IMG/VR virus record: IMGVR_UViG_2547132278_000009
Origin: a virus
Lineage: Duplodnaviria > Heunggongvirae > Uroviricota > Caudoviricetes
Direction: 5' to 3' (one strand)
Length of the DNA stretch: 40,040 nucleotides
Shown here: piece after piece, positions 1-40,040 of the stretch
Numbering within the stretch: position 1 is the first letter of the stretch
Layout of the letters: every line of letters begins with the position of its first letter
Program-made: the position numbers and the translations under genes
The notes under the pieces: model-generated
The model's database searches: none
Told to the model about the DNA's origin: nothing
What the model saw: the letters and a program-made list of their open reading frames with translations, nothing else

Positions 1-2496
<2,496 letters not shown>

Positions 2497-2509
<13 letters not shown>

Positions 2510-3294
2510 GTCTCATCTCCCTTGAGCAAGTCTCTGTGACGCAAGTGATGCGTCGTATGTTTCTGATACATTCCGCCGTAATAAGCACGACAACTTAGGC
2601 GGTCGATCTGGTGATGAAGAATCATTCCATCGCCGATATAAACCGCGCAGTGGTCAGGCATTTTCCCGTATTGGATAAAGAATACGTCCCCACGTTGAGG
2701 CTCTGTTCCGGGCGCAAGACGCACCAATCCCTCGTTACGGTAGTTCTGATCGAGAATGTCGTTATCGCCGGTGTACCACGATGGAATATGCAGGTGTGCG
2801 TTCGGGTTTAGTTCGACGTTAAACTCACGCTTCAAATAGTCCCGACACAACATCCAGCAATCGAATACGCCAAATACATACGGTCTACCCAGGTATGGCA
2901 TTTCGAAACCATCAGGTGTGATCACATTCATCTCGCTAAAATGGAAAGGGGCATCTCCCTCAACATTCTTGCGAATAGCCAGAATCATCCACGGAACTTC
3001 CGTCGCTTCACAGCCTGCACGATCGGCATCAGATGCTTCTGCTGATTCATCAGTATGTGAATGCCAGATTGCGATTACGTCACCTGCATCCTCTGCCGCT
3101 ATAATGTCGTCAACGTGCATTACAAAAGTGTTCTGCGGGTTCTCCGAAACATTTCGCGCTTCCATAAAGCGATATTTGTCGCCATTAGTTCTCACCAGAA
3201 AGCCACACGCTTCATTAGGGTAGCGATTTATGGCGCAGAGATAGATTTGCTGCATAACATCAGAGCCAAGCTCAGGGATTGCTTTATTACCCAT
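2497..3294 (-). CDS. Tail protein K-like (MPN/JAB metalloprotease-like plus NlpC/P60-like domains)
   Basis: ORF 2497..3321; JAMM-like EACGF...HSHTD...S..D and Cys/His NlpC-like region; start probably internal ATG (about 3294 or 3255), overlapping the end of L. Confidence 0.7.
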
Positions 3295-3985
3295 ATCGCG
3301 TAGCTCCAATAAACCCGCCAAAATGGATCACTCCGTTGGCAAAATAATTCCGACGCGCATTACAGGCGTCATAACGTTTTGTGCAGTAATCAGCACCAGA
3401 CATAGACGTCTGCTGGTTATTTTTGTCGAAATATGGACCGGTATAGCCGCATTCTGGCCCTCGGTATTTCCACGGGCAGGTGTTTTTAATGATCTGACGA
3501 TACGGCAGTTGCACCCCCATCAAATCGAACACACTGGACAACTCAAACTCGACAACCTGATGAGTTTCGAGCGTTTTCTGTTCGATAAACCACATTTCAT
3601 CCGGGAAATGTTGGTTTGGATCTGCTGTTGGATTACCGTCTTTAAAATTAACGGCATCGAGGAAGCGAGCCAGCGTCATCTTGCGAATAATGCGGCAGCC
3701 AACAAGATCGTCGTTCGCCTGAACTTCCGCAGAGACGGTTCCGGCAAAGTTCGATACCTGAATTTTTGGACGTGGCAACGTTCCCTGGCCAGTTTTGTCA
3801 AAGCCTGATGCTTTGATTGGCCACGGCTCGTATGTCACTCCTTGCCAGACGACCGGTTGCATCAGTTCGTTTGTTCCGGCGTGGAAGAATAGCTTCCCCC
3901 CTGAAGTTGTGTTCGACATATCCAGTACGAACAACTCAATGAGTGCAGAGGGAGATAAGCTCTGAATATCAGCTTTAATTCCCAT
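3287..3985 (-). CDS. Minor tail protein L
   Basis: Strong similarity to lambda gpL (WQG..Y.P.PI, RFLDAVNF, NTCPW.YRG.ECGY.GP, FGGF); start chosen at MGIKADIQ by spacing to the WQG motif. Confidence 0.85.
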   Translation of the reverse strand: MGIKADIQSLSPSALIELFVLDMSNTTSGGKLFFHAGTNELMQPVVWQGVTYEPWPIKASGFDKTGQGTLPRPKIQVSNFAGTVSAEVQANDDLVGCRIIRKMTLARFLDAVNFKDGNPTADPNQHFPDEMWFIEQKTLETHQVVEFELSSVFDLMGVQLPYRQIIKNTCPWKYRGPECGYTGPYFDKNNQQTSMSGADYCTKRYDACNARRNYFANGVIHFGGFIGATRYG

Positions 3986-4067
3986 TGTTTCATCCTTGAA
4001 ATAAGTAGGCGCTAACATCCTGTCAGCGCCACAATGATAGTAAATTAGTACTTACTTATCCAGATAC

Positions 4068-4403
4068 TTAAGCCTCAAATACTTGTCTGAATGTAGCAGT
4101 TAAGACACAGTACCCCTGATATCGCTTGACCGTATGACTGTCACATACAACTACAATCCGTTTTCCTCTTGGATTAACCCAATAGAACGACTCAACGCCT
4201 GCTCGCTCAGTCAGGAAGTCATCGATTGCATTAATTTCGTTGTATGATCTGGTAAAGGTTAACGACCATTCTTCTTTAATACGATTAAGACCTTGAGCCT
4301 GTCGCTGCTCGTAGTCATCACCAAAATTAAGTACCGTGACATTCGGTTTTACGCTCTTTTCAGATTCGTAATCTGGATACCAATTAAACGTTTGTCTTTC
4401 CAT
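4068..4403 (-). CDS. Minor tail protein M
   Basis: 111 aa; FGD.Y.QR...GLN and F.W..P motifs as in lambda gpM; conserved position. Confidence 0.75.
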   Translation of the reverse strand: MERQTFNWYPDYESEKSVKPNVTVLNFGDDYEQRQAQGLNRIKEEWSLTFTRSYNEINAIDDFLTERAGVESFYWVNPRGKRIVVVCDSHTVKRYQGYCVLTATFRQVFEA

Positions 4404-4445
4404 CTCACATCCTTGTGAGACTGCCCCGGTCGGGACAGTCGATAG

Positions 4446-7400
4446 TTAGTTACGTTGAGTGTTTGGGTTGAGTGATCCGCCAGGGCGTTTCTCTTGAGCG
4501 ATAGTCTCAAGCGCGATTGCTTTCATCCGTTGAGCGGCATTGTTCCATATGCTTTCTGTATCGCCGGATTCTGTCGTGCTACCGTCACTATGGACGTTGA
4601 TCTCAATTGATACAGGAGAAAGAACATTTCCTCCTCCACTCATACCATCGGTACTTAGCGTTACAGGGATTGTTCGACCATCAGGCAATGGAACATACGC
4701 CTCATTCATATCGCCTTCCCCAAACAACGCCAATTGAGGTGAGTTGGCGATACCGCCTTTCTGGTATGCCCGGAGCGGGATCACGCCGTCTTTTCCGAAT
4801 ATTCCTCCATTTGCAAACTTCGGGATTGCAGGAATGCCTTTAGTTCCGTCAGCCACACTGCTGGTTGCGGTTTTAGCAGAGCTTGATGTCACGCTGTCGA
4901 AACCACCGCCAGCCCAAGCTGAAACAAGACCAGATGCAACCGTTGCTCCAAAACTCAACCACTTATTACCAGAGCCTGAAGCATTAGCTCCAAGCATTGC
5001 AAACGCGGCAGACAGAGCGCCGGTAACAGAGCTGAGGTTCTGCATCGAGAAGATGGAGTCCTTCACTGCTTTTGTCTCAGCATCTTTGGCTTCGGTGCTA
5101 TCAAATAGCCCCGATACCCAGCTACCAATCGCATTTGTTGCTGTGCCAATTGCGCTGGTGGTCTGCTGTGTTGTTTGCCCCAATCCAGTTACCGAACTGG
5201 ACGTCTCCTTCGTGGCTTCTCCTACAGACTTGTCGCCGTTAACAGTGTTGCCCATTCGTACCCCTTGATTGGCAACGGCGGAAGCAACCCCGGTCAGCAA
5301 ATTACCACTCTGTGAACTACCAGCAGCGGTGGTTCCCATCCCCAACATGTTCATTAGAGGCAGCGTGATCTGCGACTTCACGACCATATTGGTGATATCT
5401 TTCAAAATGGACTGAGATAGGCTGGAGAAGCTCATCTTCCCGTTAATAACGAAATCAGTCAGGACATCAGTTAAGCCACTAAACAAATCAGTCCAGGTGC
5501 TTTCGATCTGCTCTGCCAGGTTTTCGTATTCCAGTGCCAACTTCTGCGTCGCAGTCCCCGTCTCTTTAATAAGCGCGGTATTGCCAGCAGCAATCAGTTG
5601 ATTGATTTTCTTTGTATAAAGCGCCACAACTTTAGGATCAGACGCCTTATCACGAAGTTCTATCAACGCTTTGAGATTGCGGTTGTAGGTGTCTTCGAAA
5701 TCAGCAACTTTCTCTTCGCGAGACGGCGTATAGCCAGCACTAATAATGGAATCCGCCTCCGGTGCCCAAGTGGAGATCATCTGCTCAACATTGCGGCGAT
5801 TAAACATCTCGCGATATTCAGGTGTCGCATTTTTGAGGTCTTCAAGACGTTTTTTCGCCTTGTCGATCATCTCTTGAGTGATGAACTCGTTAGGTACCGC
5901 ATTAGCCAAATCTGTCAGCGATTTCGTTGTATCGCGAAGAGACTGATCAAACGATACCGTAGCCTTAGAGCTTTCACCCATTTGCCCCATAAGCTGATCG
6001 GCTTTGTCCAGAGCCTTCTGGTATCCGGCTGCCAGTTTCTGTTGCGCTGCCTGTTCCTTCTTGGCCGCACGCTGCGAGGCGTTAGCTGATCGTTGGGCTG
6101 CTTTCTCGGCAGCTGCTGCATCCTGTTCACGAGCTTTAGTCAGTGCAGCAATGGCTGCGGCACGCTCTTCATCGCTCATTTTCTCCAGAGAGCTGGCGCT
6201 GGATGCTTTCTGCAAATTAAGCTGCGTCTTGAGTTGTTTAGGCCCAATAATCGGCTTACCTTCGAAGTCCATCATCGGAGTGCCGTCAGGCAAAGTACGC
6301 TGATAAGTCGCAGAATCCATCTGGTTTCGCATATATTGCGCCAGCGCCTTCTTAGCCGCTTTATCAGTTGTACCTAACCCAAGAACAGTCCCCTGGTTTG
6401 ACATTACGCCCTTACCAGTTTTGGCCGCGTTATCTCTCTCGAACTCTGCCTGAGTCAATTCCTGAGCAACGGCTTCCAAATGCTCCTGATAACCGCGAAT
6501 ACTGCCTTGCAGTTTCTGGATCTGCTCGGTATTTCCATCCTTTTTGGCTTTTTCAAGCTGATCATTAAGAGTCGCAATTTGCTTCTCGGTCGCATTCTTA
6601 CGAGAAGAAAGTGAATCAACCAGTTTTTGCGCAGGCTCCAGATAGCTTTTGTTTACCGTTTCACGTAACGGTGCCAATAGCTTGTTCTTTTCGTCATCTG
6701 AAAGTGAACCGTCATCATTGATTTTCTGGATCTTATCCAGAGCCTCTTGCCGGGCTTTCACGAATGTTGCCGCGAAAATCTGGTTTTCCGCTCGAATTTT
6801 CTCAATCTGAGATTCGGCAGCCTCTTTAGCCAAACGCTTTGCTACAGCGCCGTCACCAAGAGCTATCGTGCCGGTTATCTTTTGATACTCCTCCTGATTT
6901 TTTTTCAGGCGTGCTTCGATGTCAGCCTTCGACTCTTTGTGAGTAATAACACCGGCAGAGTTAGATACGTAATTAACACCCTCACCAGTTTTTAATGCTC
7001 GTTGATCAGCAAGAATCTGCTTTTCGAGCTTTTCTGCGCGGTCGGCCATTTGTGCACGTTTGGCCGCTGTCATCGCTTCTGGTATTTTCCTAATCTCGTC
7101 AACGACCTTTGAAGTTTCGCTGCGGAGCATGGTCATGTACGTGATTAGGCCAGCAACAGCTACAGTGGCAACTGTAAATGCTGCCCCTATAGGGTTTGCT
7201 GCAATGAACGCCGTTAATCCAGCAAAAGCGCCTTTAAGCCCCGTAATCGCCCCACGGATGGCGAAAATAAGAGAGGGGATCGGAGCCAGCCCCATACGTG
7301 CCGCACGATTGAATCGAGTTACTGCTGTAGCGCCGAGGTTAAATGGAGTCTGTATGGCGGTCGCCATCGTGGCAAAGGTGCTAACCATCTGGCTCCCAGC

Positions 7401-9020
7401 GCCAACTACCCCCATGATCCCTGCTCGCATCAGTTTGAACGCAACCATCGCGGCCACGACCTTACCGAGATTAATTACCAGCTCTTGGTTCTTTGCTAAC
7501 CATTGAGCAAGCTGACGCAACCCATCGATTGCCGTTGTTAACCCCGAACCTAAAGAATTGGCAAACGAAATCCCTTCGGCGCTATTCATGATTGAAGCCA
7601 GTTCTTTCATCCCCTTCGATAGAGAATCCAGATATCCGGCCTGACCAACCCGATCAGCAAATAACGTGAATGACGTCTGAAGTTGCGCCAGCGCACCTGT
7701 GTAGGTTTGCATCATGTCTTTCGCTGCGTTCTCATTCTCCGCACGCAGACCAACAAACATCAGAGACAACGCCTGTTTTGCCTCAACCGTACCGCTGGCA
7801 ACGGCTTTAGTCAGTTCCCCCATAGTGATGCCTGCGGCGTCTGCCATTGCCTGCATCGCGTTAGGAACGGCTTCACCTAATTGCTGACGTAGCTCTTCCA
7901 TTGACACAACGCCCTTACCGGACATCTGCTGAACGGCCACAGCCGCACGTTTCAACAGCTCACTATCACCACCAAAACGAGCAACGGAGTCCACCAGCGC
8001 CTTCAGAGAACCATCGGTTGGATCTAAGCCAGCAGAACGAAACTTCACGAAGGAGTCTGTTAACGCCTGCATCGCGAACGGCGCATTTTGAGCCATGTCT
8101 ACGATGTACTTCATGTCATCGGCGGCAGCCTGGCCAGGGTTGGACTTCTCCTTATTCAACCCTCGAAGCATCACCCGCATACGTTCCATTTCGGCCGCAG
8201 CTTCAACAATAGGCTTCTGCCACCCAAACATGATGTCAGTAACCGTTCTGGCTGCATCTCCGATCTCGCCAAGCAGGAAAATGTTGCCACGAAGGCCAGA
8301 GAACATACCTCCTTCGTTACTTTTACCGCTATGGCCAGAAGCGCCGCTACGCCGCCCGCTACCACCATCGCCACTTCCAGATGTACGAACGCGTACCGGC
8401 TTGCTAATCAGTTGCTGACGTCCGATAACTTCGTCCATCTGCTCACGAACCTTTTTCAGTCCCTCGGCAGCCTGACTCGTTGTGACACCCCAATTACTGA
8501 GTCGCTTCGTCGTGGTATTAAGGCGCGTATTCATGCCACTCACGGACGCAGAGGCTTCTTTGACCTCCGTACCAAAGCGGCTTGCGCTTTTGCTTGCATA
8601 GGTCGCCCAATCAGAGAAATCATTTAGCTCTGATTGCACTTTACGTAATGACGCGGTGAGTTTATCTACTGAAGAAGCTGTCGTATCGACGCGCTCAATC
8701 AGGGCTTTAAGACCAGAATTGAGGCTGGTGATGTTGCCACGCATTTTACGCGTAGCATCTGAAGCAAGCTCAAAACCGGCAGCTACATCCTGTAGTTTAT
8801 CTGCCGTAGAATCGAGCTTGCTTTCCAGAACGCCAATGATACGGGCGACCGAACCCAAAGAGCGTTCAAAGGTTTGGATTTTTTGAGCAGGCTTTGTTAC
8901 CTGCTCACCAAATCGAGTAAGCAGTTTCCCCGCACGATCGATTGACGCTGTAAACTGTTTGTCTTCCAGCGACAGGATAAACTCTACGTTTTGTGACATT
9001 CCCTTGTCATCCTCTGCCAA
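4446..9020 (-). CDS. Tail tape measure protein
   Basis: 1524-aa mostly alpha-helical/coiled-coil ORF with Gly/Ser/Thr/Ala-rich segments, located between G/GT and M as in lambda H. Confidence 0.85.
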   Translation of the reverse strand: MAEDDKGMSQNVEFILSLEDKQFTASIDRAGKLLTRFGEQVTKPAQKIQTFERSLGSVARIIGVLESKLDSTADKLQDVAAGFELASDATRKMRGNITSLNSGLKALIERVDTTASSVDKLTASLRKVQSELNDFSDWATYASKSASRFGTEVKEASASVSGMNTRLNTTTKRLSNWGVTTSQAAEGLKKVREQMDEVIGRQQLISKPVRVRTSGSGDGGSGRRSGASGHSGKSNEGGMFSGLRGNIFLLGEIGDAARTVTDIMFGWQKPIVEAAAEMERMRVMLRGLNKEKSNPGQAAADDMKYIVDMAQNAPFAMQALTDSFVKFRSAGLDPTDGSLKALVDSVARFGGDSELLKRAAVAVQQMSGKGVVSMEELRQQLGEAVPNAMQAMADAAGITMGELTKAVASGTVEAKQALSLMFVGLRAENENAAKDMMQTYTGALAQLQTSFTLFADRVGQAGYLDSLSKGMKELASIMNSAEGISFANSLGSGLTTAIDGLRQLAQWLAKNQELVINLGKVVAAMVAFKLMRAGIMGVVGAGSQMVSTFATMATAIQTPFNLGATAVTRFNRAARMGLAPIPSLIFAIRGAITGLKGAFAGLTAFIAANPIGAAFTVATVAVAGLITYMTMLRSETSKVVDEIRKIPEAMTAAKRAQMADRAEKLEKQILADQRALKTGEGVNYVSNSAGVITHKESKADIEARLKKNQEEYQKITGTIALGDGAVAKRLAKEAAESQIEKIRAENQIFAATFVKARQEALDKIQKINDDGSLSDDEKNKLLAPLRETVNKSYLEPAQKLVDSLSSRKNATEKQIATLNDQLEKAKKDGNTEQIQKLQGSIRGYQEHLEAVAQELTQAEFERDNAAKTGKGVMSNQGTVLGLGTTDKAAKKALAQYMRNQMDSATYQRTLPDGTPMMDFEGKPIIGPKQLKTQLNLQKASSASSLEKMSDEERAAAIAALTKAREQDAAAAEKAAQRSANASQRAAKKEQAAQQKLAAGYQKALDKADQLMGQMGESSKATVSFDQSLRDTTKSLTDLANAVPNEFITQEMIDKAKKRLEDLKNATPEYREMFNRRNVEQMISTWAPEADSIISAGYTPSREEKVADFEDTYNRNLKALIELRDKASDPKVVALYTKKINQLIAAGNTALIKETGTATQKLALEYENLAEQIESTWTDLFSGLTDVLTDFVINGKMSFSSLSQSILKDITNMVVKSQITLPLMNMLGMGTTAAGSSQSGNLLTGVASAVANQGVRMGNTVNGDKSVGEATKETSSSVTGLGQTTQQTTSAIGTATNAIGSWVSGLFDSTEAKDAETKAVKDSIFSMQNLSSVTGALSAAFAMLGANASGSGNKWLSFGATVASGLVSAWAGGGFDSVTSSSAKTATSSVADGTKGIPAIPKFANGGIFGKDGVIPLRAYQKGGIANSPQLALFGEGDMNEAYVPLPDGRTIPVTLSTDGMSGGGNVLSPVSIEINVHSDGSTTESGDTESIWNNAAQRMKAIALETIAQEKRPGGSLNPNTQRN

Positions 9021-9393
9021 ATATTTGCATCAGTTGCTCTTTGGCGTCAGGGTCTGCCTTATCCTGGCTTGGATCGTAGACTTTATCTGTTACGACAGGT
9101 CTTCCAATCCTGAGTTGCAAACCCTCCATGAACGCCTTCACAGCCTCGCCATCCGCCTGGGACGCACGAGCGACTTGTAAGTTGCGGACATCCTCTTCCG
9201 CACGCAGACGGTCTATATTGCGACTGAGCATCCAGAACATCGTGAGAGGAACGTTCAGTAGCTCTAATGGCGACACGGCGTAGTGAGCAACTACACGACT
9301 GAAATAGAATCCGAGATCTATTGAGACGGTCCTTGTCCCGGATTCATCGCGGGAAATTACTTTGCCCCTTCGCCAGCCGCTTTTTCGTTTTCT
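9007..9393 (-). CDS. T-like -1 frame extension of the tail assembly chaperone (G/GT pair)
   Basis: ORF 9007..9276 is in the -1 frame relative to G; by hand translation that frame stays open upstream to about 9393, overlapping the last ~12 codons of G. Confidence 0.5.
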   Translation of the reverse strand, partial: RKRKSGWRRGKVISRDESGTRTVSIDLGFYFSRVVAHYAVSPLELLNVPLTMFWMLSRNIDRLRAEEDVRNLQVARASQADGEAVKAFMEGLQLRIGRPVVTDKVYDPSQDKADPDAKEQLMQIFGRG

Positions 9394-9674
9394 TCATCAA
9401 TCACTTCCATAGCGAAGGTGAAGATCTGCTGGAGTTGCGGAACAGTCAGTTTTTCAAGAACTTCGTCAGGTACTGAAGGGATAACCTTACGAACCAGATC
9501 TGCATAAGCTGTCACTTGCTCAACAGGAGACATGTTCATGAGATCTTTGCCTTCCATCTGCTTGATGGAAACAAAGAGGCCGACGGTCATTTCAACGATG
9601 GGATATTCTTTGCCACCAAATTTGATGCTTTTTTTCGGCGGCAGAATGGAGTCGAGATCGAGTAATTTGGTCAT
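9357..9674 (-). CDS. Tail assembly chaperone G-like
   Basis: 105 aa, acidic C-terminus, immediately upstream of tape measure and overlapped by a -1 frame ORF. Confidence 0.65.
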   Translation of the reverse strand: MTKLLDLDSILPPKKSIKFGGKEYPIVEMTVGLFVSIKQMEGKDLMNMSPVEQVTAYADLVRKVIPSVPDEVLEKLTVPQLQQIFTFAMEVIDEENEKAAGEGAK

Positions 9675-9700
9675 GGTTTAAATCCTTTTAAACTCATACA

Positions 9701-9720
9701 GAGGCCCATCCATGGGCCTC
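9701..9720. other. Perfect stem-loop GAGGCCCAT-CC-ATGGGCCTC between major tail gene and chaperone gene (possible attenuator or RNA stability element)
   Basis: 9-bp inverted repeat read directly; no strong U-tract on either side. Confidence 0.4.
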
Positions 9721-9735
9721 TTGGGTTATCACAAT

Positions 9736-10482
9736 TTAGCTTGCGGCAGTTACAGAGACGGCTTTGGTCGCCTTCTTGGCACCGTCATTAGTTGTGAAGG
9801 TGATATTGGCTGAACCGACAGCTTTACCAGTTACCAGTCCGTTCTGATCTACGGTCGCTTTATCAGTCGCATCAGAGCTCCACACGCCAGTCTTATTGGT
9901 TGCATCGGCCGGGGTGAAGGTTGCGCTCAATTGAACTTTAGTGCCCACTTTTACGGTCGGTGAAGACGGGGTCAGCGTGACGCTCTCAACCGGCTTTGGG
10001 AGGCTCATTTTCCCCAACACGCCAGCGTCGTCCGGGTAAGCGGAAAACTCAACTGAGAACACGCGAACGTCGTCAGACTGGTAGGTCATGGTGAAGTTAC
10101 CCGCGGTTGCTGCTTTAGGGATGGTCAGAACATAATCCGTCGCATCCTGCGGGGTCAGCACCAACTCTTTCGCAACGTCGATCAGGTTCACTCCCTGCGC
10201 AGACGTGATGGTTACGGTATCTTCGCCAGAACTCAGCGTGGAACCTGGCATCAGATCGACCATGTTTTTCAACACGGATTCAGCCAGCGGCGCAGTAATG
10301 GTGATGTTGCGGCCCTGGATCAGCTCGGAGATCGTGGTCTGGCCCAGCTGGTCTACGGTCACTTTCAGCGTTTCGGTTGCGATTTCAACCTGAACACCAC
10401 CTTTGGTGTAACCCAAATCCACACCACCAAACGACACCTTACAGGCACCAAGTTTGATGTTTTTTACATGGGTATTAGACAT
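9736..10482 (-). CDS. Major tail protein V-like with C-terminal Ig-like (Big_2-type) domain
   Basis: ORF 9736..10518, likely start MSNTHVKN at 10482; C-terminal repeat VTLTPSSPTVKVGTKVQLSATFTPADATNKTGVWSSDATDKATVDQNGLVTG typical of Big_2 domains, as in lambda gpV. Confidence 0.75.
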   Translation of the reverse strand: MSNTHVKNIKLGACKVSFGGVDLGYTKGGVQVEIATETLKVTVDQLGQTTISELIQGRNITITAPLAESVLKNMVDLMPGSTLSSGEDTVTITSAQGVNLIDVAKELVLTPQDATDYVLTIPKAATAGNFTMTYQSDDVRVFSVEFSAYPDDAGVLGKMSLPKPVESVTLTPSSPTVKVGTKVQLSATFTPADATNKTGVWSSDATDKATVDQNGLVTGKAVGSANITFTTNDGAKKATKAVSVTAAS

Positions 10483-10556
10483 TGATGGAAAACTCCTTTT
10501 TCCGTTAATTCTACGCATTCATTGCGCTAATAGTAAGTATATACTTACCAATTGAG

Positions 10557-10913
10557 TTAATTCAATAAATAGCCAGCAAATTCAACAGGAATGCCTGCTT
10601 CTATTAATGCCCCATCATTTTTGGGATAAATGATTGGCATCGCCATCGGTCGCACCAGTCGAAAATAAACACCACCAGATTCCGTTTCCTCTACTGGAAA
10701 CATCTCAATGATTTTATTGGCTTTCTCAACCGTCGTAGTAATTGACGAACCACGCACAATTATTGTGAATGATTCGTGGTAAAAGCCCTGTAGCTCATGA
10801 TCGATGCTGATACCGGTATTTGGGTTAATAAGCAGGACGCCAGATTTCACATTGGCAGGCAAGTAGTGACAGAAAATGTCAGTCCCGACCGTGCCAATCT
10901 TTGCCTTCTGCAT
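10557..10913 (-). CDS. Tail component, U-like position (tail terminator candidate)
   Basis: Position between V and the head-tail joining genes; start chosen at internal MQKAKIG to avoid overlap with the upstream gene; no motif recognised. Confidence 0.4.
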   Translation of the reverse strand: MQKAKIGTVGTDIFCHYLPANVKSGVLLINPNTGISIDHELQGFYHESFTIIVRGSSITTTVEKANKIIEMFPVEETESGGVYFRLVRPMAMPIIYPKNDGALIEAGIPVEFAGYLLN

Positions 10914-10941
10914 CAAACTTGCAAACGCTTCAATAAACACA

Positions 10942-11415
10942 TTAACCTCTCGTAAAACCGGCTTTTCTGGCAGCCTCAAGAATCGCTTCTGAGAACTGCT
11001 TCTCGCTAATTTCCACCGCTCTTTCCAGAAAGTGTGGCCCAACACGAGGTTTAACACCGGCAATTGGTGGGTTTGTCACGTTCTTCATTCGAGAAAGATA
11101 ACCGAGTCGGTATTTACCCAGCTCCATGTACTTAGCATAGTCACCGACTTCTACGCCCGGATGCCCCTGACGTGGTTTTGCTCCAGACACAGAAAGCTCA
11201 ATGCGCAGCCCTGAATAACCTTCTTTAATCACCCTGGCAAAGATGGCTGTCTCCAGAGATCCGGTTTCCAGCGGGGCCATTGCACGGCTGAGACGCTCAA
11301 CCAAACGCGCCAGCTTTTCCATGTCCCGAATAAGATATCGCTTAAATGCTTTCTGGCTGTTGTTGAGTCGATTCCCCGCACGTTTGAACTGATGCGCATC
11401 GTATTTCAGACCCAT
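10942..11415 (-). CDS. Tail completion / head-tail joining protein (Z-like position)
   Basis: 157-aa ORF in the conserved slot; assignment by synteny only. Confidence 0.4.
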   Translation of the reverse strand: MGLKYDAHQFKRAGNRLNNSQKAFKRYLIRDMEKLARLVERLSRAMAPLETGSLETAIFARVIKEGYSGLRIELSVSGAKPRQGHPGVEVGDYAKYMELGKYRLGYLSRMKNVTNPPIAGVKPRVGPHFLERAVEISEKQFSEAILEAARKAGFTRG

Positions 11416-11750
11416 ATATTCGCCCCCACTTCAAGATGCCCTGGTCTTCCTCGTAGCCCCCAGCGGCGATGAACACTGGACACCTTTAATTTTTGACCTT
11501 CAAGGATCAGTACATCATCAAGTTGTACAGCCGCTTCCAAAGGGACAACTAACACAGCATCAAACAGTTCCAGGCTCGCCTTACCACGACTACCAGAGCT
11601 ATCAGCACGAACTGACGATTTCTCATTACTCTGTTCGAACTTAACCACGCCGACATTCGTCTTCCTGACGAATTGTAATTGCGCCTCACCGTAAACGTTC
11701 TTTGCGCCAAAGCGGTAGATCGCAATTTCTGTTTGCCATGAAATATTCAT
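11406..11750 (-). CDS. Head-tail connector candidate
   Basis: ORF 11406..11846; likely start MNISWQ at 11750 preceded by GGGAGAG Shine-Dalgarno; synteny only. Confidence 0.4.
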   Translation of the reverse strand: MNISWQTEIAIYRFGAKNVYGEAQLQFVRKTNVGVVKFEQSNEKSSVRADSSGSRGKASLELFDAVLVVPLEAAVQLDDVLILEGQKLKVSSVHRRWGLRGRPGHLEVGANIWV

Positions 11751-11829
11751 GCTCTCTCCCTGTTGTTGTCGGTCGCTCTCATTACTGGCCAAAAACCCTT
11801 TAGACCAAAAGTAAATAATGCGACTGGCG

Positions 11830-12663
11830 TTACGCACGGCGAACAATCATACGGTTGTTGATGTAACTGACCAGCAAGCGCCAGGTACTACGAGCCACAT
11901 GCACGTTTGCAGCTTTACCGGTACGGTACATGTTGGTTGTTTCACCGATGGACTCTGACAAAATGCCATCCTCTCGTGCTGCGGCTACATCATTGCCATT
12001 TGCGATCTCACACGCTTCGTTGACAACGGCAAGCATCAACGCTTCTTTGAAGTAGTCAGGGAACTCTTCAAACTTCTCCTGCGTCATCTTTTCCCAATCG
12101 ACTAAATCATGCCGGTACGCTCCATCTGCTCCCCACGGAATGTCATACACATTCAGCATATTTTGAGGGCGATCGTATCGGTCAAAGTCGATACGTAGAA
12201 TTTTGCGGATTGAGAACGGTAAAGTTTTAATTCGTCTGGTAGCCTCAATGAGACGCTTGCGCATTAAGCCTTCACCATCCGACAGCAAAGTGTCCCCATT
12301 CAGCATATCGATCGCCTGCATTTGAGCATCAGCGACAGTTGCAAACGACTGTTCTGGTATCGACAGTTCAAAACTATTCAGCAGAACATACATTTGCCGC
12401 TCTTCATGCGTCAGACCCGATGCAACCGCCTTCACAATGACGTACCGCAGATCGCGTTCTTTCTCAGAGAGCTGGTTATATTCAGCCGACACGACAACCG
12501 GAATCGACATTTGACCGCTGGTAATTTCTAGCGGCTCGCCATCAACGAGAATAGCCCCGGTGCTGTCCTTTACTGTGTAGGTAGCAGATTCGATATCCAG
12601 CACGTTGAAGGCAAATGAAAGGGAAACAGCTTCACCGCTACGATACGAGTCGATCTGCGCCAT
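11830..12663 (-). CDS. Hypothetical structural protein (277 aa)
   Basis: Long ORF within the head/tail joining block; start codon overlaps stop of upstream gene. Confidence 0.45.
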   Translation of the reverse strand: MAQIDSYRSGEAVSLSFAFNVLDIESATYTVKDSTGAILVDGEPLEITSGQMSIPVVVSAEYNQLSEKERDLRYVIVKAVASGLTHEERQMYVLLNSFELSIPEQSFATVADAQMQAIDMLNGDTLLSDGEGLMRKRLIEATRRIKTLPFSIRKILRIDFDRYDRPQNMLNVYDIPWGADGAYRHDLVDWEKMTQEKFEEFPDYFKEALMLAVVNEACEIANGNDVAAAREDGILSESIGETTNMYRTGKAANVHVARSTWRLLVSYINNRMIVRRA

Positions 12664-13097
12664 TACTCACCGCCTTGTGCTTTCAGGATGCCTTCAATCA
12701 TCTCGACAATTCCTTTCGCTTTGACACCAACCTGATTACCAATCACACGTAGACCGGCAATGCCTTCATTGTCTGCAATTGACTCCAACTCTTCTCGTGT
12801 GAAAGTCTGGATCTGTTTGGCCGGTTCATCGGGTGTCCCACGTTTCATTGGCACAATGTCAGGTGCTGCTGGCTCGGTAATCAGGTCTGCGGTCAACTCG
12901 CCACGATCACTGTATGCGGCAGACGGAGAAACATTTTTGCCCTCGACTGTTGATGCTCGCATTGAGGCACAAATCCTTTGCTGATCGATAAAAGGCAACT
13001 CCGCTACGGACACCCCGTTCTCGAACTGAACGCCGCACAACATTCCCGAATAACCGGAAAATTGCGGTTCTAATAAAACAATTTTTGCTGGTTTCAT
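12663..13097 (-). CDS. Hypothetical structural protein (144 aa)
   Basis: ORF between decoration gene and the 277-aa gene; no motif recognised. Confidence 0.4.
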   Translation of the reverse strand: MKPAKIVLLEPQFSGYSGMLCGVQFENGVSVAELPFIDQQRICASMRASTVEGKNVSPSAAYSDRGELTADLITEPAAPDIVPMKRGTPDEPAKQIQTFTREELESIADNEGIAGLRVIGNQVGVKAKGIVEMIEGILKAQGGE

Positions 13098-13141
13098 AAC
13101 GCATTCTCTCTACATGGGCGGCTTTCGCCGCCCAATATTGA

Positions 13142-14062
13142 TTATTCCTGTGCAGCAGTGACTTCTACGGTCGCTGTCGCTTTGTGGCTACCATCTTGGG
13201 TAGTAACCTCGATTGTGGCAGTACCAGCCGCAACACCAGTTACAACACCGGTTTCGCTGTCAACCGTTGCAAACTCGGTATTTTTAGATTCCCAAGTAAC
13301 GGTTTTATTTGTGGCTCCTGCCGGCTCGACATTTGCTGTCAGCTGAACAGTTTTGTTTGCCTCAACGGTTGTGCTATTTGGGTCGATTTCGACGCCGGTA
13401 ACAGCCACAACAGGCGCAGTTACTTCCACCGTTGCAGTTGCCTTTTTGCTACCATCTTGGGAAACGATCTCAATCGTCGCAGTGCCAACTTCTACACCAG
13501 TTACGTTCCCGCTCTGGTCTACCGTTGCCTTATCTTCATTTTTGGAAGACCAGGTAACAGCCTTATTCGTCGCATTTGACGGCTGAACATTCGCTTTCAG
13601 ACTGACTGATTTTCCTTTCTCAACAGAGGTTGAGTCTGGCGTTACCGTTACGGATTGAACGGCTACCGGATTTACGGTGACTTCCACTGAAGCGGAAAGC
13701 TGGGTTTCCTGATCAGTTGCAGTAATTTTTACTTTGCCTGGGGCTACGCCAGTTACTAATCCAGTGCCGTTAACGGTTGCAATTTGGTCATTGGCTGACT
13801 TCCAGGTGAATGAACTGGCACTCTTACCCATACTAATACCTGCACTAAGTTGAACAGTTTTCCCAACCAAAACTGATGGTGAAGCCGGAGTTATGTTTAC
13901 GGATTGGGAGAAGGGAACCGCCTGCAAACAAGCAGATAGCTGACTTTGTTGCCGCTCGGTTAAAGGTTCATCGGAGATAGAATTGGTAAATCCGGCGCGG
14001 CACATATGCCCCGTAAAATCCGAAAATGCCTCTTCCGTAATCTTCATCTTTTGTTCTGGCAT
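13142..14062 (-). CDS. Ig-like (Big_2) triple-repeat protein, candidate capsid decoration protein
   Basis: 306 aa with three tandem ~80-aa repeats of the form VxVTPxSxxVxxGKxVxLxAxVxPxxATNKxVTWxSxNxxxATVDxxGxVTGV...TATIxV; immediately downstream of the major capsid gene. Confidence 0.6.
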   Translation of the reverse strand: MPEQKMKITEEAFSDFTGHMCRAGFTNSISDEPLTERQQSQLSACLQAVPFSQSVNITPASPSVLVGKTVQLSAGISMGKSASSFTWKSANDQIATVNGTGLVTGVAPGKVKITATDQETQLSASVEVTVNPVAVQSVTVTPDSTSVEKGKSVSLKANVQPSNATNKAVTWSSKNEDKATVDQSGNVTGVEVGTATIEIVSQDGSKKATATVEVTAPVVAVTGVEIDPNSTTVEANKTVQLTANVEPAGATNKTVTWESKNTEFATVDSETGVVTGVAAGTATIEVTTQDGSHKATATVEVTAAQE

Positions 14063-14074
14063 TTCTTGCTCCTA

Positions 14075-14106
14075 CAAAAAGGGTGGGCGTATAGCCCACC
14101 CTTTAA
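14075..14106 (-). terminator. Rho-independent terminator/attenuator downstream of major capsid gene
   Basis: Minus-strand hairpin GGGTGGGC-TATAC-GCCCACCC followed by TTTTTG, then the RBS of the next gene. Confidence 0.6.
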
Positions 14107-14135
14107 CATAGATAACTACTTATCTACTATACTGA

Positions 14136-15011
14136 TTAAATTTTTACATTGGTCAGTGCAGCGATAGCCTTATCGTGCTTATTCGCCAGAGAGCAGTACC
14201 ACTTCACACGGGTACGTACTGCGTCTTTGTTCTGTACAGTACCAATGTTTTCAACAACGATACCTGCGTTGTCGCCGCCATACAGACCAGTAACGCCGTT
14301 CTCTTCTGACAGATGCAGGCAGTAGATGCTTGCTTTGCCAGAATCGGTCGGGATGAAGTCGTTGATGATGAACGGAACGCCGTTATGACACAGCATCGGA
14401 CGACCGAAGTTCTCCATCATGATTTCAGACGGACCTACGTTTACTGTACGCAGCAGCGCACGGTAAGCACGCAGGTGCTCTGAACGCATCATGATGCAGT
14501 CAGCACCAAGATCTTTCACCGCATCGACCAGTTCGTCGAACATAGAGAAAGTCATAGATGCACCGGCGATATCGATCTTCTGATCTGCGTGCATCAGGCG
14601 TGGAATGCCGTCAAACGCCTTGTTGTTGGAGCTGGAGTCACCCAAAATCAGGTTGCGACGGAACGCACGAGCCAGACCTTTAACTTTCTGACGAACCTGA
14701 ATAGCCAACTGGTTGTTGGTGTCGGCCATAGTGGTCGCCAGGAATTTATCAACGTCTACGTCACCAGCCAGAATACGCAGTTTCGCAACGCATTCTTCGA
14801 AGGTTGCTGCACCTTCAGGGATGGTGTCGTTAACGTCGATGAAGGTAGCTTCACTCAGCGTTTTTTCACGGTTGTACAGATATGCCTTTGAATTAATTTT
14901 CATAAAAGGCAGGATGGCAAACAGGTCATCGCGATCGATGATAGTTTCGATCACACCCTGTTCAAGTTCGTTGTTAGACAGCTTTTCAGCTTCTTCACGC
15001 AGTAATGGCAT
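14136..15011 (-). CDS. Major capsid protein (candidate)
   Basis: 291-aa ORF following the scaffold gene and followed by a terminator; assignment by gene order and size. Confidence 0.55.
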   Translation of the reverse strand: MPLLREEAEKLSNNELEQGVIETIIDRDDLFAILPFMKINSKAYLYNREKTLSEATFIDVNDTIPEGAATFEECVAKLRILAGDVDVDKFLATTMADTNNQLAIQVRQKVKGLARAFRRNLILGDSSSNNKAFDGIPRLMHADQKIDIAGASMTFSMFDELVDAVKDLGADCIMMRSEHLRAYRALLRTVNVGPSEIMMENFGRPMLCHNGVPFIINDFIPTDSGKASIYCLHLSEENGVTGLYGGDNAGIVVENIGTVQNKDAVRTRVKWYCSLANKHDKAIAALTNVKI

Positions 15012-15036
15012 CTATCAATTCCCTTTGATTTAGATG

Positions 15037-15924
15037 TTACTTAAGTCCAATTTTCCCCAGACCGGAGGCCAACTTATCCATAGTCGACTTGTTCTTCGGT
15101 TGGGATATTGTGTAGGTCGATTTGGAATGTGAGCCTACACCCTGCTTGGCTTCGCTACGCATCAATGCGTCAGCTTCCGGATCTGCCCGCACAATGCGTT
15201 CAATCGCGGATTCAAACGGCAACGGCTTACCTTCACCGTCAACCAGAACAGCTCGTTCTTTATGACCTGCCGGTTTGTCATAACCCACTACGCTACCGTC
15301 TTCACCCACTTCAAAATGAGAACCGTAGATCACGCGGGCTTTTGCCGGGGTCATCAGAACTTTGTCACGTAGGAAGAGAGAGTTACTGAAGGAAGCGCCC
15401 ACGGTCATCTCGACTAATTGAGATTTCAGTGATGCGTTTTCACTTTCCAGTGCTGCATAACGTTCGTCACGCTGTGCCAGCTCTGCCTGGTGTGCTTCGA
15501 TCATCTGTTTTTTAACAGCATCGAACTCACCACGACGCTCCAGTTCAGCTTGCTCCGCCTCACGACGTGCATTTTCTGCGGCCTGTTCAGCTTCTAAAAG
15601 CTGGCGAGCACGAGCCGGATCGATATCACCGTACTGAGCAAGCTGATCGGCCAATGTGCGCTCTTTCTCTTTGCGCTTCATGTTCTCCTTCAGCAGTTCA
15701 GCACCAGCTTTCTTGGTTTTACGAAGTTCGGCCAGTAACTCTTCCTGAGTCATGCCAGCGTATTCGTCATCGCCCTTCGGCTGCTCTTTTTGTTCACCCT
15801 GTTTGTCAGGATCTTGTGTACTCTGCTCATTATCAGCAGCTACACCGCCAGCGCCTCCACGCTCATGCGCTTCAGCGACATCCATCAGACCACGACGGGC
15901 CAAAAGCATTTGCCACAGATTCAT
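15037..15924 (-). CDS. Capsid scaffolding protein (candidate)
   Basis: 295 aa, highly charged and helical (EAEQAAENARREAEQAELERR), between portal and capsid genes. Confidence 0.55.
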   Translation of the reverse strand: MNLWQMLLARRGLMDVAEAHERGGAGGVAADNEQSTQDPDKQGEQKEQPKGDDEYAGMTQEELLAELRKTKKAGAELLKENMKRKEKERTLADQLAQYGDIDPARARQLLEAEQAAENARREAEQAELERRGEFDAVKKQMIEAHQAELAQRDERYAALESENASLKSQLVEMTVGASFSNSLFLRDKVLMTPAKARVIYGSHFEVGEDGSVVGYDKPAGHKERAVLVDGEGKPLPFESAIERIVRADPEADALMRSEAKQGVGSHSKSTYTISQPKNKSTMDKLASGLGKIGLK

Positions 15925-15945
15925 AAAAATTCCTTTTGTTACTTA

Positions 15946-17520
15946 TCACTCGTTCTCTTGAGTAGATGAGTCCCCATTCCCTCGGGGTTGATCTTGCCCG
16001 CTTTCTTGGGCTGCACCACGATCATAAGTAAGTGATGACTTATTTTCAAGGGTATTTAGATCATTTTTTGGAGGAAAATTCAAGAGATCTTTATCAAATT
16101 CCTCTTTCATCGCCTCAGTAATGTTCGGGAAAATCTTCTCAATAAGCATTTCCATCTGGTGACGACGTACAGAGTCCGGTGCCTGAAGTAATGACAGTTT
16201 CTCGGCAACAGAAAATTCATCAGTAAGGCCACGAATATCGAAACTTTCTGGATACGCAATTAAAGAGTGGTCTTCGTCCAGATCTACCCCCATCCATTTC
16301 GCAACCAGTAGCATGATTTGGCGTTCAGCCCTTTCCAGACGCTCTGCTTTTGTGACAAGCAAGCTATTTACACGCTGGAAGTCATACATTTTTGCGGCAC
16401 CAGATGAGTTATCGATTCCCTGTGCGTTGTCCTGCTTCGTTCGCTCACCAGCTACACCAACTGAATGGTAGATTTCGTTAATCACCGTCTTAATCGTAGT
16501 GATGATCATCTGAGCTTGTTTCGGGTCTGGTGACAGATAAAACGGCTGGTTTCCACCTTCAGAATCGTAGGTGAAGACTCGCTTTGTGCCCATTTCAAGC
16601 ACTTTAGTGTGGTTTTCATCACCAGGTAAAAGCGACTGTACTGGTATAGCCAACTGGCTAAATGTCTGATCCTGAATAATGGCATCAAGGTTTGACAGAT
16701 AGTTTGCAACCGCACGATCAAGATAAGCGATATCATCGATCAACGATGGGCTGAAATACGGTGATTCACTTTCTCCAATACAATCAACAGGAAACACAGG
16801 AACTACGCCGAGATTATGCTCACCGCTATCCTCTAAAATAACTTTTGCCTGACGGCGACCTGCTCCACCAGCGCCCTTCTTCACTTCCTCACGGAACAGA
16901 TACCACTCGTTTTGTGTCCACAGACGATAACGTTGGTATTCCTGACCTGTAGAAGTAAAAGGATCTGCGTCATCGCGAGCGACTTCCACAATTAACGCCC
17001 ATAACATATTCCCGTCGTCGTCCCATGCCACATCCAGCATTTGCTGAGGTGAAATCCAGTAGGCGTAGGCGCGAGCATCTTTCTTTTTCTCGTCAGCTAC
17101 TGACTCAACATCACCACTCATCGTGCTATCGACAACAACCCATATGCGACCGTAAATAGACGACTGCAAATCAATAGCGGCCATAAATGAGTCAATAGAG
17201 GCATTCTGGCGAGTCGCACGTTTCCAGAAATTGCGGATCTGCTCTGGTGCCTCTTCGATATTTCTATGAATGTCTTCTTTAAAGAGATATTTGTTGATGA
17301 GGTTTACCACCTCACGAGTGTGGTTGAAGCGATAAGCACGTTCAACTCGCTCCTTAAACTCCTGATCTCCCTCTTTAAAGTAACGAAAGATATTGTCTGT
17401 AAACCAACCACGCCCGCCAGCGTAAGTGCTGGCGAGGAAGTCCCAATGTTCTTTTTTCTTTTCGTATTCCGGGTGGCGTCGCGCCACCAGATCCTTAATT
17501 TGTTTGTCGTTCAATTCCAT
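15946..17520 (-). CDS. Portal protein (candidate)
   Basis: 524-aa ORF immediately downstream of terminase large subunit; size and position typical. Confidence 0.6.
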   Translation of the reverse strand: MELNDKQIKDLVARRHPEYEKKKEHWDFLASTYAGGRGWFTDNIFRYFKEGDQEFKERVERAYRFNHTREVVNLINKYLFKEDIHRNIEEAPEQIRNFWKRATRQNASIDSFMAAIDLQSSIYGRIWVVVDSTMSGDVESVADEKKKDARAYAYWISPQQMLDVAWDDDGNMLWALIVEVARDDADPFTSTGQEYQRYRLWTQNEWYLFREEVKKGAGGAGRRQAKVILEDSGEHNLGVVPVFPVDCIGESESPYFSPSLIDDIAYLDRAVANYLSNLDAIIQDQTFSQLAIPVQSLLPGDENHTKVLEMGTKRVFTYDSEGGNQPFYLSPDPKQAQMIITTIKTVINEIYHSVGVAGERTKQDNAQGIDNSSGAAKMYDFQRVNSLLVTKAERLERAERQIMLLVAKWMGVDLDEDHSLIAYPESFDIRGLTDEFSVAEKLSLLQAPDSVRRHQMEMLIEKIFPNITEAMKEEFDKDLLNFPPKNDLNTLENKSSLTYDRGAAQESGQDQPRGNGDSSTQENE

Positions 17521-17546
17521 TTGAATAACCTTAGATAATTACTTAC

Positions 17547-18803
17547 CTATCGAGAACCACCAAGAATAACACGGTTTTTGACTGGATACCTACGATGTAC
17601 TGGATAGCCCAATGCGTCTGCACTATGCTCAATGCCACCTGTCTTATCCATATCTCGTGTTCCAGGCTTGTAGATGACTTTTTCCAGTGAATCAATCAAA
17701 TGCTTGCACTTCGGATCGATATACAGCCGGATATCTCCAGATGCGGTCATCAGCATTCGGTTAACAGCATTAACACGATCCGCAATTGGCGGGTGCTTTT
17801 TCGAATAATCGACACGTAAGAATCCCTTCTCTTTGAATATGTCTACGTCAGACTCCCCACGAGCATGTTGGCGATAAGCACCTGCCGGATCTGGAAATAC
17901 CGTTACCTGTGATTTCCAGCGCCAGAAGCGTCTCTCAAGCTCATCACAAACTTCTGCCGTGTTAGAGGAAAAGAGCACCAATTCATCAATTGCCCATAGC
18001 TCACCATTTGGCTGAGGTTGCAAAATTACTGAAGACATCGGGTCAATGTTGAAGTCCTGCCCTACCCATATAGGCAACCGAGGGTTGAACTGAAGCGGTT
18101 TTACATGCACGTTACGATCGAACGGGTAGTAAACGCGCCCGGACATGTTCTCAAAGCTGGCCAGGTACTCCTGAGCGAACGATTTGGGGTCCATATCGTT
18201 CTTAGCAGCTTCAATTTCCGCCGTAGGTACAAACGGAGAATCGGCAGTTACAAACTGCCAGCTCTTCCACTGTCCCTTTCTTTGCAGCTCTACGTTCTGG
18301 CCTATAGTCCACAGTTTGTGAAATTCCGAGAAGCCTTTTGGCGTACCAATGATCAGTGCACCGCCGCGTGTCGATGAAAGAGTAGGTCGTAACACCTTGT
18401 ACCAGGTGTCAGCCTTCATATCCTGAAATTCATCAAGCACTACAAAATGCAACGCTACGCCGCGCAGAGTGTCAGGCTTATCAGCACCTTTGAGGGCGAT
18501 CTCCGAACCGTTCTTCAACACGATTGTCATCGTGGTGTCGTTCTTTTTCCTAACCCACTTACGAGGCAGAACTTCCTGTAGATCGTCCCACAAAATCTGG
18601 CGAGCCATCTGGTAAGTAGGAGCGACATACCAGACCCTTTGCTTTTTTTCCTTTGCCGCCGCACGAATAATAGTGGAGATCGACAACCGGGATTTTCCCC
18701 AGCGTCGACCAGCACAAACAACTTTAAATCGATGCGGAGACTGGAAGACTTTCATCTGTCCAGAATGCAGTTGCACAAGACTGAGCGAGGACGGGATTGC
18801 CAT
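17547..18803 (-). CDS. Terminase large subunit
   Basis: 418 aa; Walker A CAGRRWGKS, Walker B VVLDEFQD, C-terminal nuclease-like region; start overlaps stop of the small subunit gene. Confidence 0.85.
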   Translation of the reverse strand: MAIPSSLSLVQLHSGQMKVFQSPHRFKVVCAGRRWGKSRLSISTIIRAAAKEKKQRVWYVAPTYQMARQILWDDLQEVLPRKWVRKKNDTTMTIVLKNGSEIALKGADKPDTLRGVALHFVVLDEFQDMKADTWYKVLRPTLSSTRGGALIIGTPKGFSEFHKLWTIGQNVELQRKGQWKSWQFVTADSPFVPTAEIEAAKNDMDPKSFAQEYLASFENMSGRVYYPFDRNVHVKPLQFNPRLPIWVGQDFNIDPMSSVILQPQPNGELWAIDELVLFSSNTAEVCDELERRFWRWKSQVTVFPDPAGAYRQHARGESDVDIFKEKGFLRVDYSKKHPPIADRVNAVNRMLMTASGDIRLYIDPKCKHLIDSLEKVIYKPGTRDMDKTGGIEHSADALGYPVHRRYPVKNRVILGGSR

Positions 18804-19435
18804 TATTCGTCCTCCCCTTCACTTCCATCATCTGTCGCATCAAATTCGCTTAGAGCTTCTTCTTCCAACGTCTCAAGCAATTCGTCATCGATGATTTCAG
18901 GCTCGTCGTCTTCCTGACGTAATTTCGCCACCTGGGAAGGCGTAAGCTCACCAAATACCAGGTTCGGAATTTCTTCCTCGTCATTTTCCGCATGATCCAT
19001 GCCCAATGCTTTGGACGAAACTTCAAAGCATTTTGCAAGGGTATTACTGGCTCTCTGTAAGCTCTTGAGAGAATCCTCAATCGCCCCTAAAGGCTTACCC
19101 TCACGTTTGGCCGTAGTGACTTCGACCATCACCATCTGCCCCAACGCATACGCCCAGCCGTCATAACGTGTACGACGTTCTTCTATCTTTTCCGCACGGG
19201 CTTTAGCGCGAAGCTCTGCGTCAGATTTAAGAGACTCACGAACCATCTTCCCAACAGAGTCCGCGCCTTTCTCTAATCCTCGCTTTTTGAAATGTCTGGA
19301 GAGTGTTTCACGACGAATGCCGTACTCTTCCTCCAGCTTTGAGAGTGTATATTCGCCTGACGTCCATTTGGCTTCAGCTTCGGCCCACTCCGCTGGTGTC
19401 AGGCGAGTTTTTACCTCGTCTTTTTCGACCGTCAT
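18803..19435 (-). CDS. Terminase small subunit (candidate)
   Basis: 210 aa, N-terminal HTH-like region, very acidic C-terminus; directly upstream of the large subunit. Confidence 0.6.
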   Translation of the reverse strand: MTVEKDEVKTRLTPAEWAEAEAKWTSGEYTLSKLEEEYGIRRETLSRHFKKRGLEKGADSVGKMVRESLKSDAELRAKARAEKIEERRTRYDGWAYALGQMVMVEVTTAKREGKPLGAIEDSLKSLQRASNTLAKCFEVSSKALGMDHAENDEEEIPNLVFGELTPSQVAKLRQEDDEPEIIDDELLETLEEEALSEFDATDDGSEGEDE

Positions 19436-19474
19436 AGATCCCTCTAAAACACACAGAGCGCGTCCATGCGCTCT

Positions 19475-19517
19475 AAAACAACTTGTTTACTGCATCTGCT
19501 AACCAACTTGTTTTCTG
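19475..19517 (-). promoter_or_regulatory. Two copies of the palindromic operator family (AAAACAA-N-TTGTTT) upstream of the terminase small subunit gene
   Basis: AAAACAACTTGTTTAC (19475-19490) and AACCAACTTGTTTTCTG (19501-19517), with adjacent inverted repeat AGAGCGC-N6-GCGCTCT. Confidence 0.45.
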
Positions 19518-19630
19518 GGGTGTTTAATTAGATCTGGCATGTCTTACGAAGCCTGCTTCCGTATATATTTAATAAGTTACTTATTATTTATATATATAGA
19601 TGCAGGTCTTTAAATAAGCTCCCAGACCGA

Positions 19631-19897
19631 TTACATCACCAGTAACTTCGCTTTGGCTCGACCTAAAGTGGTTAACCCAAGAGTTCGGCGGTGATAGCGA
19701 TTGTCACTGCGTTGGCGCGTATGCCCTTTCTCCACCAGCCCCTTTTTTATCAGAGCGCGAATTGAGAACTGGATACTTTGCTTGGTTGTCTTGTACGGCA
19801 AAACTTCAAGCAATTCGTCCAGATCAAGTAGATGACCTCGCTCATAACCGAGATTGAGCGTTTTGATTATGTCCTTTTGTTTGTCGGTTAACGTCAT
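19631..19897 (-). CDS. Small basic protein, possibly winged-helix DNA binding
   Basis: 88-aa ORF 9 bp downstream of the GNAT-like gene; basic C-terminus; no firm motif. Confidence 0.35.
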   Translation of the reverse strand: MTLTDKQKDIIKTLNLGYERGHLLDLDELLEVLPYKTTKQSIQFSIRALIKKGLVEKGHTRQRSDNRYHRRTLGLTTLGRAKAKLLVM

Positions 19898-19906
19898 GGC
19901 AAATCC

Positions 19907-20797
19907 TTATGCCGGTAAAGCAATTTCTAACGGTTTATCCAAAGGTTGTTTGTCGAATGCCAGCAGTGGCAGCGTGTCAGGCAGTCGACGGCCAAAGTCA
20001 GGGTTTCGGTACACACCATACAACGGAGACGTAAAGCTCAGGTTGTGAATGTCCTTGAGCAGCTTCACAATGCTGGCCTCGTCCACCAGACTGTCGGCAA
20101 TGTCCTGAATCGTCGTGCCACGATTCCGCCCAGCTTTTGCCAGAGAACTGTTCTTGTGGTAGTCCGCCACCAAATCGCGCAGCGCACGGCGACGACGAGA
20201 CTCGCTCATAGCGAACAACTCTTTGACGATCGCCTCGTTATCACCCGGGTCGGAGCGGAAATGGCGCTGGAACACACGCAGTGCACTTTCATAGCTCTTC
20301 GGTCGCTCAGGGCGGATGAACTTAAACCCTGCTTTCATGGCGAAGGGATTGTATTTGCTCATCGAGGACTGGATCTCAATGATTGGCCGGTCATGCATCC
20401 TGCTAACCAGGTTAATCATTCGATAAGAGACGCCTACGCCACGATACTGAGTATCCACAACTGAGCGACTGATCACCGCAAAGTTGTTATTCACGTACCG
20501 ACCCCAGTACTGGTTAGCCACGGTGGTATTAGTGGTTGGTTTCAACTTAGGAAACATGCGGTGGCGAGGTGCCAACAGTAGTTTCGGGTAAGCCATAACC
20601 ACGACGCCCACCAGACGGTCATCAAGTTCGCAGCGATAGTAAGTTGGCGCGAAAGGTTTGCCGTCTGTTTTGTAGTGAAGCGACTTAAGAGCGTGCCAGT
20701 CCTCTACAGTTCCCTTTGTAACAGTCATTCGCTCCAGAAAGTCCAGATGACGCGGAAACTCTTCAGGGCGGTAGCGTTTAATGATGATGTCCGTCAT
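19907..20797 (-). CDS. GNAT-like acyltransferase-fold protein with extra C-terminal domain (hypothetical)
   Basis: 296 aa; YRGVGVSYRMINLV resembles GNAT motif A (R/Q-x-x-G-x-G/A); start overlaps the ATPase stop by 4 nt. Confidence 0.4.
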   Translation of the reverse strand: MTDIIIKRYRPEEFPRHLDFLERMTVTKGTVEDWHALKSLHYKTDGKPFAPTYYRCELDDRLVGVVVMAYPKLLLAPRHRMFPKLKPTTNTTVANQYWGRYVNNNFAVISRSVVDTQYRGVGVSYRMINLVSRMHDRPIIEIQSSMSKYNPFAMKAGFKFIRPERPKSYESALRVFQRHFRSDPGDNEAIVKELFAMSESRRRRALRDLVADYHKNSSLAKAGRNRGTTIQDIADSLVDEASIVKLLKDIHNLSFTSPLYGVYRNPDFGRRLPDTLPLLAFDKQPLDKPLEIALPA

Positions 20798-21459
20798 GAA
20801 TGGACCTCATCATGACTACCATTGTGATATTCCACCTTCACGCGTTCTTTGTAGTGCTTGGTGATCTGCATATCCGGGCGCAGCGCGTTCTTCAGGTCTT
20901 CGTGAGTCGTCGCCACCATTACCGTCGCACCAACCTTTCGAGCGGCACGCTGGAGGTTAGACGCCACAACCTGAGCGGTTACACGGTCGAGAACAGCGCC
21001 GAACTCGTCAGCAGCCCATACTTTAGCGCCTGACTCAATCAGTTTGGCAATCTTGAGACGATATTTCTGGCCGTCTGACATTTCAGAAGGCTTGCGAACA
21101 AACAGATATGCATCGTTCAGACCAGCCATAGATAACAACCCAAGCGCATCACTGGTCGTTTTGCCCAACTGATCGATGACGTTAACCTCATTATCGAAGG
21201 TAAAATCATCGATGGAGGCTACAGAAAGCCCTTCATCCTTCATCTGGCGTTGCAACTCGCGCAGCACAACGGATTTGCCGGAACCGGATTGGCCGGTGAT
21301 GTACACCACATCGCCCTGCTTCACTTCCAGCTCCAGATTGTCGTAAAGCGTCCACTCTTTTTCGTCCAGGCCAAGCCCGAACGACTCAGCGATTTCCAAC
21401 GTGCGCGTGGTTTTATTTACGCGTGTCTGAAACGATACGTTGATGATGTATTTGCTCAT
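20794..21459 (-). CDS. Minimal ABC-type ATPase (stand-alone nucleotide-binding domain)
   Basis: 221 aa; Walker A GQSGSGKS, signature-like SDGQKYRL, Walker B VWAADEFGAVLD, H-loop ATTHEDL; overlaps both neighbours by 4 nt. Confidence 0.7.
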   Translation of the reverse strand: MSKYIINVSFQTRVNKTTRTLEIAESFGLGLDEKEWTLYDNLELEVKQGDVVYITGQSGSGKSVVLRELQRQMKDEGLSVASIDDFTFDNEVNVIDQLGKTTSDALGLLSMAGLNDAYLFVRKPSEMSDGQKYRLKIAKLIESGAKVWAADEFGAVLDRVTAQVVASNLQRAARKVGATVMVATTHEDLKNALRPDMQITKHYKERVKVEYHNGSHDEVHS

Positions 21460-22124
21460 GCAGCCATCTCCCCGGAAGAGATCTTCTCCGCATATGCCAC
21501 AAATGCGTCTACCCCGCTTTCTCCCGTCATTTCTTCCATGTGGGCAAGCAAATCACCAACAACAATGGCAGAGCCAGCAGGGAGCGTTTTAAAGCCCAAT
21601 ACGTCGACAACACGTACTTCTTCCGCTGCAACTTCACGACTGATCTCGGTGTGTTCATCCTTCTGTCGTTTAGTTTCTTCGCCAAGATCGATAACTAGCG
21701 AATCGGTGTCCATTTCTTCTGTCATACTGCCAACGAGAACATTCAACTCACGCTCTTCAAAGCCGAAAACCTCGATATCGTCCAGAACAAGCGACTCAAG
21801 CTCTTTCTGTAGCTTAATTGCATCGTAATCAATGCTGGCAAGTCGGTTATCTTCAAGGCGCTTCGCACGAACCTCGTCATCACTGAGATCATCGCGAACA
21901 ATAACCGGTACGCGCTCAAGTCCAGCAAAAATTGCAGCCTCACGGCGGCCGTGGCCAGTAATAATTACGTCGTTCTTATCGACCGTAATTGGCTGGTCAA
22001 ATCCGCGCTTTTTAATGGCTGCGGCCAGATCTCGGATCTGCTGTTCATCATGCTTTTTGGCATTCATCTCATAGGGAATAAGATCTGCCGGGTCGCGATA
22101 TACGATTTCAAACTTTTTGGTCAT
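21456..22124 (-). CDS. ParB/Srx-like N-terminal domain protein (second of two)
   Basis: ITGHGRREAAIFAG matches the ParB arginine motif (GxxRxxA); probable start MTKKF overlapping the upstream stop as TAATG. Confidence 0.65.
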   Translation of the reverse strand: MTKKFEIVYRDPADLIPYEMNAKKHDEQQIRDLAAAIKKRGFDQPITVDKNDVIITGHGRREAAIFAGLERVPVIVRDDLSDDEVRAKRLEDNRLASIDYDAIKLQKELESLVLDDIEVFGFEERELNVLVGSMTEEMDTDSLVIDLGEETKRQKDEHTEISREVAAEEVRVVDVLGFKTLPAGSAIVVGDLLAHMEEMTGESGVDAFVAYAEKISSGEMAA

Positions 22125-22822
22125 TACATACGCTCCTTGTAGTAGTCGACCAGCCACACCAGAGCCTCACCAGCGTTCTCCATTTCATTACCGGTGTTAA
22201 TAGCCTGCTCTTTGATGATGTTTTTTATGGTTTCTGCAACACGATCTGACGCATCGAAAGTTACTTTGAAGCGCATGGTCTGATGTTCCGCACCCACACG
22301 TTCGGTTTTCTCTCGTTTGTCGGTATCGACAGGCTCATCACTACCACGAGACAACGCCTCCAGTGCTTCAAGGTCGATTGCCGCCTCTTTTGCTAAAACC
22401 ATCGAGATTTCGTCGTCATACGGGGCGATTTCAGACAGTTGATAGTCAAGTTCTGACTGAATTTCTTCAATGAAGCGTTGCAATGCGATTTGGTCGTCTT
22501 CACCGTATCGCTCGTTGTCCACCAGTGACATCTGTTTAGCTACGACATCGCTAATTTTGCCCACAGAAAGCACCGGAACCGTTGAAATTCCTTGCTCAAT
22601 AGCAGCACGCCAGCGATGTTCGCCGCCGAGGATTTCAAAAAATCCATCTTCAAGTTCACGAGCCAAAATTGGCTTAAAAAAGCCCAATTTTTCGATAGAA
22701 CCTTTCAGTTTTTCAAAATTCTGCGCACCAACCGAATTGGTGTTCCAGGTATTCGGGCGAAGGTTGGCAACATCAACCTGCAAAATCGTGATTTTTACAT
22801 CCATTTTATTGCTACAATCCAC
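22124..22822 (-). CDS. ParB/Srx-like N-terminal domain protein (first of two)
   Basis: ILGGEHRWRAAIEQG matches the ParB arginine motif; first gene of the operon, divergent from the helicase. Confidence 0.7.
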   Translation of the reverse strand: MDCSNKMDVKITILQVDVANLRPNTWNTNSVGAQNFEKLKGSIEKLGFFKPILARELEDGFFEILGGEHRWRAAIEQGISTVPVLSVGKISDVVAKQMSLVDNERYGEDDQIALQRFIEEIQSELDYQLSEIAPYDDEISMVLAKEAAIDLEALEALSRGSDEPVDTDKREKTERVGAEHQTMRFKVTFDASDRVAETIKNIIKEQAINTGNEMENAGEALVWLVDYYKERM

Positions 22823-22840
22823 TAAGTAATCACTTACTTA
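22823..22840. promoter_or_regulatory. Inverted repeat TAAGTAA-TCAC-TTACTTA in the divergent promoter region between the ParB operon and the helicase
   Basis: Read directly; followed by TATTATAAT (-10-like); member of a recurring TAAGTA/TACTTA palindrome family. Confidence 0.4.
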
Positions 22841-22886
22841 TTATAATAGCCAAATAACATACAAAAGGCACTAAGGAAAGAGGTTT

Positions 22887-24446
22887 ATGACTGTTCGGAT
22901 TGTATCTAACGCAGTTAATGCGCTTATTTCTGGCGCAGATGACAAGGTAAAGCAACTGGTGCAACAGATGTTGAGCTACGAAGTCGAGACTGGCGACTGG
23001 AAGGGCACAAGCACGATGTTCAACTGGAGTAAAAACTCGTTCCCTGCTGGCTTTGCCAAGCCTGTAGCGGCGAACTTGAACAAGGCGGGCATCAAATGTG
23101 TTCATATCCGCAAAGACAAAGCCCCGGCGCTTGGAAAGCCAAATCCGGCGGTTAACCCATTCCCATACAATCCTGATTATGCATATCAGGATCAGGCTGT
23201 GGAAACACTAGTTCGCGAGGGAATGATGATTGCCCAGATCGCTACTGGTGGTGGGAAATCTAACGTTGCCTGCAAAGCAGCTGCACGTATCGGTCGAATG
23301 ACATTATTTTTAACAACCCGCTCTGTTCTGATGTTTCAGATGGCCGAAAACTTCCAGAGATCCATCGACTACCGCGCCAAAAATGGCGAACCGTGGTTAA
23401 AAGACCAAAAGGTTGGAGTCATTGGCTCGGGTGAGTTCCAGGTATCGCGACATATCAACGTCGCTACAGTTCAAACTCTTGCAAGTTTCCTCGAAGAACC
23501 ACCACGCGATGCAACACCAGATAAGAAAAGCTACCACCTCAAACGTCGGGAGTTGGTGAAACGCTTCCTTTCAAGTGTCTCTCTTCTTATTCTGGAAGAG
23601 GCGCATGAGTCTTCAGGCTCTAATTTCTATGACATTGCCAGATTATGTGCGAACGCAGACTATCGCCTGGCGCTTACGGCAACGCCGTTCATGAAGGATT
23701 CTACGGAAGCCAACATGCGCCTGATGGCGGTGGCCGGGCGAATTGAAATTAAAGTCACAGAAAAGTACCTGATTGATCGAGGCATTCTGGCAAAGCCGTA
23801 CTTCCTTTATCATAAAGTTGCCTACAAACCAGACGAGGCCAGAATCAAGGCAGAGCTTGCCAACAAACACCTCAATTTTAGAGTAGGTATGAGCACTGCC
23901 TACCAAAAGGCTTATCAGTTGGGGATCGTGTATAATTTGGGACGTAACGAGGCCATTGTGCGCGAGGCATTGCTTTATAAGCAACATTCACTCAACTGCA
24001 TGACTCTGGTTCGTCTTAAACGCCACGGGCAAATCCTGATGGAGATGATGAAGGAGTCAGGTCTTAAAGTTGATTTCATCTATGGGGAATCTAACCAGAC
24101 GACAAGGCAAGCAAAGCTGAATAGTTTAGCGTCTGGTGAAATAGATGTTTTAATAGGCTCGACTATTCTGGATGTTGGTGTTGATGTGCCAAGCGTTGGT
24201 GCGGTCATTCTTGCTGGTGGTGGGAAAGCAGAAGTTGAAATGAGACAGCGTGTCGGTCGTGGCTTACGAGCCAAAAAAAATCAGGCAAACGTGTGTTTTA
24301 TCACTGATTTCATTGACATTAGCAACAAATACCTGTTGTCTCACTCTTATGAGCGAAAACACATCATCGACACCACACCTGGCTTTGCAGAAGGTGTATT
24401 GCCTATTGATGGAGCATTCGATTTTGGAGTTCTGAAACGAGATTAG
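22887..24446 (+). CDS. Superfamily-2 DEAD/DEAH-type helicase
   Basis: 519 aa; motif I AQIATGGGKSNVA, motif II LILEEAHE, motif III LTATP, motif VI QRVGRGLR; AAGGA RBS upstream. Confidence 0.85.
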   Translation: MTVRIVSNAVNALISGADDKVKQLVQQMLSYEVETGDWKGTSTMFNWSKNSFPAGFAKPVAANLNKAGIKCVHIRKDKAPALGKPNPAVNPFPYNPDYAYQDQAVETLVREGMMIAQIATGGGKSNVACKAAARIGRMTLFLTTRSVLMFQMAENFQRSIDYRAKNGEPWLKDQKVGVIGSGEFQVSRHINVATVQTLASFLEEPPRDATPDKKSYHLKRRELVKRFLSSVSLLILEEAHESSGSNFYDIARLCANADYRLALTATPFMKDSTEANMRLMAVAGRIEIKVTEKYLIDRGILAKPYFLYHKVAYKPDEARIKAELANKHLNFRVGMSTAYQKAYQLGIVYNLGRNEAIVREALLYKQHSLNCMTLVRLKRHGQILMEMMKESGLKVDFIYGESNQTTRQAKLNSLASGEIDVLIGSTILDVGVDVPSVGAVILAGGGKAEVEMRQRVGRGLRAKKNQANVCFITDFIDISNKYLLSHSYERKHIIDTTPGFAEGVLPIDGAFDFGVLKRD

Positions 24447-24448
24447 TT

Positions 24449-24727
24449 ATGAGTGAAAAGAAAACAACTTACTGTCAGGTAGCATTGTCTGATAAGGCCA
24501 ATGACAAACTTGGAAAGTTTCAAGTGAAACTAAAAGAAAAAAATATCAAAATGTCTAAGGCTGAAGTCATAAATACCATTCTGGAACAATTGACAATGGC
24601 CGACTTTGACAAGGTTATATCTTCTGTCGGGGCTTCCGCTAAGACTCGTGAGAAAATCATGCGTATCTATGAGAACTCTAATATGACAAAGGAAGATCTC
24701 GAAACGCTATTAAGCAGATTAAAATAA
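24449..24727 (+). CDS. Hypothetical protein (92 aa)
   Basis: ORF starting 3 nt after the helicase stop; lysine-rich; no motif recognised. Confidence 0.45.
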   Translation: MSEKKTTYCQVALSDKANDKLGKFQVKLKEKNIKMSKAEVINTILEQLTMADFDKVISSVGASAKTREKIMRIYENSNMTKEDLETLLSRLK

Positions 24728-24795
24728 TCACGCTATCAATTAGGGAGACAAAGATGAAGTCTCCCATACTGTTCACTTTCTGTTCTAAAACTATC

Positions 24796-25218
24796 ATGAA
24801 ATACTCGCTTCTCCCTCTACTAACGTTACCAGTGTTGATGCTTACCGCGTGCCAATCACGCCCAATATCAATCCATGACGCCAAACCAGCACCGCAGGCC
24901 AAAGTGTTCAAGTATCAAAGCGCAGCGCCAGCTACGTTGGTGGTAATGAGAGACACAGGTTTTGTAGGAGCTGGATGTGATGCTTCCATTTTCATCAACG
25001 GCGAAACTGTCGCAAAACTGGCTACAGGCGAAAAAGCGACTTTCCATTTAAATGCCGGAGAATTAATTGTGGGTGCATCTCTTGAAGGTGCAGGTTTATG
25101 TGCTCTAAACCCCGCTCGTCAAGAGCGAGAAACGACTCTGAAGAATGGAGACACAAAAGCGTTCAGGGTGTTCACCAGCAATTCTGGTGACATCGACATT
25201 CTGCCAACAACTCTGTGA
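24796..25218 (+). CDS. Putative lipoprotein
   Basis: ORF 24754..25218; signal peptide MKYSLLPLLTLPVLMLTAC with lipobox L-T-A-C; preceded by GGGAGA RBS. Confidence 0.55.
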   Translation: MKYSLLPLLTLPVLMLTACQSRPISIHDAKPAPQAKVFKYQSAAPATLVVMRDTGFVGAGCDASIFINGETVAKLATGEKATFHLNAGELIVGASLEGAGLCALNPARQERETTLKNGDTKAFRVFTSNSGDIDILPTTL

Positions 25219-25747
25219 TGACATGACAACCAAAGATATTACCTACGGTATCCAAGCTGAACTCTGGCCGCGAGATTACACTAACGTTGAAAAACTACTG
25301 ATGTTCTGGCGCAGAGAACAAATTCCTGTAAGGGTCACTCTCGAAGATGGCCAGGCGTTTTGCATGTACGTTTATGGCCTCATGCCATCTCGTAACAAAG
25401 TTGACCTTTGCCCAGCCCCTTTTGACAAAGAAAATCGTATAAGGCTCCCACTTGAACGCATTAGTACAATTGAATCAGGTGTGGTTGACAGTATCGCTCA
25501 CGATTTCAAAGGTCGACTAACAGTTCACCCTGATTATGTCGATAATCGGCCATCACGCCGCGATTTTTTTGCAATTTGCAACCAAGCCTACAAAGCAAAC
25601 AAATCTATAAGGGTGTACATGGCGGATGGCCGTGAAATTGAGGGGGTGTCAGCAGGCGCAGATGCTTGTCAGGTTACACTACGTGTCGAGAACGGTAGAA
25701 AAATAGTTGTTTTGTTCGATTGGGTTGAACGAATTTTGCCTTTTTGA
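25214..25747 (+). CDS. Hypothetical protein with apparent internal duplication
   Basis: ORF 25145..25747; likely start MTTKDITYG overlapping the lipoprotein stop; two similar segments (IPVRVTLEDGQAFCMYVYG / IRVYMADGREIEGVSAG). Confidence 0.45.
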   Translation, partial: CDDMTTKDITYGIQAELWPRDYTNVEKLLMFWRREQIPVRVTLEDGQAFCMYVYGLMPSRNKVDLCPAPFDKENRIRLPLERISTIESGVVDSIAHDFKGRLTVHPDYVDNRPSRRDFFAICNQAYKANKSIRVYMADGREIEGVSAGADACQVTLRVENGRKIVVLFDWVERILPF

Positions 25748-25750
25748 GTT

Positions 25751-26059
25751 ATGAAATCGATATTGTTACCACCATTATTTTTACTTTGCTCAGTTGCGGC
25801 AAATGCAATGGACTATAAGCCTGTCATTCAGTCGCTGATGAATGACGTGTGCTCAACGTCTCAGAATGTATCAGTTTGCATGTATCAATTTTCGGCAGCC
25901 GTAAAAGCAGGAAAAGCGATAGGTGAGAATGTGGAACTGTGTAAGAAAGTGGCAAATGAAGAACGGGCAATGTTGGATTGCGAATCTAGCGAGTCATCGG
26001 CACAGTTCGTTGATGCGCTATTTGACACCAATCGTAAGGCTGTAGAGTCTGTTCAATAA
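25751..26059 (+). CDS. Small secreted/periplasmic protein with signal peptide
   Basis: MKSILLPPLFLLCSVAANA signal-like N-terminus; several cysteines; followed by terminator. Confidence 0.5.
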   Translation: MKSILLPPLFLLCSVAANAMDYKPVIQSLMNDVCSTSQNVSVCMYQFSAAVKAGKAIGENVELCKKVANEERAMLDCESSESSAQFVDALFDTNRKAVESVQ

Positions 26060-26071
26060 ATCTATAAGGTT

Positions 26072-26101
26072 AATAACCGGCTAAGTCCGGTTATTATTTT
26101 T
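26072..26101 (+). terminator. Rho-independent terminator
   Basis: AACCGG-CTAAGT-CCGGTT followed by ATTATTTTT. Confidence 0.65.
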
Positions 26102-26249
26102 CACATCACTTCTTTATATCTACAAATCAAATAACCTAAATATATATAAGGTCTAAAGCCGCAATCGATTATTTATTTAGGGAACACCTTCGACGATCTC
26201 GCTTTTATTTCTAGGACTTTCATCCCTGCAAAAAATTTAAAAAAAACAC

Positions 26250-26278
26250 TTGCAATCTTTTTTCGCGTATCGATAATT
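26250..26278 (+). promoter_or_regulatory. Sigma70-like promoter for the AT-rich three-gene operon
   Basis: TTGCAA (-35), 16-17 bp spacer, GATAAT/ATAATT (-10), about 60 nt upstream of the ATG at 26343. Confidence 0.5.
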
Positions 26279-26342
26279 GAACTCGTCGAAAGCGAAGACG
26301 CTAACGACAATAAATTTTAAATTTACATAAGGAAAAATTATC

Positions 26343-26993
26343 ATGGCTAACATTATCATTTCTAAAAAATCCATCATTGAAGCTGCATCTATTGTATCCG
26401 ATGAACTGCGCGAAAAAGCAGATCTGGCAACTCAAACATATAACGAACATTATAAAAATGGTACGCACACTAAAGCAGACAAAGCAAATATGCAAGCTGC
26501 GACCACTAAACTTGCTTACTTCATCAACAACGTCGTAAACGCAGTAGAAGACGAAAAATTATGCTCTGTTTTCTACTATGCGATTAAAGCAAGCAAACAA
26601 GCGCCAGAAGTATTTTTCCGTGATGCAATGACTAATAGTTATTCTCTGGAAAAACTGGTTTATCTGGTTAAATCAATTAAATCTGGTAAATGCGTTTATT
26701 CCATCGCTGATATGTCAGGATCTCGTGTATTCGCTTTAATCGATATGATTAACGACGAGATCGACACGTTCACCAATGGCGCTGTTTTCGATTTAATGAA
26801 TGAAGCTAAAAAAGCGTGTGAAATTAAATTGGACGCTGGCTATACTCAAGCCAACCAGTTGATCAATCTTTGCGAACGTCTTGGACTTGTTGAAAAAGTC
26901 AAAGGAGCTGGGAGCGCGAAAGCTGGTACTCAGCAATATCGCTTCATTAAAAATGATTTCTACAATTATTTAGCTGATGCTTTCAAAGCGTAA
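26343..26993 (+). CDS. Hypothetical protein (216 aa), first gene of AT-rich operon
   Basis: ORF with AT-rich codon usage unlike flanking phage genes; GGAAAAA RBS-like; no motif recognised. Confidence 0.6.
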   Translation: MANIIISKKSIIEAASIVSDELREKADLATQTYNEHYKNGTHTKADKANMQAATTKLAYFINNVVNAVEDEKLCSVFYYAIKASKQAPEVFFRDAMTNSYSLEKLVYLVKSIKSGKCVYSIADMSGSRVFALIDMINDEIDTFTNGAVFDLMNEAKKACEIKLDAGYTQANQLINLCERLGLVEKVKGAGSAKAGTQQYRFIKNDFYNYLADAFKA

Positions 26994-27005
26994 TTAATGG
27001 AATCA

Positions 27006-27024
27006 AGCGCCCACTATGGGCGCT
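27006..27024 (+). other. Intra-operon stem-loop AGCGCCCA-CTA-TGGGCGCT (copy 1)
   Basis: Exact copy of the hairpin also found at 27503-27521; here followed by an AGGAG RBS rather than a T-run. Confidence 0.55.
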
Positions 27025-27041
27025 TTAAAGGAGCTTTAAAA

Positions 27042-27245
27042 ATGGTCAGCTATGACAAGATCCGCGCGGAATATCGCGCAAAGTATCGCGCTTATAAACT
27101 GGAATTAATCGATGATTTAATCGCGCAACGCGACCAATTAAATTTTACGTTTTCTGATTTGCTTAACAGCAAGCGAGATTGCAAGCGCAAACGTGAATAC
27201 TTACGTTTAAGCGCATTAATCGGAAAACTTCAAAATTCTATTTAA
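27042..27245 (+). CDS. Hypothetical small basic protein (67 aa)
   Basis: ORF 26997..27245; start at 27042 preferred because of AAAGGAG RBS 8 nt upstream; rich in K/R. Confidence 0.5.
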   Translation: MVSYDKIRAEYRAKYRAYKLELIDDLIAQRDQLNFTFSDLLNSKRDCKRKREYLRLSALIGKLQNSI

Positions 27246-27266
27246 TTTTTTTTAAGGAGCTTAATC

Positions 27267-27497
27267 ATGTTTGTTCTTATCGCTGGCGTTAACGTCCATA
27301 ATGAATATTATGTTAATCGCATCGCTGGGATCGCTGGTTACGCTGGGCGCGCAGTCGAGCTTATAGATGAAACGACGCGCAAAATTGACTTATTGAGCGA
27401 CCAGGAGCGAAAAAAAGCAGACGTGAACGACGCTGATATATTTTTAATGCTAAAAGCGTTTGTAGAAATGGGATTTAAAATCAGTTTACACAAATAA
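27267..27497 (+). CDS. Hypothetical small protein (76 aa)
   Basis: ORF preceded by TAAGGAGC RBS, followed by two terminators. Confidence 0.5.
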   Translation: MFVLIAGVNVHNEYYVNRIAGIAGYAGRAVELIDETTRKIDLLSDQERKKADVNDADIFLMLKAFVEMGFKISLHK

Positions 27498-27502
27498 AAT
27501 CG

Positions 27503-27530
27503 AGCGCCCACTATGGGCGCTTTTTTCGTT
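27503..27530 (+). terminator. Rho-independent terminator (hairpin copy 2 plus T6)
   Basis: AGCGCCCA-CTA-TGGGCGCT followed by TTTTTTCG. Confidence 0.7.
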
Positions 27531-27547
27531 TCCAATACTCCCACCAT

Positions 27548-27577
27548 AACGCGCCAATGATGGCGCGTTTTTTATTG
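27548..27577 (+). terminator. Second tandem rho-independent terminator
   Basis: GCGCCA-ATGATG-GCGCG followed by TTTTTTATT. Confidence 0.6.
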
Positions 27578-27986
27578 TCTTTGATTCACTCCAACAACAT
27601 AAAAACAAGCGCCAAAATAACGCCATAGACGCACTTTTATATCCTTACCAGTACATACCCATTACTTAACACATTAACGCGCTTAAAACGCGTTATATTG
27701 CGCTATAGCGCATAATTAATCATTGGCTTTTAGTCTTGCTATGTGATCCGCGTTTAATTGTCGGCGCGGATCGGCATTTTGTTTTGTTCCGTATCCGCTC
27801 GCGTATTATGTGCGCGTGATTTTCACATAATCACACCACTTAATCACGTATGTGATTATGCTACGAAAGAAATCTGGATGTCTCAGGCGACGAAAGTCAT
27901 CATAATTTTCCCCGCTCACCTGTCCGACAACCGCTGGTTGGATTCCACCAGCTTCCCGATGTTTTTTCTACATAAAGGCGAATGCA

Positions 27987-28099
27987 GCCGTTTCCCGAAA
28001 AAATCCTGGCCGTTTCCCGTCGGCTCATGAATACGTTCCTCGCCGTTTCTGAAAATTTCCCTGCGGCAGCTGGTGTCTATAGAGAAAGGGCCGTTTCTG
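27987..28099. repeat. Iteron-like direct repeat array A (GCCGTTTCC/GCCGTTTCTG, 4 copies)
   Basis: GCCGTTTCCC at 27987 and 28009 (22 bp apart), GCCGTTTCTG at 28042 and 28090. Confidence 0.6.
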
Positions 28100-28112
28100 G
28101 CCCTCTTCTCAG

Positions 28113-28595
28113 TTACACGCCATCAAGGATGTGGATGCGGTTGCTTGCGTATACATTCAGCATAAAGTTAGCGCAAAACAGTTTCCATGTATCAACGCCA
28201 GCGGCATACGTAATGTTTTTGCATTTTATTGCATTGTTGGCGATCCGCATCCCCTGTGATACTGCTTCATCGTCGGAAAATTTGAACGACGATTGAGTTT
28301 TAATCCAGACAGAAATCTGCGTAGCGAACTCAATCAGCTTGGACTGGCAGAATCGCCCGGAGCGCACCGGAAAGACGAACGTTCCGAATCCAGAATTTAC
28401 CACATACGCTTTCTCAAATACCCGCGAGTAACGACGATTGCCAATGATGTCGCGTGCAATAATGCATTTTTCTTGTGCTGACAGTTCTACCGTCTCATTG
28501 TCGCGCCATGCACCAAGTACTCGTTTTTCAATGTCAGAGAACGTTACAGCGATATTGCCATGTGCGGGTGCGTTTACAGTAGCGATAAAATTCAT
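28113..28595 (-). CDS. Hypothetical protein (160 aa)
   Basis: ORF with GGAAT RBS-like and the palindromic operator 20-40 bp upstream; no motif recognised. Confidence 0.5.
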   Translation of the reverse strand: MNFIATVNAPAHGNIAVTFSDIEKRVLGAWRDNETVELSAQEKCIIARDIIGNRRYSRVFEKAYVVNSGFGTFVFPVRSGRFCQSKLIEFATQISVWIKTQSSFKFSDDEAVSQGMRIANNAIKCKNITYAAGVDTWKLFCANFMLNVYASNRIHILDGV

Positions 28596-28612
28596 GATTA
28601 ATTCCTTATCGT

Positions 28613-28632
28613 AAATAACAAATTGTTTTCTT
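28613..28632 (-). promoter_or_regulatory. Palindromic operator copy (AACAAATTGTT core) upstream of the 160-aa gene
   Basis: AATAACAAATTGTTTTCTTG read directly; flanking TTAATTAACACCAACAAG block is shared with the site at 31143. Confidence 0.45.
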
Positions 28633-28797
28633 GTTGGTGTTAATTATCGTTGTACGAATAAGGCGTCAAAGTGGAAAGTTGCGGTAGCCGGACGGGAACA
28701 GGTGGGTTTGTCGGTTGCCTGGAGGTAAGAGGTTGGTGTTATTAGCCTGAGGGAAACAGGATGGTCATTTAAGACCACCAATGCTGGTGGCCTTAAT

Positions 28798-28943
28798 AAT
28801 TATCGCACGATTACGCTAAGGATCTTTTCCTCAACTGATTTGTTGTTGCGACTAAACTGCCTTGCGTATCTGATGACAGAAGAGGCGTTTTGCTTTCTGA
28901 CCATCTCGGCTCTTTCCTTCAGGCGTTTCTTGAAATCGCCCAT
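28798..28943 (-). CDS. Possible small basic protein (48 aa), below the ORF-track cutoff
   Basis: Hand translation MGDFKKRLKERAEMVRKQNASSVIRYARQFSRNNKSVEEKILSVIVR; ATG 2 nt after the upstream stop with GGTGG upstream. Confidence 0.3.
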
Positions 28944-28945
28944 AT

Positions 28946-29320
28946 TTACCACCAGGCGCAGAAGGTCAGTCTGTTATTGTGAAAGTCGTGGTTCTTAATC
29001 AGGTCTTCCACAAGCTCTTTCAACTGCCCCACATCATGCCAGTAACCTTCATCGTACTCCTGACTGCCGAAGAAAAAACCTTCCCGGGTAGGCAAGTACT
29101 CTTCGCAATTACTTTCGTTTATGTGCATCAAATGAGCCTTCAGAAAACAAATGTCATTCATCGTTAATTCTAAAAGCTCACAATTTTCGACTTCACCTAC
29201 GTTGCGCTCCATCCACCCAACGAGCGCATTGAACTTACGGAAGTAAGCAACCTGCTTTCTGGATGCCTCGTTATTCAGATCGTTTTTAGGCTGTGTCTCG
29301 ATATAGATATCAAGTCCCAT
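28946..29320 (-). CDS. Hypothetical acidic protein (about 124 aa)
   Basis: ORF 28946..29362; probable start MGLDIYIETQ; operator copy and hairpin upstream. Confidence 0.5.
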   Translation of the reverse strand: MGLDIYIETQPKNDLNNEASRKQVAYFRKFNALVGWMERNVGEVENCELLELTMNDICFLKAHLMHINESNCEEYLPTREGFFFGSQEYDEGYWHDVGQLKELVEDLIKNHDFHNNRLTFCAWW

Positions 29321-29375
29321 GATGGTTTCCTTATTAACTTGCTTCAGTGAAATCATTTTCACAAATCAGATAAGG

Positions 29376-29395
29376 CAGAAAACAAATTGTTATCG
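29376..29395 (-). promoter_or_regulatory. Palindromic operator copy upstream of the acidic 124-aa gene
   Basis: CAGAAAACAAATTGTTATCG; adjacent hairpin GGCGCG-N6-GCGCC likely terminator of the upstream gene. Confidence 0.45.
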
Positions 29396-29437
29396 GGCTT
29401 AATAAAATGGCGCGGTTTACGCGCCATTTAAAGAGGA

Positions 29438-29833
29438 TTAAGCGAATACGCTTTCAGGGATTAAGGTGTCGGCAGGAATGCCAGAGGTAATGCGCAGGCC
29501 GTACTGACCAATCCAGGTAGTGTTGGTATTCAGGCTGGAGGCGAATACGGTGTTAACCATATTCATCATGGTTTCAAACACCTCTTCATCAACCTGGCGG
29601 AAGTAGTTCTCGATTTTCAGCAGCAGCGGGTCAGTTGCATCGAGAATGGACTGGTATTGAGTCGCGTACTCGCCGCCGGAGGCATCACCTTTACGCACGA
29701 TCGTACTGGCCTGGACTTCGGCACCAGTTTCGGTGTTGTACGTAACAACGGTGATTTTTGCCACATTCTTACCTTCGGCGGTTTCAGAGGCATAGTAAAC
29801 ATCAACTGTCAGTTTTTCGCGTTTAACGGTCAT
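29438..29833 (-). CDS. Hypothetical protein (131 aa)
   Basis: ORF with GGAGAGTG RBS-like sequence upstream; no motif recognised. Confidence 0.5.
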   Translation of the reverse strand: MTVKREKLTVDVYYASETAEGKNVAKITVVTYNTETGAEVQASTIVRKGDASGGEYATQYQSILDATDPLLLKIENYFRQVDEEVFETMMNMVNTVFASSLNTNTTWIGQYGLRITSGIPADTLIPESVFA

Positions 29834-29959
29834 TTCACTCTCCGTAGTGTATTGGTTATTTTTCTATTCTATGATCGTAAGTATGTACTTACAATACAAA
29901 AAAGCCCCGTAAGGATGGCGGGGCTGTCGTACTGTCGACTAATTGCCACTTGCACATTA

Positions 29960-30271
29960 TCAGGCTATTGCCATCACTGATGCTCTCTGAATCTCTTGCT
30001 GGGCCACGCGGTTAACTTCCATCAAAGCCAGTTCGAGCTGATGTTCCGGCCACATTCTTTGAAATGCCACCCAGCCTTTTCCACGCTGGCGACGAACATT
30101 CATTACATAACGAGTAAAGGTGTTTTTATCGAAAGACACCGCTGTTTCACGGAACAGACGAATAGAGGTTCCATTGGCAACGATGTCCAGCAAAGTTAAT
30201 TGAGCAACCAGCGCAGGCTTCTCTTTTCTCTTCTGGTCTTTGTCCAGACCAAGAACCAATGATTTTTTCAT
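29960..30271 (-). CDS. Hypothetical basic protein (103 aa), possible DNA-binding protein
   Basis: ORF 29960..30301; start MKKSLVLG at 30271 with GGAG RBS; K/R-rich. Confidence 0.5.
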   Translation of the reverse strand: MKKSLVLGLDKDQKRKEKPALVAQLTLLDIVANGTSIRLFRETAVSFDKNTFTRYVMNVRRQRGKGWVAFQRMWPEHQLELALMEVNRVAQQEIQRASVMAIA

Positions 30272-30280
30272 TACAACTCC

Positions 30281-30299
30281 GTAAACAACTTGTTTTCTC
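30281..30299 (-). promoter_or_regulatory. Palindromic operator copy (GAAAACAA-G-TTGTTTAC) in the 5' leader of the basic-protein gene
   Basis: Read directly; lies within a ~60-bp module duplicated at 30765-30840. Confidence 0.5.
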
Positions 30300-30424
30300 A
30301 ATGGCGTAAATAATACCAGTAAGAAAACGGCTACAAAGCATATTGATCAGGCGCATGAGCGATATGCAGGTTCTTCCCTGCGGCTATAGAGAAATTAAGC
30401 CAGCAATGCTGGCTTTGGTTGGGG

Positions 30425-30754
30425 TTACTCGAATACTTCAAGAAACTCCTGAACGTCCCAATGCTGGACAAGGTGAAGATAGACCTTAGAAATAACGTCA
30501 TTCTCGCTATCGCATGTGAAGTAGAACTTCTGGCTGCGGTTGTATGTGTCCACACAAAATTCGCTCATATCCATAAAGTCAGCATCATCACCCAGGTCGC
30601 AAATCATCAAAGCAGGAGCATCATCACGAGTCATCAGCTCAAGCACCCAGCGCGAATTGATCAGCGTGGAAGACCAACCTTCTAACTCATAAAACTGGTC
30701 AAACTCTTTTTGAGTCATTTTCTTGATTTGGTTGATGTCGATATTTGCAAACAT
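30425..30754 (-). CDS. Hypothetical acidic protein (about 109 aa)
   Basis: ORF 30425..30820; start MFANIDINQ at 30754 with AAGGAT RBS; net acidic, D/E-rich. Confidence 0.5.
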   Translation of the reverse strand: MFANIDINQIKKMTQKEFDQFYELEGWSSTLINSRWVLELMTRDDAPALMICDLGDDADFMDMSEFCVDTYNRSQKFYFTCDSENDVISKVYLHLVQHWDVQEFLEVFE

Positions 30755-30764
30755 AACGCAATCC

Positions 30765-30783
30765 TTAAACATGTTGTTTTCTG
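30765..30783 (-). promoter_or_regulatory. Palindromic operator copy (GAAAACAA-C-ATGTTTAA) upstream of the acidic 109-aa gene
   Basis: Read directly; part of duplicated promoter module. Confidence 0.5.
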
Positions 30784-30892
30784 AATTGCGTAAACAATAC
30801 CAGTAAGAAAACGGCCACAAAGTATATCGTTACGGTGCTGCGCTGCCCGGAGGTTAATAGCGACAAAAGCCACCGTGCTGGTGGCCTCACTC

Positions 30893-31111
30893 TTAATCTT
30901 CGTCGCCCGGGAACTCGCTGTGTACCGCGTCCACCAGCTCCCGCTTTTCATCTTCACTCAGCAGGTGCCAGATATCCTTCCCTTTGGGCGATTCCCCTTC
31001 TGCCGGGACGAACGACCACAACTTGCGGTACAACTCCGGCCCCACTGCATCCAGACACTCAGCCAGGGATTCCACGCCCCACACCTCAACCGTCACAGGC
31101 ATCTTAATCAT
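30893..31111 (-). CDS. Hypothetical small acidic protein (72 aa)
   Basis: ORF with GAGGATGAAGAG RBS-like leader; acidic C-terminus EFPGDED. Confidence 0.45.
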   Translation of the reverse strand: MIKMPVTVEVWGVESLAECLDAVGPELYRKLWSFVPAEGESPKGKDIWHLLSEDEKRELVDAVHSEFPGDED

Positions 31112-31142
31112 CTCTTCATCCTCACTTCGTTTATATAACGTC

Positions 31143-31159
31143 TAAACATGTTGTTTACT
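31143..31159 (-). promoter_or_regulatory. Palindromic operator copy upstream of the 72-aa gene
   Basis: TAAACATGTTGTTTACT with the same flanking TTAATAACACCAACAAG block as the site at 28613. Confidence 0.45.
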
Positions 31160-31491
31160 TGTTGGTGTTATTAACGCAATAAGACAAAGGCGAAAAAGGA
31201 TTTTATTCCGGTGAATGTGGTTTTGGCAGTGAGTTTTCAGGTTCAGTACCGAGTACACTTTTTACATTATTCTGATTTAGTGGCCGAAAGTGGCTGGTGG
31301 CAGAGTAATCCTCTCCCCAAAAACCTACTGAAATCGATTGTGCCCCGTTGGCTGTCTGGCACAATTACGCTGTAGCTGGGCATTCAGAGGGAATCCAGCG
31401 GTAAGCAAGCCCGCCTACGTGAGCGCCTCTCTTCTTCCCGCACATTACAGGTGGGTAGCCGCAACTCTCCCTCTCGCTATACCGGTACGCC

Positions 31492-31622
31492 GCCGTTCCT
31501 GAACCGGCATCGAGCCTTTTCCCGAAATCCACACAGGCAACTCGACCGTTTCCCTGAAAATCCCCAGCCGTTCCCCGAAGGCAACCCAGCCGTTTCTGTA
31601 GCGGGATGCAACCTTTTCCCTG
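31492..31622. repeat. Iteron-like direct repeat array B (6 copies of G/A-CCGTTTCC-type units at about 22-bp spacing)
   Basis: Units begin at about 31492, 31514, 31545, 31567, 31589, 31610; several followed by GAAA. Confidence 0.65.
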
Positions 31623-31699
31623 TATGGACCGAAGACTGACCGTAGGGGTGTTACGGGGGGATAAAATCAGGAGTTGAATAAATACGAAAAAGGAGGCGA

Positions 31700-32600
31700 C
31701 ACCCCTCCTTCCCTCCCCACTTATACATACCTGGCTTCTTCGCTATACATGTTGTGTTTTATCTGTCTCAACCTCTCTATAGGCGTTAATGCTCACTCCT
31801 TCCAGAATGTTCTATACGGCGACTATTTCTGTTGGTGAATTGGGTGTGTTGTTTTCTCTGTCGGTGTATGTGGTTTCGTTCGTTTTGCGGTGGTTCTTCT
31901 ATGGGGTGTTCTCGTCGTTTTGGTGATTGTTCTTCTCCGTGTATGGAGTAATGGCAGGTGGGCGATTGCTTTCGTTATTGTGTTTGAGTTGTTTGTCTGG
32001 AGTGTGTGAAAGGCTTTTGTAGTTATTCGTGTATTGGGTAATGGCGTTTCCCGTGATTGTTATGTTTCGTGTCTTTTGGGATTGAGAGAAACCTTGCGGT
32101 TATAGGCTTCGTTGGGTTTTCAGTGATTCTGGTGTTTCTTCGCTGTTTGGGGAATGGCGTGTCGTGGGTATTGCGCGTATGAATGTTTTCGGATTGCCTG
32201 TGAAAGTTAGGTTGGCTGTCCGGTAGCCTGGGGAGAAGAGGTGGGTCTTTTCGGTAGCCTGCCATAAAGAGGTTGGTTGTTTTTGGGAATGGCATTTGTG
32301 TTATTTAGTTGTTTTGTTATGCCTGAAAATAAGTTGTTTATATGGTTGTGTAACGCAACGGGAGCGATTTTGAGCGTGTGTTTTTGTTGGTAGTGTGTTG
32401 GGTCGTCTGTGGTGAAAATTGGACGCTGTGGCGCTGTCTGCTGCGTAGAATTACGGGTATAAGAAGTGATGTGTGAAAACGTCAATTTTTTAGACCAAAT
32501 CGGGTGAAAGCGTTGATGTTTCGTTGATCTGTTATTCAGTTGTTTTCTTGATTGTATAAACAACTATAACTTATTGATATTTAAGGATGTGATTGCGGGT
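31700..32600. other. About 0.9 kb ORF-free tract with extreme G+T richness on the plus strand
   Basis: Long runs of G/T-only words; recurring GG(G/T)AATGGC units near 31951, 32037, 32143, 32287; only low-complexity ORFs. Confidence 0.6.
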
Positions 32601-32682
32601 ATGGAAAGGGAGTAGTGGCGATCAACGGATTCTTATAGAAAAGAATCAAATTGTGACCGCCATTATCAATGAGTTGCAACCG

Positions 32683-33252
32683 TTAGTTGTTCAGATAAAC
32701 ATTTGGAACACGGACGTAGAAGTTCCTGTCGCCGGTAAGTTCCAGAGTAATGTTAATGTCATTACCATTGTCTAGTGTAGCCGTTGCTCTATAGAACTTA
32801 TCCGTCACCTTGTCCTCTATTGTCACCTTCATACATTTTGGTGCAGTCGAACCGTTATTCTCTTTCAGAATAGTTGTCACGAGAGGGCAGGCTGCTTCTT
32901 CAAGAGCAACCTCGTCCTTGTGTGGGATGCCGATGAAGATAATCCAAGCCAGCGACGCAACGATTATGATAAATGGCACTCTGCTGCCTTTTGTAATAGT
33001 CGCGCGCTTCCAGAGATAGACAGGCAGGAGGAATACCCCCCATAGAATTGAAGGTGGTTCACAGCCAGACTCCGATAGAGCCATTCTGTCAGCTACTAAC
33101 AAACCGATGGTAGTTACACCCCCAATTATAATAGCGTAATTGGTATACTCTTCCGGCGATACTCCAAAGAAGAAAGGCATGAACGCTAGAATCCACGCAT
33201 AAATGTTATTCAGAGGTTTTGTTTGTTGGTTCTGGGTTTCCATCACATCCAT
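32683..33252 (-). CDS. Membrane protein (about 3-4 predicted transmembrane helices plus C-terminal soluble domain)
   Basis: 189 aa; hydrophobic segments IYAWILAFMPFFFG, AIIIGGVTTIGLLV, ILWGVFLLPVYLW, FIIIVASLAWIIFIGI. Confidence 0.55.
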   Translation of the reverse strand: MDVMETQNQQTKPLNNIYAWILAFMPFFFGVSPEEYTNYAIIIGGVTTIGLLVADRMALSESGCEPPSILWGVFLLPVYLWKRATITKGSRVPFIIIVASLAWIIFIGIPHKDEVALEEAACPLVTTILKENNGSTAPKCMKVTIEDKVTDKFYRATATLDNGNDINITLELTGDRNFYVRVPNVYLNN

Positions 33253-33404
33253 TCCATCACATAAAAATCGCGTTTATATATTATCAATTTTCTCACTTGT
33301 ATAACCTAAATACGCATCCGTTTATCAATTCACCTTCCACAAACATCAGCTTTAGCTATGAAAAATAACAATCTCAAAGTGAAAACCATTATCATAGGAA
33401 ACGA

Positions 33405-33590
33405 TTAGATGAGATGGTCTAATTCATCATCTATCATTGCTTTAACACTTGAGTCATTAACCCCGTATTGATTTATGAACCGTTTCAGCTCCGGTGAAAA
33501 CTGAAGGTAGATATCGTGAGCGTTTTTCACTGTAGGTTCAACGCCACGCATTTCAAGCGCCTTTAGTAGATATGAGTCTTCTTTAAGCAT
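33405..33590 (-). CDS. Hypothetical small protein (61 aa)
   Basis: ORF downstream of the 102-aa gene, likely co-transcribed. Confidence 0.4.
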   Translation of the reverse strand: MLKEDSYLLKALEMRGVEPTVKNAHDIYLQFSPELKRFINQYGVNDSSVKAMIDDELDHLI

Positions 33591-33626
33591 AAATTCTCCG
33601 TTGTCTAGTATGAAGCGATTGCCGGA

Positions 33627-33935
33627 TTACCATTGCCAGCACTCTAGCCCTTCAACGACCGGTGCACCACAATCAAAATGTACAGAGTCAAAGCCTACAT
33701 CAAGTACTTTCTGAATGTTAGCAATCGCGCCTTCGGATATACCATATCGACGCAAGTCCTCTTTCCAGACATCATCCTGTAACCCGGCGTGGACAATACA
33801 ACCGCCGTCAATTTGTGAAACCCAATCCAGCTCATTGCTTGCGATCATGAATCGGCGAGCATCTTCCTCTGATGTATGAGATGAACTGATCAATGCCACC
33901 TGGTAGGCTTGGGTAATGTTCAACATTTCAACCAC
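33627..33935 (-). CDS. Hypothetical acidic protein (102 aa)
   Basis: ORF preceded by two operator copies; acidic composition. Confidence 0.5.
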   Translation of the reverse strand: MVEMLNITQAYQVALISSSHTSEEDARRFMIASNELDWVSQIDGGCIVHAGLQDDVWKEDLRRYGISEGAIANIQKVLDVGFDSVHFDCGAPVVEGLECWQW

Positions 33936-33937
33936 TC

Positions 33938-34007
33938 CAAAACAATTTGTTTTCTTATGTGGCTTATTATCTCAATCAACAAAAGGTAGAAAACAAATTG
34001 TTTTAGG
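33938..34007 (-). promoter_or_regulatory. Two perfect or near-perfect copies of the 17-bp palindromic operator
   Basis: CAAAACAATTTGTTTTC (33938-33954) and GAAAACAAATTGTTTTA (33991-34007), just downstream of the metG terminator. Confidence 0.5.
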
Positions 34008-34029
34008 GCTTGTGTAAATCAGGAGGGAT

Positions 34030-34060
34030 TGTGTCTATATGAAAATGCCCAGCGTGTTGC
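34030..34060 (-). terminator. Probable metG terminator
   Basis: Minus-strand hairpin GCCCGGCAACACGCTGGGC followed by ATTTTCAT, a few tens of bp after the metG stop; coordinates approximate. Confidence 0.5.
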
Positions 34061-34087
34061 CGGGCATTGCGAAGAGAGGTTGTTTAA

Positions 34088-36121
34088 TTACTTAACCTGA
34101 TGGCCTGGTTTAGCACCGGCATCCGGGCTTAACAGGAAGATATCTTTCCCGCCGGGGCCAGCAGCCATCACCATGCCTTCAGAGATACCGAAGCGCATTT
34201 TACGCGGAGCCAGGTTAGCCACCATAATGGTGTGACGACCAATCAGTGCCTGTGGATCTGGATAAGCGGAACGGATGCCTGAGAAGACATTACGCTTTTC
34301 ACCACCGAGATCCAGCGTCAGGCGCAGCAGTTTGTCAGAACCTTCGACAAACTCCGCGTTTTCAATCAGCGCCACACGCAGGTCAACTTTGGCGAAGTCG
34401 TCAAAGGTGATGGTTTCCTGAATCGGGTCGTCAGCCAGTGGGCCAGTTACCGGTGCAGCTGTGGCTTTCACTTCTTCTTTGGATGCTTCCACCAGTGCTT
34501 CCACCTGTTTCATATCGATACGGTTATACAGTGCCTTGAACGGATTCACTTTATGGCCCAGCAGCGGTTGCTGGATACCATCCCAGGTCAGTTCTGTATT
34601 CAGGAATGCTTCTGCACGTTCAGTCAGTTTCGGCAGTACCGGTTTCAGGTACGTCATCAGCACGCGGAACAGGTTAATGCCCATAGAGCAAATCGCCTGC
34701 AGATCGGCATCGCGTCCTTCCTGCTTCGCCACCACCCACGGAGCCTGTTCATCGACATAGCGGTTAGCCAGATCAGCCAGCGCCATGATTTCACGAATCG
34801 CTTTACCAAATTCGCGGCTTTCCCATGCTTCACCAATCACTTCAGCGGCATCAGTAAAGGTTTTGTACAGTTGCGGGTCAGCCAGTTCGCCTGCCAGCAC
34901 ACCGTCAAAACGCTTATTGATAAAGCCCGCGTTACGGGACGCCAGATTCACCACTTTGTTCACGATATCGGCATTCACGCGCTGAACGAAATCCTCCAGG
35001 TTGAGATCGATATCATCAATGCGCGAAGAGAGTTTCGCAGTGTAGTAGTAACGCAGGCTGTCAGCGTCAAAATGATTCAGCCAGGTGCTGGCTTTAATAA
35101 AGGTGCCGCGAGACTTGGACATCTTCGCACCGTTCACCGTCACATAGCCATGAACAAACAGGTTGGTCGGCTTGCGGAAGTTGCTGCCTTCCAGCATGGC
35201 AGGCCAGAACAGGCTGTGGAAGTAAACGATATCTTTACCGATGAAGTGGTACAGCTCGGCGGTGGAGTCTTTCTTCCAGTATTCGTCGAAGCTGGTAGTG
35301 TCGCCGCGTTTGTCGCACAGATTCTTGAAGGAACCCATGTAGCCAATCGGTGCGTCCAGCCAGACGTAGAAATATTTGCCCGGTGCGTTCGGAATTTCAA
35401 AACCGAAGTACGGCGCATCGCGGGAGATATCCCACTGTTGCAGGCCAGATTCAAACCACTCCTGCATTTTGTTTGCCACCTGCTCCTGCAACGCACCGCT
35501 GCGGGTCCATGCCTGCAACATTTCGCTGAAAGAGGGCAGATCAAAGAAGAAGTGTTCGGAATCACGCATTACCGGCGTAGCACCAGAAACTACCGATTTC
35601 GGCTCGATCAGTTCAGTCGGGCTGTAAGTCGCGCCGCAGACTTCACAGTTATCGCCGTATTGATCTGGCGCTTTACATTTAGGACAGGTGCCTTTTACAA
35701 AACGGTCCGGCAGGAACATGCCTTTTTCCGGGTCGTACAACTGAGAGATAGTGCGGTTTTTAATAAAACCGTTCTCTTTCAGGCGAGTATAGATAAGCTC
35801 AGACAACTGACGGTTCTCTTCGCTGTGCGTCGAGTGATAGTTGTCATAGCTGATGTTAAAGCCTGCGAAATCAGTCTGATGTTCCTGACTCATTTCGCCA
35901 ATCATCTGCTCCGGTGTGATACCAAGCTGCTGTGCTTTCAGCATGATCGGCGTACCGTGGGCATCGTCGGCACAGATGAAATTAACCTCGTGGCCGCGCA
36001 TTCGCTGGTAACGAACCCAGACATCAGCCTGGATGTGCTCCAGCATATGGCCGAGGTGGATTGAGCCGTTAGCGTACGGCAGCGCGCACGTCACCAGAAT
36101 TTTCTTCGCGACTTGGGTCAT
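34088..36121 (-). CDS. metG: Methionyl-tRNA synthetase
   Basis: Near-identity to E. coli MetG as I recall it (start [36 protein letters not shown] motif present); ORF-track N-terminal extension discarded. Confidence 0.97.
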
Positions 36122-36278
36122 AGTAGGCATTACTTCTTTGTAGTGAAAAGGGGCTTGATAGTAACAAAATGGCCTTATGTCTGCCATGTGATAACAGCAT
36201 TTCTCATAAATGATTAAATGTCGTAGCTGGAGTACACTACAAGGCGACAATTGCGCAAATTAAAATAAAGGAGACGGG

Positions 36279-37379
36279 ATGAGCGAGTCCAAATCGCCGG
36301 ATGCCCTGAGAGCAATGGTAGCCGGTACGCTGGCTAATTTTCAGCACCCAACCCTGAAACACAACCTGACTACGCTTAAAGCGTTACACCATGTTGCGTT
36401 GATGGATGACACACTGCATGTCGAACTAATCATGCCTTTCGTGTGGAATAAGCCTTTTGAAGACCTGAAAGAGCAATGTAGTGGTGATCTGCTCCGTATC
36501 ACTGGCGCAAAGGCTATTGACTGGAAGCTGTCGTACAACATTGCCACGCTTAAGCGTGTCAAAAACCAACCAGGCATTAATGGCGTTAAGAACATTATCG
36601 CCGTCAGCTCAGGCAAGGGCGGCGTGGGTAAATCCTCCACGGCGGTAAACCTGGCACTGGCGTTGGCTGCTGAAGGTGCGAAAGTTGGTATTTTGGATGC
36701 CGATATCTATGGTCCATCAATTCCAACCATGCTGGGCGCGGAAAACCAACGTCCAACCTCACCTGACGGTACTCACATGGCACCTATCATGTCTCATGGC
36801 CTGGCAACCAACTCTATTGGTTATCTGGTCACCGACGACAATGCAATGGTGTGGCGTGGACCGATGGCCAGCAAGGCGCTGATGCAGATGTTGCAGGAAA
36901 CTCTATGGCCTGATCTGGACTATCTTGTTCTCGATATGCCGCCGGGCACTGGTGATATTCAGTTGACGCTGGCGCAGAACATTCCTGTAACTGGTGCTGT
37001 TGTGGTAACTACGCCGCAAGACATCGCGCTGATCGATGCGAAGAAAGGCATTGTGATGTTCGAAAAAGTCGAAGTGCCGGTACTGGGTATCGTCGAAAAC
37101 ATGAGTGTGCATATTTGCAGTAACTGCGGTCATCACGAGCCAATTTTCGGCACCGGTGGCGCAGAGAAACTGGCCGAGAAATACAACACGCAGTTGTTAG
37201 GCCAAATGCCACTTCATATCTCACTTCGTGAAGATCTGGATAACGGAACACCAACCGTTATTAGTCGTCCAGATAGCGAATTTACGGCTATTTATCGTGA
37301 CCTCGCAGATCGCGTTGCTGCCCAAATGTATTGGCAAGGTGAAGTAATACCTGGCGAAATCGCATTCCGCGCAGTGTGA
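36279..37379 (+). CDS. mrp: Mrp/ApbC iron-sulfur cluster carrier ATPase
   Basis: Near-identity to E. coli Mrp as I recall it (P-loop SGKGGVGKSS, CSNCGHHE motif); divergent from metG. Confidence 0.95.
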   Translation: MSESKSPDALRAMVAGTLANFQHPTLKHNLTTLKALHHVALMDDTLHVELIMPFVWNKPFEDLKEQCSGDLLRITGAKAIDWKLSYNIATLKRVKNQPGINGVKNIIAVSSGKGGVGKSSTAVNLALALAAEGAKVGILDADIYGPSIPTMLGAENQRPTSPDGTHMAPIMSHGLATNSIGYLVTDDNAMVWRGPMASKALMQMLQETLWPDLDYLVLDMPPGTGDIQLTLAQNIPVTGAVVVTTPQDIALIDAKKGIVMFEKVEVPVLGIVENMSVHICSNCGHHEPIFGTGGAEKLAEKYNTQLLGQMPLHISLREDLDNGTPTVISRPDSEFTAIYRDLADRVAAQMYWQGEVIPGEIAFRAV

Positions 37380-37383
37380 TAAA

Positions 37384-37405
37384 AAGGCGGTGCATTGCAC
37401 CGCCT
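37384..37405. terminator. Bidirectional terminator between mrp and the UmuD-like gene
   Basis: AGGCGGTGCA-TT-GCACCGCCT stem-loop flanked by A/T runs. Confidence 0.6.
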
Positions 37406-37416
37406 AATCAGTTCTC

Positions 37417-37806
37417 CTACATCACGGGACAATCATCAAACTCGCCACTTCTTGCGTCGTTGATAATGTGAGTGATCACACCAAACACGGCATTGCTGCC
37501 CGTGCATCCATCGTCATCCTTTGGCAATGCTTCCTTCTTACCGGTTCTTAAATCCTCCAGATGCTGACGTGGATACTTCCGGTATCTTTTTACGCGATAT
37601 TCCCCATCCAGAGCGCATACAAGCAGAGAACCATCAACCGGGGTAAGTGAGGAATCGACCACCAGCAATGCACCCTGTAATATTCCCTCACGATGATGAC
37701 TATCAGCTGCCCTCATGAAGTAGGTCGCTGAAGGATGTCTAATTATCTGCTGATCAAGAGAAATACGGCTCTCAGCATAATCCGCCGCAGGAGAAGGGAA
37801 GCCCAT
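37417..37806 (-). CDS. UmuD-like S24 peptidase-family protein, without an adjacent umuC
   Basis: 129 aa; GFPSPAADY..., HPSATYF and GVITH match E. coli UmuD; Ser and Lys of the S24 dyad appear present (DSH..., VKR). Confidence 0.8.
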   Translation of the reverse strand: MGFPSPAADYAESRISLDQQIIRHPSATYFMRAADSHHREGILQGALLVVDSSLTPVDGSLLVCALDGEYRVKRYRKYPRQHLEDLRTGKKEALPKDDDGCTGSNAVFGVITHIINDARSGEFDDCPVM

Positions 37807-37822
37807 AATACTCGCCTCTTAA

Positions 37823-37842
37823 TACTGTATACACATACAGTA
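37823..37842. promoter_or_regulatory. LexA (SOS) box
   Basis: TACTGTATACACATACAGTA, i.e. CTGT-N8-ACAG, 17 bp upstream of the UmuD-like start codon. Confidence 0.85.
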
Positions 37843-38140
37843 TATATTGAAGCTATATATTTTTGAACTCTATCTCTTAAAAAAGATGTTAATAAGATGC
37901 TAACTATTGAAAGGCATAAATATATACAATTCAAACAAACGTTATTTTTAACAAATTTTTTCTTCCCATTGACTTTTTCGAACGCCTTGTCCGGTCTAAA
38001 GTGCGCAGAAGTCACTTTTTCCTTCCTGAGTTATCCACAGGCTTATGCACTTGCATGAAAAATCTATTCACACTATCTTAATTCGCAAGACACTGATGTT
38101 GCAGTATTGAGGGTATGTTGGGTTAAAAATAGACATTAAA

Positions 38141-38170
38141 AAGCCCAGTTGACTAGGCTGGGCTTTTTAA
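38141..38170. terminator. Bidirectional rho-independent terminator
   Basis: AAAAAGCCCAG-TTGACTAG-GCTGGGCTTTTT. Confidence 0.65.
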
Positions 38171-38468
38171 AAGGAAACAGAGTTTGCGGCTCTGTTCCTG
38201 AGCCATAAGTATCTGGCGACTGAATTAAGATTAACCGAATGTACTGGATTCATCAAGAAACGTTGAGTGGTCATACTAGGTAATAATGACCATTTACTAA
38301 ACATCGTTGTTCTCAAAGAAGATTTAAGTCCAGGTTTTTGGTGACTCTAAAACCTTACCTTAACTCGAAATCGTGCCGTAAGTATCTGGCGACTACAGAT
38401 ATTGCAACTGCAAAGGCAAGCCCAAAGGTATTTGCAGCTAGGCGCGATAAAACTAAGTGAGGCCTGTT

Positions 38469-38552
38469 ATGGTTAACTTACTGTTCAAAATCGTGCCGCC
38501 GATGTTCGCGATTATCAAAGCGATCATTGAGTACGTAAACCAGCGTCCATAA
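38469..38552 (+). CDS. Possible small hydrophobic peptide (27 aa)
   Basis: MVNLLFKIVPPMFAIIKAIIEYVNQRP with GTGAGG RBS upstream and a stem-loop (GGCCCCAT-N7-ATGGGGCC) downstream. Confidence 0.3.
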   Translation: MVNLLFKIVPPMFAIIKAIIEYVNQRP

Positions 38553-38607
38553 CGCTAGTTGCTACAGGCCCCATCAAGAGCATGGGGCCTCTTTATCGTA
38601 CTATTGC

Positions 38608-39234
38608 TTATTTTTTACGGACTGAGTTGTTCACTGCTCTGGCAATTTTCTCCCGCAATTGCTGCGCTCCGTGGTACTGAACCGCAATATCCCGCAACTC
38701 GTTCACCAGTTCTCTAATCTGGTGATCTTTAAGCTCATTATTTGGGTGATGGGTAACAACTCTGGTTAATTCACCCTTGTCTTTTGCTCTTACGTATGCA
38801 GCTCTTGTGCATTCGACCCATGTATTACCGCCTACATTAACTTCGTAGATTAGGCTGGACTTATCTGTCAATTCGGAACAAATACGGGCCGTGGTCTGGC
38901 AACTAGAGCATTCGCAGTTATCGCGGAAACCGTGATCTACCGGTCGAGAAAGAGGTTTAACTTTTTCATCCAACTTCATCACAGCATCGTGATAAGCGTT
39001 CCAGCCGTCATCTTTACCAAGTTGATAAATCTCTGAAGGCTCCATGTAGTCTATATCGCAACCTTCTTCATCCGATCTATCTGGTCGCTTCCCTGGTAAT
39101 CGCTCATAAAAACGATTTCTGTCTCGACGTTCGGCTCTCAGTGCTAACGCAAGAAGTTGCTCAAGCGAGGTATTTGCACCAGCAATAATTTCATTGAGAA
39201 TATCTTCTGTGAGATCTTTCGCTACCGTGCTCAT
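38608..39234 (-). CDS. Hypothetical protein (208 aa)
   Basis: ORF overlapping the upstream 127-aa ORF by 4 nt; CxC...C.SC cysteine cluster; no family recognised. Confidence 0.5.
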   Translation of the reverse strand: MSTVAKDLTEDILNEIIAGANTSLEQLLALALRAERRDRNRFYERLPGKRPDRSDEEGCDIDYMEPSEIYQLGKDDGWNAYHDAVMKLDEKVKPLSRPVDHGFRDNCECSSCQTTARICSELTDKSSLIYEVNVGGNTWVECTRAAYVRAKDKGELTRVVTHHPNNELKDHQIRELVNELRDIAVQYHGAQQLREKIARAVNNSVRKK

Positions 39235-39614
39235 TTATCTCTCTCAGTATGTTGCGATGGCGTAAATTTGACGACATCAAATATTTTGGATGGCATCAAC
39301 TTTATCCGCGAGCTTAGTTCGGCTCTTCTCTGTAATGCGGTTAATAATGTTTTCGTTCTGACGCCTTCGTGTATCCTCATCCCTGGCACAAGAACTACAT
39401 CGCAGGGGAGATGCTCAGGTGACAAATCATTTTGGGCATCGCTAATCAGTCGTGTAATCTCTCTTTCAAGCCGACCGCCTAGCTCTGTTTTAGTGCAATG
39501 TTCTGACCAATCGCCAGCCTCAAGCAGCGCGAGAATGCTTAAAATATCGTCCAATAGATCAGTGGTATTATCGACTTCCTTCTGAAACTCACCGGCTACT
39601 GATTTATGCATCAT
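39231..39614 (-). CDS. Hypothetical protein (127 aa)
   Basis: ORF translationally coupled to the 208-aa gene. Confidence 0.45.
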   Translation of the reverse strand: MMHKSVAGEFQKEVDNTTDLLDDILSILALLEAGDWSEHCTKTELGGRLEREITRLISDAQNDLSPEHLPCDVVLVPGMRIHEGVRTKTLLTALQRRAELSSRIKLMPSKIFDVVKFTPSQHTERDK

Positions 39615-39894
39615 TCGTCATCCTCATCCGAGTCATCCTCATCACAGGATGAGAGTAGTGGGTTAGTCATTCGCCCTACTTGAGTGGCGTAGCCACGCCG
39701 ACAGAGATTGCGCAGCACACTGTATATTTCGAACATCTCGGTTCGTTCATCGCCAACATCAAGCTCAGATGCTATAGCGTGGCATTCAGTCGCGAGAGCC
39801 GATATTTTCGTAAGCGTAAAGCCAATGCCGTCTGTAACACCTGCTCCTTGCAGACTAAATTAGAGCTCCTTCTAAATTAGACGGAGTTCTATTG

Positions 39895-40040
39895 ATGGAT
39901 AAACCTACAGACTGGCGCTCCGGAACCCGCCGGATATTTTCTAATGAATTTAAACTTCATATGGTTGAACTGGCTTCGAAACCAAATGCCAATGTTGCAC
40001 AACTGGCCCGGGAACATGGCGTTGATAACAACCTGATTTT
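39895..40040 (+). CDS. IS3-family transposase OrfA-like HTH protein, N-terminal part (partial, continues off-window)
   Basis: MDKPTDWRSGTRRIFSNEFKLHMVELASKPNANVAQLAREHGVDNNLIF fits the IS3-family OrfA pattern (R-x-FS-x-EFK ... VAQLARE.GV..N.L). Confidence 0.65.
   Translation, partial: MDKPTDWRSGTRRIFSNEFKLHMVELASKPNANVAQLAREHGVDNNLI

Follow-up and report, generated by a model that had tools for sequence, protein, structure and literature searches.

A short palindrome of the type TAAGTA..TACTTA is repeated in the 40,040-nucleotide stretch of DNA analysed here (the window), which is part of an E. coli SSU5/pHCM2-like phage-plasmid, and this repetition is confirmed to be real. We consider that the palindromes may be the dispersed operators of an Xre-type HTH repressor encoded next to the integrase, and we give this reading a probability of about one half. 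The spacing, dyad symmetry, conservation at orthologous junctions and lineage-specific half-site variants appear to be the properties of a binding site for a separate dimeric regulator, in agreement with the second regulator that an earlier reading made from the letters alone (the sequence-only reading) had proposed.

When the window was searched for TARGTRNNYACYTA with at most one mismatch, 8 matches at 7 loci were obtained against an expectation of 0.6, and none of the shuffled sequences reached 8. The exact form TAAGTA-N2-4-TACTTA was present twice (10534 and 29878) and did not occur in 100 shuffles. A weight matrix (PWM) trained solely on 18 sites elsewhere on a related plasmid was then applied to the window, and 10 positions scored at least 12, compared with 0.8 in shuffles, while seven loci scored at least 13 (10532, 4043, 29876, 17534, 22821, 16027 and 14107). 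The hexamer TACTTA was found in 16 copies on the + strand, 11 of them within the intergenic 16% of the window. Similarly, in a 110-kb relative with 13% non-coding DNA, 37 of the 40 matches with at most two mismatches were intergenic. The shuffles and this split between coding and non-coding DNA rule out chance or AT-richness as the origin of the motif.

Every sequence quoted in the sequence-only reading was found where it had been placed, and six of its seven sites are members of the motif. The seventh, 19571-19585 (AATAAGTTACTTATT, spacing N1), is the centre of a separate palindrome of about 55 bp, and its PWM score of 8.9 is at the level of noise. The three sites described as half-site relatives (4040-4060, 14111-14124 and 17531-17548) are actually full sites, and the statement that all sites are intergenic is true of the listed ones only, since the portal gene contains a further one (16027-16044). 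The motif is indeed neither the LexA box (37823-37842) nor the AAACAA-N-TTGTTT palindrome; it lacks both the CTGT and the ACAG of the SOS pattern CTGT-N8-ACAG, and 37823-37842 is the only SOS-type box of the window. The spacing had been given as N2-4; the rule is instead TARGT-N4-ACYTA, strictly kept, and additional copies have N8 or N0. N4, N8 and N0 were the sole spacings of TARGT..ACYTA in both E. coli and SSU5, and the same lattice was seen in Acinetobacter with TCAGT/ACTGA half-sites.

The motif had also been regarded as a feature of operon junctions in the virion module, a view that the plasmid-wide distribution does not support. The 110-kb relative carries about 27 sites with a bimodal distribution of PWM scores (27 sites at 13.5 or above, the remainder at 11.7 or below), and sites are found before nrdA, thyA, ssb, a methylase gene and the holin gene as well, so that nucleotide metabolism, replication, methylation and lysis are all represented. 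No sites were seen at the repB or parA promoters, and the targets are lytic-cycle genes of all classes. At most sites the gap from the upstream stop codon was 0-23 nt (4-16 nt in Acinetobacter), and six sites ended just 11-18 nt ahead of a start codon. TAAGTA occurred in intergenic DNA 22 times in the sense and 22 times in the antisense direction, and an oriented, stoperator-like unit was therefore rejected. The PWM was symmetric, and the asymmetry between the half-sites was weak (9 vs 18 mismatches).

Table 1. Motif sites W1-W7 and neighbouring features of the window
Feature	Coordinates	Location or strand	Remarks
W1	4043..4060	M-like/L-like tail gene junction	PWM 20.0; gene (-) strand reads TAAGTAAGTACTAA
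W2	10532..10549	upstream of major tail (Ig-like) gene	perfect palindrome GTAAGTATATACTTAC; PWM 23.6
W3	14107..14124	immediately after major capsid stop, before GC-rich hairpin 14085-14101	PWM 13.1
Isolated half-site TAAGTA	15940..15945	-	right after portal stop codon (tgaTAAGTAAC); not a full site
W4	16027..16044	within 3' end of portal gene	PWM 16.8
W5	17532..17551	26-nt gap, large terminase/portal	two registers 4 nt apart; PWM 17.7
~55-bp palindrome	19552..19606		CCTGCTTCCGTATATAT...ATATATAGATGCAGG; not a motif member; three copies per plasmid
88-aa winged-helix protein gene (phrog_900)	19631..19897	-	just upstream of small terminase gene (terS)
W6	22821..22840	divergent control region, ParB-like operon/DEAD-box helicase operon	PWM 17.1
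W7	29876..29893	between terminator-type hairpin and promoter -10	GTAAGTATGTACTTAC; PWM at least 13

The sites are conserved in a footprint-like manner. Orthologous junctions of Salmonella, Klebsiella and Yersinia retain them, and across four lineages the sites at such junctions persisted while their flanks diverged; what is conserved in the dyad is the sequence itself, beyond mere pairing. The W5 junction carries a site in E. coli, SSU5, both Klebsiella lineages, Xenorhabdus, Acinetobacter and Aeromonas. W3 was kept, with variation, in four lineages, and W2 in SSU5 and pJN2-26. W1 was kept in SSU5 and in two lineages of Klebsiella; in all four cases a hexamer resembling a -10 follows it after 5 nt. 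W6, which has N4 and N8 copies and adjoins a palindromic TATAAT, was kept in four lineages, and analogous sites are present in Acinetobacter (13238) and Aeromonas (4030). The isolated half-site after the portal stop codon was retained as GATAAGTAA in three of four lineages. In the Acinetobacter relatives TCAGT..ACTGA replaces TARGT..ACYTA, and Xenorhabdus has a variant rich in TAGGTA/TACCTA. An equivalent palindrome was searched for in phage nickie, a virulent Pseudomonas relative, and none was found.

We determined the relation of the sites to promoters by consensus matching. Eight of 25 sites lay on the gene strand inside sigma-70-like -35...-10 spans, which cover 3.7% of intergenic bases (p = 2e-6), a promoter likeness that arises partly from the motif's own weakly conserved flanks (GATA...TATC), and about two thirds of the sites had no convincing promoter around them. 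W4 fills the 17-bp spacer of TTGAAA-17-TATGAT (16049-16021, - strand), the best sigma-70-like promoter of the virion region, and the same arrangement is seen in SSU5 (3545) and pCRKP18622-1. W7 lies inside the span TTGTAA-17-TAGAAT (29894-29866, - strand), where the -35, the palindrome and the -10 were all kept in four lineages while the flanks diverged. W1 is within the match TGGATA-17-TATCAT (4062-4034), and TTGAAT-18-TATACT (10565-10536) overlaps W2. Other spans holding sites include TTGAAA-17-TATTAT and, in Acinetobacter, TTGAAA-17-TACAAT. Two of the site-bearing promoters match 10 of 12 consensus positions, and such near-consensus promoters should need repression rather than activation. 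A scan for the -10 around 70 sites in four genomes gave no fixed distance and no orientation preference, and the separation of site and -10 ranged from -2 to +6 nt. The peaks of the scan came only from the palindrome's own flanks, equally on both strands, and a fixed-position promoter element was rejected on this basis; the motif itself was rejected as a sigma-70 -10 or -35 because its invariant T..GT / AC..A match neither hexamer and its last base is A, not T.

The candidate binder is WP_001282577.1 (NZ_OZ121086), an Xre-type HTH protein of 128 aa whose counterpart in phage Cyrano is annotated 'putative repressor'. Its gene adjoins the integrase, about 25-30 kb outside the window, and is distributed over hosts as the portal gene is (960 vs 965 plasmids; 217 E. 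coli plasmids). The promoter of the gene, TTTACA-17-TAATAT, runs directly into TC(A/G)GTAAG(C/T)ACTTACC in E. coli, pHCM2, Y. pestis pFra and Klebsiella, and a PWM built without the E. coli site places it 27th among 110,000 positions. The homologues of Acinetobacter and Aeromonas have upstream variants of their own, TCAGTCAGTTCTGA and TCAGTCAATCTTTACTG, and lineage-specific motif variants were found at the promoter of this gene in 7 lineages. The protein is missing both from SSU5, which retains sites, and from the virulent relative nickie, where sites are lacking too. What counts against it as the binder is its recognition helix, which reads NPNILS in Klebsiella and NANNLS in E. coli despite the same motif.

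We infer that a protein binds these sites, that it is probably this one and that it represses. The whole phage-plasmid would then form a single regulon with about 27 operators per 110 kb, seven of them in the window. A dimeric, element-encoded protein would recognise TARGT-N4-ACYTA, often reinforced by extra copies phased by 4 nt, and the Xre-type HTH protein is its most likely identity. At sites within or just after a core promoter, the bound protein would keep RNA polymerase out, and at sites in the short gaps that follow stop codons it would obstruct read-through as a roadblock. As the net effect, the replication, virion and lysis genes would be silent during plasmid life, and the protein would repress its own promoter too.

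The sequence-only reading had suggested a late-gene activator as the second regulator. In that case the palindrome would be an activator box of the P1-late-promoter-like class, in which a -10 is combined with a palindrome centred near -22, and the 88-aa winged-helix protein would bind it and switch on middle and late genes. We regard this as unlikely, and it keeps a minor share of the probability because the P1 -22 box has this very half-site, AAGT/ACTT. The P1 late promoters, according to the annotation of NC_005856, have AAGT(G/T)ACTT, 4 nt and the -10, that is, the same half-site inside the -35...-10 span. P1 lpa is located directly upstream of LPpac-pacA, and the winged-helix gene is likewise upstream of terS with a AAGTTACTT box between; this box, identical to the P1 late-promoter -22 box, is the core of the palindrome of about 55 bp. 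The deposited linear ends of SSU5 and Cyrano also fall within the latter palindrome. The AlphaFold model of the winged-helix protein (pLDDT 82) gave MarR/PadR-like matches with TM 0.7-0.76. Its recognition helix covaries with the half-site, being invariant in TARGT lineages and changing from TKQS to TKQA in TCAGT lineages; a profile search of genome contigs with the winged-helix alignment gave six loci, too few for a specificity-covariation analysis. In addition, the site at 22823 stands in place of a -35 before the perfect TATAAT of the helicase operon, and one class of sites resembles P1 in having the dyad about 21.5 nt ahead of the start.

Against activation, the -10 shows neither the fixed distance nor the orientation that an activator-dependent promoter class would require, and the site-bearing promoters closest to the consensus should need no activator. 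Genes of DNA metabolism and of the virion stand side by side in the regulon, the spacing is N4 compared with N1 in P1, and the winged-helix protein is kept in all lineages, including nickie, which has no such motif. A homologue of Lpa is also missing. Comparison of the winged-helix protein with P1 Lpa gave a BLASTP E value of 6.4, an hhalign probability of 0.1% and no hit to Pfam PF25716, and no tblastn match to Lpa was obtained in the plasmid, SSU5 or the window; homology of the two proteins was rejected on these results. Of the two readings, repression fits better.

The two proteins may also act on the same sites. In this joint reading, which we consider improbable, the 4-nt-phased palindrome would be the single genome-wide switch of the SSU5/pHCM2/pMT1 supergroup, at which the Xre repressor and the winged-helix protein compete for the approximately 27 sites, so that practically all lytic transcription units would be silenced by the former or activated by the latter. 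The winged-helix protein would do the work of Lpa without being its homologue, and SSU5 would be a natural repressor-deletion (virulent) derivative.

Binding by some other protein seems very unlikely. Two ParB_N-domain proteins are encoded, together with ABC-type ATPases, right beside the conserved site at 22823, and they could act in the manner of KorB of plasmid RK2 on its OB sites, KorB being a ParB-family regulator that binds dispersed palindromes. However, this operon is equally conserved in the motif-less nickie, and only the ParB_N domain, but no HTH domain, was detected in the ParB-like proteins of the window. A host nucleoid or global factor would not readily explain half-sites that differ between lineages, and the motif is not known among those of E. 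coli regulators. The FljA-like, RHH-like (24449-24727) and phrog_2473 (29438-29833) proteins have nothing beyond proximity in their favour as binders.

Action of the element in RNA is scarcely probable. The palindrome would then be a short hairpin after stop codons, bound by an RNA-binding protein or nuclease, for example the FljA-like protein (25223-25747), and controlling processing, stability or translation. The hairpins have 7-9 bp and -3.9 to -8.2 kcal/mol, with z at or below -2.7 at 3 of 5 sites; the position after stop codons and the Shine-Dalgarno sequences that some sites adjoin agree with this, as does the presence of an FljA-family post-transcriptional repressor in the window. Nevertheless, the stem sequence is conserved beyond what pairing alone needs, and among the sense-strand deviations A.C mismatches are as many as G.U pairs. 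Three sites stand in DNA contexts: that at 29878 separates a terminator hairpin from the -10 of the following promoter, that at 22823 belongs to a region of divergent promoters, and that of the HTH gene is placed where a promoter starts. The half-sites keep strictly to the N4/N8/N0 lattice, which suggests that a protein reads them as double-stranded DNA.

Approximately 960 plasmid records are phage-plasmids of the SSU5/pHCM2/pMT1 type, among them S. Typhi pHCM2 and Y. pestis pFra/pMT1. Such plasmids are found in clinical isolates, many of them Klebsiella, E. coli, Enterobacter and Acinetobacter, and some carry resistance genes. SSU5 is a phage isolated by plaques and applied in biocontrol (PMC7969092). 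Repression by the Xre-type HTH protein, if true, would account for SSU5 behaving as a (putatively) lytic phage. A literature search found no published account of the choice between plasmid and lysis in this type of phage-plasmid, and with a candidate motif for the operator, the positions of about 27 sites and one named protein as the putative repressor, this choice may be reduced to a few simple experiments. The motif and the candidate repressor also offer a possible handle for inducing or curing these plasmids, and by the same handle therapeutic derivatives insensitive to immunity could be built.

Several known systems resemble this arrangement in part. The sites share with the P1 late promoters the half-site AAGT/ACTT and the position between -35 and -10, and as with lpa a small DNA-binding-type gene lies directly upstream of the small terminase gene. 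The P1 promoters, however, have N1 spacing and a fixed 4-nt gap to the -10, whereas here the spacing is N4/N8/N0 and the distance to the -10 is variable. The P1-type AAGTNACTT box occurs here only in the separate palindrome at 19552-19606; neither this 9-bp box at a fixed 4 nt from the -10 nor an Lpa (PF25716) encoded by the element was found. The inverted repeats of the c repressor of the Streptomyces phage phiC31 and the OB sites of RK2 KorB are dispersed palindromic operators for global control, with proteins and motifs unrelated to those described here, and we know of no description of after-stop placement or of 4-nt-phased extra half-sites for either. The 'stoperators' of mycobacteriophage L5 gp71, reportedly described by Brown et al. 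in 1997, number some 25-30 per genome, and their proposed role is to stop transcription from reading through in the prophage. Each is an asymmetric 13-mer to which a monomer binds, and all face one direction relative to transcription. The present sites resemble them in occupying short intergenic gaps of early and late operons, often at stop codons, but they are palindromic and have no orientation bias.

C1 of P1 is an unrelated protein of 283 aa whose operators are asymmetric 17-mers, whereas here the site is a dyad of 14-18 bp arranged on a 4-nt lattice, and an Xre-type HTH protein of 128 aa is the candidate binder. The C1 operators, which in the P1 record are Oref, Omat, Ossb, Oc4, OrepL, Olpa and Oc1a-e, mostly overlap sigma-70 promoters, including that of its own gene; many of the present sites follow directly after stop codons with no obvious promoter. 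Many copies in non-coding DNA and a candidate repressor gene with a site at its own promoter are nevertheless found here as well, and as in P1 a plasmid prophage would hold its lytic functions off through one putative repressor and many operators scattered over approximately 100 kb.

All the palindromes quoted in the sequence-only reading, which placed TAAGTA-N2-4-TACTTA repeats at operon junctions of the virion module, were found at their positions. In the window, the strict form occurred twice and never in shuffles, and the consensus TARGTRNNYACYTA with at most one mismatch gave 8 matches at 7 loci, compared with 0.6 expected; TACTTA was present 16 times on the plus strand, 11 of them within the intergenic 16% of the window. 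When a weight matrix was trained on 18 sites only, all from the part of a related plasmid that has no counterpart in the window, scores of at least 13 were obtained at 10532, 4043, 29876, 17534, 22821, 16027 and 14107, and the next-best candidates were at the noise level. Therefore, six of the seven sites listed earlier are genuine, and the three described as half-site relatives are full sites by the matrix; the remaining one, 19571-19585, does not belong to the family (score 8.9, spacing N1). The additional site (16027) is within the portal gene.

The sites have a symmetric profile, wATARR-TARGTA-NN-TACYTA-YYTATw, in which T, G, T and A, C, A are invariant and the two central bases are free. 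The spacing between TARGT and ACYTA was 4 (16-17 per genome), 8 (13) or 0 (1-4), and no other spacing in the range of 0-14 was found beyond one isolated match each in the E. coli plasmid (N3) and the Salmonella phage SSU5 (N5), and the N1 of a large separate palindrome. This rule is explained by 4-nt-phased repeats, (TAAG)n..(CTTA)n. Half-sites showed no strand preference (22 versus 22), and the upstream half was kept slightly better than the downstream half (9 versus 18 mismatches). In most cases the site started 0-23 nt past the upstream stop codon, and its end was 44-63 nt or 11-18 nt from the next start codon.

The window belongs to the SSU5/pHCM2 phage-plasmid group. Among 5426 complete genomes, 248 had an E. 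coli plasmid matching bases 9000-23000, and every match was plasmid-borne. Identity was 97% for Cyrano and 'phage CMS-2020a', and about 81% for SSU5 and phage-plasmids of Klebsiella. Genes were named by annotation transfer from a plasmid 99.7-99.9% identical, and the assembled plasmid NZ_OZ121086 (110,246 bp; 99.6% identical over window 9000-23000) served as reference for the whole element. On this plasmid, TAAGTANNTACTTA with at most two mismatches gave 40 matches, 37 of which were in the intergenic 13.3%, clearly different from the equal frequency in coding DNA that the sequence-only reading had named as evidence against its proposal. Matrix scores were bimodal, with 27 sites at 13.5 or higher and all others at 11.7 or lower. 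Sites were found not only upstream of head and tail genes but also upstream of nrdA, thyA, DNA methylase, ssb, cobT/AAA genes, the primase-ligase block, holin and tail fibre. The observation is thus confirmed and enlarged, and the motif is plasmid-wide rather than a mark of the virion module.

The window has further features of its own. A second dispersed palindrome, AAACAA-N-TTGTTT, had 10 matches compared with 0.3 expected, usually 12-40 nt upstream of a start codon and downstream of repeated early-type promoters. The 110-kb relative has 9 perfect copies, including those before parA, dnaB, dnaE and terS, and none was found in the Acinetobacter relative; a further regulator probably uses it as an operator, and an RHH-looking 92-aa protein (24449-24727) is a candidate. 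At 34088-37379 the phage-plasmid carries metG (methionyl-tRNA synthetase) and apbC, both host-like, and a perfect SOS-type box, TACTGTATACACATACAGTA, is located at 37823-37842, directly upstream of a humD/umuD-like gene (37417-37806). FljA is a post-transcriptional repressor of phase-1 flagellin, and a full-length member of its family is encoded at 25223-25747 on the plus strand (Pfam Flag1_repress, E = 1.5e-84), which suggests that the plasmid could interfere with host flagellin expression. At 30755-32682, 1.9 kb of DNA has no annotated gene and a strongly A/C-rich minus strand; repeats resembling GGGAAACGG/GCCGTTTCC are clustered in it and were found again in the 615-bp gap 27498-28112. The stretch resembles iterons or a centromere, or a non-coding RNA may be encoded there. 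An 800-bp gap with no annotated gene holds an exact 15-nt direct repeat, GTCGCCAGATACTTA, at 38206-38220 and 38379-38393 (minus strand, 173 nt apart), and the TACTTA inside the repeat is unrelated to the palindrome family.

Positions of annotated regions, promoter-like spans and the second palindrome in the window
Feature	Position	Sequence	Remark
Tail, head, terminase genes	324-19435 (- strand)		transferred annotation
ParB-like/ABC-ATPase operon	19631-22804		transferred annotation
Divergent helicase operon	start 22887		transferred annotation
Small-gene region			transferred annotation
Sigma-70-like span with site	29894-29866	TTGTAA-17-TAGAAT	
Sigma-70-like span with site	16049-16021	TTGAAA-17-TATGAT	within portal gene; best match of the virion region
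Sigma-70-like span with site	10565-10536		
Sigma-70-like span with site	4062-4034		
Second palindrome	19476-19488, 19501-19513, 28616-28628, 29380-29392, 30283-30295	AAACAA-N-TTGTTT	
Second palindrome	30767-30779, 31144-31156, 32327-32339, 33940-33952, 33991-34003	AAACAA-N-TTGTTT	

The TARGT motif was kept at orthologous junctions in SSU5 and Klebsiella pJN2-26 and pCRKP18622-1, where the intergenic flanks have diverged. It also occurred in contigs of Y. pestis and Kluyvera and in Xenorhabdus, the last with TAGGTA/TACCTA enriched. Acinetobacter baumannii phage-plasmids (portal identity 52%) have the identical lattice but with TCAGT/ACTGA half-sites (22 N4 sites in 91.5 kb, the sole enriched palindrome there), and Aeromonas has a TCAGTAA...TTACTGA mixture. 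No site was found in the 100 of 112 kb searched of nickie, a syntenic, virulent Pseudomonas phage. The simplest explanation of these comparisons would be a family-specific protein co-evolving with its own site. In nickie, many intergenic regions have, in place of one shared palindrome, a -10-like TATACT/TACAAT/CATAAT between short GC-rich inverted repeats of varying sequence, such as GCGCGTATACTCGCGC. Separately, a small hairpin past the U-to-V junction palindrome (about 10490-10520) showed compensatory substitutions between lineages (stem GCACC/GGTGC in SSU5, GTGTC/GACAC in pJN2-26), suggesting that the major-tail mRNA has a conserved stem-loop at its 5′ end or close to it.

A scan around 70 sites showed no -10 at a fixed offset or in a favoured orientation, and its peaks, equal on both strands, were the palindrome's own TATC flanks. 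Eight of 25 sites were within sigma-70-like -35...-10 spans on the gene strand, compared with 3.7% of intergenic bases (binomial p = 2e-6), and promoter-likeness at other sites owes part to the motif's own flanks. At site 29878, preceded by a terminator-type hairpin, the -35, palindrome and -10 were all kept in four lineages, and in Acinetobacter the spacer of TTGAAA-17-TACAAT holds the palindrome of that lineage. Putative promoters with 10 of 12 consensus matches would call for a repressor where, as on this plasmid, capsid genes must be kept silent.

One of two candidate binders is encoded outside the window by an Xre-type HTH gene adjoining the integrase (OZ121086 17965-18351), with weak HTH_19/HTH_3 Pfam matches and the annotation 'putative repressor' in Cyrano. 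The gene was found in 960 plasmids and the portal gene in 965, over an identical range of hosts; E. coli plasmids with the Xre gene numbered 217. Its promoter, TTTACA-17-TAATAT, is directly followed by TC(A/G)GTAAG(C/T)ACTTACC in E. coli, S. Typhi pHCM2, Y. pestis pFra and Klebsiella, and a second Klebsiella lineage, Acinetobacter and Aeromonas have their own motif variants upstream of the homologous gene; the E. coli site ranked 27th of 110,000 positions with a matrix built without it. SSU5, the sole group member that was obtained as a plaque-forming phage and used in biocontrol (PMC7969092), retains the sites and is missing the gene, which is missing from nickie too. This distribution, together with the motif at the gene's own promoter, is the pattern expected of an autoregulated prophage repressor and its operators. 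In pHCM2 and every plasmid form, a segment comprising a 70-aa gene, the Xre HTH gene and the integrase gene adjoins cobT; SSU5 is without it, and so could have arisen naturally as a virulent deletion derivative. No description of the motif or of SSU5-group regulation was found in the searchable literature.

The main rival is the late-gene activator of the sequence-only reading. A parallel for it is given by the late promoters annotated in the P1 record, in which a '-22 region', AAGT(G/T)ACTT, is followed after 4 nt by the -10, and lpa, the activator gene, is directly upstream of LPpac-pacA. A comparable position, directly upstream of terS, is occupied by the gene of an 88-aa protein (19631-19897), the other candidate binder, conserved in all lineages and modelled as a MarR/PadR-like winged helix (pLDDT 82). 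The putative recognition helix of this protein does not vary among all TARGT lineages and differs in TCAGT lineages; however, motif-less nickie also encodes the protein. Between this gene and terS, 19571-19585 is the centre of a separate palindrome of about 55 bp (19552-19606, CCTGCTTCCGTATATAT...ATATATAGATGCAGG), whose core is exactly AAGTTACTT, the P1 -22 box. Besides this copy before terS, each plasmid has one ahead of the dnaB/primase block and one close to the methylase, three in all. In the linear SSU5 and Cyrano records as deposited, the ends lie in the terS-proximal copy. The element could be a cos or packaging site, serve as an origin, or act as a late promoter of the P1 type. The dispersed sites share the AAGT/ACTT half-site with P1, but spacing is N4 here and N1 there, the geometry varies between sites, and searches found no homologue of Lpa; for this reason, a P1-like activator is kept as a rival, not as a class assignment. 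That the palindromes work in RNA is improbable, because, although they can fold to hairpins of -4 to -8 kcal/mol, conservation covers the stem sequence and not pairing alone, several sites are promoter DNA rather than transcribed spacer, and the half-site lattice is characteristic of recognition as double-stranded DNA.

The separate regulator proposed earlier is supported by the conserved dyad and its lineage-specific half-sites, whereas near-consensus promoter-like spans and the lack of fixed -10 geometry make repressor operators more likely than late-gene activator sites. Judged from sequence, the putative system would be of the kind known from P1, L5 and phiC31, in which a prophage repressor acts through dispersed operators.

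Follow-up and report, generated by a model that had tools for sequence, protein, structure and literature searches.

A candidate G/GT tail assembly chaperone pair in SSU5-like phage-plasmids, with a probable -1 frameshift on A_AAG directly before the G stop codon

Two short reading frames separate the major tail protein gene from the tape measure protein gene in the DNA analysed here (40,040 nucleotides of the IMG/VR virus record IMGVR_UViG_2547132278_000009, hereafter the window), and the question they raise is whether they are two genes or the two parts of a G/GT tail chaperone pair joined by a -1 frameshift and, if so, where the ribosome would slip. All features described are on the minus strand, and positions of short motifs are given in descending order. 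The upstream neighbour of the pair (9736-10518) encodes a major tail (tube) protein, to the C-terminus of which a Big_2 Ig-like domain is fused in frame; its likely true start is ATG 10482, homologues being annotated at 747 nt. It is followed by gene G (9357-9674; ATG start, 105 codons, stop TAA at 9359-9357), by the T segment in the -1 frame (9007-9360; 117 codons from 9360 to 9010, then the stop TGA at 9009-9007) and, downstream of T, by the tape measure protein gene (4446-8999; Pfam TMP_3 and Tape_meas_lam_C), the start of which, 8999, was mapped from the SSU5 annotation. The order major tail protein, G, T, tape measure was kept in all relatives examined, and the position between the tube and tape measure genes is the one required for a G/GT chaperone pair. 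In GenBank, RefSeq/PGAP and metagenome gene calls, G and T stand as two separate hypothetical proteins with no join. A fusion of about 222 aa was absent from the protein collection searched, and a literature search found no paper tying SSU5 to frameshifting.

SSU5-like phage-plasmids of Klebsiella, Escherichia and Salmonella matched the region with a DNA identity of 84-93%. Among 5,426 complete E. coli genomes, 231 had identical or near-identical copies, always on plasmids and not on the chromosome, and the G gene of a Yersinia pestis contig (L085) was 97% identical. SSU5-like phage-plasmids are common in Enterobacteriaceae. The comparisons below used 96 usable related loci with a G identity of 64-100%, which include many close relatives and amount to approximately 8-10 independent lineages, and more distant loci were added at 29-49% identity. 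The alignment for entropy calculations comprised 65 unique G-T sequences, and the region was fully covered by DNA in 92 loci.

Translation of the three minus-strand frames set the upstream limit of the -1 frame relative to G at TGA TGA (9399-9394), from where it is open from 9393 down to its last sense codon at 9010, in agreement with an earlier note on this DNA, which had read it as open from about 9393 down to 9007. The overlap with the last 12 codons of G given in that note holds when the stop codon is counted, the end of G reading ...GAA GGG GCA AAG TAA. Its remark that a canonical heptamer was not obvious was also borne out, X_XXY_YYZ being absent from the overlap; the run of five A residues (A5) that it singled out there does exist, at 9385-9381 (GAAAAAG at 9386-9380), one base away from where it had been placed. 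By itself, the layout of the reading frames is not unusual: the window holds 117 long ORFs, and in 19 of them the -1 frame stays open beyond the stop for 100 codons or more. Runs of five A are likewise common (93 on the minus strand, about one per 430 nt). A_AAG followed by a stop, with long ORFs on both sides, occurs at a single site in the window, the end of G. It is the comparative evidence, and not the ORF layout or the A5 run, that exceeds what chance would give.

In the 92 loci with full coverage, the -1 frame ran on without a stop for 350-356 nt beyond the end of G, and it was equally long in further homologues down to 29% G identity. All indels in the G-T alignment were multiples of three. 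Variability along the alignment followed a 3-base periodicity, with the peak at position 3 of the G frame (0.896) up to the G stop and at position 3 of the -1 frame directly after it. This coding pattern extended through the stretch from 9356 to 9277, which contains no ATG, GTG or TTG in the -1 frame in the window, the entropies at -1-frame codon positions 1, 2 and 3 being 0.151, 0.093 and 0.450, respectively, compared to 0.237, 0.158 and 0.630 in the rest of T. The first canonical start of T in the window is GTG 9276, corresponding to T residue 29, and the best-conserved motif of T, an invariant ID.GF.F at residues 14-21, lies upstream of it. Depending on the lineage, the first ATG, GTG or TTG in the -1 frame was found 26-131 nt past the G stop, without a Shine-Dalgarno (SD) sequence, and for this reason gene callers disagree on the length of T (74-109 aa). 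T matched phrog_1131, was conserved in sequence and showed strong purifying selection; its AF2 model was of low confidence (pLDDT 62), with a confident part starting at residue 2 and an uncharacterised fragment as the sole match. The profile of synonymous sites dipped broadly around the slip site proposed below, but did so elsewhere in T too, and is not diagnostic. The +1 frame was also looked at in nine of the more distant homologue loci, where it ran into a stop within 2-27 codons of the end of G. As judged from these alignments, T is likely to be translated solely as the C-terminal part of a GT fusion of 222 aa.

The product of G is an acidic protein of 105 aa (11.7 kDa, pI 4.7) that matched phrog_893, a family of 'unknown function'. 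Its AF2 model (pLDDT 73) consisted of a beta-hairpin and helices, and the top match of the model in BFVD was annotated as 'Tail assembly chaperone' (E 2.8e-4, TM 0.62), with several weaker matches to tail assembly chaperones (TACs) next to it. A fold search of the PDB with the G model gave no matches, a PDB sequence profile search returned nothing, and searches of G and T against Pfam and NCBIfam gave no matches, none of the curated TAC families (Phage_TAC_*) being hit. A profile search of 1.84 billion representative proteins brought up 432 relatives of G; all 100 of the relatives sampled fell in phrog_893, and one out of 100 distant relatives matched Phage_TAC_7 (E 1.3e-4). Gene order, size, acidity and the -1 extension all fit a tail assembly chaperone, and we regard G as a candidate for this function. 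By analogy, G and T would work like lambda G/GT in the same genomic niche; membership of a curated TAC sequence family is not part of this proposal. Taken as a whole, the locus probably encodes G and GT as the pair of tail assembly chaperones of a siphovirus phage-plasmid of the SSU5-like type.

The point at which ribosomes could enter the -1 frame was confined by comparison to 10 nt (AGG GGC AAA G, 9366-9357), because 42 of the 96 loci carry a -1-frame TGA at 9372-9370. The only slippery element within these 10 nt, which all loci have in common, is A_AAG with the stop codon behind it (9363-9357). In the window the proposed slip site is GCA_AAG (9365-9360), abutted by the G stop UAA (9359-9357), which is a candidate stimulator of the 'shifty stop' type and is replaced by UAG in some relatives and never by UGA. 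The string AAAGTA[AG] was invariant in 96 of 96 loci, and A_AAG_UA(A/G) persisted at G identities of 49% and 39% (L098-L100), so that the invariant element across relatives down to 39% identity can be written NNA_AAG_UAR (9365-9357 in the window). Only 8 of 104 third codon positions in G were invariant, 9363 and 9360 among them. The codon before AAG changed from GCA (Ala) to GTA (Val) among relatives with its third-base A retained, and the slip Lys codon was always AAG, whereas the other Lys codons of G, with the exception of codon 15, switched between AAA and AAG or changed residue. There is, in other words, a conserved slippery element with selection at synonymous sites. The slip contexts in the SSU5-like clade were G_GCA_AAG and C_GUA_AAG, neither of which is a canonical heptamer, and the stop adjoined AAG in every locus of this tetramer type, in which G ends in AK or VK. 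On this pattern of conservation, the slip can be placed with good confidence on the last G codon, A-AAG before the stop, 20 nt downstream of the A5 run. Z_ZZN is regarded as the minimal -1 site (PMC4066793, PMC5009743), and among -1 tetramers none shifts nearly as readily in E. coli as A_AAG, which reaches 5.6% with a strong pseudoknot and remains near background alone (PMC4066793). Sites of the form NNA_AAG are used by IS1222 and present in B. subtilis cdd (PMC5009743), and a heptamer is usual in the G/GT family without being an absolute requirement (PMC5009743, PMC10885494).

The more distant homologues place the slip at the same end of G. Wherever DNA of a distant locus was retrieved, the T homologue was in the -1 frame, and heptamers were found in homologues with a G identity of 29-40%. 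L103 and L105 have G_GGA_AAG followed directly by UAA at the homologous C-terminal position, L104 has G_GGG_AAG_UAA, L106 has G_GGA_AAC one codon before the stop, and L101 and L102 have G_GGA_AAA three codons before it. Among 136 family representatives, G ended in GK in 21, in GK plus one residue in 19, in KK in 17, in GN in 10 and in AK, VK or TK in 8. Since few representatives have ends of the last kind and more have GK-type ends, the SSU5-like clade is to all appearances a minority variant, in which lambda's G_GGA_AAG seems to have degenerated to xGCA_AAG or xGUA_AAG, that is, to the tetramer A_AAG abutting the stop. The earlier note had proposed both a G/GT-type fusion and a comparison with the slip sites of homologues. 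The fusion is strongly supported by gene position, by the conserved T frame without a start and by the heptamers in distant homologues, and the slip site put forward with it is not supported, the homologues pointing to the C-terminal end of G and not to the A5 run.

Around the slip site, the relatives showed neither an RNA structure nor an SD-like element that was convincingly conserved as a stimulator, and the only conserved flanking element was the stop codon. A possible 9-bp hairpin (9307-9345), 14 nt past the slip codon as against the 5-9 nt taken as the spacing of a downstream stimulator, would form by pairing of GAAUCCGGG (9345-9337) with CUCGGAUUC (9315-9307). In an alifold consensus of ten representatives, 96.7% of its cells were paired, with one compensatory pair, in Photorhabdus; the covariation was not significant (40 of 500 shuffles scored as high), the single-sequence z-score was -0.69, and the stem was broken in L098 and L099, which retain the slip motif. 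This hairpin is probably not essential. A smaller hairpin with a 5-nt spacing, UCCCG/CGGGA (9354-9350 and 9340-9336), was weak and, by eye, lost in Photorhabdus and Raoultella-type relatives. Two SD-like candidates for an upstream stimulator were rejected as not conserved, namely GAAGGGG (9371-9365) and GGAAGUGAU (9408-9400), the latter being 36 nt away. Transcriptional slippage was rejected as well: the A-runs, of 3 and 5 nt, are too short for slippage by RNA polymerase, and the A5 run is not conserved.

In the mechanism we propose, most ribosomes would stop at UAA 9359-9357 after making the 105 aa of G, and a minority would step back by one base at the last sense codon. There, the single tRNA-Lys of the E. 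coli type (anticodon mnm5s2UUU) would un-pair from AAG (9362-9360) and re-pair with AAA (9363-9361), base 9360 being read twice; the next codon would be GUA (9360-9358), and translation would go on in the -1 frame to UGA 9009-9007. The resulting GT fusion, of 222 aa and 24.8 kDa with the junction ...AAGEGAK-VISRDESG..., would be made at a low level. The slip would be most likely with Lys-tRNA in the P site, as the ribosome waits at the adjacent UAA or UAG (a 'shifty stop'). In E. coli, UAA with U as the next base is regarded as terminating efficiently, and any stop-dependent pause at the G stop would be limited by this. By analogy with lambda, G and the G part of GT may coat the tape measure protein and the T part may recruit the tail-tube protein, neither ending up in the virion.

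The same site and product would result if the slip took place in the A site on GCA_AAG or GUA_AAG (Licznar-type), promoted by a wobble-flexible cmo5U34 tRNA-Ala or tRNA-Val in the P site, perhaps aided by the 9-bp hairpin and with the stop codon irrelevant, a reading that we hold as tentative but well within reach. In E. coli, cmo5U34 tRNAs decode each of the three codons seen before AAG in these loci (GCA, GUA and CCA), and heptamer-bearing relatives do not always have an adjacent stop. Moreover, how efficient an NNA_AAG site is depends on how readily the tRNA on NNA wobbles (PMC5009743). On the other side, the hairpin that might assist such a slip lies at a distance of 14 nt from AAG, is not significant and is lost in two loci. 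The two events are about equally possible, the A-site slip being nearly as likely, and the P-site 'shifty stop' is favoured because the stop codon is the only conserved flanking element and is directly adjacent in every tetramer-type locus as well as at the tube-Ig junction described below.

Readings that move the slip or dispense with it fare worse. The earlier note had tRNA-Lys slipping in the P site at GAA_AAA_G (9386-9380), giving ...EENEK-SGWRRGKVISR..., and in the window the -1 frame is indeed open from 9393, so that this product would be continuous; -1 shifting on A_AAA can also be measured in E. coli, but it is weak and ranks far below that on A_AAG (PMC4066793). A shift there would terminate after four codons in the loci with TGA at 9372-9370, which arises by a synonymous GGC to GGT change at 9372 and is present in the 42 loci mentioned (28 of the 65 unique sequences), including SSU5 and the Yersinia pestis contig. 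In relatives of 64-72% identity that retain the G/T arrangement (6 of the 65 unique sequences), the motif itself is replaced by GAAGCCG or GAAGCAG, and A5 runs are frequent on this strand. A frameshift at this one is very improbable. That T is instead a separate protein is somewhat less remote, albeit still improbable. It is annotated as its own ORF in all databases, and it could start at GTG 9276 or ATG 9240, at AUU 9357, preceded by the SD-like GAAGGGG (in the window, AAGGGG is found 7 nt ahead of this codon), or by termination-reinitiation at the G stop. Such starts are hard to reconcile with the variable position of the first canonical start codon and its lack of an SD, and 28 constrained -1-frame codons, together with the best-conserved motif of T, precede GTG 9276. 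The codon at 9357 is ATT, ATA, ATC, GTT or GTA depending on the lineage, the SD-like element varies (GAAGAAG, GAAGACG, GACGACG), and classic -1 heptamers stand at exactly this place in the distant homologues. Finally, neither ORF has a functional annotation, as would suit a -1 frame that is open by chance or as a decaying feature, T being unexpressed; the frame kept open in 92 loci and the purifying selection on T effectively refute this, and we give it next to no weight.

A junction of the same kind was seen in the neighbouring tube gene of some relatives. Five loci (L091-L094 and L096) have a tail-tube gene of 163 codons ending in ...CCA AAG TAA or TAG, after which a Big_2 domain of 84-86 codons follows in the -1 frame (K-V-S-V-T-G-V-T-V...); the tube protein of the window carries this domain in frame (LPK-PVESVTL). 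The NNA_AAG_UAR signal (CCA_AAG_UAA or UAG) thus occurs at a second junction of the same gene module, in relatives. Frameshift-appended Ig-like domains on phage structural proteins were reportedly described by Fraser et al. in 2006. Examples of appended domains include those of the T3 capsid and Lactobacillus phage A2, and interchange between in-frame and out-of-frame arrangements is known (PMC5009743). The loci described here resemble these systems in having Big_2 in the -1 frame in the five relatives and in frame in the window; the likeness differs in that it concerns the tube gene and relatives, not the G/T junction of the window. One could go further and read NNA_AAG_UAR as a portable, stop-dependent -1 'shifty stop' cassette that works without RNA structure, serving G to GT everywhere and tube to Ig-decorated tube in some members, a generalisation that we consider unlikely as it stands. 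If it were true, the ratio of long to short product would be set by release factor versus Val-tRNA (GUA), and could respond to release-factor activity or growth state of the host.

The frameshift of lambda G/GT is said to have been worked out by Levin in 1993 and by Xu, Hendrix and Duda in 2004, 2013 and 2014. Work on the tail assembly chaperone frameshift of lambda G/GT is summarised in PMC5009743. In the pair described here, too, two small ORFs are placed between the genes for the major tail and tape measure proteins, the second ORF, in the -1 frame, has no start of its own, and the proposed slip is at the extreme 3' end of G; lambda's own heptamer G_GGA_AAG is found in distant homologues of this G. 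A low-level fusion would be expected here too, with a G part binding the tape measure protein and a T part binding the tube protein. Unlike in lambda, no Pfam or NCBIfam TAC membership is detectable, and the slip site is cut to the tetramer A_AAG (GCA or GUA in place of GGA in the P-site codon), abutting the stop. With known A_AAG and NNA_AAG sites (G_CGA_AAG of IS1222, tetramer-type sites of the IS3 family, and A_CGA_AAG of B. subtilis cdd; PMC4066793), it shares the minimal motif, tRNA-Lys moving from AAG to AAA and a low expected efficiency. The known cases have CGA as the 5' codon and depend on a downstream structure or an upstream SD, whereas here the 5' codon is GCA or GUA (or CCA), no conserved structure or SD was found and the stop is adjacent.

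Programmed +1 frameshifting at the 'shifty stop' of prfB (CUU_UGA) is another point of comparison, having a slippery P-site codon followed by a stop, the slow decoding of which allows re-pairing. 'Shifty stop' frameshifting was reportedly introduced by Weiss et al. in 1987. The classical programmed examples are +1, whereas we infer a -1 version for a phage structural gene.

The pair is in all likelihood a new, unannotated case of a system that is very well known, and its slip site is a reduced one. The understanding of tail assembly or of frameshifting stays as it was, and a specialist will not be surprised. Recognition of the G/GT arrangement corrects the annotation and gives phrog_893 and phrog_1131 a probable function. 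It also provides a natural example of a tail-chaperone frameshift that would have degenerated from G_GGA_AAG to a bare A_AAG beside the stop, and such an example is useful for training frameshift predictors, which mostly seek heptamer-like motifs.

In the Raoultella-type clade of related loci (L091-L094 and L096), the tail-tube gene, which encodes the major tail protein and lies upstream of the candidate tail assembly chaperone gene G, is 163 codons long and closes with CCA AAG TAA or CCA AAG TAG. The -1 frame that follows encodes a Big_2 Ig-like domain of 84-86 codons in these loci, with this arrangement at 2158-2448 (L091), 2159-2449 (L093) and 2151-2447 (L096), and also in L092 and L094. 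In the window, the counterpart of tube gene plus Big_2 occupies 10518..9736 on the minus strand and the domain is read in frame with the tube gene, whereas it lies in the -1 frame in the Raoultella-type clade. The NNA_AAG_stop signal at the end of G thus recurs between tube and Big_2 in that clade, where it probably directs another programmed -1 frameshift. In two other related loci (L099 and L100), the tube gene is closed by AAA AAA AAG TAA (at about 1830), which includes a classic A_AAA_AAG heptamer; only 25 codons are open in the -1 frame past this end, and the Big_2 domain is absent from that frame. This tube-gene end may be what is left of an Ig-domain frameshift. The tail-tube ORF of the window, listed as 260 aa from ATG 10518, probably starts instead at ATG 10482 (MSNTHVK...). 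Annotations of the homologues give a length of 747 nt, and residue 13 is the first one covered by the PHROG match.

Around the slip site at the end of G and also elsewhere in T, synonymous-codon variability among 65 unique sequences dropped to 0.2-0.4 at 9430-9333, 9324-9270 and 9153-9099, compared with 0.7-1.2 elsewhere. The first of these stretches begins where the G frame alone is read, some 65 nt before the slip site is reached. An RNA element, the history of recombination or constraints on codons could account for the dips. In AF2 models, G (9674-9360) and the N-terminal half of its -1-frame extension T (9360-9010) have the same element order, a short beta-hairpin followed by helices, which may stem from an ancient duplication or may be coincidence in low-confidence models.

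One homologous locus (L097, JGI 3300045647 contig) has tail genes broken into many short ORFs, with G truncated and the tape measure gene split. This has the look of either an assembly with many errors or an element in decay, and the locus counts do not include it. A Y. pestis contig (NCTC5923, L085) carries a 97%-identical G gene. Among 5,426 complete E. coli genomes, the G-T region was found on no chromosome and was plasmid-borne in 231. The window is a member of the SSU5-like phage-plasmid group.

Follow-up and report, generated by a model that had tools for sequence, protein, structure and literature searches.

Dispersed Operators in Phages and Plasmids

Circuits in which one operator serves many promoters are familiar from phages and plasmids. 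In P1, operators of a single repressor, C1, are dispersed over the ~100-kb phage-plasmid at lytic, replication, and accessory genes. The P1 operators are asymmetric 17-mers bound by a large monomeric C1. On the IncP plasmid RK2, KorB and KorA read short palindromes at a dozen promoters of one replicon, partition genes included, the sites lying around -40 or close to the transcription start. Mycobacteriophage L5 (Cluster A) carries stoperators for gp71, which are asymmetric 13-mers active in one orientation; roughly 20-30 such repressor sites occupy short gaps between genes along the whole genome, many of them downstream of promoters, at points from which transcription can be blocked. Finally, the PeSL (promoter-early stem-loop) cassettes of T4-type phages place a terminator hairpin and a conserved promoter before each of numerous small accessory ORFs of a plastic region.

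Here, we describe a palindrome family in a 40,040-nucleotide stretch of viral DNA (the window; IMG/VR record IMGVR_UViG_2547132278_000009). The window belongs to an SSU5-like phage-plasmid rather than to an integrated prophage, a point on which we amend an earlier note on this DNA. Like P1, the element repeats one site at many promoters, but the site is a true palindrome placed at two fixed promoter positions, here called O1 and O2. It resembles the RK2 system in form and placement; however, the sequence differs, and the ParB-like genes occur just as well in palindrome-less relatives and stay silent in lysogens. Unlike stoperators, the sites are symmetric and phased with promoters, and unlike PeSLs, the modules contain an operator-like palindrome. 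The Salmonella FljA/fliC leader provides a further parallel: the window encodes an FljA-family protein, and O1 lies in the 5' leader before the ribosome-binding site. The fliC leader, by contrast, lacks the motif, and O2 copies lie outside the leader. The circuit type looks familiar, and its use in the SSU5-like family looks new; our literature search found no description of operators in SSU5-like phage-plasmids.

A Palindrome Suited to a Symmetric DNA-Binding Protein

Ten strong copies of GAAAACAA-N-TTGTTTTC occur in the 40-kb window, compared with ~0.4 expected by chance. All ten are intergenic, and the region from 17.0 to 36.1 kb is 80% coding. The pattern GAAAACAANTTGTTTTC, with at most 3 mismatches, gives 11 matches versus 0.44 expected, a count attained by none of 100 shuffles, and the core AACAANTTGTT, with at most 1 mismatch, gives 11 versus 2.3. 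Scores from a symmetrised PWM are bimodal: ten sites score 17-25 bits and all others at most 14 bits. The ten start at 19474, 19499, 28614, 29378, 30281, 30765, 31142, 32325, 33938, and 33989, while matches at 24460 and 25698 are low-scoring and fall within ORFs.

The palindrome family reported in the earlier note is therefore real, and its coordinates agree with the PWM scan to within 1-2 nt. Several details change. The note listed seven downstream sites before seven genes. The seven sites are there but head six transcription units, as a single promoter lies between 33938 and 33989, and a weaker eighth site at 32325 was missing from the list. Likewise, of the 17 bp described as palindromic, only 13 (AAACAA-N-TTGTTT) are truly symmetric; the outer G/C is mostly one-sided, on the promoter-proximal side.

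How the site varies suggests what reads it. Among 76 distinct 17-mers, the core is conserved at positions 3-8 and 10-15, and any base is accepted at the centre (A22/G21/T18/C15), the form of a generic dimeric-repressor operator. Every change in core pairs 3-8 is one-sided and none is compensatory. Fold energies of the corresponding RNA hairpins (-0.7 to -3.8 kcal/mol) lie inside the shuffle range. An RNA or cruciform hairpin was rejected on the lack of compensatory changes together with stability no greater than that of shuffles, and a search for known RNA families or tandem repeats found none. Conserved half-sites, a free centre, and no compensatory change thus point to recognition by a symmetric DNA-binding dimer. 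One caution applies to the conservation itself: relatives without the palindrome have an older leader consensus, CAATAAGAAAA, with which the left half-site overlaps, so part of the apparent conservation comes from the promoter or leader, not from the operator.

A Repeated Promoter Cassette

The sites occupy two fixed places in a repeated promoter cassette. O1 lies shortly after a -10-like GATAAT, beginning 10-13 nt beyond the hexamer, over the inferred start site; it is within the 5' leader, directly adjoins the ribosome-binding site, and is followed by the start codon after a further 9-38 nt. O2 lies 51 bp upstream of O1 and 17 nt upstream of the hexamer, over the -35 position. These positions rest on an inferred -10 element, with the start site placed ~7 nt after the hexamer. 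Across loci, spacing between sites is quantised (51 bp in 52 cases, 25 bp in 26 cases). Alignment of 25 palindrome-anchored promoters shows a -10-like block with T at -12 in 25/25 and near-invariant A at -1 and G at 0. A consensus sigma-70 scan calls none of these promoters, and their -35 elements are poor, a weakness met more typically where a promoter depends on an activator. Modules of hairpin, palindrome, and promoter recur before small ORFs, as in PeSLs.

We consider it probable that a single symmetric repressor, dimeric or tetrameric, binds the palindromes as its operators and that its gene most likely lies on the phage-plasmid itself. That the protein represses rather than activates is our inference, and the site positions fit it. 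The proposed cassette, of ~70 bp, would run from the previous gene's terminator through O2-gCCTTTT-~10 nt-GATAAT-AACACCAACAA-O1-ribosome-binding site-ATG. O1 would span roughly +5 to +21, with its centre at about +13, like lac O1, and O2 roughly -46 to -30, centred at about -38, across the -35 position. Either operator may occur alone at a promoter; where both occur, their distance is exactly 51 bp. This distance, ~five helical turns, could permit cooperative binding or a small loop enclosing the binding site of RNA polymerase. Occupancy by the repressor would close ~20 transcription units together: the terminase/late operon, whose pair of sites is spaced by 25 bp, genes for replication and nucleotide metabolism, parA, and a series of single-gene accessory cassettes.

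Sites along the Window

Two predicted operators lie upstream of the small-terminase gene. The promoter-proximal one (19499-19515; 19.9 bits; minus-strand reading GAAAACAAGTTGGTTAG) is preceded on the minus strand by a -10-like TAATTA at 19525-19530 and is conserved in SSU5, PhiR41_1, and at least 40 IMG/VR loci. The second (19474-19490; 23.6 bits) lies 25 bp from it, centre to centre, and the -10-like element is upstream of both. A terminator scan detected a stable minus-strand hairpin with a T-tract (19454-19475; RNA fold -13 kcal/mol, z = -3.1), placed after the operators and before the ribosome-binding site. This hairpin resembles a terminator or attenuator, and KpPF25, a divergent Klebsiella lineage, has a different hairpin at the same place. 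Two ParB_N proteins are encoded beside the terminase operator pair.

The remaining sites head minus-strand units. A candidate O1 at 28614-28630 (20.1 bits) precedes the 160-aa gene at 28113-28595, with GATAAT at 28643-28648 ending 13 nt upstream and the ATG 18 nt on. The 124-aa gene (28946-29320) has an O2-type site at 29378-29394 (23.5 bits), directly after a terminator hairpin and 17 nt upstream of a -10-like GAAAAT (29355-29360). The window's top score, 25.3 bits, belongs to the O1 site at 30281-30297 before the 103-aa basic-protein gene (29960-30271). This site adjoins GGAG 9 nt before the ATG, with TATTAT at 30310-30315. The 109-aa gene (30425-30754) has a promoter paralogous to this one, with O1 at 30765-30781 (20.6 bits; ATG 10 nt on). 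At the 72-aa gene (30893-31111), O1 occupies 31142-31158 (20.0 bits; ATG 30 nt on), and the upstream TTAATAACACCAACAA agrees with the cassette consensus. The weaker site at 32325-32341 (17.3 bits) heads a ~590-nt A/C-rich minus-strand stretch (about 32420-31830) that is, judging by composition, probably non-coding; the orthologous SSU5 site, 90738, scores 24.9 bits. Finally, the DUF5983 gene (33627-33926) has both positions filled: O1 at 33938-33954 (24.1 bits; GATAAT at 33966-33971; ATG 11 nt on) and, 51 bp upstream centre to centre and covering the -35 position, O2 at 33989-34005 (24.4 bits). We read these as one operator family at promoters that covers the terminase operon and small accessory genes, as the earlier note had proposed.

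Distribution and Expression

The predicted regulon extends well beyond the packaging operon and accessory genes of the original proposal, spanning the whole ~105-kb genome. SSU5 has 21 sites and PhiR41_1 has 18, and motif-headed genes include parA, a dnaB-like helicase gene, nrdB, a cobT-like gene, and a methylase gene. The same family stands at syntenic places in 46 IMG/VR loci, and KpPF25 has 14 sites in 40 kb. Two relatives, Drgb1 and a Moellerella locus, lack the palindrome, and no alternative dyad motif that might reveal regulator co-variation was found in either. Within the 46 loci the motif is invariant, making co-variation uninformative there. Searching PLSDB with the marker proteins gave about 750-835 plasmid records for each.

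In the Cyrano lysogen transcriptome (PMC9928086, supplement; background ~10), most motif-headed genes are at background, in line with the repressor reading. Against it, two motif-bearing promoters are active, those of parA (about 50) and a umuD-like gene (about 148). Most phage genes are silent in this lysogen with or without the motif, so silence is a poor discriminator.

Who Reads the Palindrome?

Fold, expression, and phyletic pattern were the only grounds for ranking four encoded candidates, and none passes every test. We place first the 103-aa protein and the FljA-family protein, about level, then the 88-aa winged helix, and then a 92-aa protein. That the reader is the FljA-family protein or the 103-aa protein is a tentative assignment that we rate as rather doubtful. 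Both follow the motif phyletically, and a DNA-binding fold in either would be hypothetical.

The 103-aa basic protein (29960-30271, minus strand; pI 10.5) has the best-scoring site on its own leader. It occurs only alongside the palindrome (52-63% identity), is absent from Drgb1 and the Moellerella locus, and is found in 746 plasmid records. The earlier note had named it as a candidate binder; its restriction to palindrome-bearing elements favors that suggestion, but the protein has no Pfam, PHROG-function, or NCBIfam assignment and no recognisable DNA-binding domain. The FljA-family protein (25226-25747, plus strand; Pfam Flag1_repress, E = 2.5e-84) belongs to PHROG 1444, "transcriptional repressor," and retains 36% identity in KpPF25, compared with only 25-30% in the palindrome-less relatives.

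The 88-aa protein (19631-19897, minus strand), the other binder suggested earlier, is confidently a winged helix by its AlphaFold model (pLDDT 83), for which Foldseek matches are MarR/MepR/F-93-like proteins. The fold is in keeping with the suggestion, but palindrome-less relatives have the identical recognition helix, and in the Cyrano lysogen the mRNA of the 88-aa gene does not rise above background. The 92-aa protein (24449-24727, plus strand) is expressed in the lysogen (CYRAN_117 at 114 versus background 9.8), and its divergence does not follow the motif. It is possibly a ribbon-helix-helix protein, an assignment set aside here given a poor monomer model and non-significant hhalign comparisons with Arc, Mnt, and CopG (the CopG match is weak, E = 0.04). 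PDB sequence searches with three candidates gave nothing useful.

Other proteins were rejected or disfavored as readers. A CYRAN_45-type HTH repressor with its integrase module was rejected: it is missing from SSU5 despite the 21 sites there, yet palindrome-less Drgb1 has it. A ParA-partner protein (omega/ParG-like) is disfavored because its putative ribbon strand, IKSRTMSLEDE, is near-unchanged in Drgb1; a weak Pfam hit is the sole basis for its RHH assignment. The ParB-like proteins are likewise disfavored, being present in Drgb1 and Moellerella at 46-71% identity and encoded by genes silent in the lysogen.

Alternative Explanations

With no clean element-encoded candidate, the reader could instead be an Enterobacteriaceae-specific host transcription factor tying ~20 promoters to host physiology. 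The phyletic pattern is compatible: apart from Y. pestis pMT1, probably a recent import, all palindrome-bearing elements are from Enterobacteriaceae, and the two palindrome-less relatives come from Pectobacteriaceae/Morganellaceae hosts. We nonetheless judge a host factor unlikely. The motif scan that the earlier note had proposed supports element specificity: 150 kb of the E. coli K-12 chromosome contains no site of at least 16 bits, versus ten in the 40-kb window, although this is ~3% of the chromosome and a small regulon may escape. The palindrome consensus matches no E. coli regulator known to us, and a density of 20 sites per 100 kb is what global regulators encoded on their own element typically show.

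A second explanation operates on RNA. O1, which directly adjoins the ribosome-binding site, could be bound in the 5' leader by the FljA-family protein, or by Hfq on the (AAN)n-like CCAACAAGAAAACAA, to repress translation. FljA-type proteins block translation of fliC mRNA (PMC2652032). A family member with weak Sm/Hfq-like matches is encoded in every palindrome-bearing element. We give this idea a low probability: O2 lies upstream of the -10 element and is the main or sole copy at many KpPF25 promoters; fliC leaders lack the motif (best score 3.4 bits in Salmonella/Citrobacter, with none in E. coli either); and the strict dyad, 51-bp phasing, absence of covariation, and absence of a stable hairpin fit duplex DNA.

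No more probable is an activator site, at which an early activator of the phage-plasmid would bind O2 (about -38, Class II-like) and replace the missing -35, turning the cassettes on in lytic growth. Poor -35 hexamers, the overlap of O2 with that position, the silence of most cassette genes in lysogens, and the lysogen-silent 88-aa winged-helix gene just upstream of the late operon are all in keeping with activation. Yet most E. coli and SSU5 promoters have O1 only, downstream of the -10 element, where activation is unexpected, and both terminase-leader sites are also downstream of the -10-like element.

Least probable by a clear step is a mobile promoter/terminator cassette, PeSL-like, that spreads with accessory genes, reshuffles them, and carries the palindrome as a passenger or recombination feature: the cassettes are paralogous (82% identity over ~57 nt) and related plasmids differ by whole single-gene units with their own cassette, but the palindrome core is far better conserved than the cassette flanks and is identical between lineages with diverged flanks and genes, the junction of the one 457-bp indel examined (14-bp overlap) lies outside the palindrome, and such mobility may coexist with operator function.

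Implications

Phage-plasmids of the SSU5/pHCM2/pMT1 type abound in E. coli, Klebsiella, Salmonella, and Enterobacter and can bear resistance or virulence genes, and their control of lysis-lysogeny and maintenance is essentially uncharacterised. One operator at ~20 promoters is a direct experimental handle that defines a regulon and predicts which genes switch together. The conserved operator offers a bait for the master regulator and a signature by which the family and its accessory cassettes may be recognised in assemblies. If the 103-aa protein reads the palindrome, it would represent a new, small DNA-binding fold in charge of lysis and maintenance in a family among the commonest plasmid-prophages in Enterobacteriaceae. 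If the FljA-family protein does so, a family known only as a post-transcriptional flagellin repressor would include a global regulator of ~20 promoters or leaders, and Salmonella FljA could be a domesticated phage-plasmid regulator.

Palindromes across an SSU5-like element

Between 17 and 36 kb, the window matches the Escherichia phage-plasmids CMS-2020a, PhiR41_1, and Cyrano (pLF82) at 96-98% identity, and it is about 80% identical, in parts only, to Salmonella phage SSU5 and to Klebsiella relatives. This identity to annotated phage-plasmids indicates that the element is an extrachromosomal SSU5-like phage-plasmid rather than an integrated prophage. The gene layout of the window follows from the annotated relatives. 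Specifically, the small-terminase gene lies at 18803-19435 (minus strand), and directly upstream of the terminase operon is a minus-strand operon (19631-22822) encoding two ParB_N proteins, two ABC-type ATPases, and an 88-aa winged-helix protein. The helicase operon (22887-27497, plus strand) runs in the opposite orientation, and a run of small minus-strand genes occupies 28.1-34 kb, ahead of the methionyl-tRNA synthetase gene.

The earlier note had described a family of 17-bp palindromes, and this family is real. The full pattern, allowing at most three mismatches, has 11 matches in the window versus 0.44 expected, and the core pattern has 11 versus 2.3 expected. Scores from a symmetrised weight matrix built from nine sites are bimodal: ten sites score 17-25 bits, above a gap extending from 14.4 to 17 bits. 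All ten are intergenic in a region that is 80% coding. Low-scoring matches at 24460 and 25698, inside ORFs, are probably due to chance; the former covers codons 3-9 of the gene for a 92-aa protein and scores better in relatives.

The motif extends beyond the stretch between 19 and 34 kb: across whole genomes, the weight-matrix scan finds 21 strong sites in SSU5 and 18 in PhiR41_1. The SSU5 sites precede the small terminase, parA, dnaB-like helicase, cobT-like, nrdB, anti-repressor-like, and DNA methylase genes, and many small ORFs. The same sites recur in syntenic positions in 46 IMG/VR loci. A 40-kb stretch of KpPF25 p2, which represents a divergent Klebsiella lineage, contains 14 sites, and parA and the helicase gene have further ones. 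Similar density on the host chromosome had been named as the sign of a host regulator site; within 150 kb sampled from the E. coli K-12 chromosome, about 3% of the whole, no site reaches 16 bits. Judged by this sample, the operator family is element-specific.

A conserved promoter cassette

Oriented by their downstream genes, the sites occupy two positions of one conserved cassette. The gene-proximal copy, O1 (GAAAACAAnTTGTTTAA), starts 10-13 nt after a -10-like hexamer (GATAAT, TATTAT, or TAATTA), with a conserved tract, AACACCAACAA, in between; all 25 promoters aligned have a T at -12 relative to the site. Between O1 and the start codon lie 9-38 nt, and O1 often abuts GGAG. The second copy, O2 (TTAAACAAnTTGTTTTC), mirrors the asymmetry of O1. 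Exactly 17 nt separate O2 from the same hexamer downstream of it, so that O2 covers the -35 position; it frequently sits straight after the terminator hairpin of the preceding gene. Neighboring sites are spaced by 51 bp (n=52) or by 25 bp (n=26, the terminase pair), and almost never otherwise. We infer that a transcription start about 7 nt past the hexamer would center O1 near +13 and O2 near -38. With their poor -35 hexamers, the cassette promoters go uncalled in a simple sigma-70 consensus scan.

Over 57 nt, cassettes share about 82% identity, and their sequences suggest that whole cassette-gene units are gained and lost. Two close plasmids (L010 at 13540-13553 versus L011 at 13595-14053) differ by a 457-bp unit in which a single small gene comes with an operator-promoter cassette of its own.

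Two syntenic distant relatives were compared, the Pectobacterium plasmid Drgb1 (full scan) and the Moellerella plasmid pW1-b (one 40-kb locus). Both retain the promoter core ...CCTTTT...ATAAT.ACATCAATAAGAAAA..., and neither whole Drgb1 nor the pW1-b locus contains the palindrome or any other enriched dyad. As the core is kept without the palindrome, an ancestral leader consensus extends into the left arm of O1. On this comparison, the full palindrome belongs to the Enterobacteriaceae clade. Drgb1 also has its own Hfq gene (L061 10310-10531) just upstream of its dnaB-like helicase gene.

DNA site or RNA structure

The symmetry analysis covered 425 instances of 76 distinct 17-mers. At the six core pairs, all deviations are one-sided and none is compensated; the center base is random. 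RNA hairpins derived from the sites are marginal (-0.7 to -3.8 kcal/mol) and do not exceed those of shuffled sequence. One-sided core changes, a free center, and marginal hairpins together are the hallmark of duplex DNA in which two half-sites are each read base-specifically. Moreover, O2 cannot serve as a leader RNA element of its gene because it lies upstream of the -10.

Other features of the window were noted. An A/C-rich, G/T-poor stretch of ~590 nt (about 31830-32420, minus strand; A 42%, C 33%, G 11%, T 14%) runs from just past a weak palindrome at 32325 to a strong intrinsic terminator (31687-31713). It has no credible ORF and no Rfam match, the orthologous SSU5 site is followed by the same composition, and it may be a long unstructured non-coding RNA. 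The terminase leader (19454-19475, minus strand) has a stable hairpin with a T-tract (-13 kcal/mol) that lies between the ribosome-binding site and the second operator and may attenuate or stabilize the late transcript. At the same place in KpPF25, the hairpin is a different one and lacks the T-tract. Finally, just after the 88-aa gene, an AT-rich inverted repeat of ~35 bp (TATATATAAATAATAAGTAACTTATTAAATATATA, about 19560-19600) could serve as a packaging site, a terminus, or a terminator working in both directions. Both ends of the linear SSU5 record fall within the equivalent repeat, and that of Cyrano, also linear, has its end near this region.

Candidate regulators

Every candidate binder fails at least one test, and the cognate regulator is represented by candidates only. 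The 103-aa basic protein (29960-30271, minus strand), proposed in the earlier note, keeps its standing in that its presence tracks the palindrome: every palindrome-bearing lineage checked has it (52-63% identity), searches of palindrome-less sequences did not find it, and it is near-universal in the phage-plasmid family (746 plasmid records). The best-scoring operator lies directly on its own leader, and autoregulated repressors often carry an operator there. It falls short on fold, as domain searches gave no recognizable domain.

The FljA-family protein (25226-25747, plus strand; Pfam E = 2.5e-84) shares 36% identity with its KpPF25 counterpart, in which the C-terminal Sm-like half is well conserved; in palindrome-less relatives, identity drops to 25-30%. 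Characterized FljA relatives act on fliC mRNA (PMC2652032), and the motif was not found in any fliC leader retrieved. A protein of this family ('repressor of phase-1 flagellin') is encoded in the SSU5-like phage-plasmids examined (835 plasmid records), and it matches Sm/Hfq-like proteins weakly. In the LF82 data set, its mRNA level is about 8-16-fold higher in the non-LB conditions.

The 92-aa protein (24449-24727, plus strand) is encoded opposite to the lytic genes and is expressed in lysogens (114). Its ribbon-helix-helix look was judged by eye, the structural model is poor, and the hhalign match is not significant. Identity is 34% both in KpPF25, which has an identical motif, and in Moellerella, which has none.

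The 88-aa protein (19631-19897, minus strand), also proposed earlier, is modeled as a confident winged helix (pLDDT 83) that Foldseek matches to MarR/MepR and to small winged-helix proteins of archaea and viruses, which bears out the earlier note's proposal of a DNA binder. However, the recognition helix, TTKQS(I/M)QFS(I/L)RALI, does not change in either palindrome-less relative, where no half-site arrangement is enriched. In the Cyrano lysogen, the mRNA of the 88-aa gene stays at background (7.8 versus a median of 9.8).

A host factor could possibly read the palindrome instead, as all palindrome-bearing elements live in Enterobacteriaceae. The CYRAN_45-type HTH repressor, ParB-like proteins, and a ParA partner were each considered as readers and argued against.

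A probable repressor regulon

In the LF82/Cyrano lysogen transcriptome (PMC9928086, supplement), most motif-headed genes do not rise above background (terminase 7, nrdB 13, cobT-like 8, small cassette genes 5-25), with parA (50) and a umuD-like gene (148) standing apart. Repression would fit this pattern, which has no discriminating power, since most lytic genes show no expression in the lysogen in any case. In the same lysogen, the conserved 19631-22822 operon is silent. The full-length methionyl-tRNA synthetase gene (34088-36121, minus strand) is not expressed (16), and the plus-strand MinD/Mrp-like ATPase gene that it adjoins downstream is (about 92).

In working principle, the family resembles the C1 operators dispersed over P1, the KorA/KorB regulon of RK2, and the stoperators of L5, and the terminator-promoter cassette before single small genes resembles the PeSL cassettes of T4-type phages. 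By sequence or binder, the present family is a member of none of them, and literature searches found no account of it in SSU5-like elements. We conclude that the palindromes are a real operator family inside a conserved promoter cassette, one that most likely constitutes a global repressor regulon of SSU5-like phage-plasmids.

What the first reader, a model, noticed from the sequence alone, without database searches (positions are those of the whole stretch)
19907..22822. Translationally coupled ParB-ParB-ABC ATPase-GNAT operon directly upstream of the terminase genes
Four genes on the minus strand overlap by 1-4 nt (TAATG/ATGA junctions), indicating a single co-translated module: two different ParB/Srx-like proteins (GEHRWRAA and GHGRREAA arginine motifs), a 221-aa stand-alone ABC-type ATPase, and a 296-aa protein with a GNAT motif-A-like segment plus an unassigned C-terminal domain. 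I do not recognise this combination as a known partition, defense or packaging module. Its position next to terS/terL and the known role of ParB-like proteins in DNA modification pathways suggest a phage DNA modification or anti-restriction module; a defense or partition role is also possible. Function is inference only.
Basis: partly seen in the sequence, partly recalled or inferred. Interest (0 to 1): 0.8.

Follow-up and report, generated by a model that had tools for sequence, protein, structure and literature searches.

The report
Conserved phage ParB–ABC–GNAT operon, function untested
A tightly coupled five-gene operon next to the DNA-packaging genes of an SSU5-type phage-plasmid pairs two ParB-like switch proteins with an ATPase and an acyltransferase; it is widespread, has no tested function, is not the plasmid's partition system, and most likely acts on phage DNA.

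Summary
On the minus strand, ParB1, ParB2, an ABC ATPase and a 296-aa protein overlap by 1, 4 and 4 nt. A fifth gene (88 aa, probable winged-helix protein) follows after 9 nt, then a 195-bp gap, then terS/terL.

The window is an SSU5-type E. coli phage-plasmid (99.2% identical to phage Cyrano). The block is not rare:
- The 296-aa gene is in 967 PLSDB plasmids, including Yersinia pestis pMT1.
- The block keeps its order in phages of Pseudomonas, Rhizobium, Stenotrophomonas and Xanthomonas and in Acinetobacter plasmids.
- All five genes are under strong purifying selection.

The 296-aa protein has a GNAT fold with an intact acyl-CoA motif and a helical insertion, and it is very basic. ABC plus GNAT is a split form of a widespread viral fusion protein (the kind annotators call [quoted passage not shown]). 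Elsewhere that fusion is joined to DNA polymerase B, or sits among replication genes or beside TerL.

Both ParBs lack an HTH domain and are very acidic. pMT1 carries a separate ParA/ParB operon, so a partition role is unlikely. No PADLOC defence system matches.

Best reading (about 0.35): an ATP-driven, ParB-assisted acyltransferase acting on replicated phage DNA. The function is inferred, not shown.

The parts
22887..24446 (+). Divergently transcribed SF2 (UvsW/DEAD-box-like) helicase, a conserved neighbour of the operon
   Evidence: Pfam ResIII, DEAD and Helicase_C and PHROG 16. The same divergent position is found in SSU5, nickie, RHEph10, BUCTxx99, JGB6, RHph_X66, an A. baumannii plasmid and pMT1.
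22823..22886 (.). 64-bp divergent intergenic region; presumed promoter of the operon (a TATAAT-like hexamer read on the minus strand)
   Evidence: Sequence read. The consensus promoter scan did not call it. It has no AAACAAnTTGTTT element. Promoter function is inferred.
22124..22804 (-). ParB1: ParB N-terminal (NTP-switch) domain, acidic linker, and a small C-terminal beta-helix-helix domain. An alternative GTG start lies at 22822.
   Evidence: PF02195 at 3.3e-13; PHROG 723 at 2e-79. It aligns to Thermus Spo0J with GEHRWRAA on GERRYRAA. No HTH_ParB hit. pI 4.55, net charge -18. Orthologue alignment A3.
21456..22124 (-). ParB2: paralogous ParB N-domain protein with the same architecture; its first ~150 residues resemble the N-terminal module of ParB-methyltransferase fusions
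   Evidence: PF02195 at 1.3e-08; PHROG 930 at 1e-112 and PHROG 498 (DNA methyltransferase, profile positions 31-179) at 1.7e-31. PADLOC MTase_II, N-terminal part, 2.9e-17. pI 4.53, net charge -22.
20794..21459 (-). Stand-alone ABC-type ATPase (single nucleotide-binding domain) with all catalytic motifs and no membrane partner
   Evidence: PF00005 at 5.8e-13; PHROG 293; only generic ABC matches in PDB. Motifs read from the translation. Homologues are fused N-terminally to the GNAT domain in many viral proteins.
19907..20797 (-). GNAT-fold acyltransferase-like protein: core ~20-165, helical insertion ~169-254, final strands 259-277. Strongly basic.
19631..19897 (-). 88-aa basic protein, probable winged-helix DNA binder; fifth operon member (9-nt gap, Shine-Dalgarno sequence over the upstream stop)
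   Evidence: PHROG 900 at 1.9e-45. Weak hits only: LexA_DNA_bind 0.072, Sta1/Lrs14, C-terminal part of a PADLOC CARF3 model 4.5e-05. pI 10.2. A gene of this size holds this position in every lineage examined.
19436..19630 (.). Intergenic region before terS: AT-rich palindrome 19552-19606, two AAACAAnTTGTTT palindromes (19476, 19501) and a hairpin 19454-19475. Candidate cos/pac site and late-operon control region.
   Evidence: Repeats, hairpin, motif enrichment. Conserved in SSU5 and IMG/VR relatives. The Cyrano and SSU5 records are both linearised inside it.
18803..19435 (-). terS-like protein (small terminase candidate)
   Evidence: PHROG 867 at 2.2e-100. Annotated as small terminase subunit in Cyrano.
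17547..18803 (-). Large terminase subunit
   Evidence: Pfam Terminase_6N, Terminase_3 and Terminase_6C; PHROG 10250 and PHROG 2.

Best explanation
The block is a five-gene operon (ParB1, ParB2, ABC ATPase, GNAT acyltransferase, small winged-helix protein) that belongs to the conserved core of SSU5-type phages and phage-plasmids.

Its catalytic core is the ABC ATPase plus the GNAT enzyme. These are the two halves, in the same order, of a widespread viral two-domain protein.

Proposed mechanism:
1. The ATPase dimerises on ATP and works with the strongly basic GNAT enzyme on newly replicated phage DNA.
2. The GNAT transfers an acyl group from an acyl-CoA to a DNA base before packaging. ATP hydrolysis gives access to the base or drives turnover, as the ATPase domain does in the RNA cytidine acetyltransferases TmcA/NAT10.
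3. The two acidic ParB-fold proteins act as nucleotide-gated activators or targeting partners of the enzyme. ParB domains do this in ParB-methyltransferase fusions and for ParB-dependent phage thymine dioxygenases.
4. The outcome would be marking of phage DNA that blunts host nucleases.

Shown here: gene structure and coupling, folds and motifs, the fusions, the synteny, the genomic associations and purifying selection.

Inferred: that DNA is the substrate, that an acyl-CoA is the donor, what the ParBs do, and the biological effect.
For: - ABC and GNAT form one unit. A profile search finds many 450-900-aa proteins with ABC_tran at the N-terminal side and this domain at the C-terminal side.
- Link to DNA metabolism. 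A 1260-aa PolB-ABC-GNAT fusion recurs on at least 24 contigs inside a Prim-Pol/RecA/exonuclease module. Other fusions sit next to PolB, RNR and an RFC-like ATPase, next to Pol III alpha, or in an SPbeta-like replication module. One overlaps the end of TerL. Here the operon precedes terS/terL.
- Charge. The GNAT protein has pI 9.8 and net charge +15, which suits nucleic-acid binding.
- Constraint. ABC and GNAT evolve about as slowly as TerL, while ParB1, terS and the helicase evolve faster.
Against: - No modified base has been reported for any phage carrying this operon, and none was tested here.
- Most characterised GNATs acetylate proteins or small molecules.
- ParB is absent from every fused-homologue context examined, so the ParB link is specific to this lineage.
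- The ParB proteins, including their C-terminal domains, are acidic and have no recognisable DNA-binding domain.
- The genomic associations are with replication and packaging genes in general. That fits a protein substrate in those machines equally well.
Confidence: 0.35

Rival explanations
1. The ABC-GNAT pair is an ATP-dependent protein acetyltransferase. It modifies a phage or host protein of the replication/packaging machinery or a host defence protein, so it would be anti-defence or host takeover by acetylation. The ParB proteins would act as regulators.
Against: There is no precedent known to me for an ABC ATPase coupled to a protein acetyltransferase. A covalent fusion to PolB, and a very basic enzyme, are easier to explain with a nucleic-acid substrate. 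ParB partners have so far been documented with DNA-modifying enzymes.
Confidence: 0.25
2. The operon is a packaging or genome-end accessory. The ParB-like proteins act as NTP-regulated nicking nucleases or DNA clamps. Together with the winged-helix protein and the ATPase, they prepare concatemeric DNA or the cos/pac region for terminase.
For: The position immediately upstream of a palindrome-rich candidate cos region and terS/terL is invariant in all lineages examined. One fused homologue overlaps TerL. ParB-fold domains with nicking or NTPase activity have been reported (PMC5512222). ParB1, the 88-aa protein and terS co-vary as the fastest-evolving members, as DNA-site-specific proteins would.
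Against: This gives no role to a conserved, apparently catalytic GNAT. Most fused homologues lie in replication modules, not packaging modules. No packaging system of this composition is known to me.
Confidence: 0.12
3. The ParB proteins and the winged-helix protein are transcription regulators of the adjacent late operon (KorB/VirB-like ParB-family regulators). The ABC-GNAT pair would be an unrelated passenger.
For: The operon ends just before a control region holding two copies of a genome-wide palindromic element. ParB-family regulators such as KorB are known (discussed in PMC13229309).
Against: Translational coupling and strict co-conservation of all five genes across distant lineages argue for one function. 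Neither ParB has an HTH domain. The palindromic element is absent from the operon's own upstream region.
Confidence: 0.08
4. It is the plasmid partition system of the phage-plasmid: ParB centromere binders with an unusual ATPase.
For: Two ParB_N proteins are present. The literature labels them partition genes (PMC7969092) and uses SSU5 'parB' as a marker gene. ParA-like genes lie about 3 kb away in Rhizobium phages.
Against: The ATPase is ABC-type, not a ParA/Walker-type partition ATPase. Neither ParB has an HTH_ParB or a known dimerisation-domain hit. By inspection, neither N-terminus carries an LG[KR]GL-type ParA-binding motif. Y. pestis pMT1 keeps this block and also has a separate ParA (401 aa) plus ParB (323 aa) operon about 40 kb away. 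SSU5 has its own ParA-like gene elsewhere. The block is also conserved in Nickievirus phages that are predicted to be lytic (PMC8537276). A GNAT has no place in partition.
Confidence: 0.05
5. It is a defence system carried by the phage-plasmid that protects the lysogen against other phages or plasmids.
For: Individual proteins hit PADLOC models: mad3/mad8 and PtuA ATPases, and MTase_II. An SSU5-like Klebsiella plasmid has been reported to reduce phage infection and plasmid uptake (PMC8969562).
Against: The PADLOC hits cover only generic P-loop or ParB_N regions, and the GNAT protein has no hit. The cited paper attributes the effect to a restriction-modification system. The block is part of the conserved phage core next to structural genes, is present in phages predicted to be lytic, and does not vary the way defence islands do.
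Confidence: 0.05

Closest known systems
Viral 'ABC-type ATPase fused to a predicted acetyltransferase domain' proteins (annotators' label; COG2401/MK0520-type)
   Same: Both halves are homologous and in the same order, ABC then GNAT. JGI and the Cyrano annotators already use this label for the window's two proteins.
   Different: Here the two domains are separate, translationally coupled genes and are joined to two ParB genes. The family itself has no characterised function; no paper in the library mentions COG2401.
Phage Mu Mom (GNAT-fold enzyme that modifies adenine in dsDNA using Gly-tRNA; PF25680)
   Different: There is no significant sequence relationship (hhalign probability 0.4%; no PF25680 hit). 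The window protein keeps a canonical acyl-CoA motif A, where Mom has PRNSES. Mom needs no ATPase or ParB partner.
ParB-dependent phage thymine dioxygenases, and ParB-methyltransferase / ParB-acetyltransferase fusions
   Same: A ParB N-terminal NTP-binding fold without the classical HTH is partnered with an enzyme (PMC13229309; PMC12704722). ParB2 matches the N-terminal module of ParB-methyltransferases.
   Different: The partner enzyme is a GNAT plus an ABC ATPase. Two paralogous ParBs are used. No activity has been tested.
TmcA / NAT10 RNA cytidine acetyltransferases (from my own knowledge)
   Same: A P-loop ATPase is coupled to a GNAT domain to acetylate a nucleic-acid base with ATP hydrolysis. 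This is a working analogy for why an ATPase would accompany a GNAT.
   Different: Their ATPase is helicase-like, not ABC. There is no sequence relationship, the substrate is tRNA/rRNA, and nothing was tested here.
Type I ParABS plasmid/chromosome partition systems
   Same: ParB N-terminal domain with the GxxRxxA arginine motif; best PDB sequence matches are Spo0J, ParB and Noc.
   Different: No ParA-type ATPase in the operon, no HTH_ParB, and no recognised centromere. pMT1 carries a separate bona fide ParA/ParB operon.

Membership tests
Type I ParABS partition system | Adjacent ParA (deviant Walker-type) ATPase | tested here: not met
   The operon's ATPase is ABC_tran (5.8e-13) with an SDGQ signature motif. 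CbiA/ParA scores only 19 bits, below its 25.4 cutoff.
Type I ParABS partition system | ParB with a central HTH DNA-binding domain and a C-terminal dimerisation domain | tested here: not met
   Only PF02195 is found. The C-terminal halves give no Pfam hit even at E<=10 and no PDB hit.
Type I ParABS partition system | ParB N-terminal domain with the GxxRxxA box | tested here: met
   PF02195 is above cutoff for both proteins. GEHRWRAA and GHGRREAA align to GERRYRAA of Spo0J.
Type I ParABS partition system | It is the element's only or necessary partition locus | tested here: not met
   pMT1 carries the block plus a separate ParA/ParB operon. SSU5 has a ParA-like gene elsewhere. Plasmid stability itself cannot be tested with these tools.
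GNAT (acyl-CoA N-acyltransferase) superfamily | GNAT fold | tested here: met
GNAT (acyl-CoA N-acyltransferase) superfamily | Motif A, R/Q-x-x-G-x-G/A (pyrophosphate-binding loop) | tested here: met
   R119 and G122 are invariant, and position 124 is S, A or G in 34 homologues.
GNAT (acyl-CoA N-acyltransferase) superfamily | Pfam GNAT model at gathering score | tested here: inconclusive
   The window protein scores 14.4 bits on Acetyltransf_10, below the 23.6 cutoff. Fused relatives P0358 and P0376 pass Acetyltransf_1 with 25.6 and 24.7 bits against a 20.7 cutoff.
GNAT (acyl-CoA N-acyltransferase) superfamily | Binds acyl-CoA and transfers the acyl group | not testable with these tools
   Requires biochemistry.
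Mom family (PF25680) | Sequence-profile membership | tested here: not met
   No PF25680 hit at E<=10. hhalign of A1 against the Mom alignment A2 gives probability 0.4% and E 0.13.
Mom family (PF25680) | Catalytic residues R111, S124, D149, R151 and H58/Y59 | tested here: inconclusive
   An invariant H-Y and an Arg in strand 4 exist, and the H-Y pair aligns to H58/Y59 in a non-significant alignment. No structural superposition was available to check the rest.
ABC ATPase superfamily | Walker A, Q-loop, signature, Walker B, D-loop and H-loop | tested here: met
   PF00005. Read from the translation: GQSGSGKS, SDGQ, AADE, LD and TTH.
ABC transporter | Cognate membrane permease or substrate-binding protein | tested here: not met
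   None is present in the operon or its conserved neighbours. The common 'ABC transporter' annotation is therefore misleading.
Viral ABC-GNAT fusion family (COG2401-type) | Homology of both halves, in the same order | tested here: met
   The profile built from the 296-aa family hits the C-terminal halves of proteins whose N-terminal halves are ABC_tran.
Known anti-phage defence systems (PADLOC 2.0) | System-specific protein models for all components | tested here: not met
   Only domain-level hits (MTase_II N-terminus, mad3/mad8, PtuA P-loop). No hit for the GNAT protein.
ParB-partnered DNA-modification modules | ParB N-domain protein lacking an HTH, encoded with the enzyme | tested here: met
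   compared with PMC13229309.
ParB-partnered DNA-modification modules | The partner enzyme modifies DNA, and ParB is required for its activity | not testable with these tools
   Requires co-expression followed by nucleoside mass spectrometry.

The most novel reading that the evidence does not exclude
The ABC-GNAT pair is a new class of ATP-powered DNA acyltransferase, here gated by two ParB-fold NTP switches. It would install a so-far undetected base modification on the DNA of SSU5-type phages and phage-plasmids (967 sequenced plasmids, including Y. pestis pMT1, plus several genera of phages). In other viruses the same enzyme is fused to the replicative polymerase, which would couple modification to replication.
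Probability: 0.3. Interest if true: 0.85.

Novelty: new variant of a known kind. Interest (0 to 1): 0.6.

Why it matters
- The operon is part of the conserved core of one of the largest groups of phage-plasmids in clinical Enterobacteriaceae and Acinetobacter. It is retained at 99% protein identity in Y. pestis pMT1. Yet its genes are annotated as 'hypothetical', 'ABC transporter' or 'partition protein'.
- If ABC-GNAT is a nucleic-acid acyltransferase, it would add an enzyme class to phage DNA modification chemistry.
- It would also give a function to a widespread uncharacterised viral protein family, including its polymerase fusions.
- It would extend the newly recognised role of ParB-fold proteins as partners of DNA-modifying enzymes.
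- Even if the substrate turns out to be a protein, correcting the partition and transporter labels matters for phage-plasmid typing and biology.

Tried and rejected
- AlphaFold2 of ParB1 from a single sequence gave pLDDT 44.8 and was unusable.
- The Foldseek afdb50 library was unavailable.
- The idea that the ParB C-terminal domains are ribbon-helix-helix rests only on the beta-helix-helix residue pattern in alignment A3. Profile searches of PDB and Pfam found nothing, and the domains are acidic. I do not claim it.
- Mom family membership was tested and rejected.
- Literature searches for COG2401 and for the annotators' phrase found nothing. One malformed search failed.
- I first took the 366-aa 'MinD' gene for the element's ParA. 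It is ApbC/Mrp, next to metG, a captured host locus, so I withdrew that argument and used pMT1 and SSU5 instead.
- The homologue search with the ABC protein returned only near-identical sequences and added little.
- The IMG/VR scan returned only close relatives at 78-100% identity. It served for intactness and dN/dS, not for diversity.
- Synonymous sites are saturated in most comparisons, so many dN/dS values could not be calculated.
- I did not run the metagenome or genome-collection scans. They would show taxonomic breadth but would not settle the function.
Full report
**What is there.** The four minus-strand ORFs are real. Their junctions are as described: ParB1/ParB2 share TAATG (1 nt), and ParB2/ABC and ABC/296-aa each share ATGA (4 nt). 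Two things were missed. An 88-aa gene (19631..19897) follows the 296-aa gene after 9 nt, with a Shine-Dalgarno sequence over the stop codon, so the operon has five genes. A 195-bp palindrome-rich intergenic region then separates it from terS (18803..19435) and terL (17547..18803). ParB1 more likely starts at the ATG at 22804 than at the GTG at 22822. An SF2 helicase is transcribed divergently from a 64-bp spacer.

**Source and distribution.** The window is an SSU5-type E. coli phage-plasmid. The region is 99.2% identical to Escherichia phage Cyrano and 85% to Salmonella phage SSU5. All five proteins fall in existing PHROG families (723, 930, 293, 886, 900).

The order helicase <-|-> ParB1, ParB2, ABC, GNAT, small protein, gap, terS, terL, portal, capsid is preserved, with zero to three small ORFs inserted, in:
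- Pseudomonas phage nickie and Rhizobium phages RHEph10 and RHph_X66;
- Stenotrophomonas phage BUCTxx99 and Xanthomonas phage JGB6;
- an Acinetobacter baumannii phage-plasmid and Yersinia pestis pMT1.

The 296-aa gene is found in 31 phage records and 967 PLSDB plasmids: Klebsiella 341, Escherichia 207, Acinetobacter 147, Enterobacter 90, Yersinia 62. In 80 IMG/VR loci the genes are intact in 75-80 cases; shortfalls I looked at coincide with short loci or partial matches. dN/dS is 0.01-0.15 wherever synonymous sites are not saturated. ABC and GNAT evolve about as slowly as TerL, while ParB1, terS and the helicase evolve faster.

**The proteins.**
- *ParB1 and ParB2.* Both pass Pfam ParB_N, and their closest solved relatives are Spo0J, ParB and Noc N-domains. 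Orthologue alignment shows the same plan in both: ParB N-domain, acidic linker, and a ~45-residue C-terminal beta-helix-helix element. Neither has a detectable HTH or known dimerisation domain. Both are very acidic (pI 4.5). ParB2's first ~150 residues match the N-terminal module of ParB-methyltransferase fusions (PHROG 498 at 1.7e-31, PADLOC MTase_II at 2.9e-17).
- *ABC protein.* It is a complete single nucleotide-binding domain (motifs read) with no membrane partner. 'ABC transporter' is a misnomer here.
- *88-aa protein.* It is basic and gives only weak winged-helix matches.

**The key comparative result.** A profile search of 1.84 billion representative proteins with the 296-aa family found 890 relatives. 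Many are 450-900-aa proteins in which this domain follows an ABC_tran domain. Some of those reach the Pfam GNAT cutoff. The window's ABC and GNAT genes are therefore a split form of a widespread fusion, which matches the label annotators already use. No paper in the library discusses that family.

Contexts of the fused forms all point to DNA metabolism:
- a 1260-aa PolB-ABC-GNAT fusion on at least 24 contigs, inside a Prim-Pol/RecA/5'-3' exonuclease module;
- neighbours of PolB, RNR and an RFC-like ATPase;
- a neighbour of Pol III alpha;
- an SPbeta-like replication module;
- one gene that overlaps the 3' end of terL.

None of these contexts had a ParB gene. The ParB pair is thus an addition specific to the SSU5/nickie/RHEph10 lineage.

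**What it is not.**
- *Not the partition system.* The ATPase is not ParA-type and the ParBs lack an HTH. pMT1 carries the block and, about 40 kb away, a separate ParA (401 aa)/ParB (323 aa) operon. SSU5 has a ParA-like gene elsewhere. Nickieviruses that carry the block are predicted to be lytic (PMC8537276). The phage-plasmid literature nevertheless treats these ParBs as partition or marker genes.
- *Not a named defence system.* PADLOC gives only domain-level hits and nothing for the GNAT protein.
- *Not a Mom-family member.* There is no PF25680 hit and hhalign gives 0.4% probability.

**Most likely mechanism (confidence about 0.35).** An ATP-driven ABC dimer and the basic GNAT enzyme act on replicated phage DNA and transfer an acyl group from an acyl-CoA to a base before packaging. 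The two acidic ParB-fold proteins would be nucleotide-gated activators or targeting partners. The support is indirect:
- the polymerase fusions and the replication and terminase neighbourhoods;
- the charge of the enzyme;
- the intact CoA motif;
- published precedents.

The precedents are these. Mom is a GNAT-fold enzyme that modifies adenine in dsDNA, and its C-terminal insertion and H58/Y59 are important (PMC13219725). The window family has an insertion at a similar place and an invariant H-Y, and the best (non-significant) hhalign alignment places that H-Y on H58/Y59. One class of phage thymine dioxygenases needs a ParB-like partner that lacks a DNA-binding domain (PMC13229309). ParB-methyltransferase and ParB-acetyltransferase fusions exist (PMC12704722). 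TmcA/NAT10 (my own knowledge) shows why an ATPase can accompany a GNAT that acts on a nucleic-acid base.

Against this model: no modified base has been reported or tested, most GNATs act on proteins or small molecules, and the ParB link does not extend beyond this lineage.

**Rivals.** Protein acetylation of replication, packaging or defence proteins (0.25); a packaging or genome-end accessory role (0.12); regulation of the late operon (0.08); partition (0.05); a defence system (0.05).

**Verdict.** The module is real, ancient and strongly constrained. It is common in clinically important plasmids, is mis-annotated, and has no tested function. Its core belongs to an uncharacterised viral ABC-GNAT family tied to DNA replication and packaging. 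I rate it a new variant of a known kind (enzyme modules partnered with ParB-fold proteins; GNATs coupled to ATPases), with interest 0.6.

Noticed in passing
window 19476-19488, 19501-19513, 28616, 29380, 30283, 30767, 31144, 32327, 33940, 33991: A 13-bp palindrome, AAACAAnTTGTTT, occurs 10 times (<=1 mismatch) against 0.29 expected. Most copies lie 5-70 nt upstream of minus-strand ORF starts, including two copies before terS. SSU5 has 18 copies, 25-48 nt upstream of its ParA-like, DnaB-like, NrdB, methyltransferase and many small genes. The element is absent upstream of ParB1. It is probably a dispersed operator or promoter element, possibly for the PHROG 1444 repressor at 25145-25747.
   Followed up: partly
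window 19552-19606: An AT-rich near-perfect palindrome flanked by CCTGC/GCAGG lies between the 88-aa gene and terS. It is conserved in SSU5 and an IMG/VR relative. The Cyrano and SSU5 GenBank records are both linearised inside it, so it is a candidate cos/pac site.
   Followed up: partly
window 34088-37379: The phage-plasmid carries a diverged copy of the host metG (methionyl-tRNA synthetase) and apbC/mrp locus. It is 80-95% identical to E. coli chromosomal copies and 95-100% identical to 225 plasmid copies. It matches ETEC strain TW10722 plasmid NZ_CP035843.1 at 100%. Cyrano annotates the ApbC gene as 'MinD'.
   Followed up: yes
window 37417-37806 (-): A UmuD/HumD-like S24 peptidase gene (PHROG 811) lies next to the captured metG-apbC locus.
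   Followed up: no
L009-L012 (gene at L009:10001-13783): A 1260-aa protein fuses family-B DNA polymerase (exonuclease plus polymerase domains) to an ABC ATPase and the GNAT-like domain. It recurs on at least 24 metagenomic viral contigs inside a Prim-Pol/RecA/exonuclease/RNA-ligase module.
   Followed up: partly
L018:31812-32066 (SSU5_128); L108:5741-5995 (pMT1): SSU5, pMT1 and Klebsiella relatives have an extra ~84-aa ORF between the ABC and GNAT genes that is absent from the window. Other lineages insert different small ORFs at the same junctions, including a thioredoxin-family gene in A. baumannii and DUF2829 in Rhizobium phages.
   Followed up: no
L018:2549-3652 (SSU5_081), outside the window: SSU5 encodes an unusually long (367-aa) 'thymidylate synthase' next to a nucleotide pyrophosphohydrolase, DHFR and a small AAA ATPase. 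This is worth checking as a possible pyrimidine hydroxymethylase pathway in the same phage group.
   Followed up: no
P0285 (847 aa): One fused ABC-GNAT homologue carries an intein with a LAGLIDADG homing endonuclease inside its ABC domain.
   Followed up: no

What the first reader, a model, noticed from the sequence alone, without database searches (positions are those of the whole stretch)
22823..26059. Divergent SF2 helicase with four small downstream genes (lipoprotein, secreted protein, two unknowns)
A 519-aa DEAD/DEAH-type helicase is transcribed divergently from the ParB operon from a shared about 65-bp control region containing a TAAGTAA-TCAC-TTACTTA palindrome. It is followed without gaps by a 92-aa protein, a lipoprotein (lipobox LTAC), a protein with internal duplication and a signal-peptide protein, then a terminator. 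The helicase could be the replication helicase of the element, or the nucleic-acid-sensing component of a system together with the envelope proteins.
Basis: partly seen in the sequence, partly recalled or inferred. Interest (0 to 1): 0.5.

Follow-up and report, generated by a model that had tools for sequence, protein, structure and literature searches.

The report
Phage-plasmid helicase operon with cargo genes
This is a routine, already-sequenced stretch of an SSU5/pHCM2-type phage-plasmid of E. coli: a T4 UvsW-like DNA-remodelling helicase and two other core genes, with swappable envelope-protein cargo genes between and after them, not a new sensing or defence system.

Summary
The sequence features are real and at the stated coordinates. 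The window is an SSU5/pHCM2-type phage-plasmid, 100% identical here to E. coli plasmid pHH107-1.

- **Helicase (519 aa):** an intact SF2 enzyme. With a family profile its best solved relative is T4 UvsW. It is not the replicative helicase, because the same plasmid encodes a DnaB-like helicase, DnaE and a ligase.
- **Core genes:** the helicase, the 92-aa protein coupled to it and the "internally duplicated" protein occur in about 820-830 enterobacterial plasmids.
- **Cargo genes:** the lipoprotein (420 plasmids) and the secreted protein (258) are optional. They sit in or next to a hypervariable slot filled mainly with other exported proteins.
- **The duplicated protein:** a full-length FljA-family member (Pfam PF03614, 34% identical to Salmonella FljA). 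Its model is two tandem Hfq-like Sm domains.
- **Divergent layout:** the ParB operon facing the helicase is conserved out to Acinetobacter and Aeromonas phage-plasmids.
- **Palindrome:** one of at least four TAAGT-N4-ACTTA sites in the window.
- **Defence:** no defence-system signature was found.

Verdict: an ordinary, known element. The one intriguing point is that an FljA-type RNA-binding protein is a core gene even where the hosts are Klebsiella and Yersinia pestis, which I take from general knowledge to be non-flagellated.

The parts
22823..22840 (.). Operator-like palindrome TAAGTAATCACTTACTTA. Its conserved core is TAAGT-N4-ACTTA at 22823-22836. It lies between the divergent ParB and helicase genes.
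   Evidence: Exact match. The half-sites are conserved in relatives, for example TAAGTACTTACTTA in the pMT, Klebsiella and Kluyvera elements. It is one of a dispersed family of sites.
22842..22847 (+). Perfect TATAAT -10 hexamer for the rightward (helicase) transcript. No good -35 is present, and the palindrome occupies the -35/spacer position.
   Evidence: Read directly from the sequence. TATAAT is kept in 7 of the 9 aligned relatives. The consensus scan did not call a promoter here, so this is an inference.
22887..24446 (+). UvsW/D10-like SF2 DNA helicase, 519 aa. Motif I is GGGKS at residue 121, motif II is EEAH at 237, motif III is TAT at 264 and motif VI is QRVGRGLR at 454.
   Evidence: Pfam ResIII, DEAD and Helicase_C. 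phrog_16 DNA helicase, 1e-94. A family profile hits T4 UvsW (2oca) best, at 7e-19, collinear over residues 26-496. Motifs. dN/dS 0.024. Found in 1031 plasmids.
24449..24727 (+). 92-aa core partner protein (phrog_1466). It starts 2 nt after the helicase stop codon. It evolves fast, and its fold and function are unknown.
   Evidence: 823 plasmids, all with at least 80% coverage. Present in 81 of 83 loci. dN/dS 0.074. Identity falls to 52-63% where the helicase stays at 91-93%. The AF2 model is poor, pLDDT 51.
24754..25218 (+). Cargo lipoprotein (phrog_890, with a weak DUF2846 hit). Lipobox LTAC.
   Evidence: Present in only 420 plasmids and 38 of 83 loci. In Klebsiella elements a related lipoprotein sits in the opposite orientation.
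25223..25747 (+). FljA-family protein, 174 aa. The predicted fold is two tandem Hfq-like Sm domains (residues about 20-85 and 112-173). It is a core gene of the enterobacterial SSU5 supergroup.
25751..26059 (+). Cargo protein with a signal peptide and four mature-part Cys (phrog_9536); putative periplasmic protein.
   Evidence: Present in 258 plasmids and 20 of 83 loci. It has the highest dN/dS of the set, 0.32.
26071..26101 (+). Intrinsic terminator: 10-bp stem, 6-nt loop, T-run.
   Evidence: -12.6 kcal/mol, z = -4.1.
19907..22822 (-). Divergent operon: ParB-like 22124-22822, ParB-like 21456-22157, ABC-type ATPase 20794-21459 and phrog_886 protein 19907-20797. It runs on towards the terminase genes.
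   Evidence: Co-conserved with the helicase: each of the four genes is present in 80-84 of 85 evaluable loci, and the layout holds out to Acinetobacter and Aeromonas elements.
10534..10547 (.). Second copy of the TAAGT-N4-ACTTA palindrome (TAAGTATATACTTA), intergenic between tail genes.
   Evidence: The same site is present in pHH107-1, and its intergenic position follows from the annotation.
16029..16042 (.). Third copy (TAAGTGATGACTTA), inside the 3' end of the portal gene.
   Evidence: A site at the equivalent position (TAAGTACTGACTTA) is present in pHH107-1 and in the Kluyvera, Y. pestis and L009 loci.
29878..29891 (.). Fourth copy (TAAGTATGTACTTA), intergenic.
   Evidence: which also find it in Cyrano and pHH107-1.
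19573..19583 (.). Related site with a 1-nt spacer (TAAGT-T-ACTTA), 138 nt upstream of the putative small-terminase gene.
   Evidence: It is conserved at this position in SSU5, pMT, Klebsiella and Kluyvera elements.

Best explanation
The region is the start of a rightward transcription unit of an SSU5/pHCM2-type phage-plasmid. It mixes core genes with cargo and is not one dedicated system.

**Promoter and operator.** A promoter with a perfect TATAAT box, overlapped by a TAAGT-N4-ACTTA operator-like palindrome, faces the ParB-ParB-ABC ATPase operon.

**Helicase (inferred function).** The promoter drives a UvsW/D10-type SF2 helicase. By analogy with T4 UvsW and T5 D10, this enzyme would remodel branched DNA: branch migration, fork regression and R-loop or D-loop processing. 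That would support recombination-dependent or stalled-fork replication of the element. Replicative unwinding is left to the plasmid's own DnaB-like helicase.

**92-aa protein.** It is translationally coupled to the helicase and conserved wherever the enterobacterial helicase is. It is probably the helicase's partner or a small regulator, but its function is unknown.

**Cargo slot.** Downstream lies a hypervariable slot that different lineages fill mostly with lipoproteins and signal-peptide proteins. The lipoprotein here is one such filling, and the optional secreted protein follows the next core gene. Both are most likely moron-type envelope modifiers, for example for superinfection exclusion. 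That role is inferred and was not tested.

**FljA-family protein.** The next core gene encodes a protein built of two Hfq-like Sm domains. It most likely binds RNA and represses translation of specific mRNAs, as Salmonella FljA does with fliC mRNA. Its target here is unknown.

**Shown:** gene identities, folds, conservation patterns and synteny. **Inferred:** all biochemical activities, the promoter and operator roles, and the RNA targets.
For: **Element identity.**
- 100% identical to E. coli plasmid pHH107-1.
- Matches occur in 248 of 5426 complete E. coli genomes, always on plasmids.
- 82-98% DNA identity to phages CMS-2020a, PhiR41_1, Cyrano and SSU5.

**Helicase.**
- SF2 domains and intact motifs.
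- With a family profile, T4 UvsW is the best solved match at 7e-19, collinear from the N-terminal domain to the C-terminus. XPB is next.
- XPB and UvsW are also the closest characterised homologues reported for T5 D10, a demonstrated branch-migration enzyme (PMC5180179).
- UvsW roles are summarised in PMC5180179 and PMC3778716.
- A DnaB-like helicase, DnaE, a ligase and RepB are on the same plasmid.
- Cyrano encodes a DnaB_C-domain helicase next to an annotated primase.

**Core versus cargo.**
- Plasmid counts: helicase 1031 (823 at 60% identity or more), 92-aa 823, FljA-like 830, lipoprotein 420, secreted protein 258.
- In 83 loci: 81, 81, 38 and 20 carry the 92-aa, FljA-like, lipoprotein and secreted-protein genes.
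- The gap between the 92-aa and FljA-like genes ranges from 50 to 2900 nt, in at least 12 architectures.
- The slot contents are mostly lipobox or signal-peptide proteins.

**FljA-family protein.**
- Pfam PF03614, 282 bits, and 34% identity to named Salmonella FljA.
- Model pLDDT 81 with two helix-plus-five-strand units.

**Operator.** At least four TAAGT-N4-ACTTA sites in 40 kb against about 0.6 expected for all spacings. They are mostly intergenic and conserved in relatives.

**Selection.** Purifying selection on all genes.
Against: - No experiment exists for any of these five proteins in the literature I could search.
- The UvsW assignment rests on a profile-to-sequence match of 71 bits. 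The N-terminal-domain part of that match is weak on its own (11 bits).
- Motif II is EEAH rather than DExH. It is invariant across the family.
- The five genes are packed like an operon in this element, so co-expression of cargo and core genes is likely here.
- The tight conservation of helicase, 92-aa, FljA-like and p216 genes in that order, including in a divergent Klebsiella lineage, could mean they work together more closely than 'neighbouring core genes'.
- The Sm-fold assignment comes from a predicted model, not a solved structure.
Confidence: 0.7

Rival explanations
1. The helicase, the 92-aa protein and the FljA-family protein, perhaps with the facing ParB/ABC operon, form one functional module. 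It might be a nucleic-acid-level control circuit for the switch between plasmid maintenance and lytic growth. In that circuit the tandem-Sm protein would regulate phage-plasmid mRNAs and the helicase would act on RNA-DNA hybrids.
For: - The gene order helicase, 92-aa, (slot), FljA-like, p216 holds in 79-81 of 83 loci. It also holds in a divergent Klebsiella lineage where the FljA-like protein is only 36% identical.
- The FljA-like gene is a core gene in plasmids from hosts I take from general knowledge to lack flagella: Klebsiella (341 plasmids) and Yersinia (62 plasmids; the listed records are Y. pestis). A flagellin target cannot explain its retention there.
- It is under purifying selection, dN/dS 0.11.
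- ParB-helicase divergence is conserved to Acinetobacter and Aeromonas.
- UvsW is known to unwind R-loops (general knowledge; see also PMC5909445).
Against: - Synteny of core genes in a phage genome does not show functional coupling.
- In many relatives, genes on the opposite strand separate the 92-aa and FljA-like genes, so those two are not always co-transcribed.
- Acinetobacter and Aeromonas elements keep the helicase and ParB operon but show no FljA-like gene.
Confidence: 0.2
2. The FljA-family gene is a lysogenic-conversion gene. It shuts off translation of the host flagellin (fliC) mRNA, making lysogens non-motile or less visible to immunity or to phages that use flagella. The neighbouring envelope proteins are further conversion or exclusion factors.
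For: - It is a full-length member of the FljA family.
- The N-terminal DI(T/S)YG..E.WPRDY and PSRRD(F/Y)F motifs are shared with Salmonella FljA.
- FljA proteins carried on plasmids do repress fliC translation; FljA-z66 on pBSSB1 is an example (PMC2652032).
- Many hosts of these elements (E. coli, Salmonella, Enterobacter, Citrobacter, Cronobacter) are motile, by general knowledge.
- The adjacent slot is filled with exported proteins typical of morons.
Against: - Only 34% identical to canonical FljA.
- No flagellin or invertase gene is linked.
- About half of the carrying plasmids (403 of 830) are in Klebsiella or Yersinia. By general knowledge these hosts lack flagella, yet the gene is intact there: 821 of 830 hits cover at least 80% of the query.
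- No report of altered motility in carriers turned up in the searches.
Confidence: 0.25
3. The helicase is the nucleic-acid-sensing or motor component of an anti-phage defence (or anti-defence) system whose effectors are the envelope proteins.
For: - The helicase gives hits to PADLOC PbeA models (83 bits) and to Dnd restriction and type IV restriction helicase domains.
- The five genes are packed without gaps and end in a terminator.
Against: - Those hits cover only the generic SF2 core and lie far below the curated family cut-offs (62 bits against 600 for TIGR04095).
- None of the four small proteins matches any PADLOC model.
- The supposed effectors are absent from 54% and 76% of related loci, while the helicase is constant.
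- The helicase has very low dN/dS (0.024) and sits with replication and packaging neighbours, as a core phage gene would.
Confidence: 0.04
4. The helicase is the replicative helicase of the element.
For: - It is a conserved helicase on a self-replicating plasmid.
- It is annotated only as 'DEAD/DEAH box helicase'.
Against: - The same plasmid encodes a DnaB-like helicase, DnaE, a ligase, a 5'-3' exonuclease and a RepB initiator.
- Cyrano annotates a DnaB_C helicase next to a primase.
- SF2 UvsW/XPB-type enzymes are not ring-shaped replicative helicases (established knowledge; PMC5180179).
Confidence: 0.04

Closest known systems
T4 UvsW and T5 D10 (phage SF2 branch-migration / fork-remodelling helicases)
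   Same: - Similar size: 519 aa against the 510-residue UvsW chain.
- SF2 motifs I, II, III and VI are present.
- Collinear profile match to UvsW (2oca) from residue 26 to 496, including the N-terminal WDGR...FP.G motif region.
- XPB is the next-best relative, as reported for D10 (PMC5180179).
- A small ORF immediately follows the helicase gene. T4 likewise has uvsW.1 after uvsW (recalled from memory; the Kerr et al. 2007 title is cited in PMC5180179).
   Different: - Sequence similarity is remote.
- Motif II is EEAH.
- It sits in a temperate phage-plasmid, opposite a ParB operon.
- No biochemistry exists.
- The 92-aa protein shows no detectable similarity to anything solved, including UvsW.1.
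Salmonella FljA (phase-1 flagellin repressor, Pfam PF03614)
   Same: - Full-length family match at 282 bits.
- 34% identity across the whole length.
- Shared N-terminal and mid-protein motifs.
- Similar size, 174 against 179 aa.
   Different: - Not linked to a flagellin gene or a Hin/Pin invertase.
- It is a core gene of a phage-plasmid family.
- Retained in plasmids of Klebsiella and Yersinia, hosts that by general knowledge lack flagella.
- Its target RNA is unknown.
Hfq / Sm-like RNA-binding proteins
   Different: - Two Sm domains in one chain rather than a single-domain hexamer.
- Only 13-21% identity.
- Oligomeric state and RNA-binding faces are unknown.
SSU5 / pHCM2 / pMT1 supergroup of phage-plasmids (Pfeifer et al. 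2021, PMC7969092)
   Same: The window is a member. It has the same structural, packaging, ParB, helicase and small-gene order as SSU5, Y. pestis pMT and Klebsiella pKPN-04f.
   Different: Nothing essential. This lineage carries the lipoprotein plus secreted-protein version of the cargo genes, and a captured metG-apbC pair.
Moron / superinfection-exclusion lipoproteins of temperate phages (e.g. Cor, Llp, Bor)
   Same: These are small lipobox or signal-peptide proteins in a variable slot of a temperate element, and they are swapped between close relatives. pHH107-1 also carries an annotated cor gene elsewhere.
   Different: There is no sequence similarity to any characterised exclusion protein, only a weak DUF2846 hit. 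Function was not tested.

Membership tests
UvsW/D10-type SF2 helicases | SF2 helicase motifs I (Walker A), II (DExH), III and VI all intact | tested here: met
   GGGKS at residue 121, EEAH at 237, TAT at 264 and QRVGRGLR at 454. All are invariant across the E. coli, Yersinia, Klebsiella, Acinetobacter and Aeromonas homologues. Motif II has E in place of the first D.
UvsW/D10-type SF2 helicases | Two RecA-like domains collinear with UvsW, with UvsW as the closest solved relative | tested here: met
   A profile of six homologues hits 2oca_A best (7e-19, 71 bits), with query 231-496 aligned to UvsW 220-469. XPBII is second at 9e-16.
UvsW/D10-type SF2 helicases | UvsW-type N-terminal domain | tested here: inconclusive
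   The same search aligns query 26-206 to UvsW 26-217 and shares the motif sfe.dG...WDGR...y...lP.G. On its own this stretch scores only 11 bits (i-Evalue 1.1). No structure model of the helicase was made.
UvsW/D10-type SF2 helicases | ATP-dependent branch migration, fork regression or R-loop unwinding | not testable with these tools
   This needs biochemistry.
FljA (PF03614, repressor of phase-1 flagellin) | Full-length match to the family model above the curated threshold | tested here: met
   282.4 bits against a cut-off of 24, covering profile positions 1-170 of 170. 34% identity, E 4e-36, to a protein that NCBI names 'phase 1 flagellin gene repressor FljA' of Salmonella.
FljA (PF03614, repressor of phase-1 flagellin) | Operon with a phase-2 flagellin gene under an invertible promoter (fljBA-hin, or pinR) | tested here: not met
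   No flagellin or invertase gene lies in the window region or in any related locus examined.
FljA (PF03614, repressor of phase-1 flagellin) | Binds the fliC mRNA leader and blocks its translation | not testable with these tools
The gene's presence in Klebsiella and Yersinia plasmids, hosts taken from general knowledge to lack flagella, argues that this cannot be its only role.
Sm/Hfq fold | N-terminal helix followed by a five-stranded, strongly bent antiparallel sheet | tested here: met
Known anti-phage defence systems (PADLOC-DB) | Helicase plus partner proteins all matching the models of one system | tested here: not met
   The helicase hits PbeA, mREase_IV, PsyrT and DruE models only in the SF2 core. 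The 92-aa, lipoprotein, FljA-like and secreted proteins give no hits.
Replicative (DnaB-type) helicase | DnaB_C / RecA-type hexameric helicase domain | tested here: not met
   The helicase has no DnaB_C match. A separate DnaB-like gene exists on the identical plasmid, and the Cyrano counterpart matches DnaB_C at 3.6e-13.
Bacterial lipoprotein | Signal peptide ending in a lipobox [LVI][ASTVI][GAS]C | tested here: met
   LTAC at residues 30-33, after a hydrophobic stretch. phrog_890 'lipoprotein', 1e-51. No dedicated predictor such as LipoP or SignalP was available.
Ribbon-helix-helix DNA-binding proteins (considered for the 92-aa protein) | N-terminal strand-helix-helix motif detectable by profile or structure | tested here: inconclusive
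   - Helices 15-30 and 37-47 follow an unstructured N-terminus in a poor model, pLDDT 51.
- No Pfam RHH hit even at E up to 10.
- No PDB hit apart from designed helical repeats.
SSU5/pHCM2 phage-plasmid supergroup | Nucleotide and gene-order similarity to SSU5, pHCM2 or pMT1 type elements, carried as a plasmid of about 100-115 kb | tested here: met
   - 82% DNA identity to SSU5 over 83% of an 8-kb query, and 96-98% to E. coli phages CMS-2020a, PhiR41_1 and Cyrano.
- All 305 E. coli matches are on plasmids.
- Same gene order in pMT and the Klebsiella plasmid.

The most novel reading that the evidence does not exclude
The FljA-family protein is not mainly a flagellin repressor. It would be a tandem-Sm (Hfq-like) RNA-binding regulator that belongs to the core genome of SSU5-type phage-plasmids and controls phage-plasmid, or other non-flagellar host, mRNAs.

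On this reading the Salmonella phase-variation repressor FljA is a domesticated offshoot of this phage-plasmid gene, much as the Hin invertase is related to phage invertases.

The supporting facts are these:
- The family is tiny and, where hits carry names, enterobacterial: 29 hits among 1.84 billion representative proteins.
- Most of its sequence diversity lies on phage-plasmid contigs of about 100-110 kb.
- It is kept intact in Klebsiella and Yersinia plasmids, hosts that by general knowledge lack flagella.
Probability: 0.35. Interest if true: 0.55.

Novelty: new member of a known kind. Interest (0 to 1): 0.27.

Why it matters
As a whole the finding is ordinary. It is a conserved stretch of a well-known family of phage-plasmids, and its genes are already in public annotation.

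Three points are useful to people working on these elements:
1. The helicase should be called UvsW/D10-like rather than generically 'DEAD/DEAH' or 'replicative'. That predicts roles in recombination-dependent replication. Because UvsW and D10 trigger type III-A3 retrons (PMC12746101), it also predicts possible sensitivity of these elements to such retrons.
2. The interval between the 92-aa gene and the FljA-family gene is a cargo hot spot full of envelope proteins. It is a natural place to look for exclusion or conversion functions.
3. An FljA-type protein with a double Hfq-like fold is a core gene of elements that are common in clinical Klebsiella, E. coli, Salmonella and Y. pestis. This raises a testable question about RNA-level control by phage-plasmids and about where Salmonella's flagellar phase-variation repressor came from.

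Tried and rejected
- **Defence-system reading.** PADLOC and NCBIfam scans gave only generic SF2 hits far below family cut-offs. Rejected.
- **Replicative-helicase reading.** Rejected after finding a DnaB-like helicase, DnaE and a ligase on the identical plasmid, and a DnaB_C helicase beside a primase in Cyrano.
- **92-aa protein.** Sequence searches against solved structures, with a single sequence and with a profile, found only designed helical repeats. A Pfam scan at E up to 10 found nothing meaningful. The AF2 model was too poor (pLDDT 51) to use for a fold search. The positional equivalents in Acinetobacter and Aeromonas show no detectable sequence similarity. So 'RHH regulator' and 'UvsW.1 analogue' remain guesses.
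- **Internal duplication of the FljA-like protein at sequence level.** Not significant. Only the model shows it.
- **A chromosomal E. coli FljA-like protein (P0074).** I expected it to sit in a flagellin island. It is instead inside a degenerate SSU5-like copy.
- **Rfam.** No known RNA family anywhere in the window.
- **Promoter scan.** No sigma-70 consensus call inside the divergent intergenic region. The TATAAT box was read by eye.
- **Literature.** Searches for experimental work on these genes in SSU5, pHCM2 or pMT1 found nothing.
- **Genome-contig scan with the single helicase sequence.** It returned only close relatives. The viral-contig scan kept only relatives at 70% identity or more. 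How far the ParB-helicase pairing extends beyond Acinetobacter and Aeromonas is therefore unknown.

Full report
**What is in the sequence.**
- The helicase is 22887-24446 (519 aa).
- The 92-aa ORF is 24449-24727.
- The lipoprotein is 24754-25218 (154 aa), with lipobox LTAC and Cys33.
- The next ORF is 25223-25747. It is 174 aa, not 178.
- The last ORF is 25751-26059 (102 aa). It has a hydrophobic N-terminus ending ANA.

The gaps between genes are 2, 26, 4 and 3 nt. A 10-bp-stem terminator with a T-run lies at 26071-26096. The palindrome TAAGTAA-TCAC-TTACTTA is exact at 22823-22840. The intergenic region is 64 bp if ParB starts at GTG 22822, where relatives have ATG. It is 82 bp if ParB starts at ATG 22804.

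**What the element is.**
The region is 100% identical to E. coli plasmid pHH107-1. Related sequence occurs in 248 of 5426 complete E. coli genomes, always on plasmids. It is 96-98% identical to Escherichia phages CMS-2020a, PhiR41_1 and Cyrano, and 82% identical to Salmonella phage SSU5. The rest of the window holds tail, capsid, portal and terminase genes. This is a member of the SSU5/pHCM2/pMT1 supergroup of phage-plasmids (PMC7969092). The same gene order is seen in SSU5, Y. pestis pMT and a Klebsiella plasmid.

**The helicase.**
- Pfam finds ResIII, DEAD and Helicase_C, and PHROGs finds phrog_16, 'DNA helicase'.
- Motifs I, II (EEAH), III and VI are intact. They are invariant across homologues as far as Acinetobacter and Aeromonas.
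- As a single sequence, its best solved relatives are archaeal XPB proteins, followed by T4 UvsW.
- With a profile of six homologues, T4 UvsW (2oca) becomes the best hit at 7e-19. The match is collinear from residue 26 to 496 and includes the N-terminal WDGR...FP.G region, although that part is weak on its own.
- XPB and UvsW are also the nearest characterised relatives reported for T5 D10, a demonstrated branch-migration enzyme (PMC5180179).
- UvsW promotes branch migration, fork reactivation and DNA rewinding (PMC5180179, PMC3778716).
- The identical plasmid also encodes a DnaB-like helicase, DnaE, a ligase, a 5'-3' exonuclease and a RepB initiator. In the close relative Cyrano, the DnaB_C-domain helicase sits next to an annotated primase.

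I therefore read this protein as an accessory helicase that remodels branched DNA, not as the replicative helicase. That function is inferred, not shown.

**Core versus cargo.**
tblastn against 72,556 plasmids gives these counts:

| Gene | Plasmids with a match |
|---|---|
| Helicase | 1031, of which 823 at 60% identity or more (all enterobacterial), the rest mainly Acinetobacter and Aeromonas at about 40% |
| 92-aa protein | 823 |
| FljA-family protein | 830, with nearly the same genus counts as the helicase |
| Lipoprotein | 420 |
| Secreted protein | 258 |

I also scored 83 loci that have enough downstream sequence. These came from public phages, plasmids, genomes and IMG/VR.
- The 92-aa gene and the FljA-family gene are each present in 81. 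The two exceptions are the Acinetobacter and Aeromonas elements.
- The lipoprotein is present in 38 and the secreted protein in 20.
- The distance between the 92-aa gene and the FljA-family gene varies from about 50 to 2900 nt, in at least a dozen architectures.
- What fills that interval is mostly other lipobox or signal-peptide proteins, on either strand. There are also a few cytoplasmic proteins of unknown function and one HNH protein.

All five genes are under purifying selection. Median dN/dS values are helicase 0.024, 92-aa 0.074, lipoprotein 0.109, FljA-family 0.108 and secreted protein 0.317.

**The 'internally duplicated' protein.**
- It is a full-length member of Pfam PF03614, 'repressor of phase-1 flagellin', at 282 bits.
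- It is 34% identical over its whole length to proteins that NCBI names FljA of Salmonella.
- FljA blocks translation of fliC mRNA (PMC2652032).
- An AlphaFold2 model (pLDDT 81, pTM 0.78) shows two consecutive units of one helix plus five strands.
- Pfam also gives a weak Hfq hit to residues 119-161.
- The duplication is not significant at sequence level.
- The family is very small: a profile search of 1.84 billion representative proteins found only 29 hits at E up to 1e-3. The hits that carry names are all from Enterobacterales.
- The gene has no flagellin or invertase neighbour.
- About half of the plasmids that carry it are in Klebsiella (341) or Yersinia (62; the listed records are Y. pestis). 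By general knowledge these hosts lack flagella.
- A divergent Klebsiella lineage keeps a 36%-identical copy in the same position.

I conclude that it is very probably an RNA-binding translational regulator. Its target here is open. Host fliC in motile hosts is possible but cannot be the whole story.

**The 92-aa protein.**
It starts 2 nt after the helicase stop. It is present wherever the enterobacterial helicase is. It evolves much faster than the helicase, at 52-63% identity where the helicase is 91-93%. Acinetobacter and Aeromonas elements have a small ORF in the same place with no detectable sequence similarity. No family, solved structure or confident model could be obtained. A ribbon-helix-helix-like pattern, and the positional parallel with T4 uvsW.1 (recalled from memory), are only leads.

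**The control region.**
- A perfect TATAAT lies at 22842-22847, kept in 7 of the 9 aligned relatives.
- The palindrome lies just upstream, where a -35 element and spacer would be.
- The conserved unit is TAAGT-N4-ACTTA.
- It recurs at 10534, 16029 and 29878, and with a 1-nt spacer at 19573, upstream of the putative small-terminase gene.
- About 0.6 such sites are expected for all spacings together.
- Four of the five sites are intergenic.
- The sites are found at the same places in relatives.

This looks like a dispersed operator for an unidentified regulator encoded by the element. Candidates are the ParB-like proteins (by analogy with KorB, from general knowledge), the 92-aa protein and the 88-aa protein at 19631-19897. 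None of these was tested.

**The facing operon.**
It contains ParB-like, ParB-like, ABC-type ATPase and phrog_886 genes. It faces the helicase in nearly every evaluable locus: the ParB genes in 82-84 of 85 and the ABC and phrog_886 genes in 80-81. These include the Acinetobacter and Aeromonas elements, where the helicase is only 40-42% identical. What the pairing means is unknown.

**Defence hypothesis.**
PADLOC models hit only the generic SF2 core of the helicase (best PbeA, 83 bits). They hit none of the four small proteins. NCBIfam hits are far below family thresholds. Together with the optional nature of the envelope genes, this rules out the 'sensor plus envelope effectors' idea as far as sequence analysis can.

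**Verdict.**
This is a real but ordinary feature: a new, uncharacterised member of known kinds within a known phage-plasmid family. The only point of wider interest is the double-Hfq-like FljA-family protein as a core phage-plasmid gene, which is a hypothesis generator rather than a discovery.

Noticed in passing
window 34088-36250 (-) and 36279-37379 (+); also 37417-37806 (-): The phage-plasmid carries a full-length methionyl-tRNA synthetase (NCBIfam NF001100, 1018 bits) and the iron-sulfur carrier ApbC/Mrp (760 bits) as a divergent pair. From memory, this is how metG and apbC/mrp lie on the E. coli chromosome, so it looks like a captured host fragment. Next to it is a HumD/UmuD-like gene.
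   Followed up: partly
window 10534-10547, 16029-16042, 19573-19583, 22823-22836, 29878-29891: A family of TAAGT-N(1 or 4)-ACTTA palindromes is dispersed through the structural, packaging and early regions. Four of the five are intergenic, and they are conserved at the same places in relatives. This suggests an operator set for an unidentified regulator of the element.
   Followed up: partly
window 19907-21459 (-): The ABC-type ATPase and the adjacent phrog_886 protein (annotated in phage Cyrano as 'ABC-type ATPase fused to a predicted acetyltransferase') are about 99% identical in protein sequence between E. coli, Yersinia and Salmonella elements. Their dN/dS is 0.015-0.019. They are far more conserved than any neighbour, and their function is unknown.
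   Followed up: partly
related loci, interval between the 92-aa and FljA-family genes (e.g. L015 5123-7005, L032 7836-10775, L053 7836-8857, L067 7836-9636): This interval is a cargo hot spot. Across 83 loci it has at least a dozen different fillings, dominated by lipoproteins of 139-266 aa and signal-peptide proteins of 118-198 aa, plus one HNH-domain protein.
   Followed up: partly
L007 (DALYYK010000001.1, 'Candidatus Fimivivens') and L009 (JAEWTL010000044.1, 'Bacillota bacterium' MAG): Contigs assigned to Firmicutes metagenome-assembled genomes carry this enterobacterial phage-plasmid module, with 82-93% identical helicases. They are most likely binning errors.
   Followed up: no
L014 (E. 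coli chromosome CP125919.1, 385158-397682): A degenerate SSU5-like copy sits in a 5.2-Mb E. coli chromosome record. Its FljA-like protein is 52% identical and its helicase remnant 69% identical, among many short ORFs. It is either an integrated and decaying element or an assembly artefact.
   Followed up: no
L097 (K. pneumoniae NZ_CP101792.1, 23455-33982): A divergent Klebsiella phage-plasmid lineage with a different replicon type keeps the order ParB-ParB-ABC, then the divergent helicase, a small ORF (116 aa), an FljA-like gene (36% identity) and a p216-like gene. The core order is therefore older than the SSU5_pHCM2 group.
   Followed up: partly
window 26343-26993 (+): The 216-aa protein just after the terminator (phrog_1513, unknown function) is another core gene. 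It always follows the FljA-family gene, in 79 of 83 loci.
   Followed up: no

Follow-up and report, generated by a model that had tools for sequence, protein, structure and literature searches.

Anatomy of the operon and its hairpin repeat

The window, which here means the whole stretch of 40,040 nucleotides analysed, represents an SSU5-like phage-plasmid and carries an operon of three genes (Table 1). The position of the putative promoter and both of its hexamers are kept in all clades of relatives, including the clade that is 49% identical in gene 1. The products of genes 1 and 3 are assigned to PHROGs families of unknown function. No Pfam family was found for gene 1, and genes 2 and 3 gave sub-threshold Pfam matches only. 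The 'CorA/MIT metal transporter' label of the gene-2 family is unlikely to apply, since the gene product is just 67 amino acids long. No defence-system family was identified by PADLOC among genes 1 to 3 or their neighbours. The AF2 model of the gene-1 product (mean pLDDT 78) predicts a helical N-terminal part and a C-terminal winged-helix-like domain, for which Foldseek returned weak winged-helix matches only (E of at least 0.017, TM about 0.3). A gene of the FljA family (PF03614, E = 2.5e-84) is located just upstream of the operon.

Table 1. Features of the operon, with positions in the window
Feature	Position	Strand	Remarks
Putative sigma-70-like promoter	26250..26277	+	TTGCAA, 16 nt, GATAAT; A/T-rich tract upstream; from a consensus scan
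Gene 1, 216 aa, phrog_1513	26343..26993	+	Constant first gene of the operon
Hairpin copy 1, internal	27006..27024	+	Stem-loop of the terminator with tail TTAAAGGAG; left joint of cargo exchange
Shine-Dalgarno sequence of gene 2, AAGGAG	27028..27033	+	Stands where the T-run of a terminator would be
Gene 2, 67 aa, phrog_6145, optional cargo	27042..27245	+	Present or absent among relatives
T8 run and Shine-Dalgarno sequence of gene 3, AAGGAG	27246..27259	+	No hairpin between genes 2 and 3 here
Gene 3, 76 aa, phrog_1585, optional cargo	27267..27497	+	
Hairpin copy 2 and T-run	27503..27526	+	Predicted operon-closing intrinsic terminator; right-hand joint in cargo exchange
T2, second terminator hairpin	27548..27577	+	Stem AACGCGCCA atga TGGCGCGTT, T-rich tail; -14.8 kcal/mol

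A sequence-only reading of this DNA had described one 19-bp hairpin occurring twice in the operon, and the recount was exact: AGCGCCCACTATGGGCGCT is present at 27006-27024 and at 27503-27521 on the plus strand, while the minus-strand matches represent these palindromes again, read with a reversed loop. A chance repeat, which had been considered unlikely, was not obtained in any of 100 dinucleotide-preserving shuffles, even with up to three mismatches allowed. The exact repeat amounts to 21 nt when the two T after the 19-mer are taken in, and reaches 31 nt at 90% identity (AATGGAATCAAGCGCCCACTATGGGCGCTTT versus AATAAAATCGAGCGCCCACTATGGGCGCTTT). Both copies form the 8-bp stem (6 G-C pairs) and 3-nt loop claimed for them, contain no bulges and fold with -13.6 kcal/mol (z = -4.7 versus shuffles). 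Copy 1 begins 12 nt past the stop codon of gene 1 (26991-26993) and copy 2 begins 5 nt past that of gene 3 (27495-27497). The ribosome-binding site reported after copy 1 was found as AAGGAG, ahead of the gene-2 ATG at 27042. For the T6 said to follow copy 2, a T-run does exist, but the six T (27521-27526) include the last base of the stem; after the 19-mer there are five T and then CGTTT. Since the stems of the two copies are alike in relatives while their loops are often unlike, the exact identity of copies 1 and 2 is partly incidental.

The T2 hairpin (AACGCGCCAatgaTGGCGCGTT, 27548-27569) lies 27 nt past copy 2, is followed by TTTTATTG and would act as a back-up terminator. In distant clades an additional tandem hairpin copy stands there instead. 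Downstream of T2, approximately 580 nt without a conserved ORF precede a convergent gene. The ribosome-binding regions of genes 2 and 3 resemble each other (TTTAAAGGAGCTT versus TTTTAAGGAGCTT). The T-run ahead of gene 3 is T7 or T8 in relatives, and the T8 at 27246-27253 may, as a speculation, be the remnant of a lost middle terminator. An Rfam 15 search of 25000-29000 and 27400-27700 gave nothing at gathering score. The best match, Hrs1 (32 bits, with the gathering score of the family at 56.4), lies on the minus strand and is driven by the reverse complement of T2 with its A-run, and a match to isrK was noise. In a literature search, no paper was found that describes the hairpin for SSU5-like elements.

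Conservation of the stem and tails of the two copies

For the comparison with relatives, 92 complete gene-1 loci were collected without reference to the hairpin, comprising 73 distinct downstream sequences; overall, more than 150 related loci were compared. The hairpin is located just 3' of gene 1 in 72 of the 73 distinct sequences, with a usual start 10 to 20 nt after the gene, and the sole exception (L215) has a hairpin with a 1-nt insertion in the loop. In internal as well as terminal copies, the stem shows an entropy of 0.02 to 0.11 bits, compared to 0.6 to 1.2 bits in the flanks and 0.9 bits in the loops. The stem is nearly unchanged across clades down to a gene-1 identity of 49%, and one variant of it has a compensated outer pair (A-T to G-C). 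This is in contrast to the adjacent upstream terminator, the stem of which changes in distant clades.

Given such conservation, it is highly improbable that a past duplication or insertion left the internal copy behind as a mere scar without function. Recombination commonly leaves direct repeats around inserted DNA, and the similarity of the copies extends beyond the hairpin into the flanks (31 nt at 90%), but the internal stem varies no more than the terminal one where the flanks diverged freely, the hairpin is retained in 72 of 73 sequences, and a neutral stem of 16 nt would have gathered changes at such divergence.

A complete relative of 107.6 kb contains two copies of the hairpin, at this locus only, so that a 'standard terminator' used throughout the genome was rejected. 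Approximately 40 loci without gene 1 were returned by a pattern scan; they represent a few unrelated phage families rather than a spread of the element, and these families have converged on the same generic GC-rich stem as a terminator.

The invariance of the stem sequence exceeds the needs of a terminator, and a specific binding factor could account for it. The hairpin would then be a binding site, as RNA or as DNA palindrome, for a protein of the phage-plasmid, with terminator behaviour being secondary; candidates are the gene-1 product and the FljA-family protein, which might control translation, stability or anti-termination. FljA acts on mRNA. Besides the invariant stem in all clades next to a terminator whose stem changes, the constant coupling of the hairpin to gene 1, its absence elsewhere in the 107.6-kb genome, the FljA-family gene upstream and the winged-helix-like domain predicted for the gene-1 product point in this direction. 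We nevertheless consider a binding site unlikely. The fold matches are not only weak but also of a kind that winged helices give in general, and the half-site GCGCCCA of a palindromic operator is not enriched in the window (7 occurrences versus 4.3 expected, four of the seven in the hairpins). The loop varies and inverts, so that any recognition must be of the stem only. Moreover, a terminator fully accounts for the GC-rich stem, for the T-run and for the location behind the stop codon, and unrelated phage families use the same stem for termination. Slightly less likely again is the more specific proposal that the stem is a sequence-specific recognition element in RNA or ssDNA, with the gene-1 product as the most economical candidate among the proteins of the phage-plasmid. 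If true, the operon would be self-contained as a module, its hairpins being marked by a protein encoded within it, which would thereby tune read-through or promote the exchange of the small genes downstream.

The tails of the two copies differ. Copy 2, at the 3' end of the operon, has a T-rich tract directly 3' of the stem (tail TTTTTCGTTT, kept in nearly all relatives), whereas the intercistronic copy 1 has none. A terminator scan reported copy 2 and T2 and omitted copy 1. With a rough terminator index, values of -16.1 for copy 1, +28.9 for copy 2 and +22 for T2 were obtained. Across the relatives, terminal copies reached a median index of +28.9 (82 of 88 above 0) and internal copies a median of -16.1 (7 of 77 above 0). 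Within the first 8 nt, 5 to 7 T are present in 71 of 72 terminal copies, compared to a mean of 3.5 in internal ones (Mann-Whitney p = 4e-19). The tail of the internal copy in SSU5-type relatives begins with A and T5 or with AG and T4. Copy 2 most likely ends the operon transcript, judging from its tail. Since a consensus scan showed no promoter-like site from copy 1 up to gene 2 or gene 3, and since the gap between copy 1 and the gene-2 ATG is 17 nt, transcripts of genes 2 and 3 can arise only if polymerase reads through copy 1.

The explanation we favour, with a probability of roughly 0.7, is a duplicated terminator stem of gene 1, the internal copy of which acts as attenuator or stabiliser, while both copies form joints for deletion and exchange. 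The 19-bp palindrome would be the Rho-independent terminator stem-loop belonging to gene 1 of a deeply conserved SSU5-type operon. The simplest locus consists of gene 1, the hairpin with its T-run and a second terminator, either T2 or tandem hairpin copies; one or two small genes, where present, sit between two hairpin copies. The last copy retains the T-run and with it, most likely, the transcript end, while at the internal copy the ribosome-binding site of the next gene replaces the T-run and polymerase has to read through for genes 2 and 3. Because of this replacement and the required read-through, the internal copy is most likely a weak terminator and/or a 3' hairpin stabilising the gene-1 mRNA. 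With the termination efficiencies we infer from the tails, the product of gene 1 would exceed those of genes 2 and 3 in amount, and the same hairpin element probably sets the expression ratios within the operon. The earlier proposal of an attenuator or processing site at copy 1 is consistent with all observations.

A purely post-transcriptional role of the internal copy, either as a barrier to 3'-exonucleases that stabilises the gene-1 segment after endonucleolytic cleavage or as 5' protection of the gene-2/gene-3 segment, overlaps with the favoured explanation, and the two do not exclude each other. In favour of this role, the internal copy is nearly devoid of a T-run (index -16), forms a stable hairpin (-13.6 kcal/mol) and is both intercistronic and conserved; operons such as malEFG and puf are well-established cases of hairpins that stabilise mRNA between cistrons. 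On its own, however, such a role is as unlikely as the binding site, considering that the A and T5 or AG and T4 after the internal copy in relatives should terminate somewhat and that no RNase cleavage site was identified.

Expression of the operon was followed in the transcriptome of a relative, Cyrano in E. coli LF82 (PMC9928086, Table 1 and S1 Table). In this one transcriptome the operon is silent in lysogeny: its signal was at the detection floor in LB, in culture medium and in early macrophages, with CYRAN_113 and CYRAN_112 at the FPKM floor and missing from the list of genes at least 5-fold above background. After 6 h in macrophages the gene-1 signal was approximately twice that of gene 3 (converted by hand from log2(FPKM+5)), with counts too low to interpret.

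Cargo layouts and break-points at the hairpins

Only two small protein families, gene-2-like and gene-3-like, are found between the hairpins in all loci compared. The layouts comprise loci without cargo (10 loci), with a single cargo gene (gene 2, gene 3 or a gene-3 variant) and with two (gene 2 together with either gene 3 or the gene-3 variant), as well as a layout with three hairpins, in which the gene-3 variant and gene 3 are split by the third hairpin. Tandem hairpins 44 to 47 nt apart were also seen. Divergent gene-3 alleles (45-51% identical) replace gene 3 in some relatives. As the window has no hairpin between genes 2 and 3, not every gene boundary is a hairpin.

Genes 2 and 3 come and go independently, and different cargo is found on backbones that are 96-99% identical in gene-1 DNA. 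Similarity between related genomes stops at the hairpins. The loci L130 and L182 differ by exactly one unit of hairpin and gene 2, and L131 and L174 share approximately 98% identity as far as each hairpin but are unrelated in the stretch that the hairpins enclose; for L142 and L143 the left break-point is in the ribosome-binding site or gene start, not in the hairpin. These comparisons establish the hairpin copies as joints of exchange. The hairpins had been proposed as recombination targets bounding the last two genes, which agrees with the varying cargo and the breaks in similarity, but not with movement of both genes as one unit. Likewise, the search for the hairpin in other genomes suggested by the sequence-only reading did find different cargo flanked, though from two protein families only.

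Being direct repeats of 19 to 31 nt, the copies would be the sites at which units of hairpin and gene are lost or cargo is exchanged. The recombination pathway would likely be short-homology recombination, with replication slippage as a route for deletions. Since 19 to 31 nt is short for RecA-dependent recombination, a single-strand annealing protein of the phage or slippage is assumed. There is no sign of a dedicated recombinase, and short-homology recombination or slippage between the repeats is therefore enough. Both copies of L010 share a derived loop (TCA and TGA), and in L219 and L220 a related first stem is replaced by the canonical stem; these loci are taken as probable exchange between copies. 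Given that just two cargo families exist, a part of the pattern could also stem from repeated deletion from an ancestral three-gene operon rather than from exchange.

It is very unlikely that a dedicated site-specific system of hairpin-directed recombination recognises the hairpins, in the manner of integron attC sites or of the hairpin ends used by IS200/IS605 transposases, and inserts and excises the small genes as mobile cassettes. Clean replacements and deletions bounded by hairpins, three hairpins around two cassettes in some genomes and a hairpin within 4 to 8 nt after each cargo gene would fit such a system. The cargo, however, is confined to two protein families, the complete genome has the hairpin at this locus only, and none of the six flanking genes scanned matched a recombinase family. 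In addition, the perfect 8-bp stem lacks the extrahelical bases, length and core sites of attC, and the left break-point is in some cases within the ribosome-binding site or at the start of the gene (L142 versus L143), as in homologous exchange.

Relation to known systems and inversion of the loop

The locus neatly illustrates a type of plasticity already known from phage genomes and reveals no new mechanism. It shares with intrinsic terminators the GC-rich perfect stem-loop after a stop codon, copy 2 having a T-run and a back-up terminator, and with leaky intra-operon terminators the position of copy 1, the same hairpin with a weak T-run between cistrons, which is the classic layout for unequal expression. 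Ordinary terminators drift, as does the upstream one, whereas here an invariant stem is reused two to three times per operon.

Lambdoid morons and conserved boundary ('linker') sequences have reportedly been described by Juhala/Hendrix in 2000 and by Clark et al. in 2001. Similar to the present case, these are small genes ending in a terminator between conserved genes, with short boundary sequences as crossover points. Each moron is expressed in the prophage from a promoter that it carries itself, while the cargo here is promoterless and the operon silent in lysogens (PMC9928086). The cassettes of integrons likewise have a hairpin-forming site (attC) 3' of promoterless small genes and vary in number. 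The attC sites are imperfect palindromes of 57 to 141 nt with extrahelical bases and core sites, which are recognised by the integron integrase and carry very diverse cargo. Here a perfect 19-nt hairpin without bulges and two cargo families were found; an integron-like reading was rejected on the limited diversity of the cargo, on the form of the hairpin and on the lack of a recombinase among the six flanking genes scanned.

The locus also resembles the PeSLs (promoter-early stem-loops) of T4-type phages. These hold a strong sigma-70 promoter, and a genome has approximately 50 of them, the majority in hyperplastic regions (Arbiol et al. 2010, PMC2839356); they are also, at least in part, the subject of Comeau et al. 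2014 (PMC4122927). Mini-circles are reported to arise when PeSLs recombine with each other. Shared features are a short conserved motif with a terminator or attenuator stem-loop, the flanking of small genes of unknown function, and the coincidence with break-points of insertion, deletion and replacement (L130/L182, L131/L174, L142/L143). In contrast to PeSLs, no promoter-like site was found at or after either hairpin, two to three copies are present at a single locus (two in the 40-kb window), the cargo is limited to two protein families, and the host element is a phage-plasmid and not a T4-type myovirus. Membership among the PeSLs was rejected, as the promoter is absent and the copies are not dispersed, even though the break-points coincide. 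The concept of a regulatory motif as recombination linker, known from T4-type PeSLs, is hereby extended to phage-plasmids in a promoterless form consisting of the terminator only. SSU5-type phage-plasmids are widespread in Enterobacterales (E. coli, Salmonella, Klebsiella, Enterobacter and Yersinia pestis), and the locus provides a sequence-resolved case of a phage-plasmid family gaining, losing and swapping small accessory genes at joints formed by terminator hairpins.

The commonest variant of the hairpin is an exact inversion of the loop with perfect stems (CTA/TAG and CAA/TTG), and loop inversions were also found in T2 (ATGA/TCAT and TTGT/ACAA). At least five independent events occurred between near-identical phage-plasmids, which documents frequent loop inversion in terminator hairpins. 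Template switching is known to yield both loop inversion and homogenisation of stem arms (PMC8794818; PMC8604942). As in the hairpins here, template-switch mutations invert the loop while the stems stay perfect; the cases described in those studies concern rRNA and yeast genes, while here terminator hairpins are affected, and recurrently. The combination of perfect stems and inverted loops would fit template-switch errors in palindromes together with exchange between copies. Since a single inversion event scores as three 'substitutions', loop inversion can mislead divergence estimates based on alignments.

The repeated hairpin and its operon

The 19-bp hairpin AGCGCCCACTATGGGCGCT was found in two exact copies in an operon of three consecutive ORFs, one between genes 1 and 2 (copy 1, internal) and one behind gene 3 (copy 2, terminal), as the sequence-only reading had described. 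Its claim that such a repeat is improbable by chance was confirmed, since 100 dinucleotide-preserving shuffles of the window yielded no match, even when 3 mismatches were tolerated. The two copies share 21 nt exactly, and 31 nt at 90% identity. The RNA folds into an 8-bp stem with 6 G-C pairs and a 3-nt loop (-13.6 kcal/mol, z = -4.7). The ribosome-binding site noted behind copy 1 is present (AAGGAG), and the AT-rich setting is reflected in a G+C content of 36% at 26001-27000 compared to about 45-50% elsewhere in the window. The six T reported behind copy 2 are correct as a T-run but not in number, as the sixth is the last stem base and five lie beyond the 19-mer. In a terminator consensus scan, copy 2 and a second hairpin downstream of it (T2) were listed as terminator-like, while copy 1 was not.

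Features of the hairpin operon in the window
Feature	Position	Strand	Description
Sigma-70-like promoter	26250-26277	+	TTGCAA, 16 nt, GATAAT; 5' of gene 1
Gene 1	26343-26993	+	216-aa ORF
Copy 1	27006-27024	+	12 nt past gene-1 stop codon
AAGGAG	27028-27033	+	3' of copy 1, followed by gene-2 ATG
Gene 2	27042-27245	+	67-aa ORF
Gene 3	27267-27497	+	76-aa ORF
Copy 2	27503-27521	+	5 nt past gene-3 stop codon; five more T, then CGTTT
T2	27548-27569	+	terminator-like hairpin, stem unlike copy 2

By similarity search, the window is an SSU5-type phage-plasmid. Identity across the region 26000-28000 is 97% with Escherichia phage CMS-2020a and 92-96% with PhiR41_1 and Cyrano, and parts of this region show 81-85% identity to Salmonella phage SSU5 and Klebsiella phage-plasmids. 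Genes 1 to 3 received no informative assignment by Pfam, PHROG or PADLOC. The gene-1 family, annotated solely as "hypothetical protein", is found in SSU5-type elements across Enterobacterales and in a Yersinia pestis contig (L129). In the AlphaFold model (mean pLDDT 78), the gene-1 product is helical and ends in a winged-helix-like domain at its C-terminus; the model's matches in the PDB are weak and generic.

No promoter-like site was detected 5' of gene 2 or gene 3 in a consensus scan. In Cyrano (E. coli LF82), the homologues of gene 1 (CYRAN_113) and gene 3 (CYRAN_112) are outside the list of lysogeny-expressed genes and at the floor of the FPKM table (PMC9928086, Table 1 and S1 Table). The operon is thus silent while Cyrano resides in its host as a plasmid, and the FPKM data from these lysogens cannot gauge read-through. 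Blocks upstream of the operon (about 26135-26310) are conserved even in a clade with 49% gene-1 identity; these comprise TTATTTAGGGAACACCTTC, TTATTTCTAGGACTTT, the -35/-10 hexamers, the leader CGAAAGCGAAGACGCTAACGA and a repeated ATATAAGG motif. Their conservation suggests tight regulation of the operon, matching its silence in Cyrano lysogens.

A FljA-family gene ("repressor of phase-1 flagellin", PF03614, E = 2.5e-84) is located at 25145-25747 (+), just upstream of the operon's neighbour, and is annotated at the equal position in SSU5, Cyrano and pJN2-26; residues 146-188 of its product weakly match Hfq/Sm-like proteins. Short tandem DNA repeats within gene 3 (ATCGCTGG..., 27312-27352) encode IAGIAGYAG, and the gene also holds the hairpin 3' half-site TGGGCGC at 27344-27350, which is probably coincidental. 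About 580 nt without conserved ORF (27530-28110) separate the operon from a convergent gene (28113-28595, phrog_1641) and are rich in GC-rich palindromes and terminator-like hairpins (e.g. 27673-27716, 27744-27773 and 27800-27816). A sharp composition anomaly is seen at 32001-33000 (GC skew +0.29, AT skew -0.22 versus about -0.05 elsewhere).

Conservation of internal and terminal copies

A hairpin pair with identical stems was present in all seven annotated relatives, spaced by 247, 271 or 497 nt because the interval holds gene 2 alone, gene 3 alone, or both. When viral contigs were scanned for the stem around any loop, 120 loci came up, about two thirds of them SSU5-like with gene 1 adjoining the hairpin; the others fall into a handful of unrelated phage families using the same stem as terminator. 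Since the stem had been the search criterion for this set, gene-1 loci were also gathered independently of the hairpin, which gave 92 complete loci with 73 distinct sequences downstream. The hairpin was found in 72 of the 73, usually starting 10-20 nt 3' of gene 1, and the sole exception (L215) carries it with a one-base loop insertion. In one locus (L183), the first copy alone is missing. The hairpin follows gene 1 also in clades with gene-1 identity of only 61% and 49%. In the latter clade, tandem hairpin-plus-T-run units with a 44-nt period lie 3' of gene 1, the first sometimes with a related stem (AGCGCCAgaaaTGGCGCT), which is replaced by the canonical stem in L219 and L220. A complete 107.6-kb relative has the hairpin at the gene-1 locus only.

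In L221 (CP053388.1), a complete close relative, a different perfect terminator-like stem (AAGGCGTCC...GGACGCCTT) occurs at 3250, 4388 and 6722, each time right behind a different minus-strand gene. Using one terminator stem repeatedly is thus no peculiarity of the studied locus. This stem is absent as a hairpin from the window. No Rfam family matched the hairpin region; an alignment to the Hrs1 sRNA from T2 to copy 2 (27510-27576, minus strand; 32 bits, gathering score 56.4) is due to T2 and its A-run read as reverse complement, and was judged not meaningful. No account of this hairpin was found in the literature on SSU5-like elements.

The two copy classes differ behind the stem. Within the first 8 nt, 5-7 T were counted in 71 of 72 terminal copies, compared to a mean of 3.5 in internal copies (p = 4e-19). 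Internal tails (TTAAAGGAG, AGTTTTAAGG, ATTTTTAAGG and similar) merge directly into the next Shine-Dalgarno sequence. A rough terminator index of the d'Aubenton-Carafa type had a median of +28.9 in terminal copies (above 0 in 82 of 88) and -16.1 in internal copies (above 0 in 7 of 77); in the window it was +28.9 for copy 2, -16.1 for copy 1 and +22.0 for T2. The internal copies with positive index are expected to come largely from tandem arrays, where internal units retain a complete T-run.

Hardly any variation is seen in the stems of either class (0.02-0.11 bits entropy per site, compared to 0.6-1.2 in flanks and about 0.9 in loops), with changes confined to the outermost pair, one of them compensated (G...C). 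An internal stem conserved to this degree is maintained rather than decaying, which makes a neutral scar barely credible. The stem of an ordinary terminator upstream of the operon is kept in close relatives and differs in distant clades, so that the studied hairpin is held tighter than this typical neighbour. Such unusual invariance would fit a site bound specifically by the gene-1 product or the FljA-like protein, but the generic terminator features, the freely varying loop, the lack of half-site enrichment elsewhere in the window and the weak fold evidence make this unlikely.

The best-supported reading is a terminator stem reused as leaky internal copy and as cargo joint. The hairpin would belong to gene 1 as its terminator stem, and the operon would end at the last copy together with T2. 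In the internal copy, the U-tract is swapped for the ribosome-binding site of the next gene, and transcription has to read through it. Most likely, the internal copy would act as attenuator and/or 3' stabiliser of the gene-1 mRNA. From its sequence, the attenuator role is plausible. The anatomy and conservation, like the break-points below, are observed directly; termination efficiencies and the gene expression ratio are what we infer. A purely post-transcriptional stabiliser overlaps with this reading and is improbable as the sole function.

Cargo layouts and break-points

Two protein families, gene-2-like and gene-3-like, cover all ORFs between hairpins. Hairpin and T-run alone follow gene 1 in 10 loci. 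Two hairpins enclose gene 2 in 25 loci, gene 3 in 16, a gene-3 variant in 5, genes 2 and 3 (the layout of the window) in 16, and gene 2 with the gene-3 variant in 3. Three hairpins are found in 2 loci with the gene-3 variant in the first and gene 3 in the second interval, and in 4-5 loci with divergent gene 2 followed by two hairpins. Other genomes in which the hairpin flanks different cargo, which the sequence-only reading proposed to search for, were thus found. A T8 run (27246-27253; T7 in some relatives) separates the gene-2 stop codon from the Shine-Dalgarno sequence of gene 3, at the place where three-hairpin relatives have the middle hairpin, and may derive from a terminator since lost.

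Different cargo is found on backbones 96-99% identical in gene-1 DNA, and break-points were mapped from three pairwise alignments. A single unit of hairpin plus gene 2 is all that distinguishes L130 from L182. L131 (gene 2) and L174 (gene-3 variant) align at about 98% identity as far as the first hairpin and once more from about 4 nt 5' of the last one; the stretches in between are unrelated. L142 and L143 differ by a gene-3 allele swap, whose left limit is the ribosome-binding site and gene start common to both and whose right limit is the hairpin. These break-points identify the hairpins as joints of deletion and exchange, giving comparative support to the proposed recombination boundaries; judged by sequence, the left joint can alternatively be the conserved ribosome-binding region. 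Overall, the interpretation in the sequence-only reading is partly supported. Cargo would be lost or exchanged at the repeated copies by short-homology recombination or slippage, the pathway we infer. A dedicated cassette-recombination system acting at the hairpins is very unlikely, as the cargo is limited to two families, the hairpin is short, perfect and restricted to a single locus, and none of the six flanking genes scanned matched a recombinase family.

The studied locus resembles tandem intrinsic terminators, with a presumably leaky intra-operon copy. As recombination joint, the hairpin behaves similarly to PeSL motifs of T4-type phages and to linker sequences and morons of lambdoid phages. 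It is not a PeSL, since it lacks a promoter and is not dispersed, and the cargo is not a moron, since it lacks a promoter and is silent in lysogeny. Identity with an attC site was rejected.

Loop inversion

Among the variants of either copy, the commonest has the loop exactly inverted, from CTA to TAG (18 of 145 copies in distinct sequences). Further inverted pairs are CAA/TTG and TCA/TGA. Exact loop inversion is also the most frequent variant of T2 among near-identical genomes (ATGA/TCAT, TTGT/ACAA), and an unrelated phage family shows AAA/TTT. Loci with inverted loops in the studied hairpin or T2 include L004, L007, L010, L081 and L143. Loop inversion of this kind is the signature of template-switch mutation within inverted repeats, by which the two arms also stay fully complementary (PMC8794818, PMC8604942). 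At least five independent loop flips were found inside clusters of at least 98% gene-1 identity.

What the first reader, a model, noticed from the sequence alone, without database searches (positions are those of the whole stretch)
27987..28099. Iteron-like array A (GCCGTTTCC repeats) next to GC-rich palindromes
Four direct repeats of GCCGTTTC(C/T), two of them exactly 22 bp apart, lie downstream of a cluster of palindromes (GCGCTATAGCGC, CATAATCACA/TGTGATTATG, GATCCGCG...CGCGGATC at about 27690-27870). Direct repeats at helical-turn spacing are characteristic of replication-origin iterons, partition centromeres, or terminase small-subunit recognition sites.
Basis: partly seen in the sequence, partly recalled or inferred. 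Interest (0 to 1): 0.55.

Follow-up and report, generated by a model that had tools for sequence, protein, structure and literature searches.

The report
Conserved two-part iteron array, binder unknown
The repeats are real: they are the smaller half of a conserved pair of protein-docking repeat arrays found in hundreds of SSU5/pMT1-type phage-plasmids, they are not the known plasmid replication origin, and their most likely (unproven) role is as a segregation (centromere-like) site.

Summary
The window is an E. coli SSU5-like phage-plasmid, 99.9% identical to pHH107-1. GCCGTTTCY occurs at 27987, 28009, 42 and 28090 as described: 5 copies in 40 kb against 0.76 expected.

The first three copies, plus a degenerate fourth at 28053, are ~19-bp iterons (ACCCAGCCGTTTCCCGAAA) spaced at 22/33/11 bp.

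A second array of six iterons lies 3.5 kb away (31487-31624), on the same strand. These nine sites are the only strong matches in the 110-kb element.

Both arrays keep the same core motif in Klebsiella, Salmonella SSU5 and Moellerella relatives. Y. pestis pMT1 keeps array A only. Iterons are 0.81-0.88 conserved; spacers are 0.48-0.59.

They are not the plasmid origin, because RepA has different iterons about 38 kb away. They are also not a structured RNA, not coding, and not next to terS.

Best guess (about 0.35): a remote, two-part centromere-like site for the type Ib ParA/RHH pair, which has no repeats beside its own operon. Rivals are a site for the ParB-like/wHTH/TerS module, a lytic origin, or operator arrays. 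The nearby palindromes are lineage-specific hairpins with no shown link.

The parts
27982..28000 (+). Iteron A1 (ATGCAGCCGTTTCCCGAAA; core CCGTTTC at 27988-27994)
   Evidence: PWM score 22.8 bits. Mean conservation 0.84 across 11 representative lineages. Present in all relatives examined.
28004..28022 (+). Iteron A2 (TCCTGGCCGTTTCCCGTCG), 22 bp after A1
   Evidence: PWM score 20.9 bits. Conservation 0.87. The A1-A2 spacing is 22 bp in nearly all of the 77 IMG/VR loci.
28037..28055 (+). Iteron A3 (TCCTCGCCGTTTCTGAAAA), 33 bp after A2
   Evidence: PWM score 20.1 bits. Conservation 0.81. It is degenerate in some Klebsiella lineages.
28053..28075 (+). Degenerate iteron A4 (AAATTTCCCTGCGG) plus a conserved GCAGCTGGTG block. 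Most relatives carry an exact Chi site (GCTGGTGG) here; the window reads GCTGGTGT.
   Evidence: Conservation 0.88. The same position is a full CCGTTTCCCTGCGG in CP027615.1. Alignment.
28084..28110 (-). Intrinsic terminator of the minus-strand operon.
   Evidence: RNA fold dG -17.7 kcal/mol, z -3.6, followed by UUUCUCU. Both sides of the stem change together in relatives. It lies directly after the stop codon of the 160-aa gene at 28113.
31487..31624 (+). Array B: six iterons of the same family, with cores at 31493, 31515, 31546, 31568, 31590 and 31612 (spacing 22, 31, 22, 22, 22)
   Evidence: PWM scores 15.7-24.5 bits. Conserved as 4-6 copies in SSU5, Klebsiella and the IMG/VR loci, and as 2 copies in Moellerella.
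31687..31713 (-). Minus-strand terminator lying just upstream, in the minus direction, of array B. The layout mirrors that at array A.
   Evidence: Terminator scan. RNA fold dG -16.7 kcal/mol, z -2.4.
28113..31108 (-). Cassette of small minus-strand genes of unknown function, bracketed by the two arrays. Its gene content varies between relatives.
   Evidence: Annotations differ between pHH107-1, Cyrano, SSU5 and the Klebsiella phages. The A-to-B distance ranges from 1.5 to 4.5 kb in 64 loci. All products fall in PHROGs of unknown function.
27502..27575 (+). Two tandem plus-strand intrinsic terminators that end the convergent plus-strand operon. They mark the left border of the 615-bp non-coding region holding array A.
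   Evidence: dG -15.5 and -14.8 kcal/mol; z -4.8 and -4.4. Conservation 0.95 and 0.86.
27700..27860 (.). They are lineage-specific hairpins, and no link to the arrays was shown.
   Evidence: Presence confirmed. The 27744-27773 hairpin is terminator-like on the plus strand. Mean conservation of the zone is 0.57.
18803..22804 (-). Candidate binders encoded in the window: TerS with an N-terminal HTH (18803-19435), an 88-aa winged-helix protein (19631-19897), ParB_N protein 2 (21456-22124), and ParB_N protein 1 with an RHH-like tail (22124-22804). These are candidates only.
   Evidence: Family matches. The putative DNA-reading segments are conserved in the two most divergent lineages that keep the motif.

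Best explanation
**What it is.** Array A (27982-28075) is the smaller half of a two-part set of ~19-bp iterons, ACCCAGCCGTTTCCCGAAA, laid out in a 22-bp (two helical turn) register. The larger half, array B, lies at 31487-31624 on the same strand. Each array sits just after a minus-strand terminator. Together they bracket a variable cassette of small genes.

**How it most likely works.** The arrays are docking sites where several copies of one sequence-specific DNA-binding protein assemble side by side on one face of the helix. That much is well supported, at about 0.85.

**Most likely role (inferred).** A remote, two-part centromere-like site for plasmid-prophage segregation. The proposed binder is the 117-aa ribbon-helix-helix partner of the element's small type Ib ParA. 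That gene pair lies outside the window (pHH107-1 30920-31947) and has no repeat array of its own. Like the omega protein of pSM19035, the same complexes could also regulate the neighbouring transcription units.

**Shown versus inferred.** Shown: the repeat anatomy, its conservation, its uniqueness in the element, and what it is not. Inferred: the identity of the binder and the partition role.
For: **Anatomy and statistics.**. Nine sites score at least 15 bits, all in the two arrays; the next best site in 110 kb scores 12.4 bits or less.

**Conservation.**
- Both arrays, their orientation and the 22-bp spacing are kept in 77 IMG/VR loci, SSU5 and Klebsiella phage-plasmids.
- The same core motif survives in the divergent CP027615.1 and in a Moellerella element.
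- Array A occurs in 768 PLSDB plasmids of at least 10 genera and is never annotated.
- Iterons are 0.81-0.88 conserved against 0.48-0.59 for spacers.

**Not RNA.** Folding z-score is +0.2 on both strands and Rfam finds nothing.

**Orphan par system.**
- ParA (222 aa; NF041546, E 2e-33) and its 117-aa partner are identified.
- No repeats lie beside the operon.
- A scan of every intergenic region finds no iteron array comparable in copy number and register, other than the RepA iterons and arrays A and B.
- The partner's putative RHH strand, KSRTMSLEDEY, is almost unchanged in the two divergent lineages that keep the motif.
- The parA promoter carries a shared phage promoter-like element rather than a private operator.

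**Natural deletion.** A 62-kb E. albertii derivative lost TerS, the 88-aa protein, both ParB-like proteins and all virion genes. It keeps RepA, ParA with its partner (100% identical) and both arrays.

**Precedent (my own knowledge).** N15 has dispersed centromeres, and pSM19035 has several omega-binding parS arrays upstream of promoters.
Against: - Type Ib centromeres are normally adjacent to the par operon. Here they would be about 40 kb away.
- Y. pestis pMT1 has replaced the type Ib ParA pair with a P7-type ParAB and has lost array B, yet array A is still intact. This could simply be a young relic.
- The E. albertii deletion may also be too recent to be informative. Array A copy 1 carries a core mutation there.
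- Three other proteins have equally well conserved DNA-reading parts.
- In the most divergent lineages the spacing changes to 33-37 bp, so a strict 22-bp register is not essential.
- No binding, stability or incompatibility data exist.
Confidence: 0.35

Rival explanations
1. The arrays are recognition or loading sites for the conserved module next to the terminase genes. That module holds two ParB_N-domain proteins (one with a GEHRWRAA CTP-motif-like patch and an RHH-like tail), an ABC-type ATPase, a 296-aa protein, an 88-aa winged-helix protein and TerS. The arrays would then act either as ParB-type loading or boundary sites, or as a packaging (pac) recognition site.
For: - The module lies 5-9 kb from array A in the same window.
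- It is among the best conserved parts of the element: ABC 78-87%, 296-aa 76-80%, 88-aa 61-78%, ParB2 66-69%.
- The 88-aa recognition helix (TTKQSIQFSIRALIKKGLV), the TerS HTH (RRETLSRHFKKRG) and the ParB1 tail strand (MRFKV) are kept in all lineages that keep the motif.
- pMT1 keeps this module and array A but lacks the type Ib par pair.
- The half-site GTTTCCC resembles ParB/Noc-type half-sites. This comes from my own recall and is only a lead.
Against: - Both ParB-like proteins lack a recognisable ParB HTH. The region that aligns to it is acidic.
- parS sites are palindromes, not direct repeats.
- pac and cos sites normally lie in or beside terS, whereas array A is 8.5 kb away. The terS-proximal spacer has its own repeats and promoter-like elements.
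- The 62-kb E. albertii derivative keeps both arrays without any of these proteins. This is weak evidence.
Confidence: 0.2
2. The arrays belong to a second, RepA-independent origin. This would be the lytic origin, or an origin plus a distant cis-acting control element as in P4 ori/crr or P1 incC/incA. A phage initiator would bind the iterons and load the element's own DnaB-like helicase.
For: - The 19-bp units in a 22-bp register are the classical iteron geometry.
- There are two clusters on one strand, and array B lies in a 1.56-kb gene-free region with further repeats and IHF-like sites at its edge.
- The element encodes its own replisome, so it needs a lytic origin that nobody has mapped.
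Against: - No initiator-like gene lies beside either array. All neighbours are of unknown function, and several are absent from the Moellerella element, which keeps the motif.
- There is no DnaA box and no clear AT-rich unwinding region.
- The replication gene cluster is about 43 kb away and has its own AT-rich inverted-repeat spacer.
- GC skew shows no polarity switch here.
Confidence: 0.15
3. The arrays are purely transcriptional operator or insulator arrays. They would be bound by a phage regulator to control or isolate the variable accessory cassette and the neighbouring non-coding transcripts, with no role in DNA segregation, replication or packaging.
For: - Each array sits between a terminator and the next transcription unit, and the two bracket the cassette.
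- Array B lies 265-420 bp upstream of the only promoter-like site of the cassette operon.
- Weak minus-strand promoter-like sites lie downstream of array A.
Against: - The arrays lie unusually far from the predicted promoters.
- The predicted promoters are not conserved.
- The local regulators (FljA-like protein, 92-aa RHH, 103-aa and 71-aa proteins) are either absent from the Moellerella element or divergent in their DNA-reading parts, while the motif is unchanged.
Confidence: 0.15
4. The repeats have no function of their own. They would be chance repeats, remnants of duplication, a small coding region, or part of a structured RNA.
Against: - Strong enrichment over chance.
- Selective conservation of the iterons over their spacers, across genera.
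- The start codons of the overlapping ORFs are not conserved.
- RNA folding is no better than shuffled sequence, and Rfam is negative.
Confidence: 0.03

Closest known systems
Plasmid iterons of the P1 / RepFIB type (incC origin iterons plus incA control iterons flanking repA)
   Same: Units of about 19 bp as direct repeats in a register of about 22 bp. Two arrays on one strand flank a gene block.
   Different: The element's real RepFIB-type RepA has its own, unrelated iterons (GTATGCTGTCAGCGGT) 38 kb away. No rep gene, DnaA box or unwinding element lies next to arrays A or B.
Centromeres of RHH-type (type Ib/II) partition systems: R1 parC, pSK41 and TP228 parH, and the omega-binding parS arrays of pSM19035
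   Same: Phased direct repeats that bind many copies of a small protein. pSM19035 has several separate arrays that double as operators upstream of promoters. The element has a small ParA with an RHH-like partner and no centromere beside it.
   Different: The known examples lie in or next to the par operon. Here the arrays would be about 40 kb away, and the units are longer (19 bp) than most RHH sub-sites. Binding is untested.
Dispersed centromere sites of the phage-plasmid N15 (SopB-binding sites scattered over the genome)
   Same: It is a phage-plasmid whose partition sites lie away from the par genes, in several places among phage genes.
   Different: The N15 sites are single 16-bp palindromes for an HTH ParB (type Ia). 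Here the sites are arrays of direct repeats.
Satellite phage P4 ori / crr
   Same: Two clusters of the same short repeat lie a few kb apart, both bound by one protein.
   Different: In P4 the alpha initiator-helicase gene lies between them and both clusters are required for replication. No such initiator gene is seen here.
pac / cosB sites bound by small terminase (lambda R1-R3, SPP1 pacL/pacR, P1 pac)
   Same: Several repeats bound by an HTH protein, sometimes in two blocks.
   Different: Those sites lie in or beside the terminase genes. Here terS is 8.5 kb away, and no packaging-end data exist.

Membership tests
Iteron-type plasmid replication origin | Direct repeats of 17-22 bp in a register of about 22 bp | tested here: met
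   Core spacings are 22, 33 and 11 bp in array A, and 22, 31, 22, 22, 22 bp in array B. The unit is about 19 bp.
Iteron-type plasmid replication origin | Iterons adjacent to, and matching those of, the cognate rep gene | tested here: not met
   RepA lies at pHH107-1 109598-1095, flanked by 5 + 11 copies of GTATGCTGTCAGCGGT, an unrelated motif. No rep-like gene lies near arrays A or B.
Iteron-type plasmid replication origin | Neighbouring AT-rich unwinding element and DnaA boxes | tested here: not met
   No TTWTNCACA within 1.8 kb. G+C is 0.46-0.51 around array A.
Partition centromere of an RHH-type (type Ib) ParA system | Array of phased repeats able to bind many copies of the centromere-binding protein | tested here: met
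   3-4 plus 6 phased repeats, conserved across genera.
Partition centromere of an RHH-type (type Ib) ParA system | Location in or next to the parA-parB operon | tested here: not met
   The par operon is at pHH107-1 30920-31947 and the arrays are at 72.0 and 75.5 kb. No repeats flank the operon.
Partition centromere of an RHH-type (type Ib) ParA system | Specific binding by the partner protein, plasmid stabilisation, and centromere-mediated incompatibility | not testable with these tools
   This needs EMSA or ChIP plus stability and incompatibility assays. The only indirect support is conservation of the putative RHH strand.
ParB-parS (type Ia / chromosomal, CTP-dependent) | A roughly 16-bp palindromic parS read by the ParB HTH | tested here: not met
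   The sites are direct repeats, with only a partial GTTTC-CC-GAAAC dyad in some copies. ParB1 and ParB2 match ParB_N only, and the HTH-equivalent stretch is acidic.
Terminase small-subunit recognition site (pac / cosB) | Location in or beside the terminase genes, with DNA ends generated there | tested here: not met
   terS is at 18803-19435, 8.5 kb from array A. The ends of the phage records do not coincide with the arrays. True termini are not testable here.
Rho-independent terminator (only the copy at 28090) | G+C-rich hairpin followed by a U-tract directly after a stop codon, with the stem kept by paired changes | tested here: met
   dG -17.7 kcal/mol, z -3.6, tail UUUCUCU. The stem reads GGGCC/GGCCC here and GGGGC/GCCCC in relatives.
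Structured non-coding RNA | A fold more stable than shuffled sequence, or a match to an Rfam family | tested here: not met
   z +0.23 and +0.24 on the two strands. No Rfam hit at gathering score, and only sub-threshold hits on the neighbouring terminators.

The most novel reading that the evidence does not exclude
Arrays A and B are paired loading or boundary sites for the element's non-canonical ParB-like proteins. These have a ParB_N domain with a GEHRWRAA patch and an RHH-like tail, and no adjacent ParA. The proteins would load at direct-repeat iterons instead of a palindromic parS, bracket the hypervariable accessory-gene cassette, and couple its silencing or looping to maintenance of the plasmid prophage.
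Probability: 0.1. Interest if true: 0.7.

Novelty: new member of a known kind. Interest (0 to 1): 0.45.

Why it matters
SSU5/pHCM2/pKPHS1/pMT1-type phage-plasmids are common in E. coli, Klebsiella, Salmonella Typhi and Yersinia pestis, and they carry resistance and virulence genes. Apart from the RepA replicon, their cis-acting sites (centromere, lytic origin, packaging site) have not been mapped in anything I could find.

A strongly conserved, unannotated pair of iteron arrays is a concrete candidate for one of these sites. It occurs in 768 PLSDB plasmids. The four candidate binders named here make the question testable with simple binding, stability and incompatibility assays.

If the arrays prove to be the centromere, this would be a type Ib system with a remote, split centromere that brackets an accessory-gene hotspot.

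Tried and rejected
- **Known RNA families.** Rfam at gathering and at permissive thresholds found nothing on the arrays.
- **Structured RNA.** Single-sequence folds of the array are no better than shuffles. The alignment fold score comes from the terminator and small local hairpins.
- **Coding.** The overlapping ORFs (27982..28296 +, 27758..28030 +, 27900..28028 -) lose their start codons in Klebsiella relatives.
- **RepA origin.** RepA has a different iteron and sits elsewhere.
- **DnaA, IHF, composition and GC skew.** No origin-like signature.
- **FljA-like regulator as binder.**
  - It is PF03614, at 25223-25747.
  - The minus strand at iteron A2 shares 12 nt (TGAGCCGACGGG, 28016-28027) with the E. 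coli fliC 5' leader. I verified that leader in more than 2600 genomes.
  - The match is specific to the E. coli lineage.
  - The Moellerella element keeps the iterons without any FljA-like gene. I rejected it as the general binder.
- **Local small proteins as binder.** The 160-aa neighbour and the 71-aa and 103-aa proteins are absent from Moellerella or only 33-52% identical in CP027615.1. The beta-strand of the 92-aa RHH is not conserved.
- **Structure of the 160-aa protein.** Prediction without an alignment failed (pLDDT 40), so no fold search was run.
- **Homologue search for ParB1.** The 120 hits listed (of 243) were all 86-100% identical, too shallow for a useful model.
- **ParB/Noc half-site resemblance (GTTTCCC).** This is from my own recall. 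Both ParB-like proteins lack a recognisable HTH, so it stays a lead only.
- **Exact-pattern scan of 185,579 species genomes.** It gave mostly chance hits in unrelated G+C-rich genomes. Only Y. pestis pMT1 and Buttiauxella were real.
- **Divergent homologue of the par partner on a non-SSU5 plasmid (H108).** It is an IS-flanked remnant and uninformative.
- **Counts in E. coli genomes.** par genes 263, array A 238, array B 217. The counts are confounded by megablast sensitivity.
- **Literature searches.** Nothing was found on a centromere, lytic origin or pac site of this family. One paper reports iterons only downstream of repA in IncpKPHS1 plasmids (PMC6735626).

Full report
**Context.** The window is part of an SSU5-like phage-plasmid of E. 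coli.
- It is 99.9% identical to plasmid pHH107-1 (NZ_CP116406.1; window position = record position - 44023) and about 97.6% identical to phage Cyrano/pLF82.
- The finding lies in a 615-bp gene-free stretch (27498-28112) between two convergent units.
- On the left is a plus-strand operon: UvsW-like helicase, small proteins and an FljA-like regulator. It ends at 27497 with two strong tandem terminators.
- On the right is a minus-strand operon of small unknown genes whose last gene (160 aa) stops at 28113.

**Observation.**
- GCCGTTTCY occurs at 27987, 28009, 28042 and 28090, and once more at 31589. That is 5 matches against 0.76 expected, and no shuffle out of 100 reached 5.
  1. The copy at 28090 is the hairpin of the minus-strand terminator (dG -17.7 kcal/mol, z -3.6). 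Relatives keep the hairpin through changes on both sides of the stem and lose the 'GCCG'.
  2. A degenerate real member at 28053 (AAATTTCCCTGCGG) was missed. It is a full CCGTTTCCCTGCGG in a divergent relative.
  3. The unit is about 19 bp. A matrix built from 140 distinct copies gives ACCCAGCCGTTTCCCGAAA.
- Core-to-core spacings in array A are 22, 33 and 11 bp, all multiples of about one helical turn.

**The partner array.**
- The same motif forms a second, larger array 3.5 kb away, on the same strand. Six copies have cores at 31493, 31515, 31546, 31568, 31590 and 31612, spaced 22, 31, 22, 22, 22 bp.
- It lies in a 1.56-kb gene-free region.
- In the whole 110-kb element only nine sites score at least 15 bits, three in A and six in B. 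The next best site scores 12.4 bits or less.
- Each array lies just beyond a minus-strand terminator (28084-28110 and 31687-31713).
- Together the arrays bracket the minus-strand cassette 28113-31108. Its gene content differs between relatives, and the A-to-B distance ranges from 1.5 to 4.5 kb in 64 loci.

**Conservation.**
- Both arrays, their common orientation and the 22-bp spacing are kept in 77 IMG/VR loci, where the neighbouring 160-aa protein is 67-100% identical. They are also kept in Salmonella phage SSU5 and in Klebsiella phage-plasmids.
- Array A occurs in 768 PLSDB plasmids: Klebsiella 312, Escherichia 218, Enterobacter 91, Yersinia 55, Salmonella 48 and others. No record has a feature annotated there.
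- Among 11 representative lineages the iterons are 0.81-0.88 conserved. Spacers are 0.48-0.59, and the rest of the spacer region is 0.54-0.62.
- The core CCGTTTCCCGA(A) is unchanged in the divergent Klebsiella plasmid CP027615.1 and in a Moellerella (Morganellaceae) element. There the copy number falls to 2+2 or 2+3 and the spacing changes to 33-37 bp.
- This pattern is what a protein-binding site shows. It is not what a coding region or a structured RNA shows.

**What it is not.**
- It is not a known or structured RNA.
- It is not coding, because start codons are not conserved.
- It is not the plasmid origin. RepA lies about 38 kb away and is flanked by 5 + 11 copies of an unrelated iteron, GTATGCTGTCAGCGGT. 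This agrees with the report of iterons downstream of repA in IncpKPHS1 plasmids (PMC6735626).
- There is no DnaA box and no obvious unwinding element, and GC skew shows no switch here.
- It is not beside terS, which lies 8.5 kb away. The terS-proximal spacer has its own short repeats and promoter-like elements.
- The palindromes to the left are poorly conserved (0.57). One is a terminator-like hairpin on the plus strand. I found no link between them and the iterons.

**Who binds?** I used divergent relatives as natural experiments.
- The Moellerella element keeps the motif but has no detectable homologue of the 160-aa neighbour, the FljA-like regulator, or the 71-aa and 103-aa proteins. These are not the binder.
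- The 92-aa RHH-like protein has a non-conserved strand, so it is excluded too.
- Four proteins keep their putative DNA-reading parts in all three deep lineages:
  - the 117-aa RHH-like partner of a small type Ib ParA (outside the window; strand KSRTMSLEDEY)
  - an 88-aa winged-helix protein just upstream of terS (TTKQSIQFSIRALIKKGLV)
  - the TerS HTH (RRETLSRHFKKRG)
  - the RHH-like tail of ParB_N protein 1 (MRFKV...)
- Two defective derivatives point in opposite directions.
  - A 62-kb E. albertii plasmid lost the whole virion/terminase/ParB-like block. It keeps RepA, ParA with its partner, and both arrays.
  - Y. pestis pMT1 lost the type Ib par pair and array B. It keeps array A and the ParB-like/88-aa/TerS block.
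  - Both deletions may be too recent to be informative.

**Most likely mechanism.**
- The element carries a type Ib ParA with an RHH-like partner. There is no repeat array next to that operon.
- Its promoter carries a promoter-like element shared with other operons, rather than a private operator.
- Arrays A and B are the only iteron arrays of comparable copy number and register in the element besides the RepA iterons.
- By elimination, and by analogy with the dispersed centromeres of N15 and the multiple omega-binding arrays of pSM19035 (my own knowledge), I rank a remote, two-part centromere-like site first, at about 0.35. It might also act as an operator.
- The rivals are:
  - a site for the ParB-like/winged-helix/TerS module (0.2)
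  - a second or lytic origin or its control element (0.15)
  - purely regulatory arrays (0.15)
  - no function (0.03)
- That the arrays are cooperative protein-docking sites at all I hold at about 0.85.

**Novelty and verdict.**
- The repeat arrays are of a well-known kind: iterons or centromere repeats.
- This particular conserved pair appears undescribed in the literature I could search, and it is unannotated in every record examined.
- It is a new member of a known kind and of moderate interest. It offers a concrete handle on an unmapped cis-acting function of a clinically common phage-plasmid family.
The 'origin' option is excluded for the RepA replicon, the fourth repeat is reassigned to a terminator, and the palindromes are set aside.

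Noticed in passing
window 31109-32670: A 1.56-kb gene-free region. Besides array B it holds a G+T-rich stretch (about 31800-32450) with several repeat families, such as GGGTAATGGCG-like units, 31-nt units and CGGTAGCCTG x2. IHF-like sites lie at its right edge (32567, 32664). The same layout is seen in CP027615.1 and the Moellerella element. Its function is unknown.
   Followed up: partly
whole window (for example 27945-27952 on the minus strand, and 28783, 30877 and 31293 on the plus strand): Chi sites (GCTGGTGG) are strongly over-represented: 13 in 40 kb against 1.1 expected, and 26 in the whole 110-kb element, on both strands. Most relatives have an exact Chi at the right edge of array A (28068-28075), where the window reads GCTGGTGT.
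   Followed up: partly
window 28016-28027 (minus strand) and 25223-25747: The minus strand of iteron A2 shares 12 nt (TGAGCCGACGGG, followed by AAAC) with the E. coli fliC 5' leader. An FljA-like 'repressor of phase-1 flagellin' (PF03614, E 1.5e-84, with a weak Hfq-like tail) is encoded 2.3 kb away. The match is specific to the E. coli lineage, and the iterons persist in an element without the FljA-like gene. It is probably coincidence, but the phage-plasmid may well repress host flagellin.
   Followed up: partly
window 33940-33956 (minus strand), variants upstream of terS at about 19440-19520, and L007 about 31985-32000 upstream of parA: A recurrent promoter-proximal element, ATAAGAAAACAA[GC]TTGTTT (a partial dyad), lies upstream of parA, terS and several other operons. 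It is conserved upstream of parA in CP027615.1. It may be the operator or promoter of a global phage regulator.
   Followed up: partly
window 19436-19630: The spacer between the 88-aa winged-helix gene and terS holds TTTAATAAG-like repeats (about 19523, 19568 and 19610) and an AT-rich palindrome. It is a more conventional place for a packaging or late-promoter signal than array A.
   Followed up: no
window 19631-22804 (minus strand): A conserved operon lies upstream of terS. It encodes ParB_N protein 1 (GEHRWRAA patch, RHH-like tail), ParB_N/Srx protein 2, a 221-aa ABC-type ATPase, a 296-aa protein and an 88-aa winged-helix protein. No ParA is adjacent. It is 61-87% conserved even in the Moellerella element. 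Its role is unknown.
   Followed up: partly
window 27651-27665: A 15-nt block, GTACATACCCATTAC, is nearly invariant (0.91) inside otherwise poorly conserved spacer DNA. It lies between the plus-strand terminators and the palindromes. It could be a promoter or a protein site for an unannotated small transcript.
   Followed up: no
window about 34088-37200: The element carries a divergent metG - apbC(mrp) gene pair, arranged as on the E. coli chromosome. This looks like captured host cargo, and it is also present in the 62-kb E. albertii derivative.
   Followed up: no
L117 3600-4950; NC_017155.1 (L150) 36768-38543: In Y. pestis pMT1 the region right of the 160-aa gene is replaced by IS1541 (IS200-like) copies. 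Array B, the replication-gene block and the type Ib par pair are all missing, while array A is intact.
   Followed up: yes
L007 1094-1632 and L008 25593-25698 (pHH107-1, outside the window): The RepFIB-type RepA is flanked by 5 upstream and 11 downstream copies of GTATGCTGTCAGCGGT. This is a P1-like incC/incA layout and is the true plasmid origin and copy-control region.
   Followed up: yes
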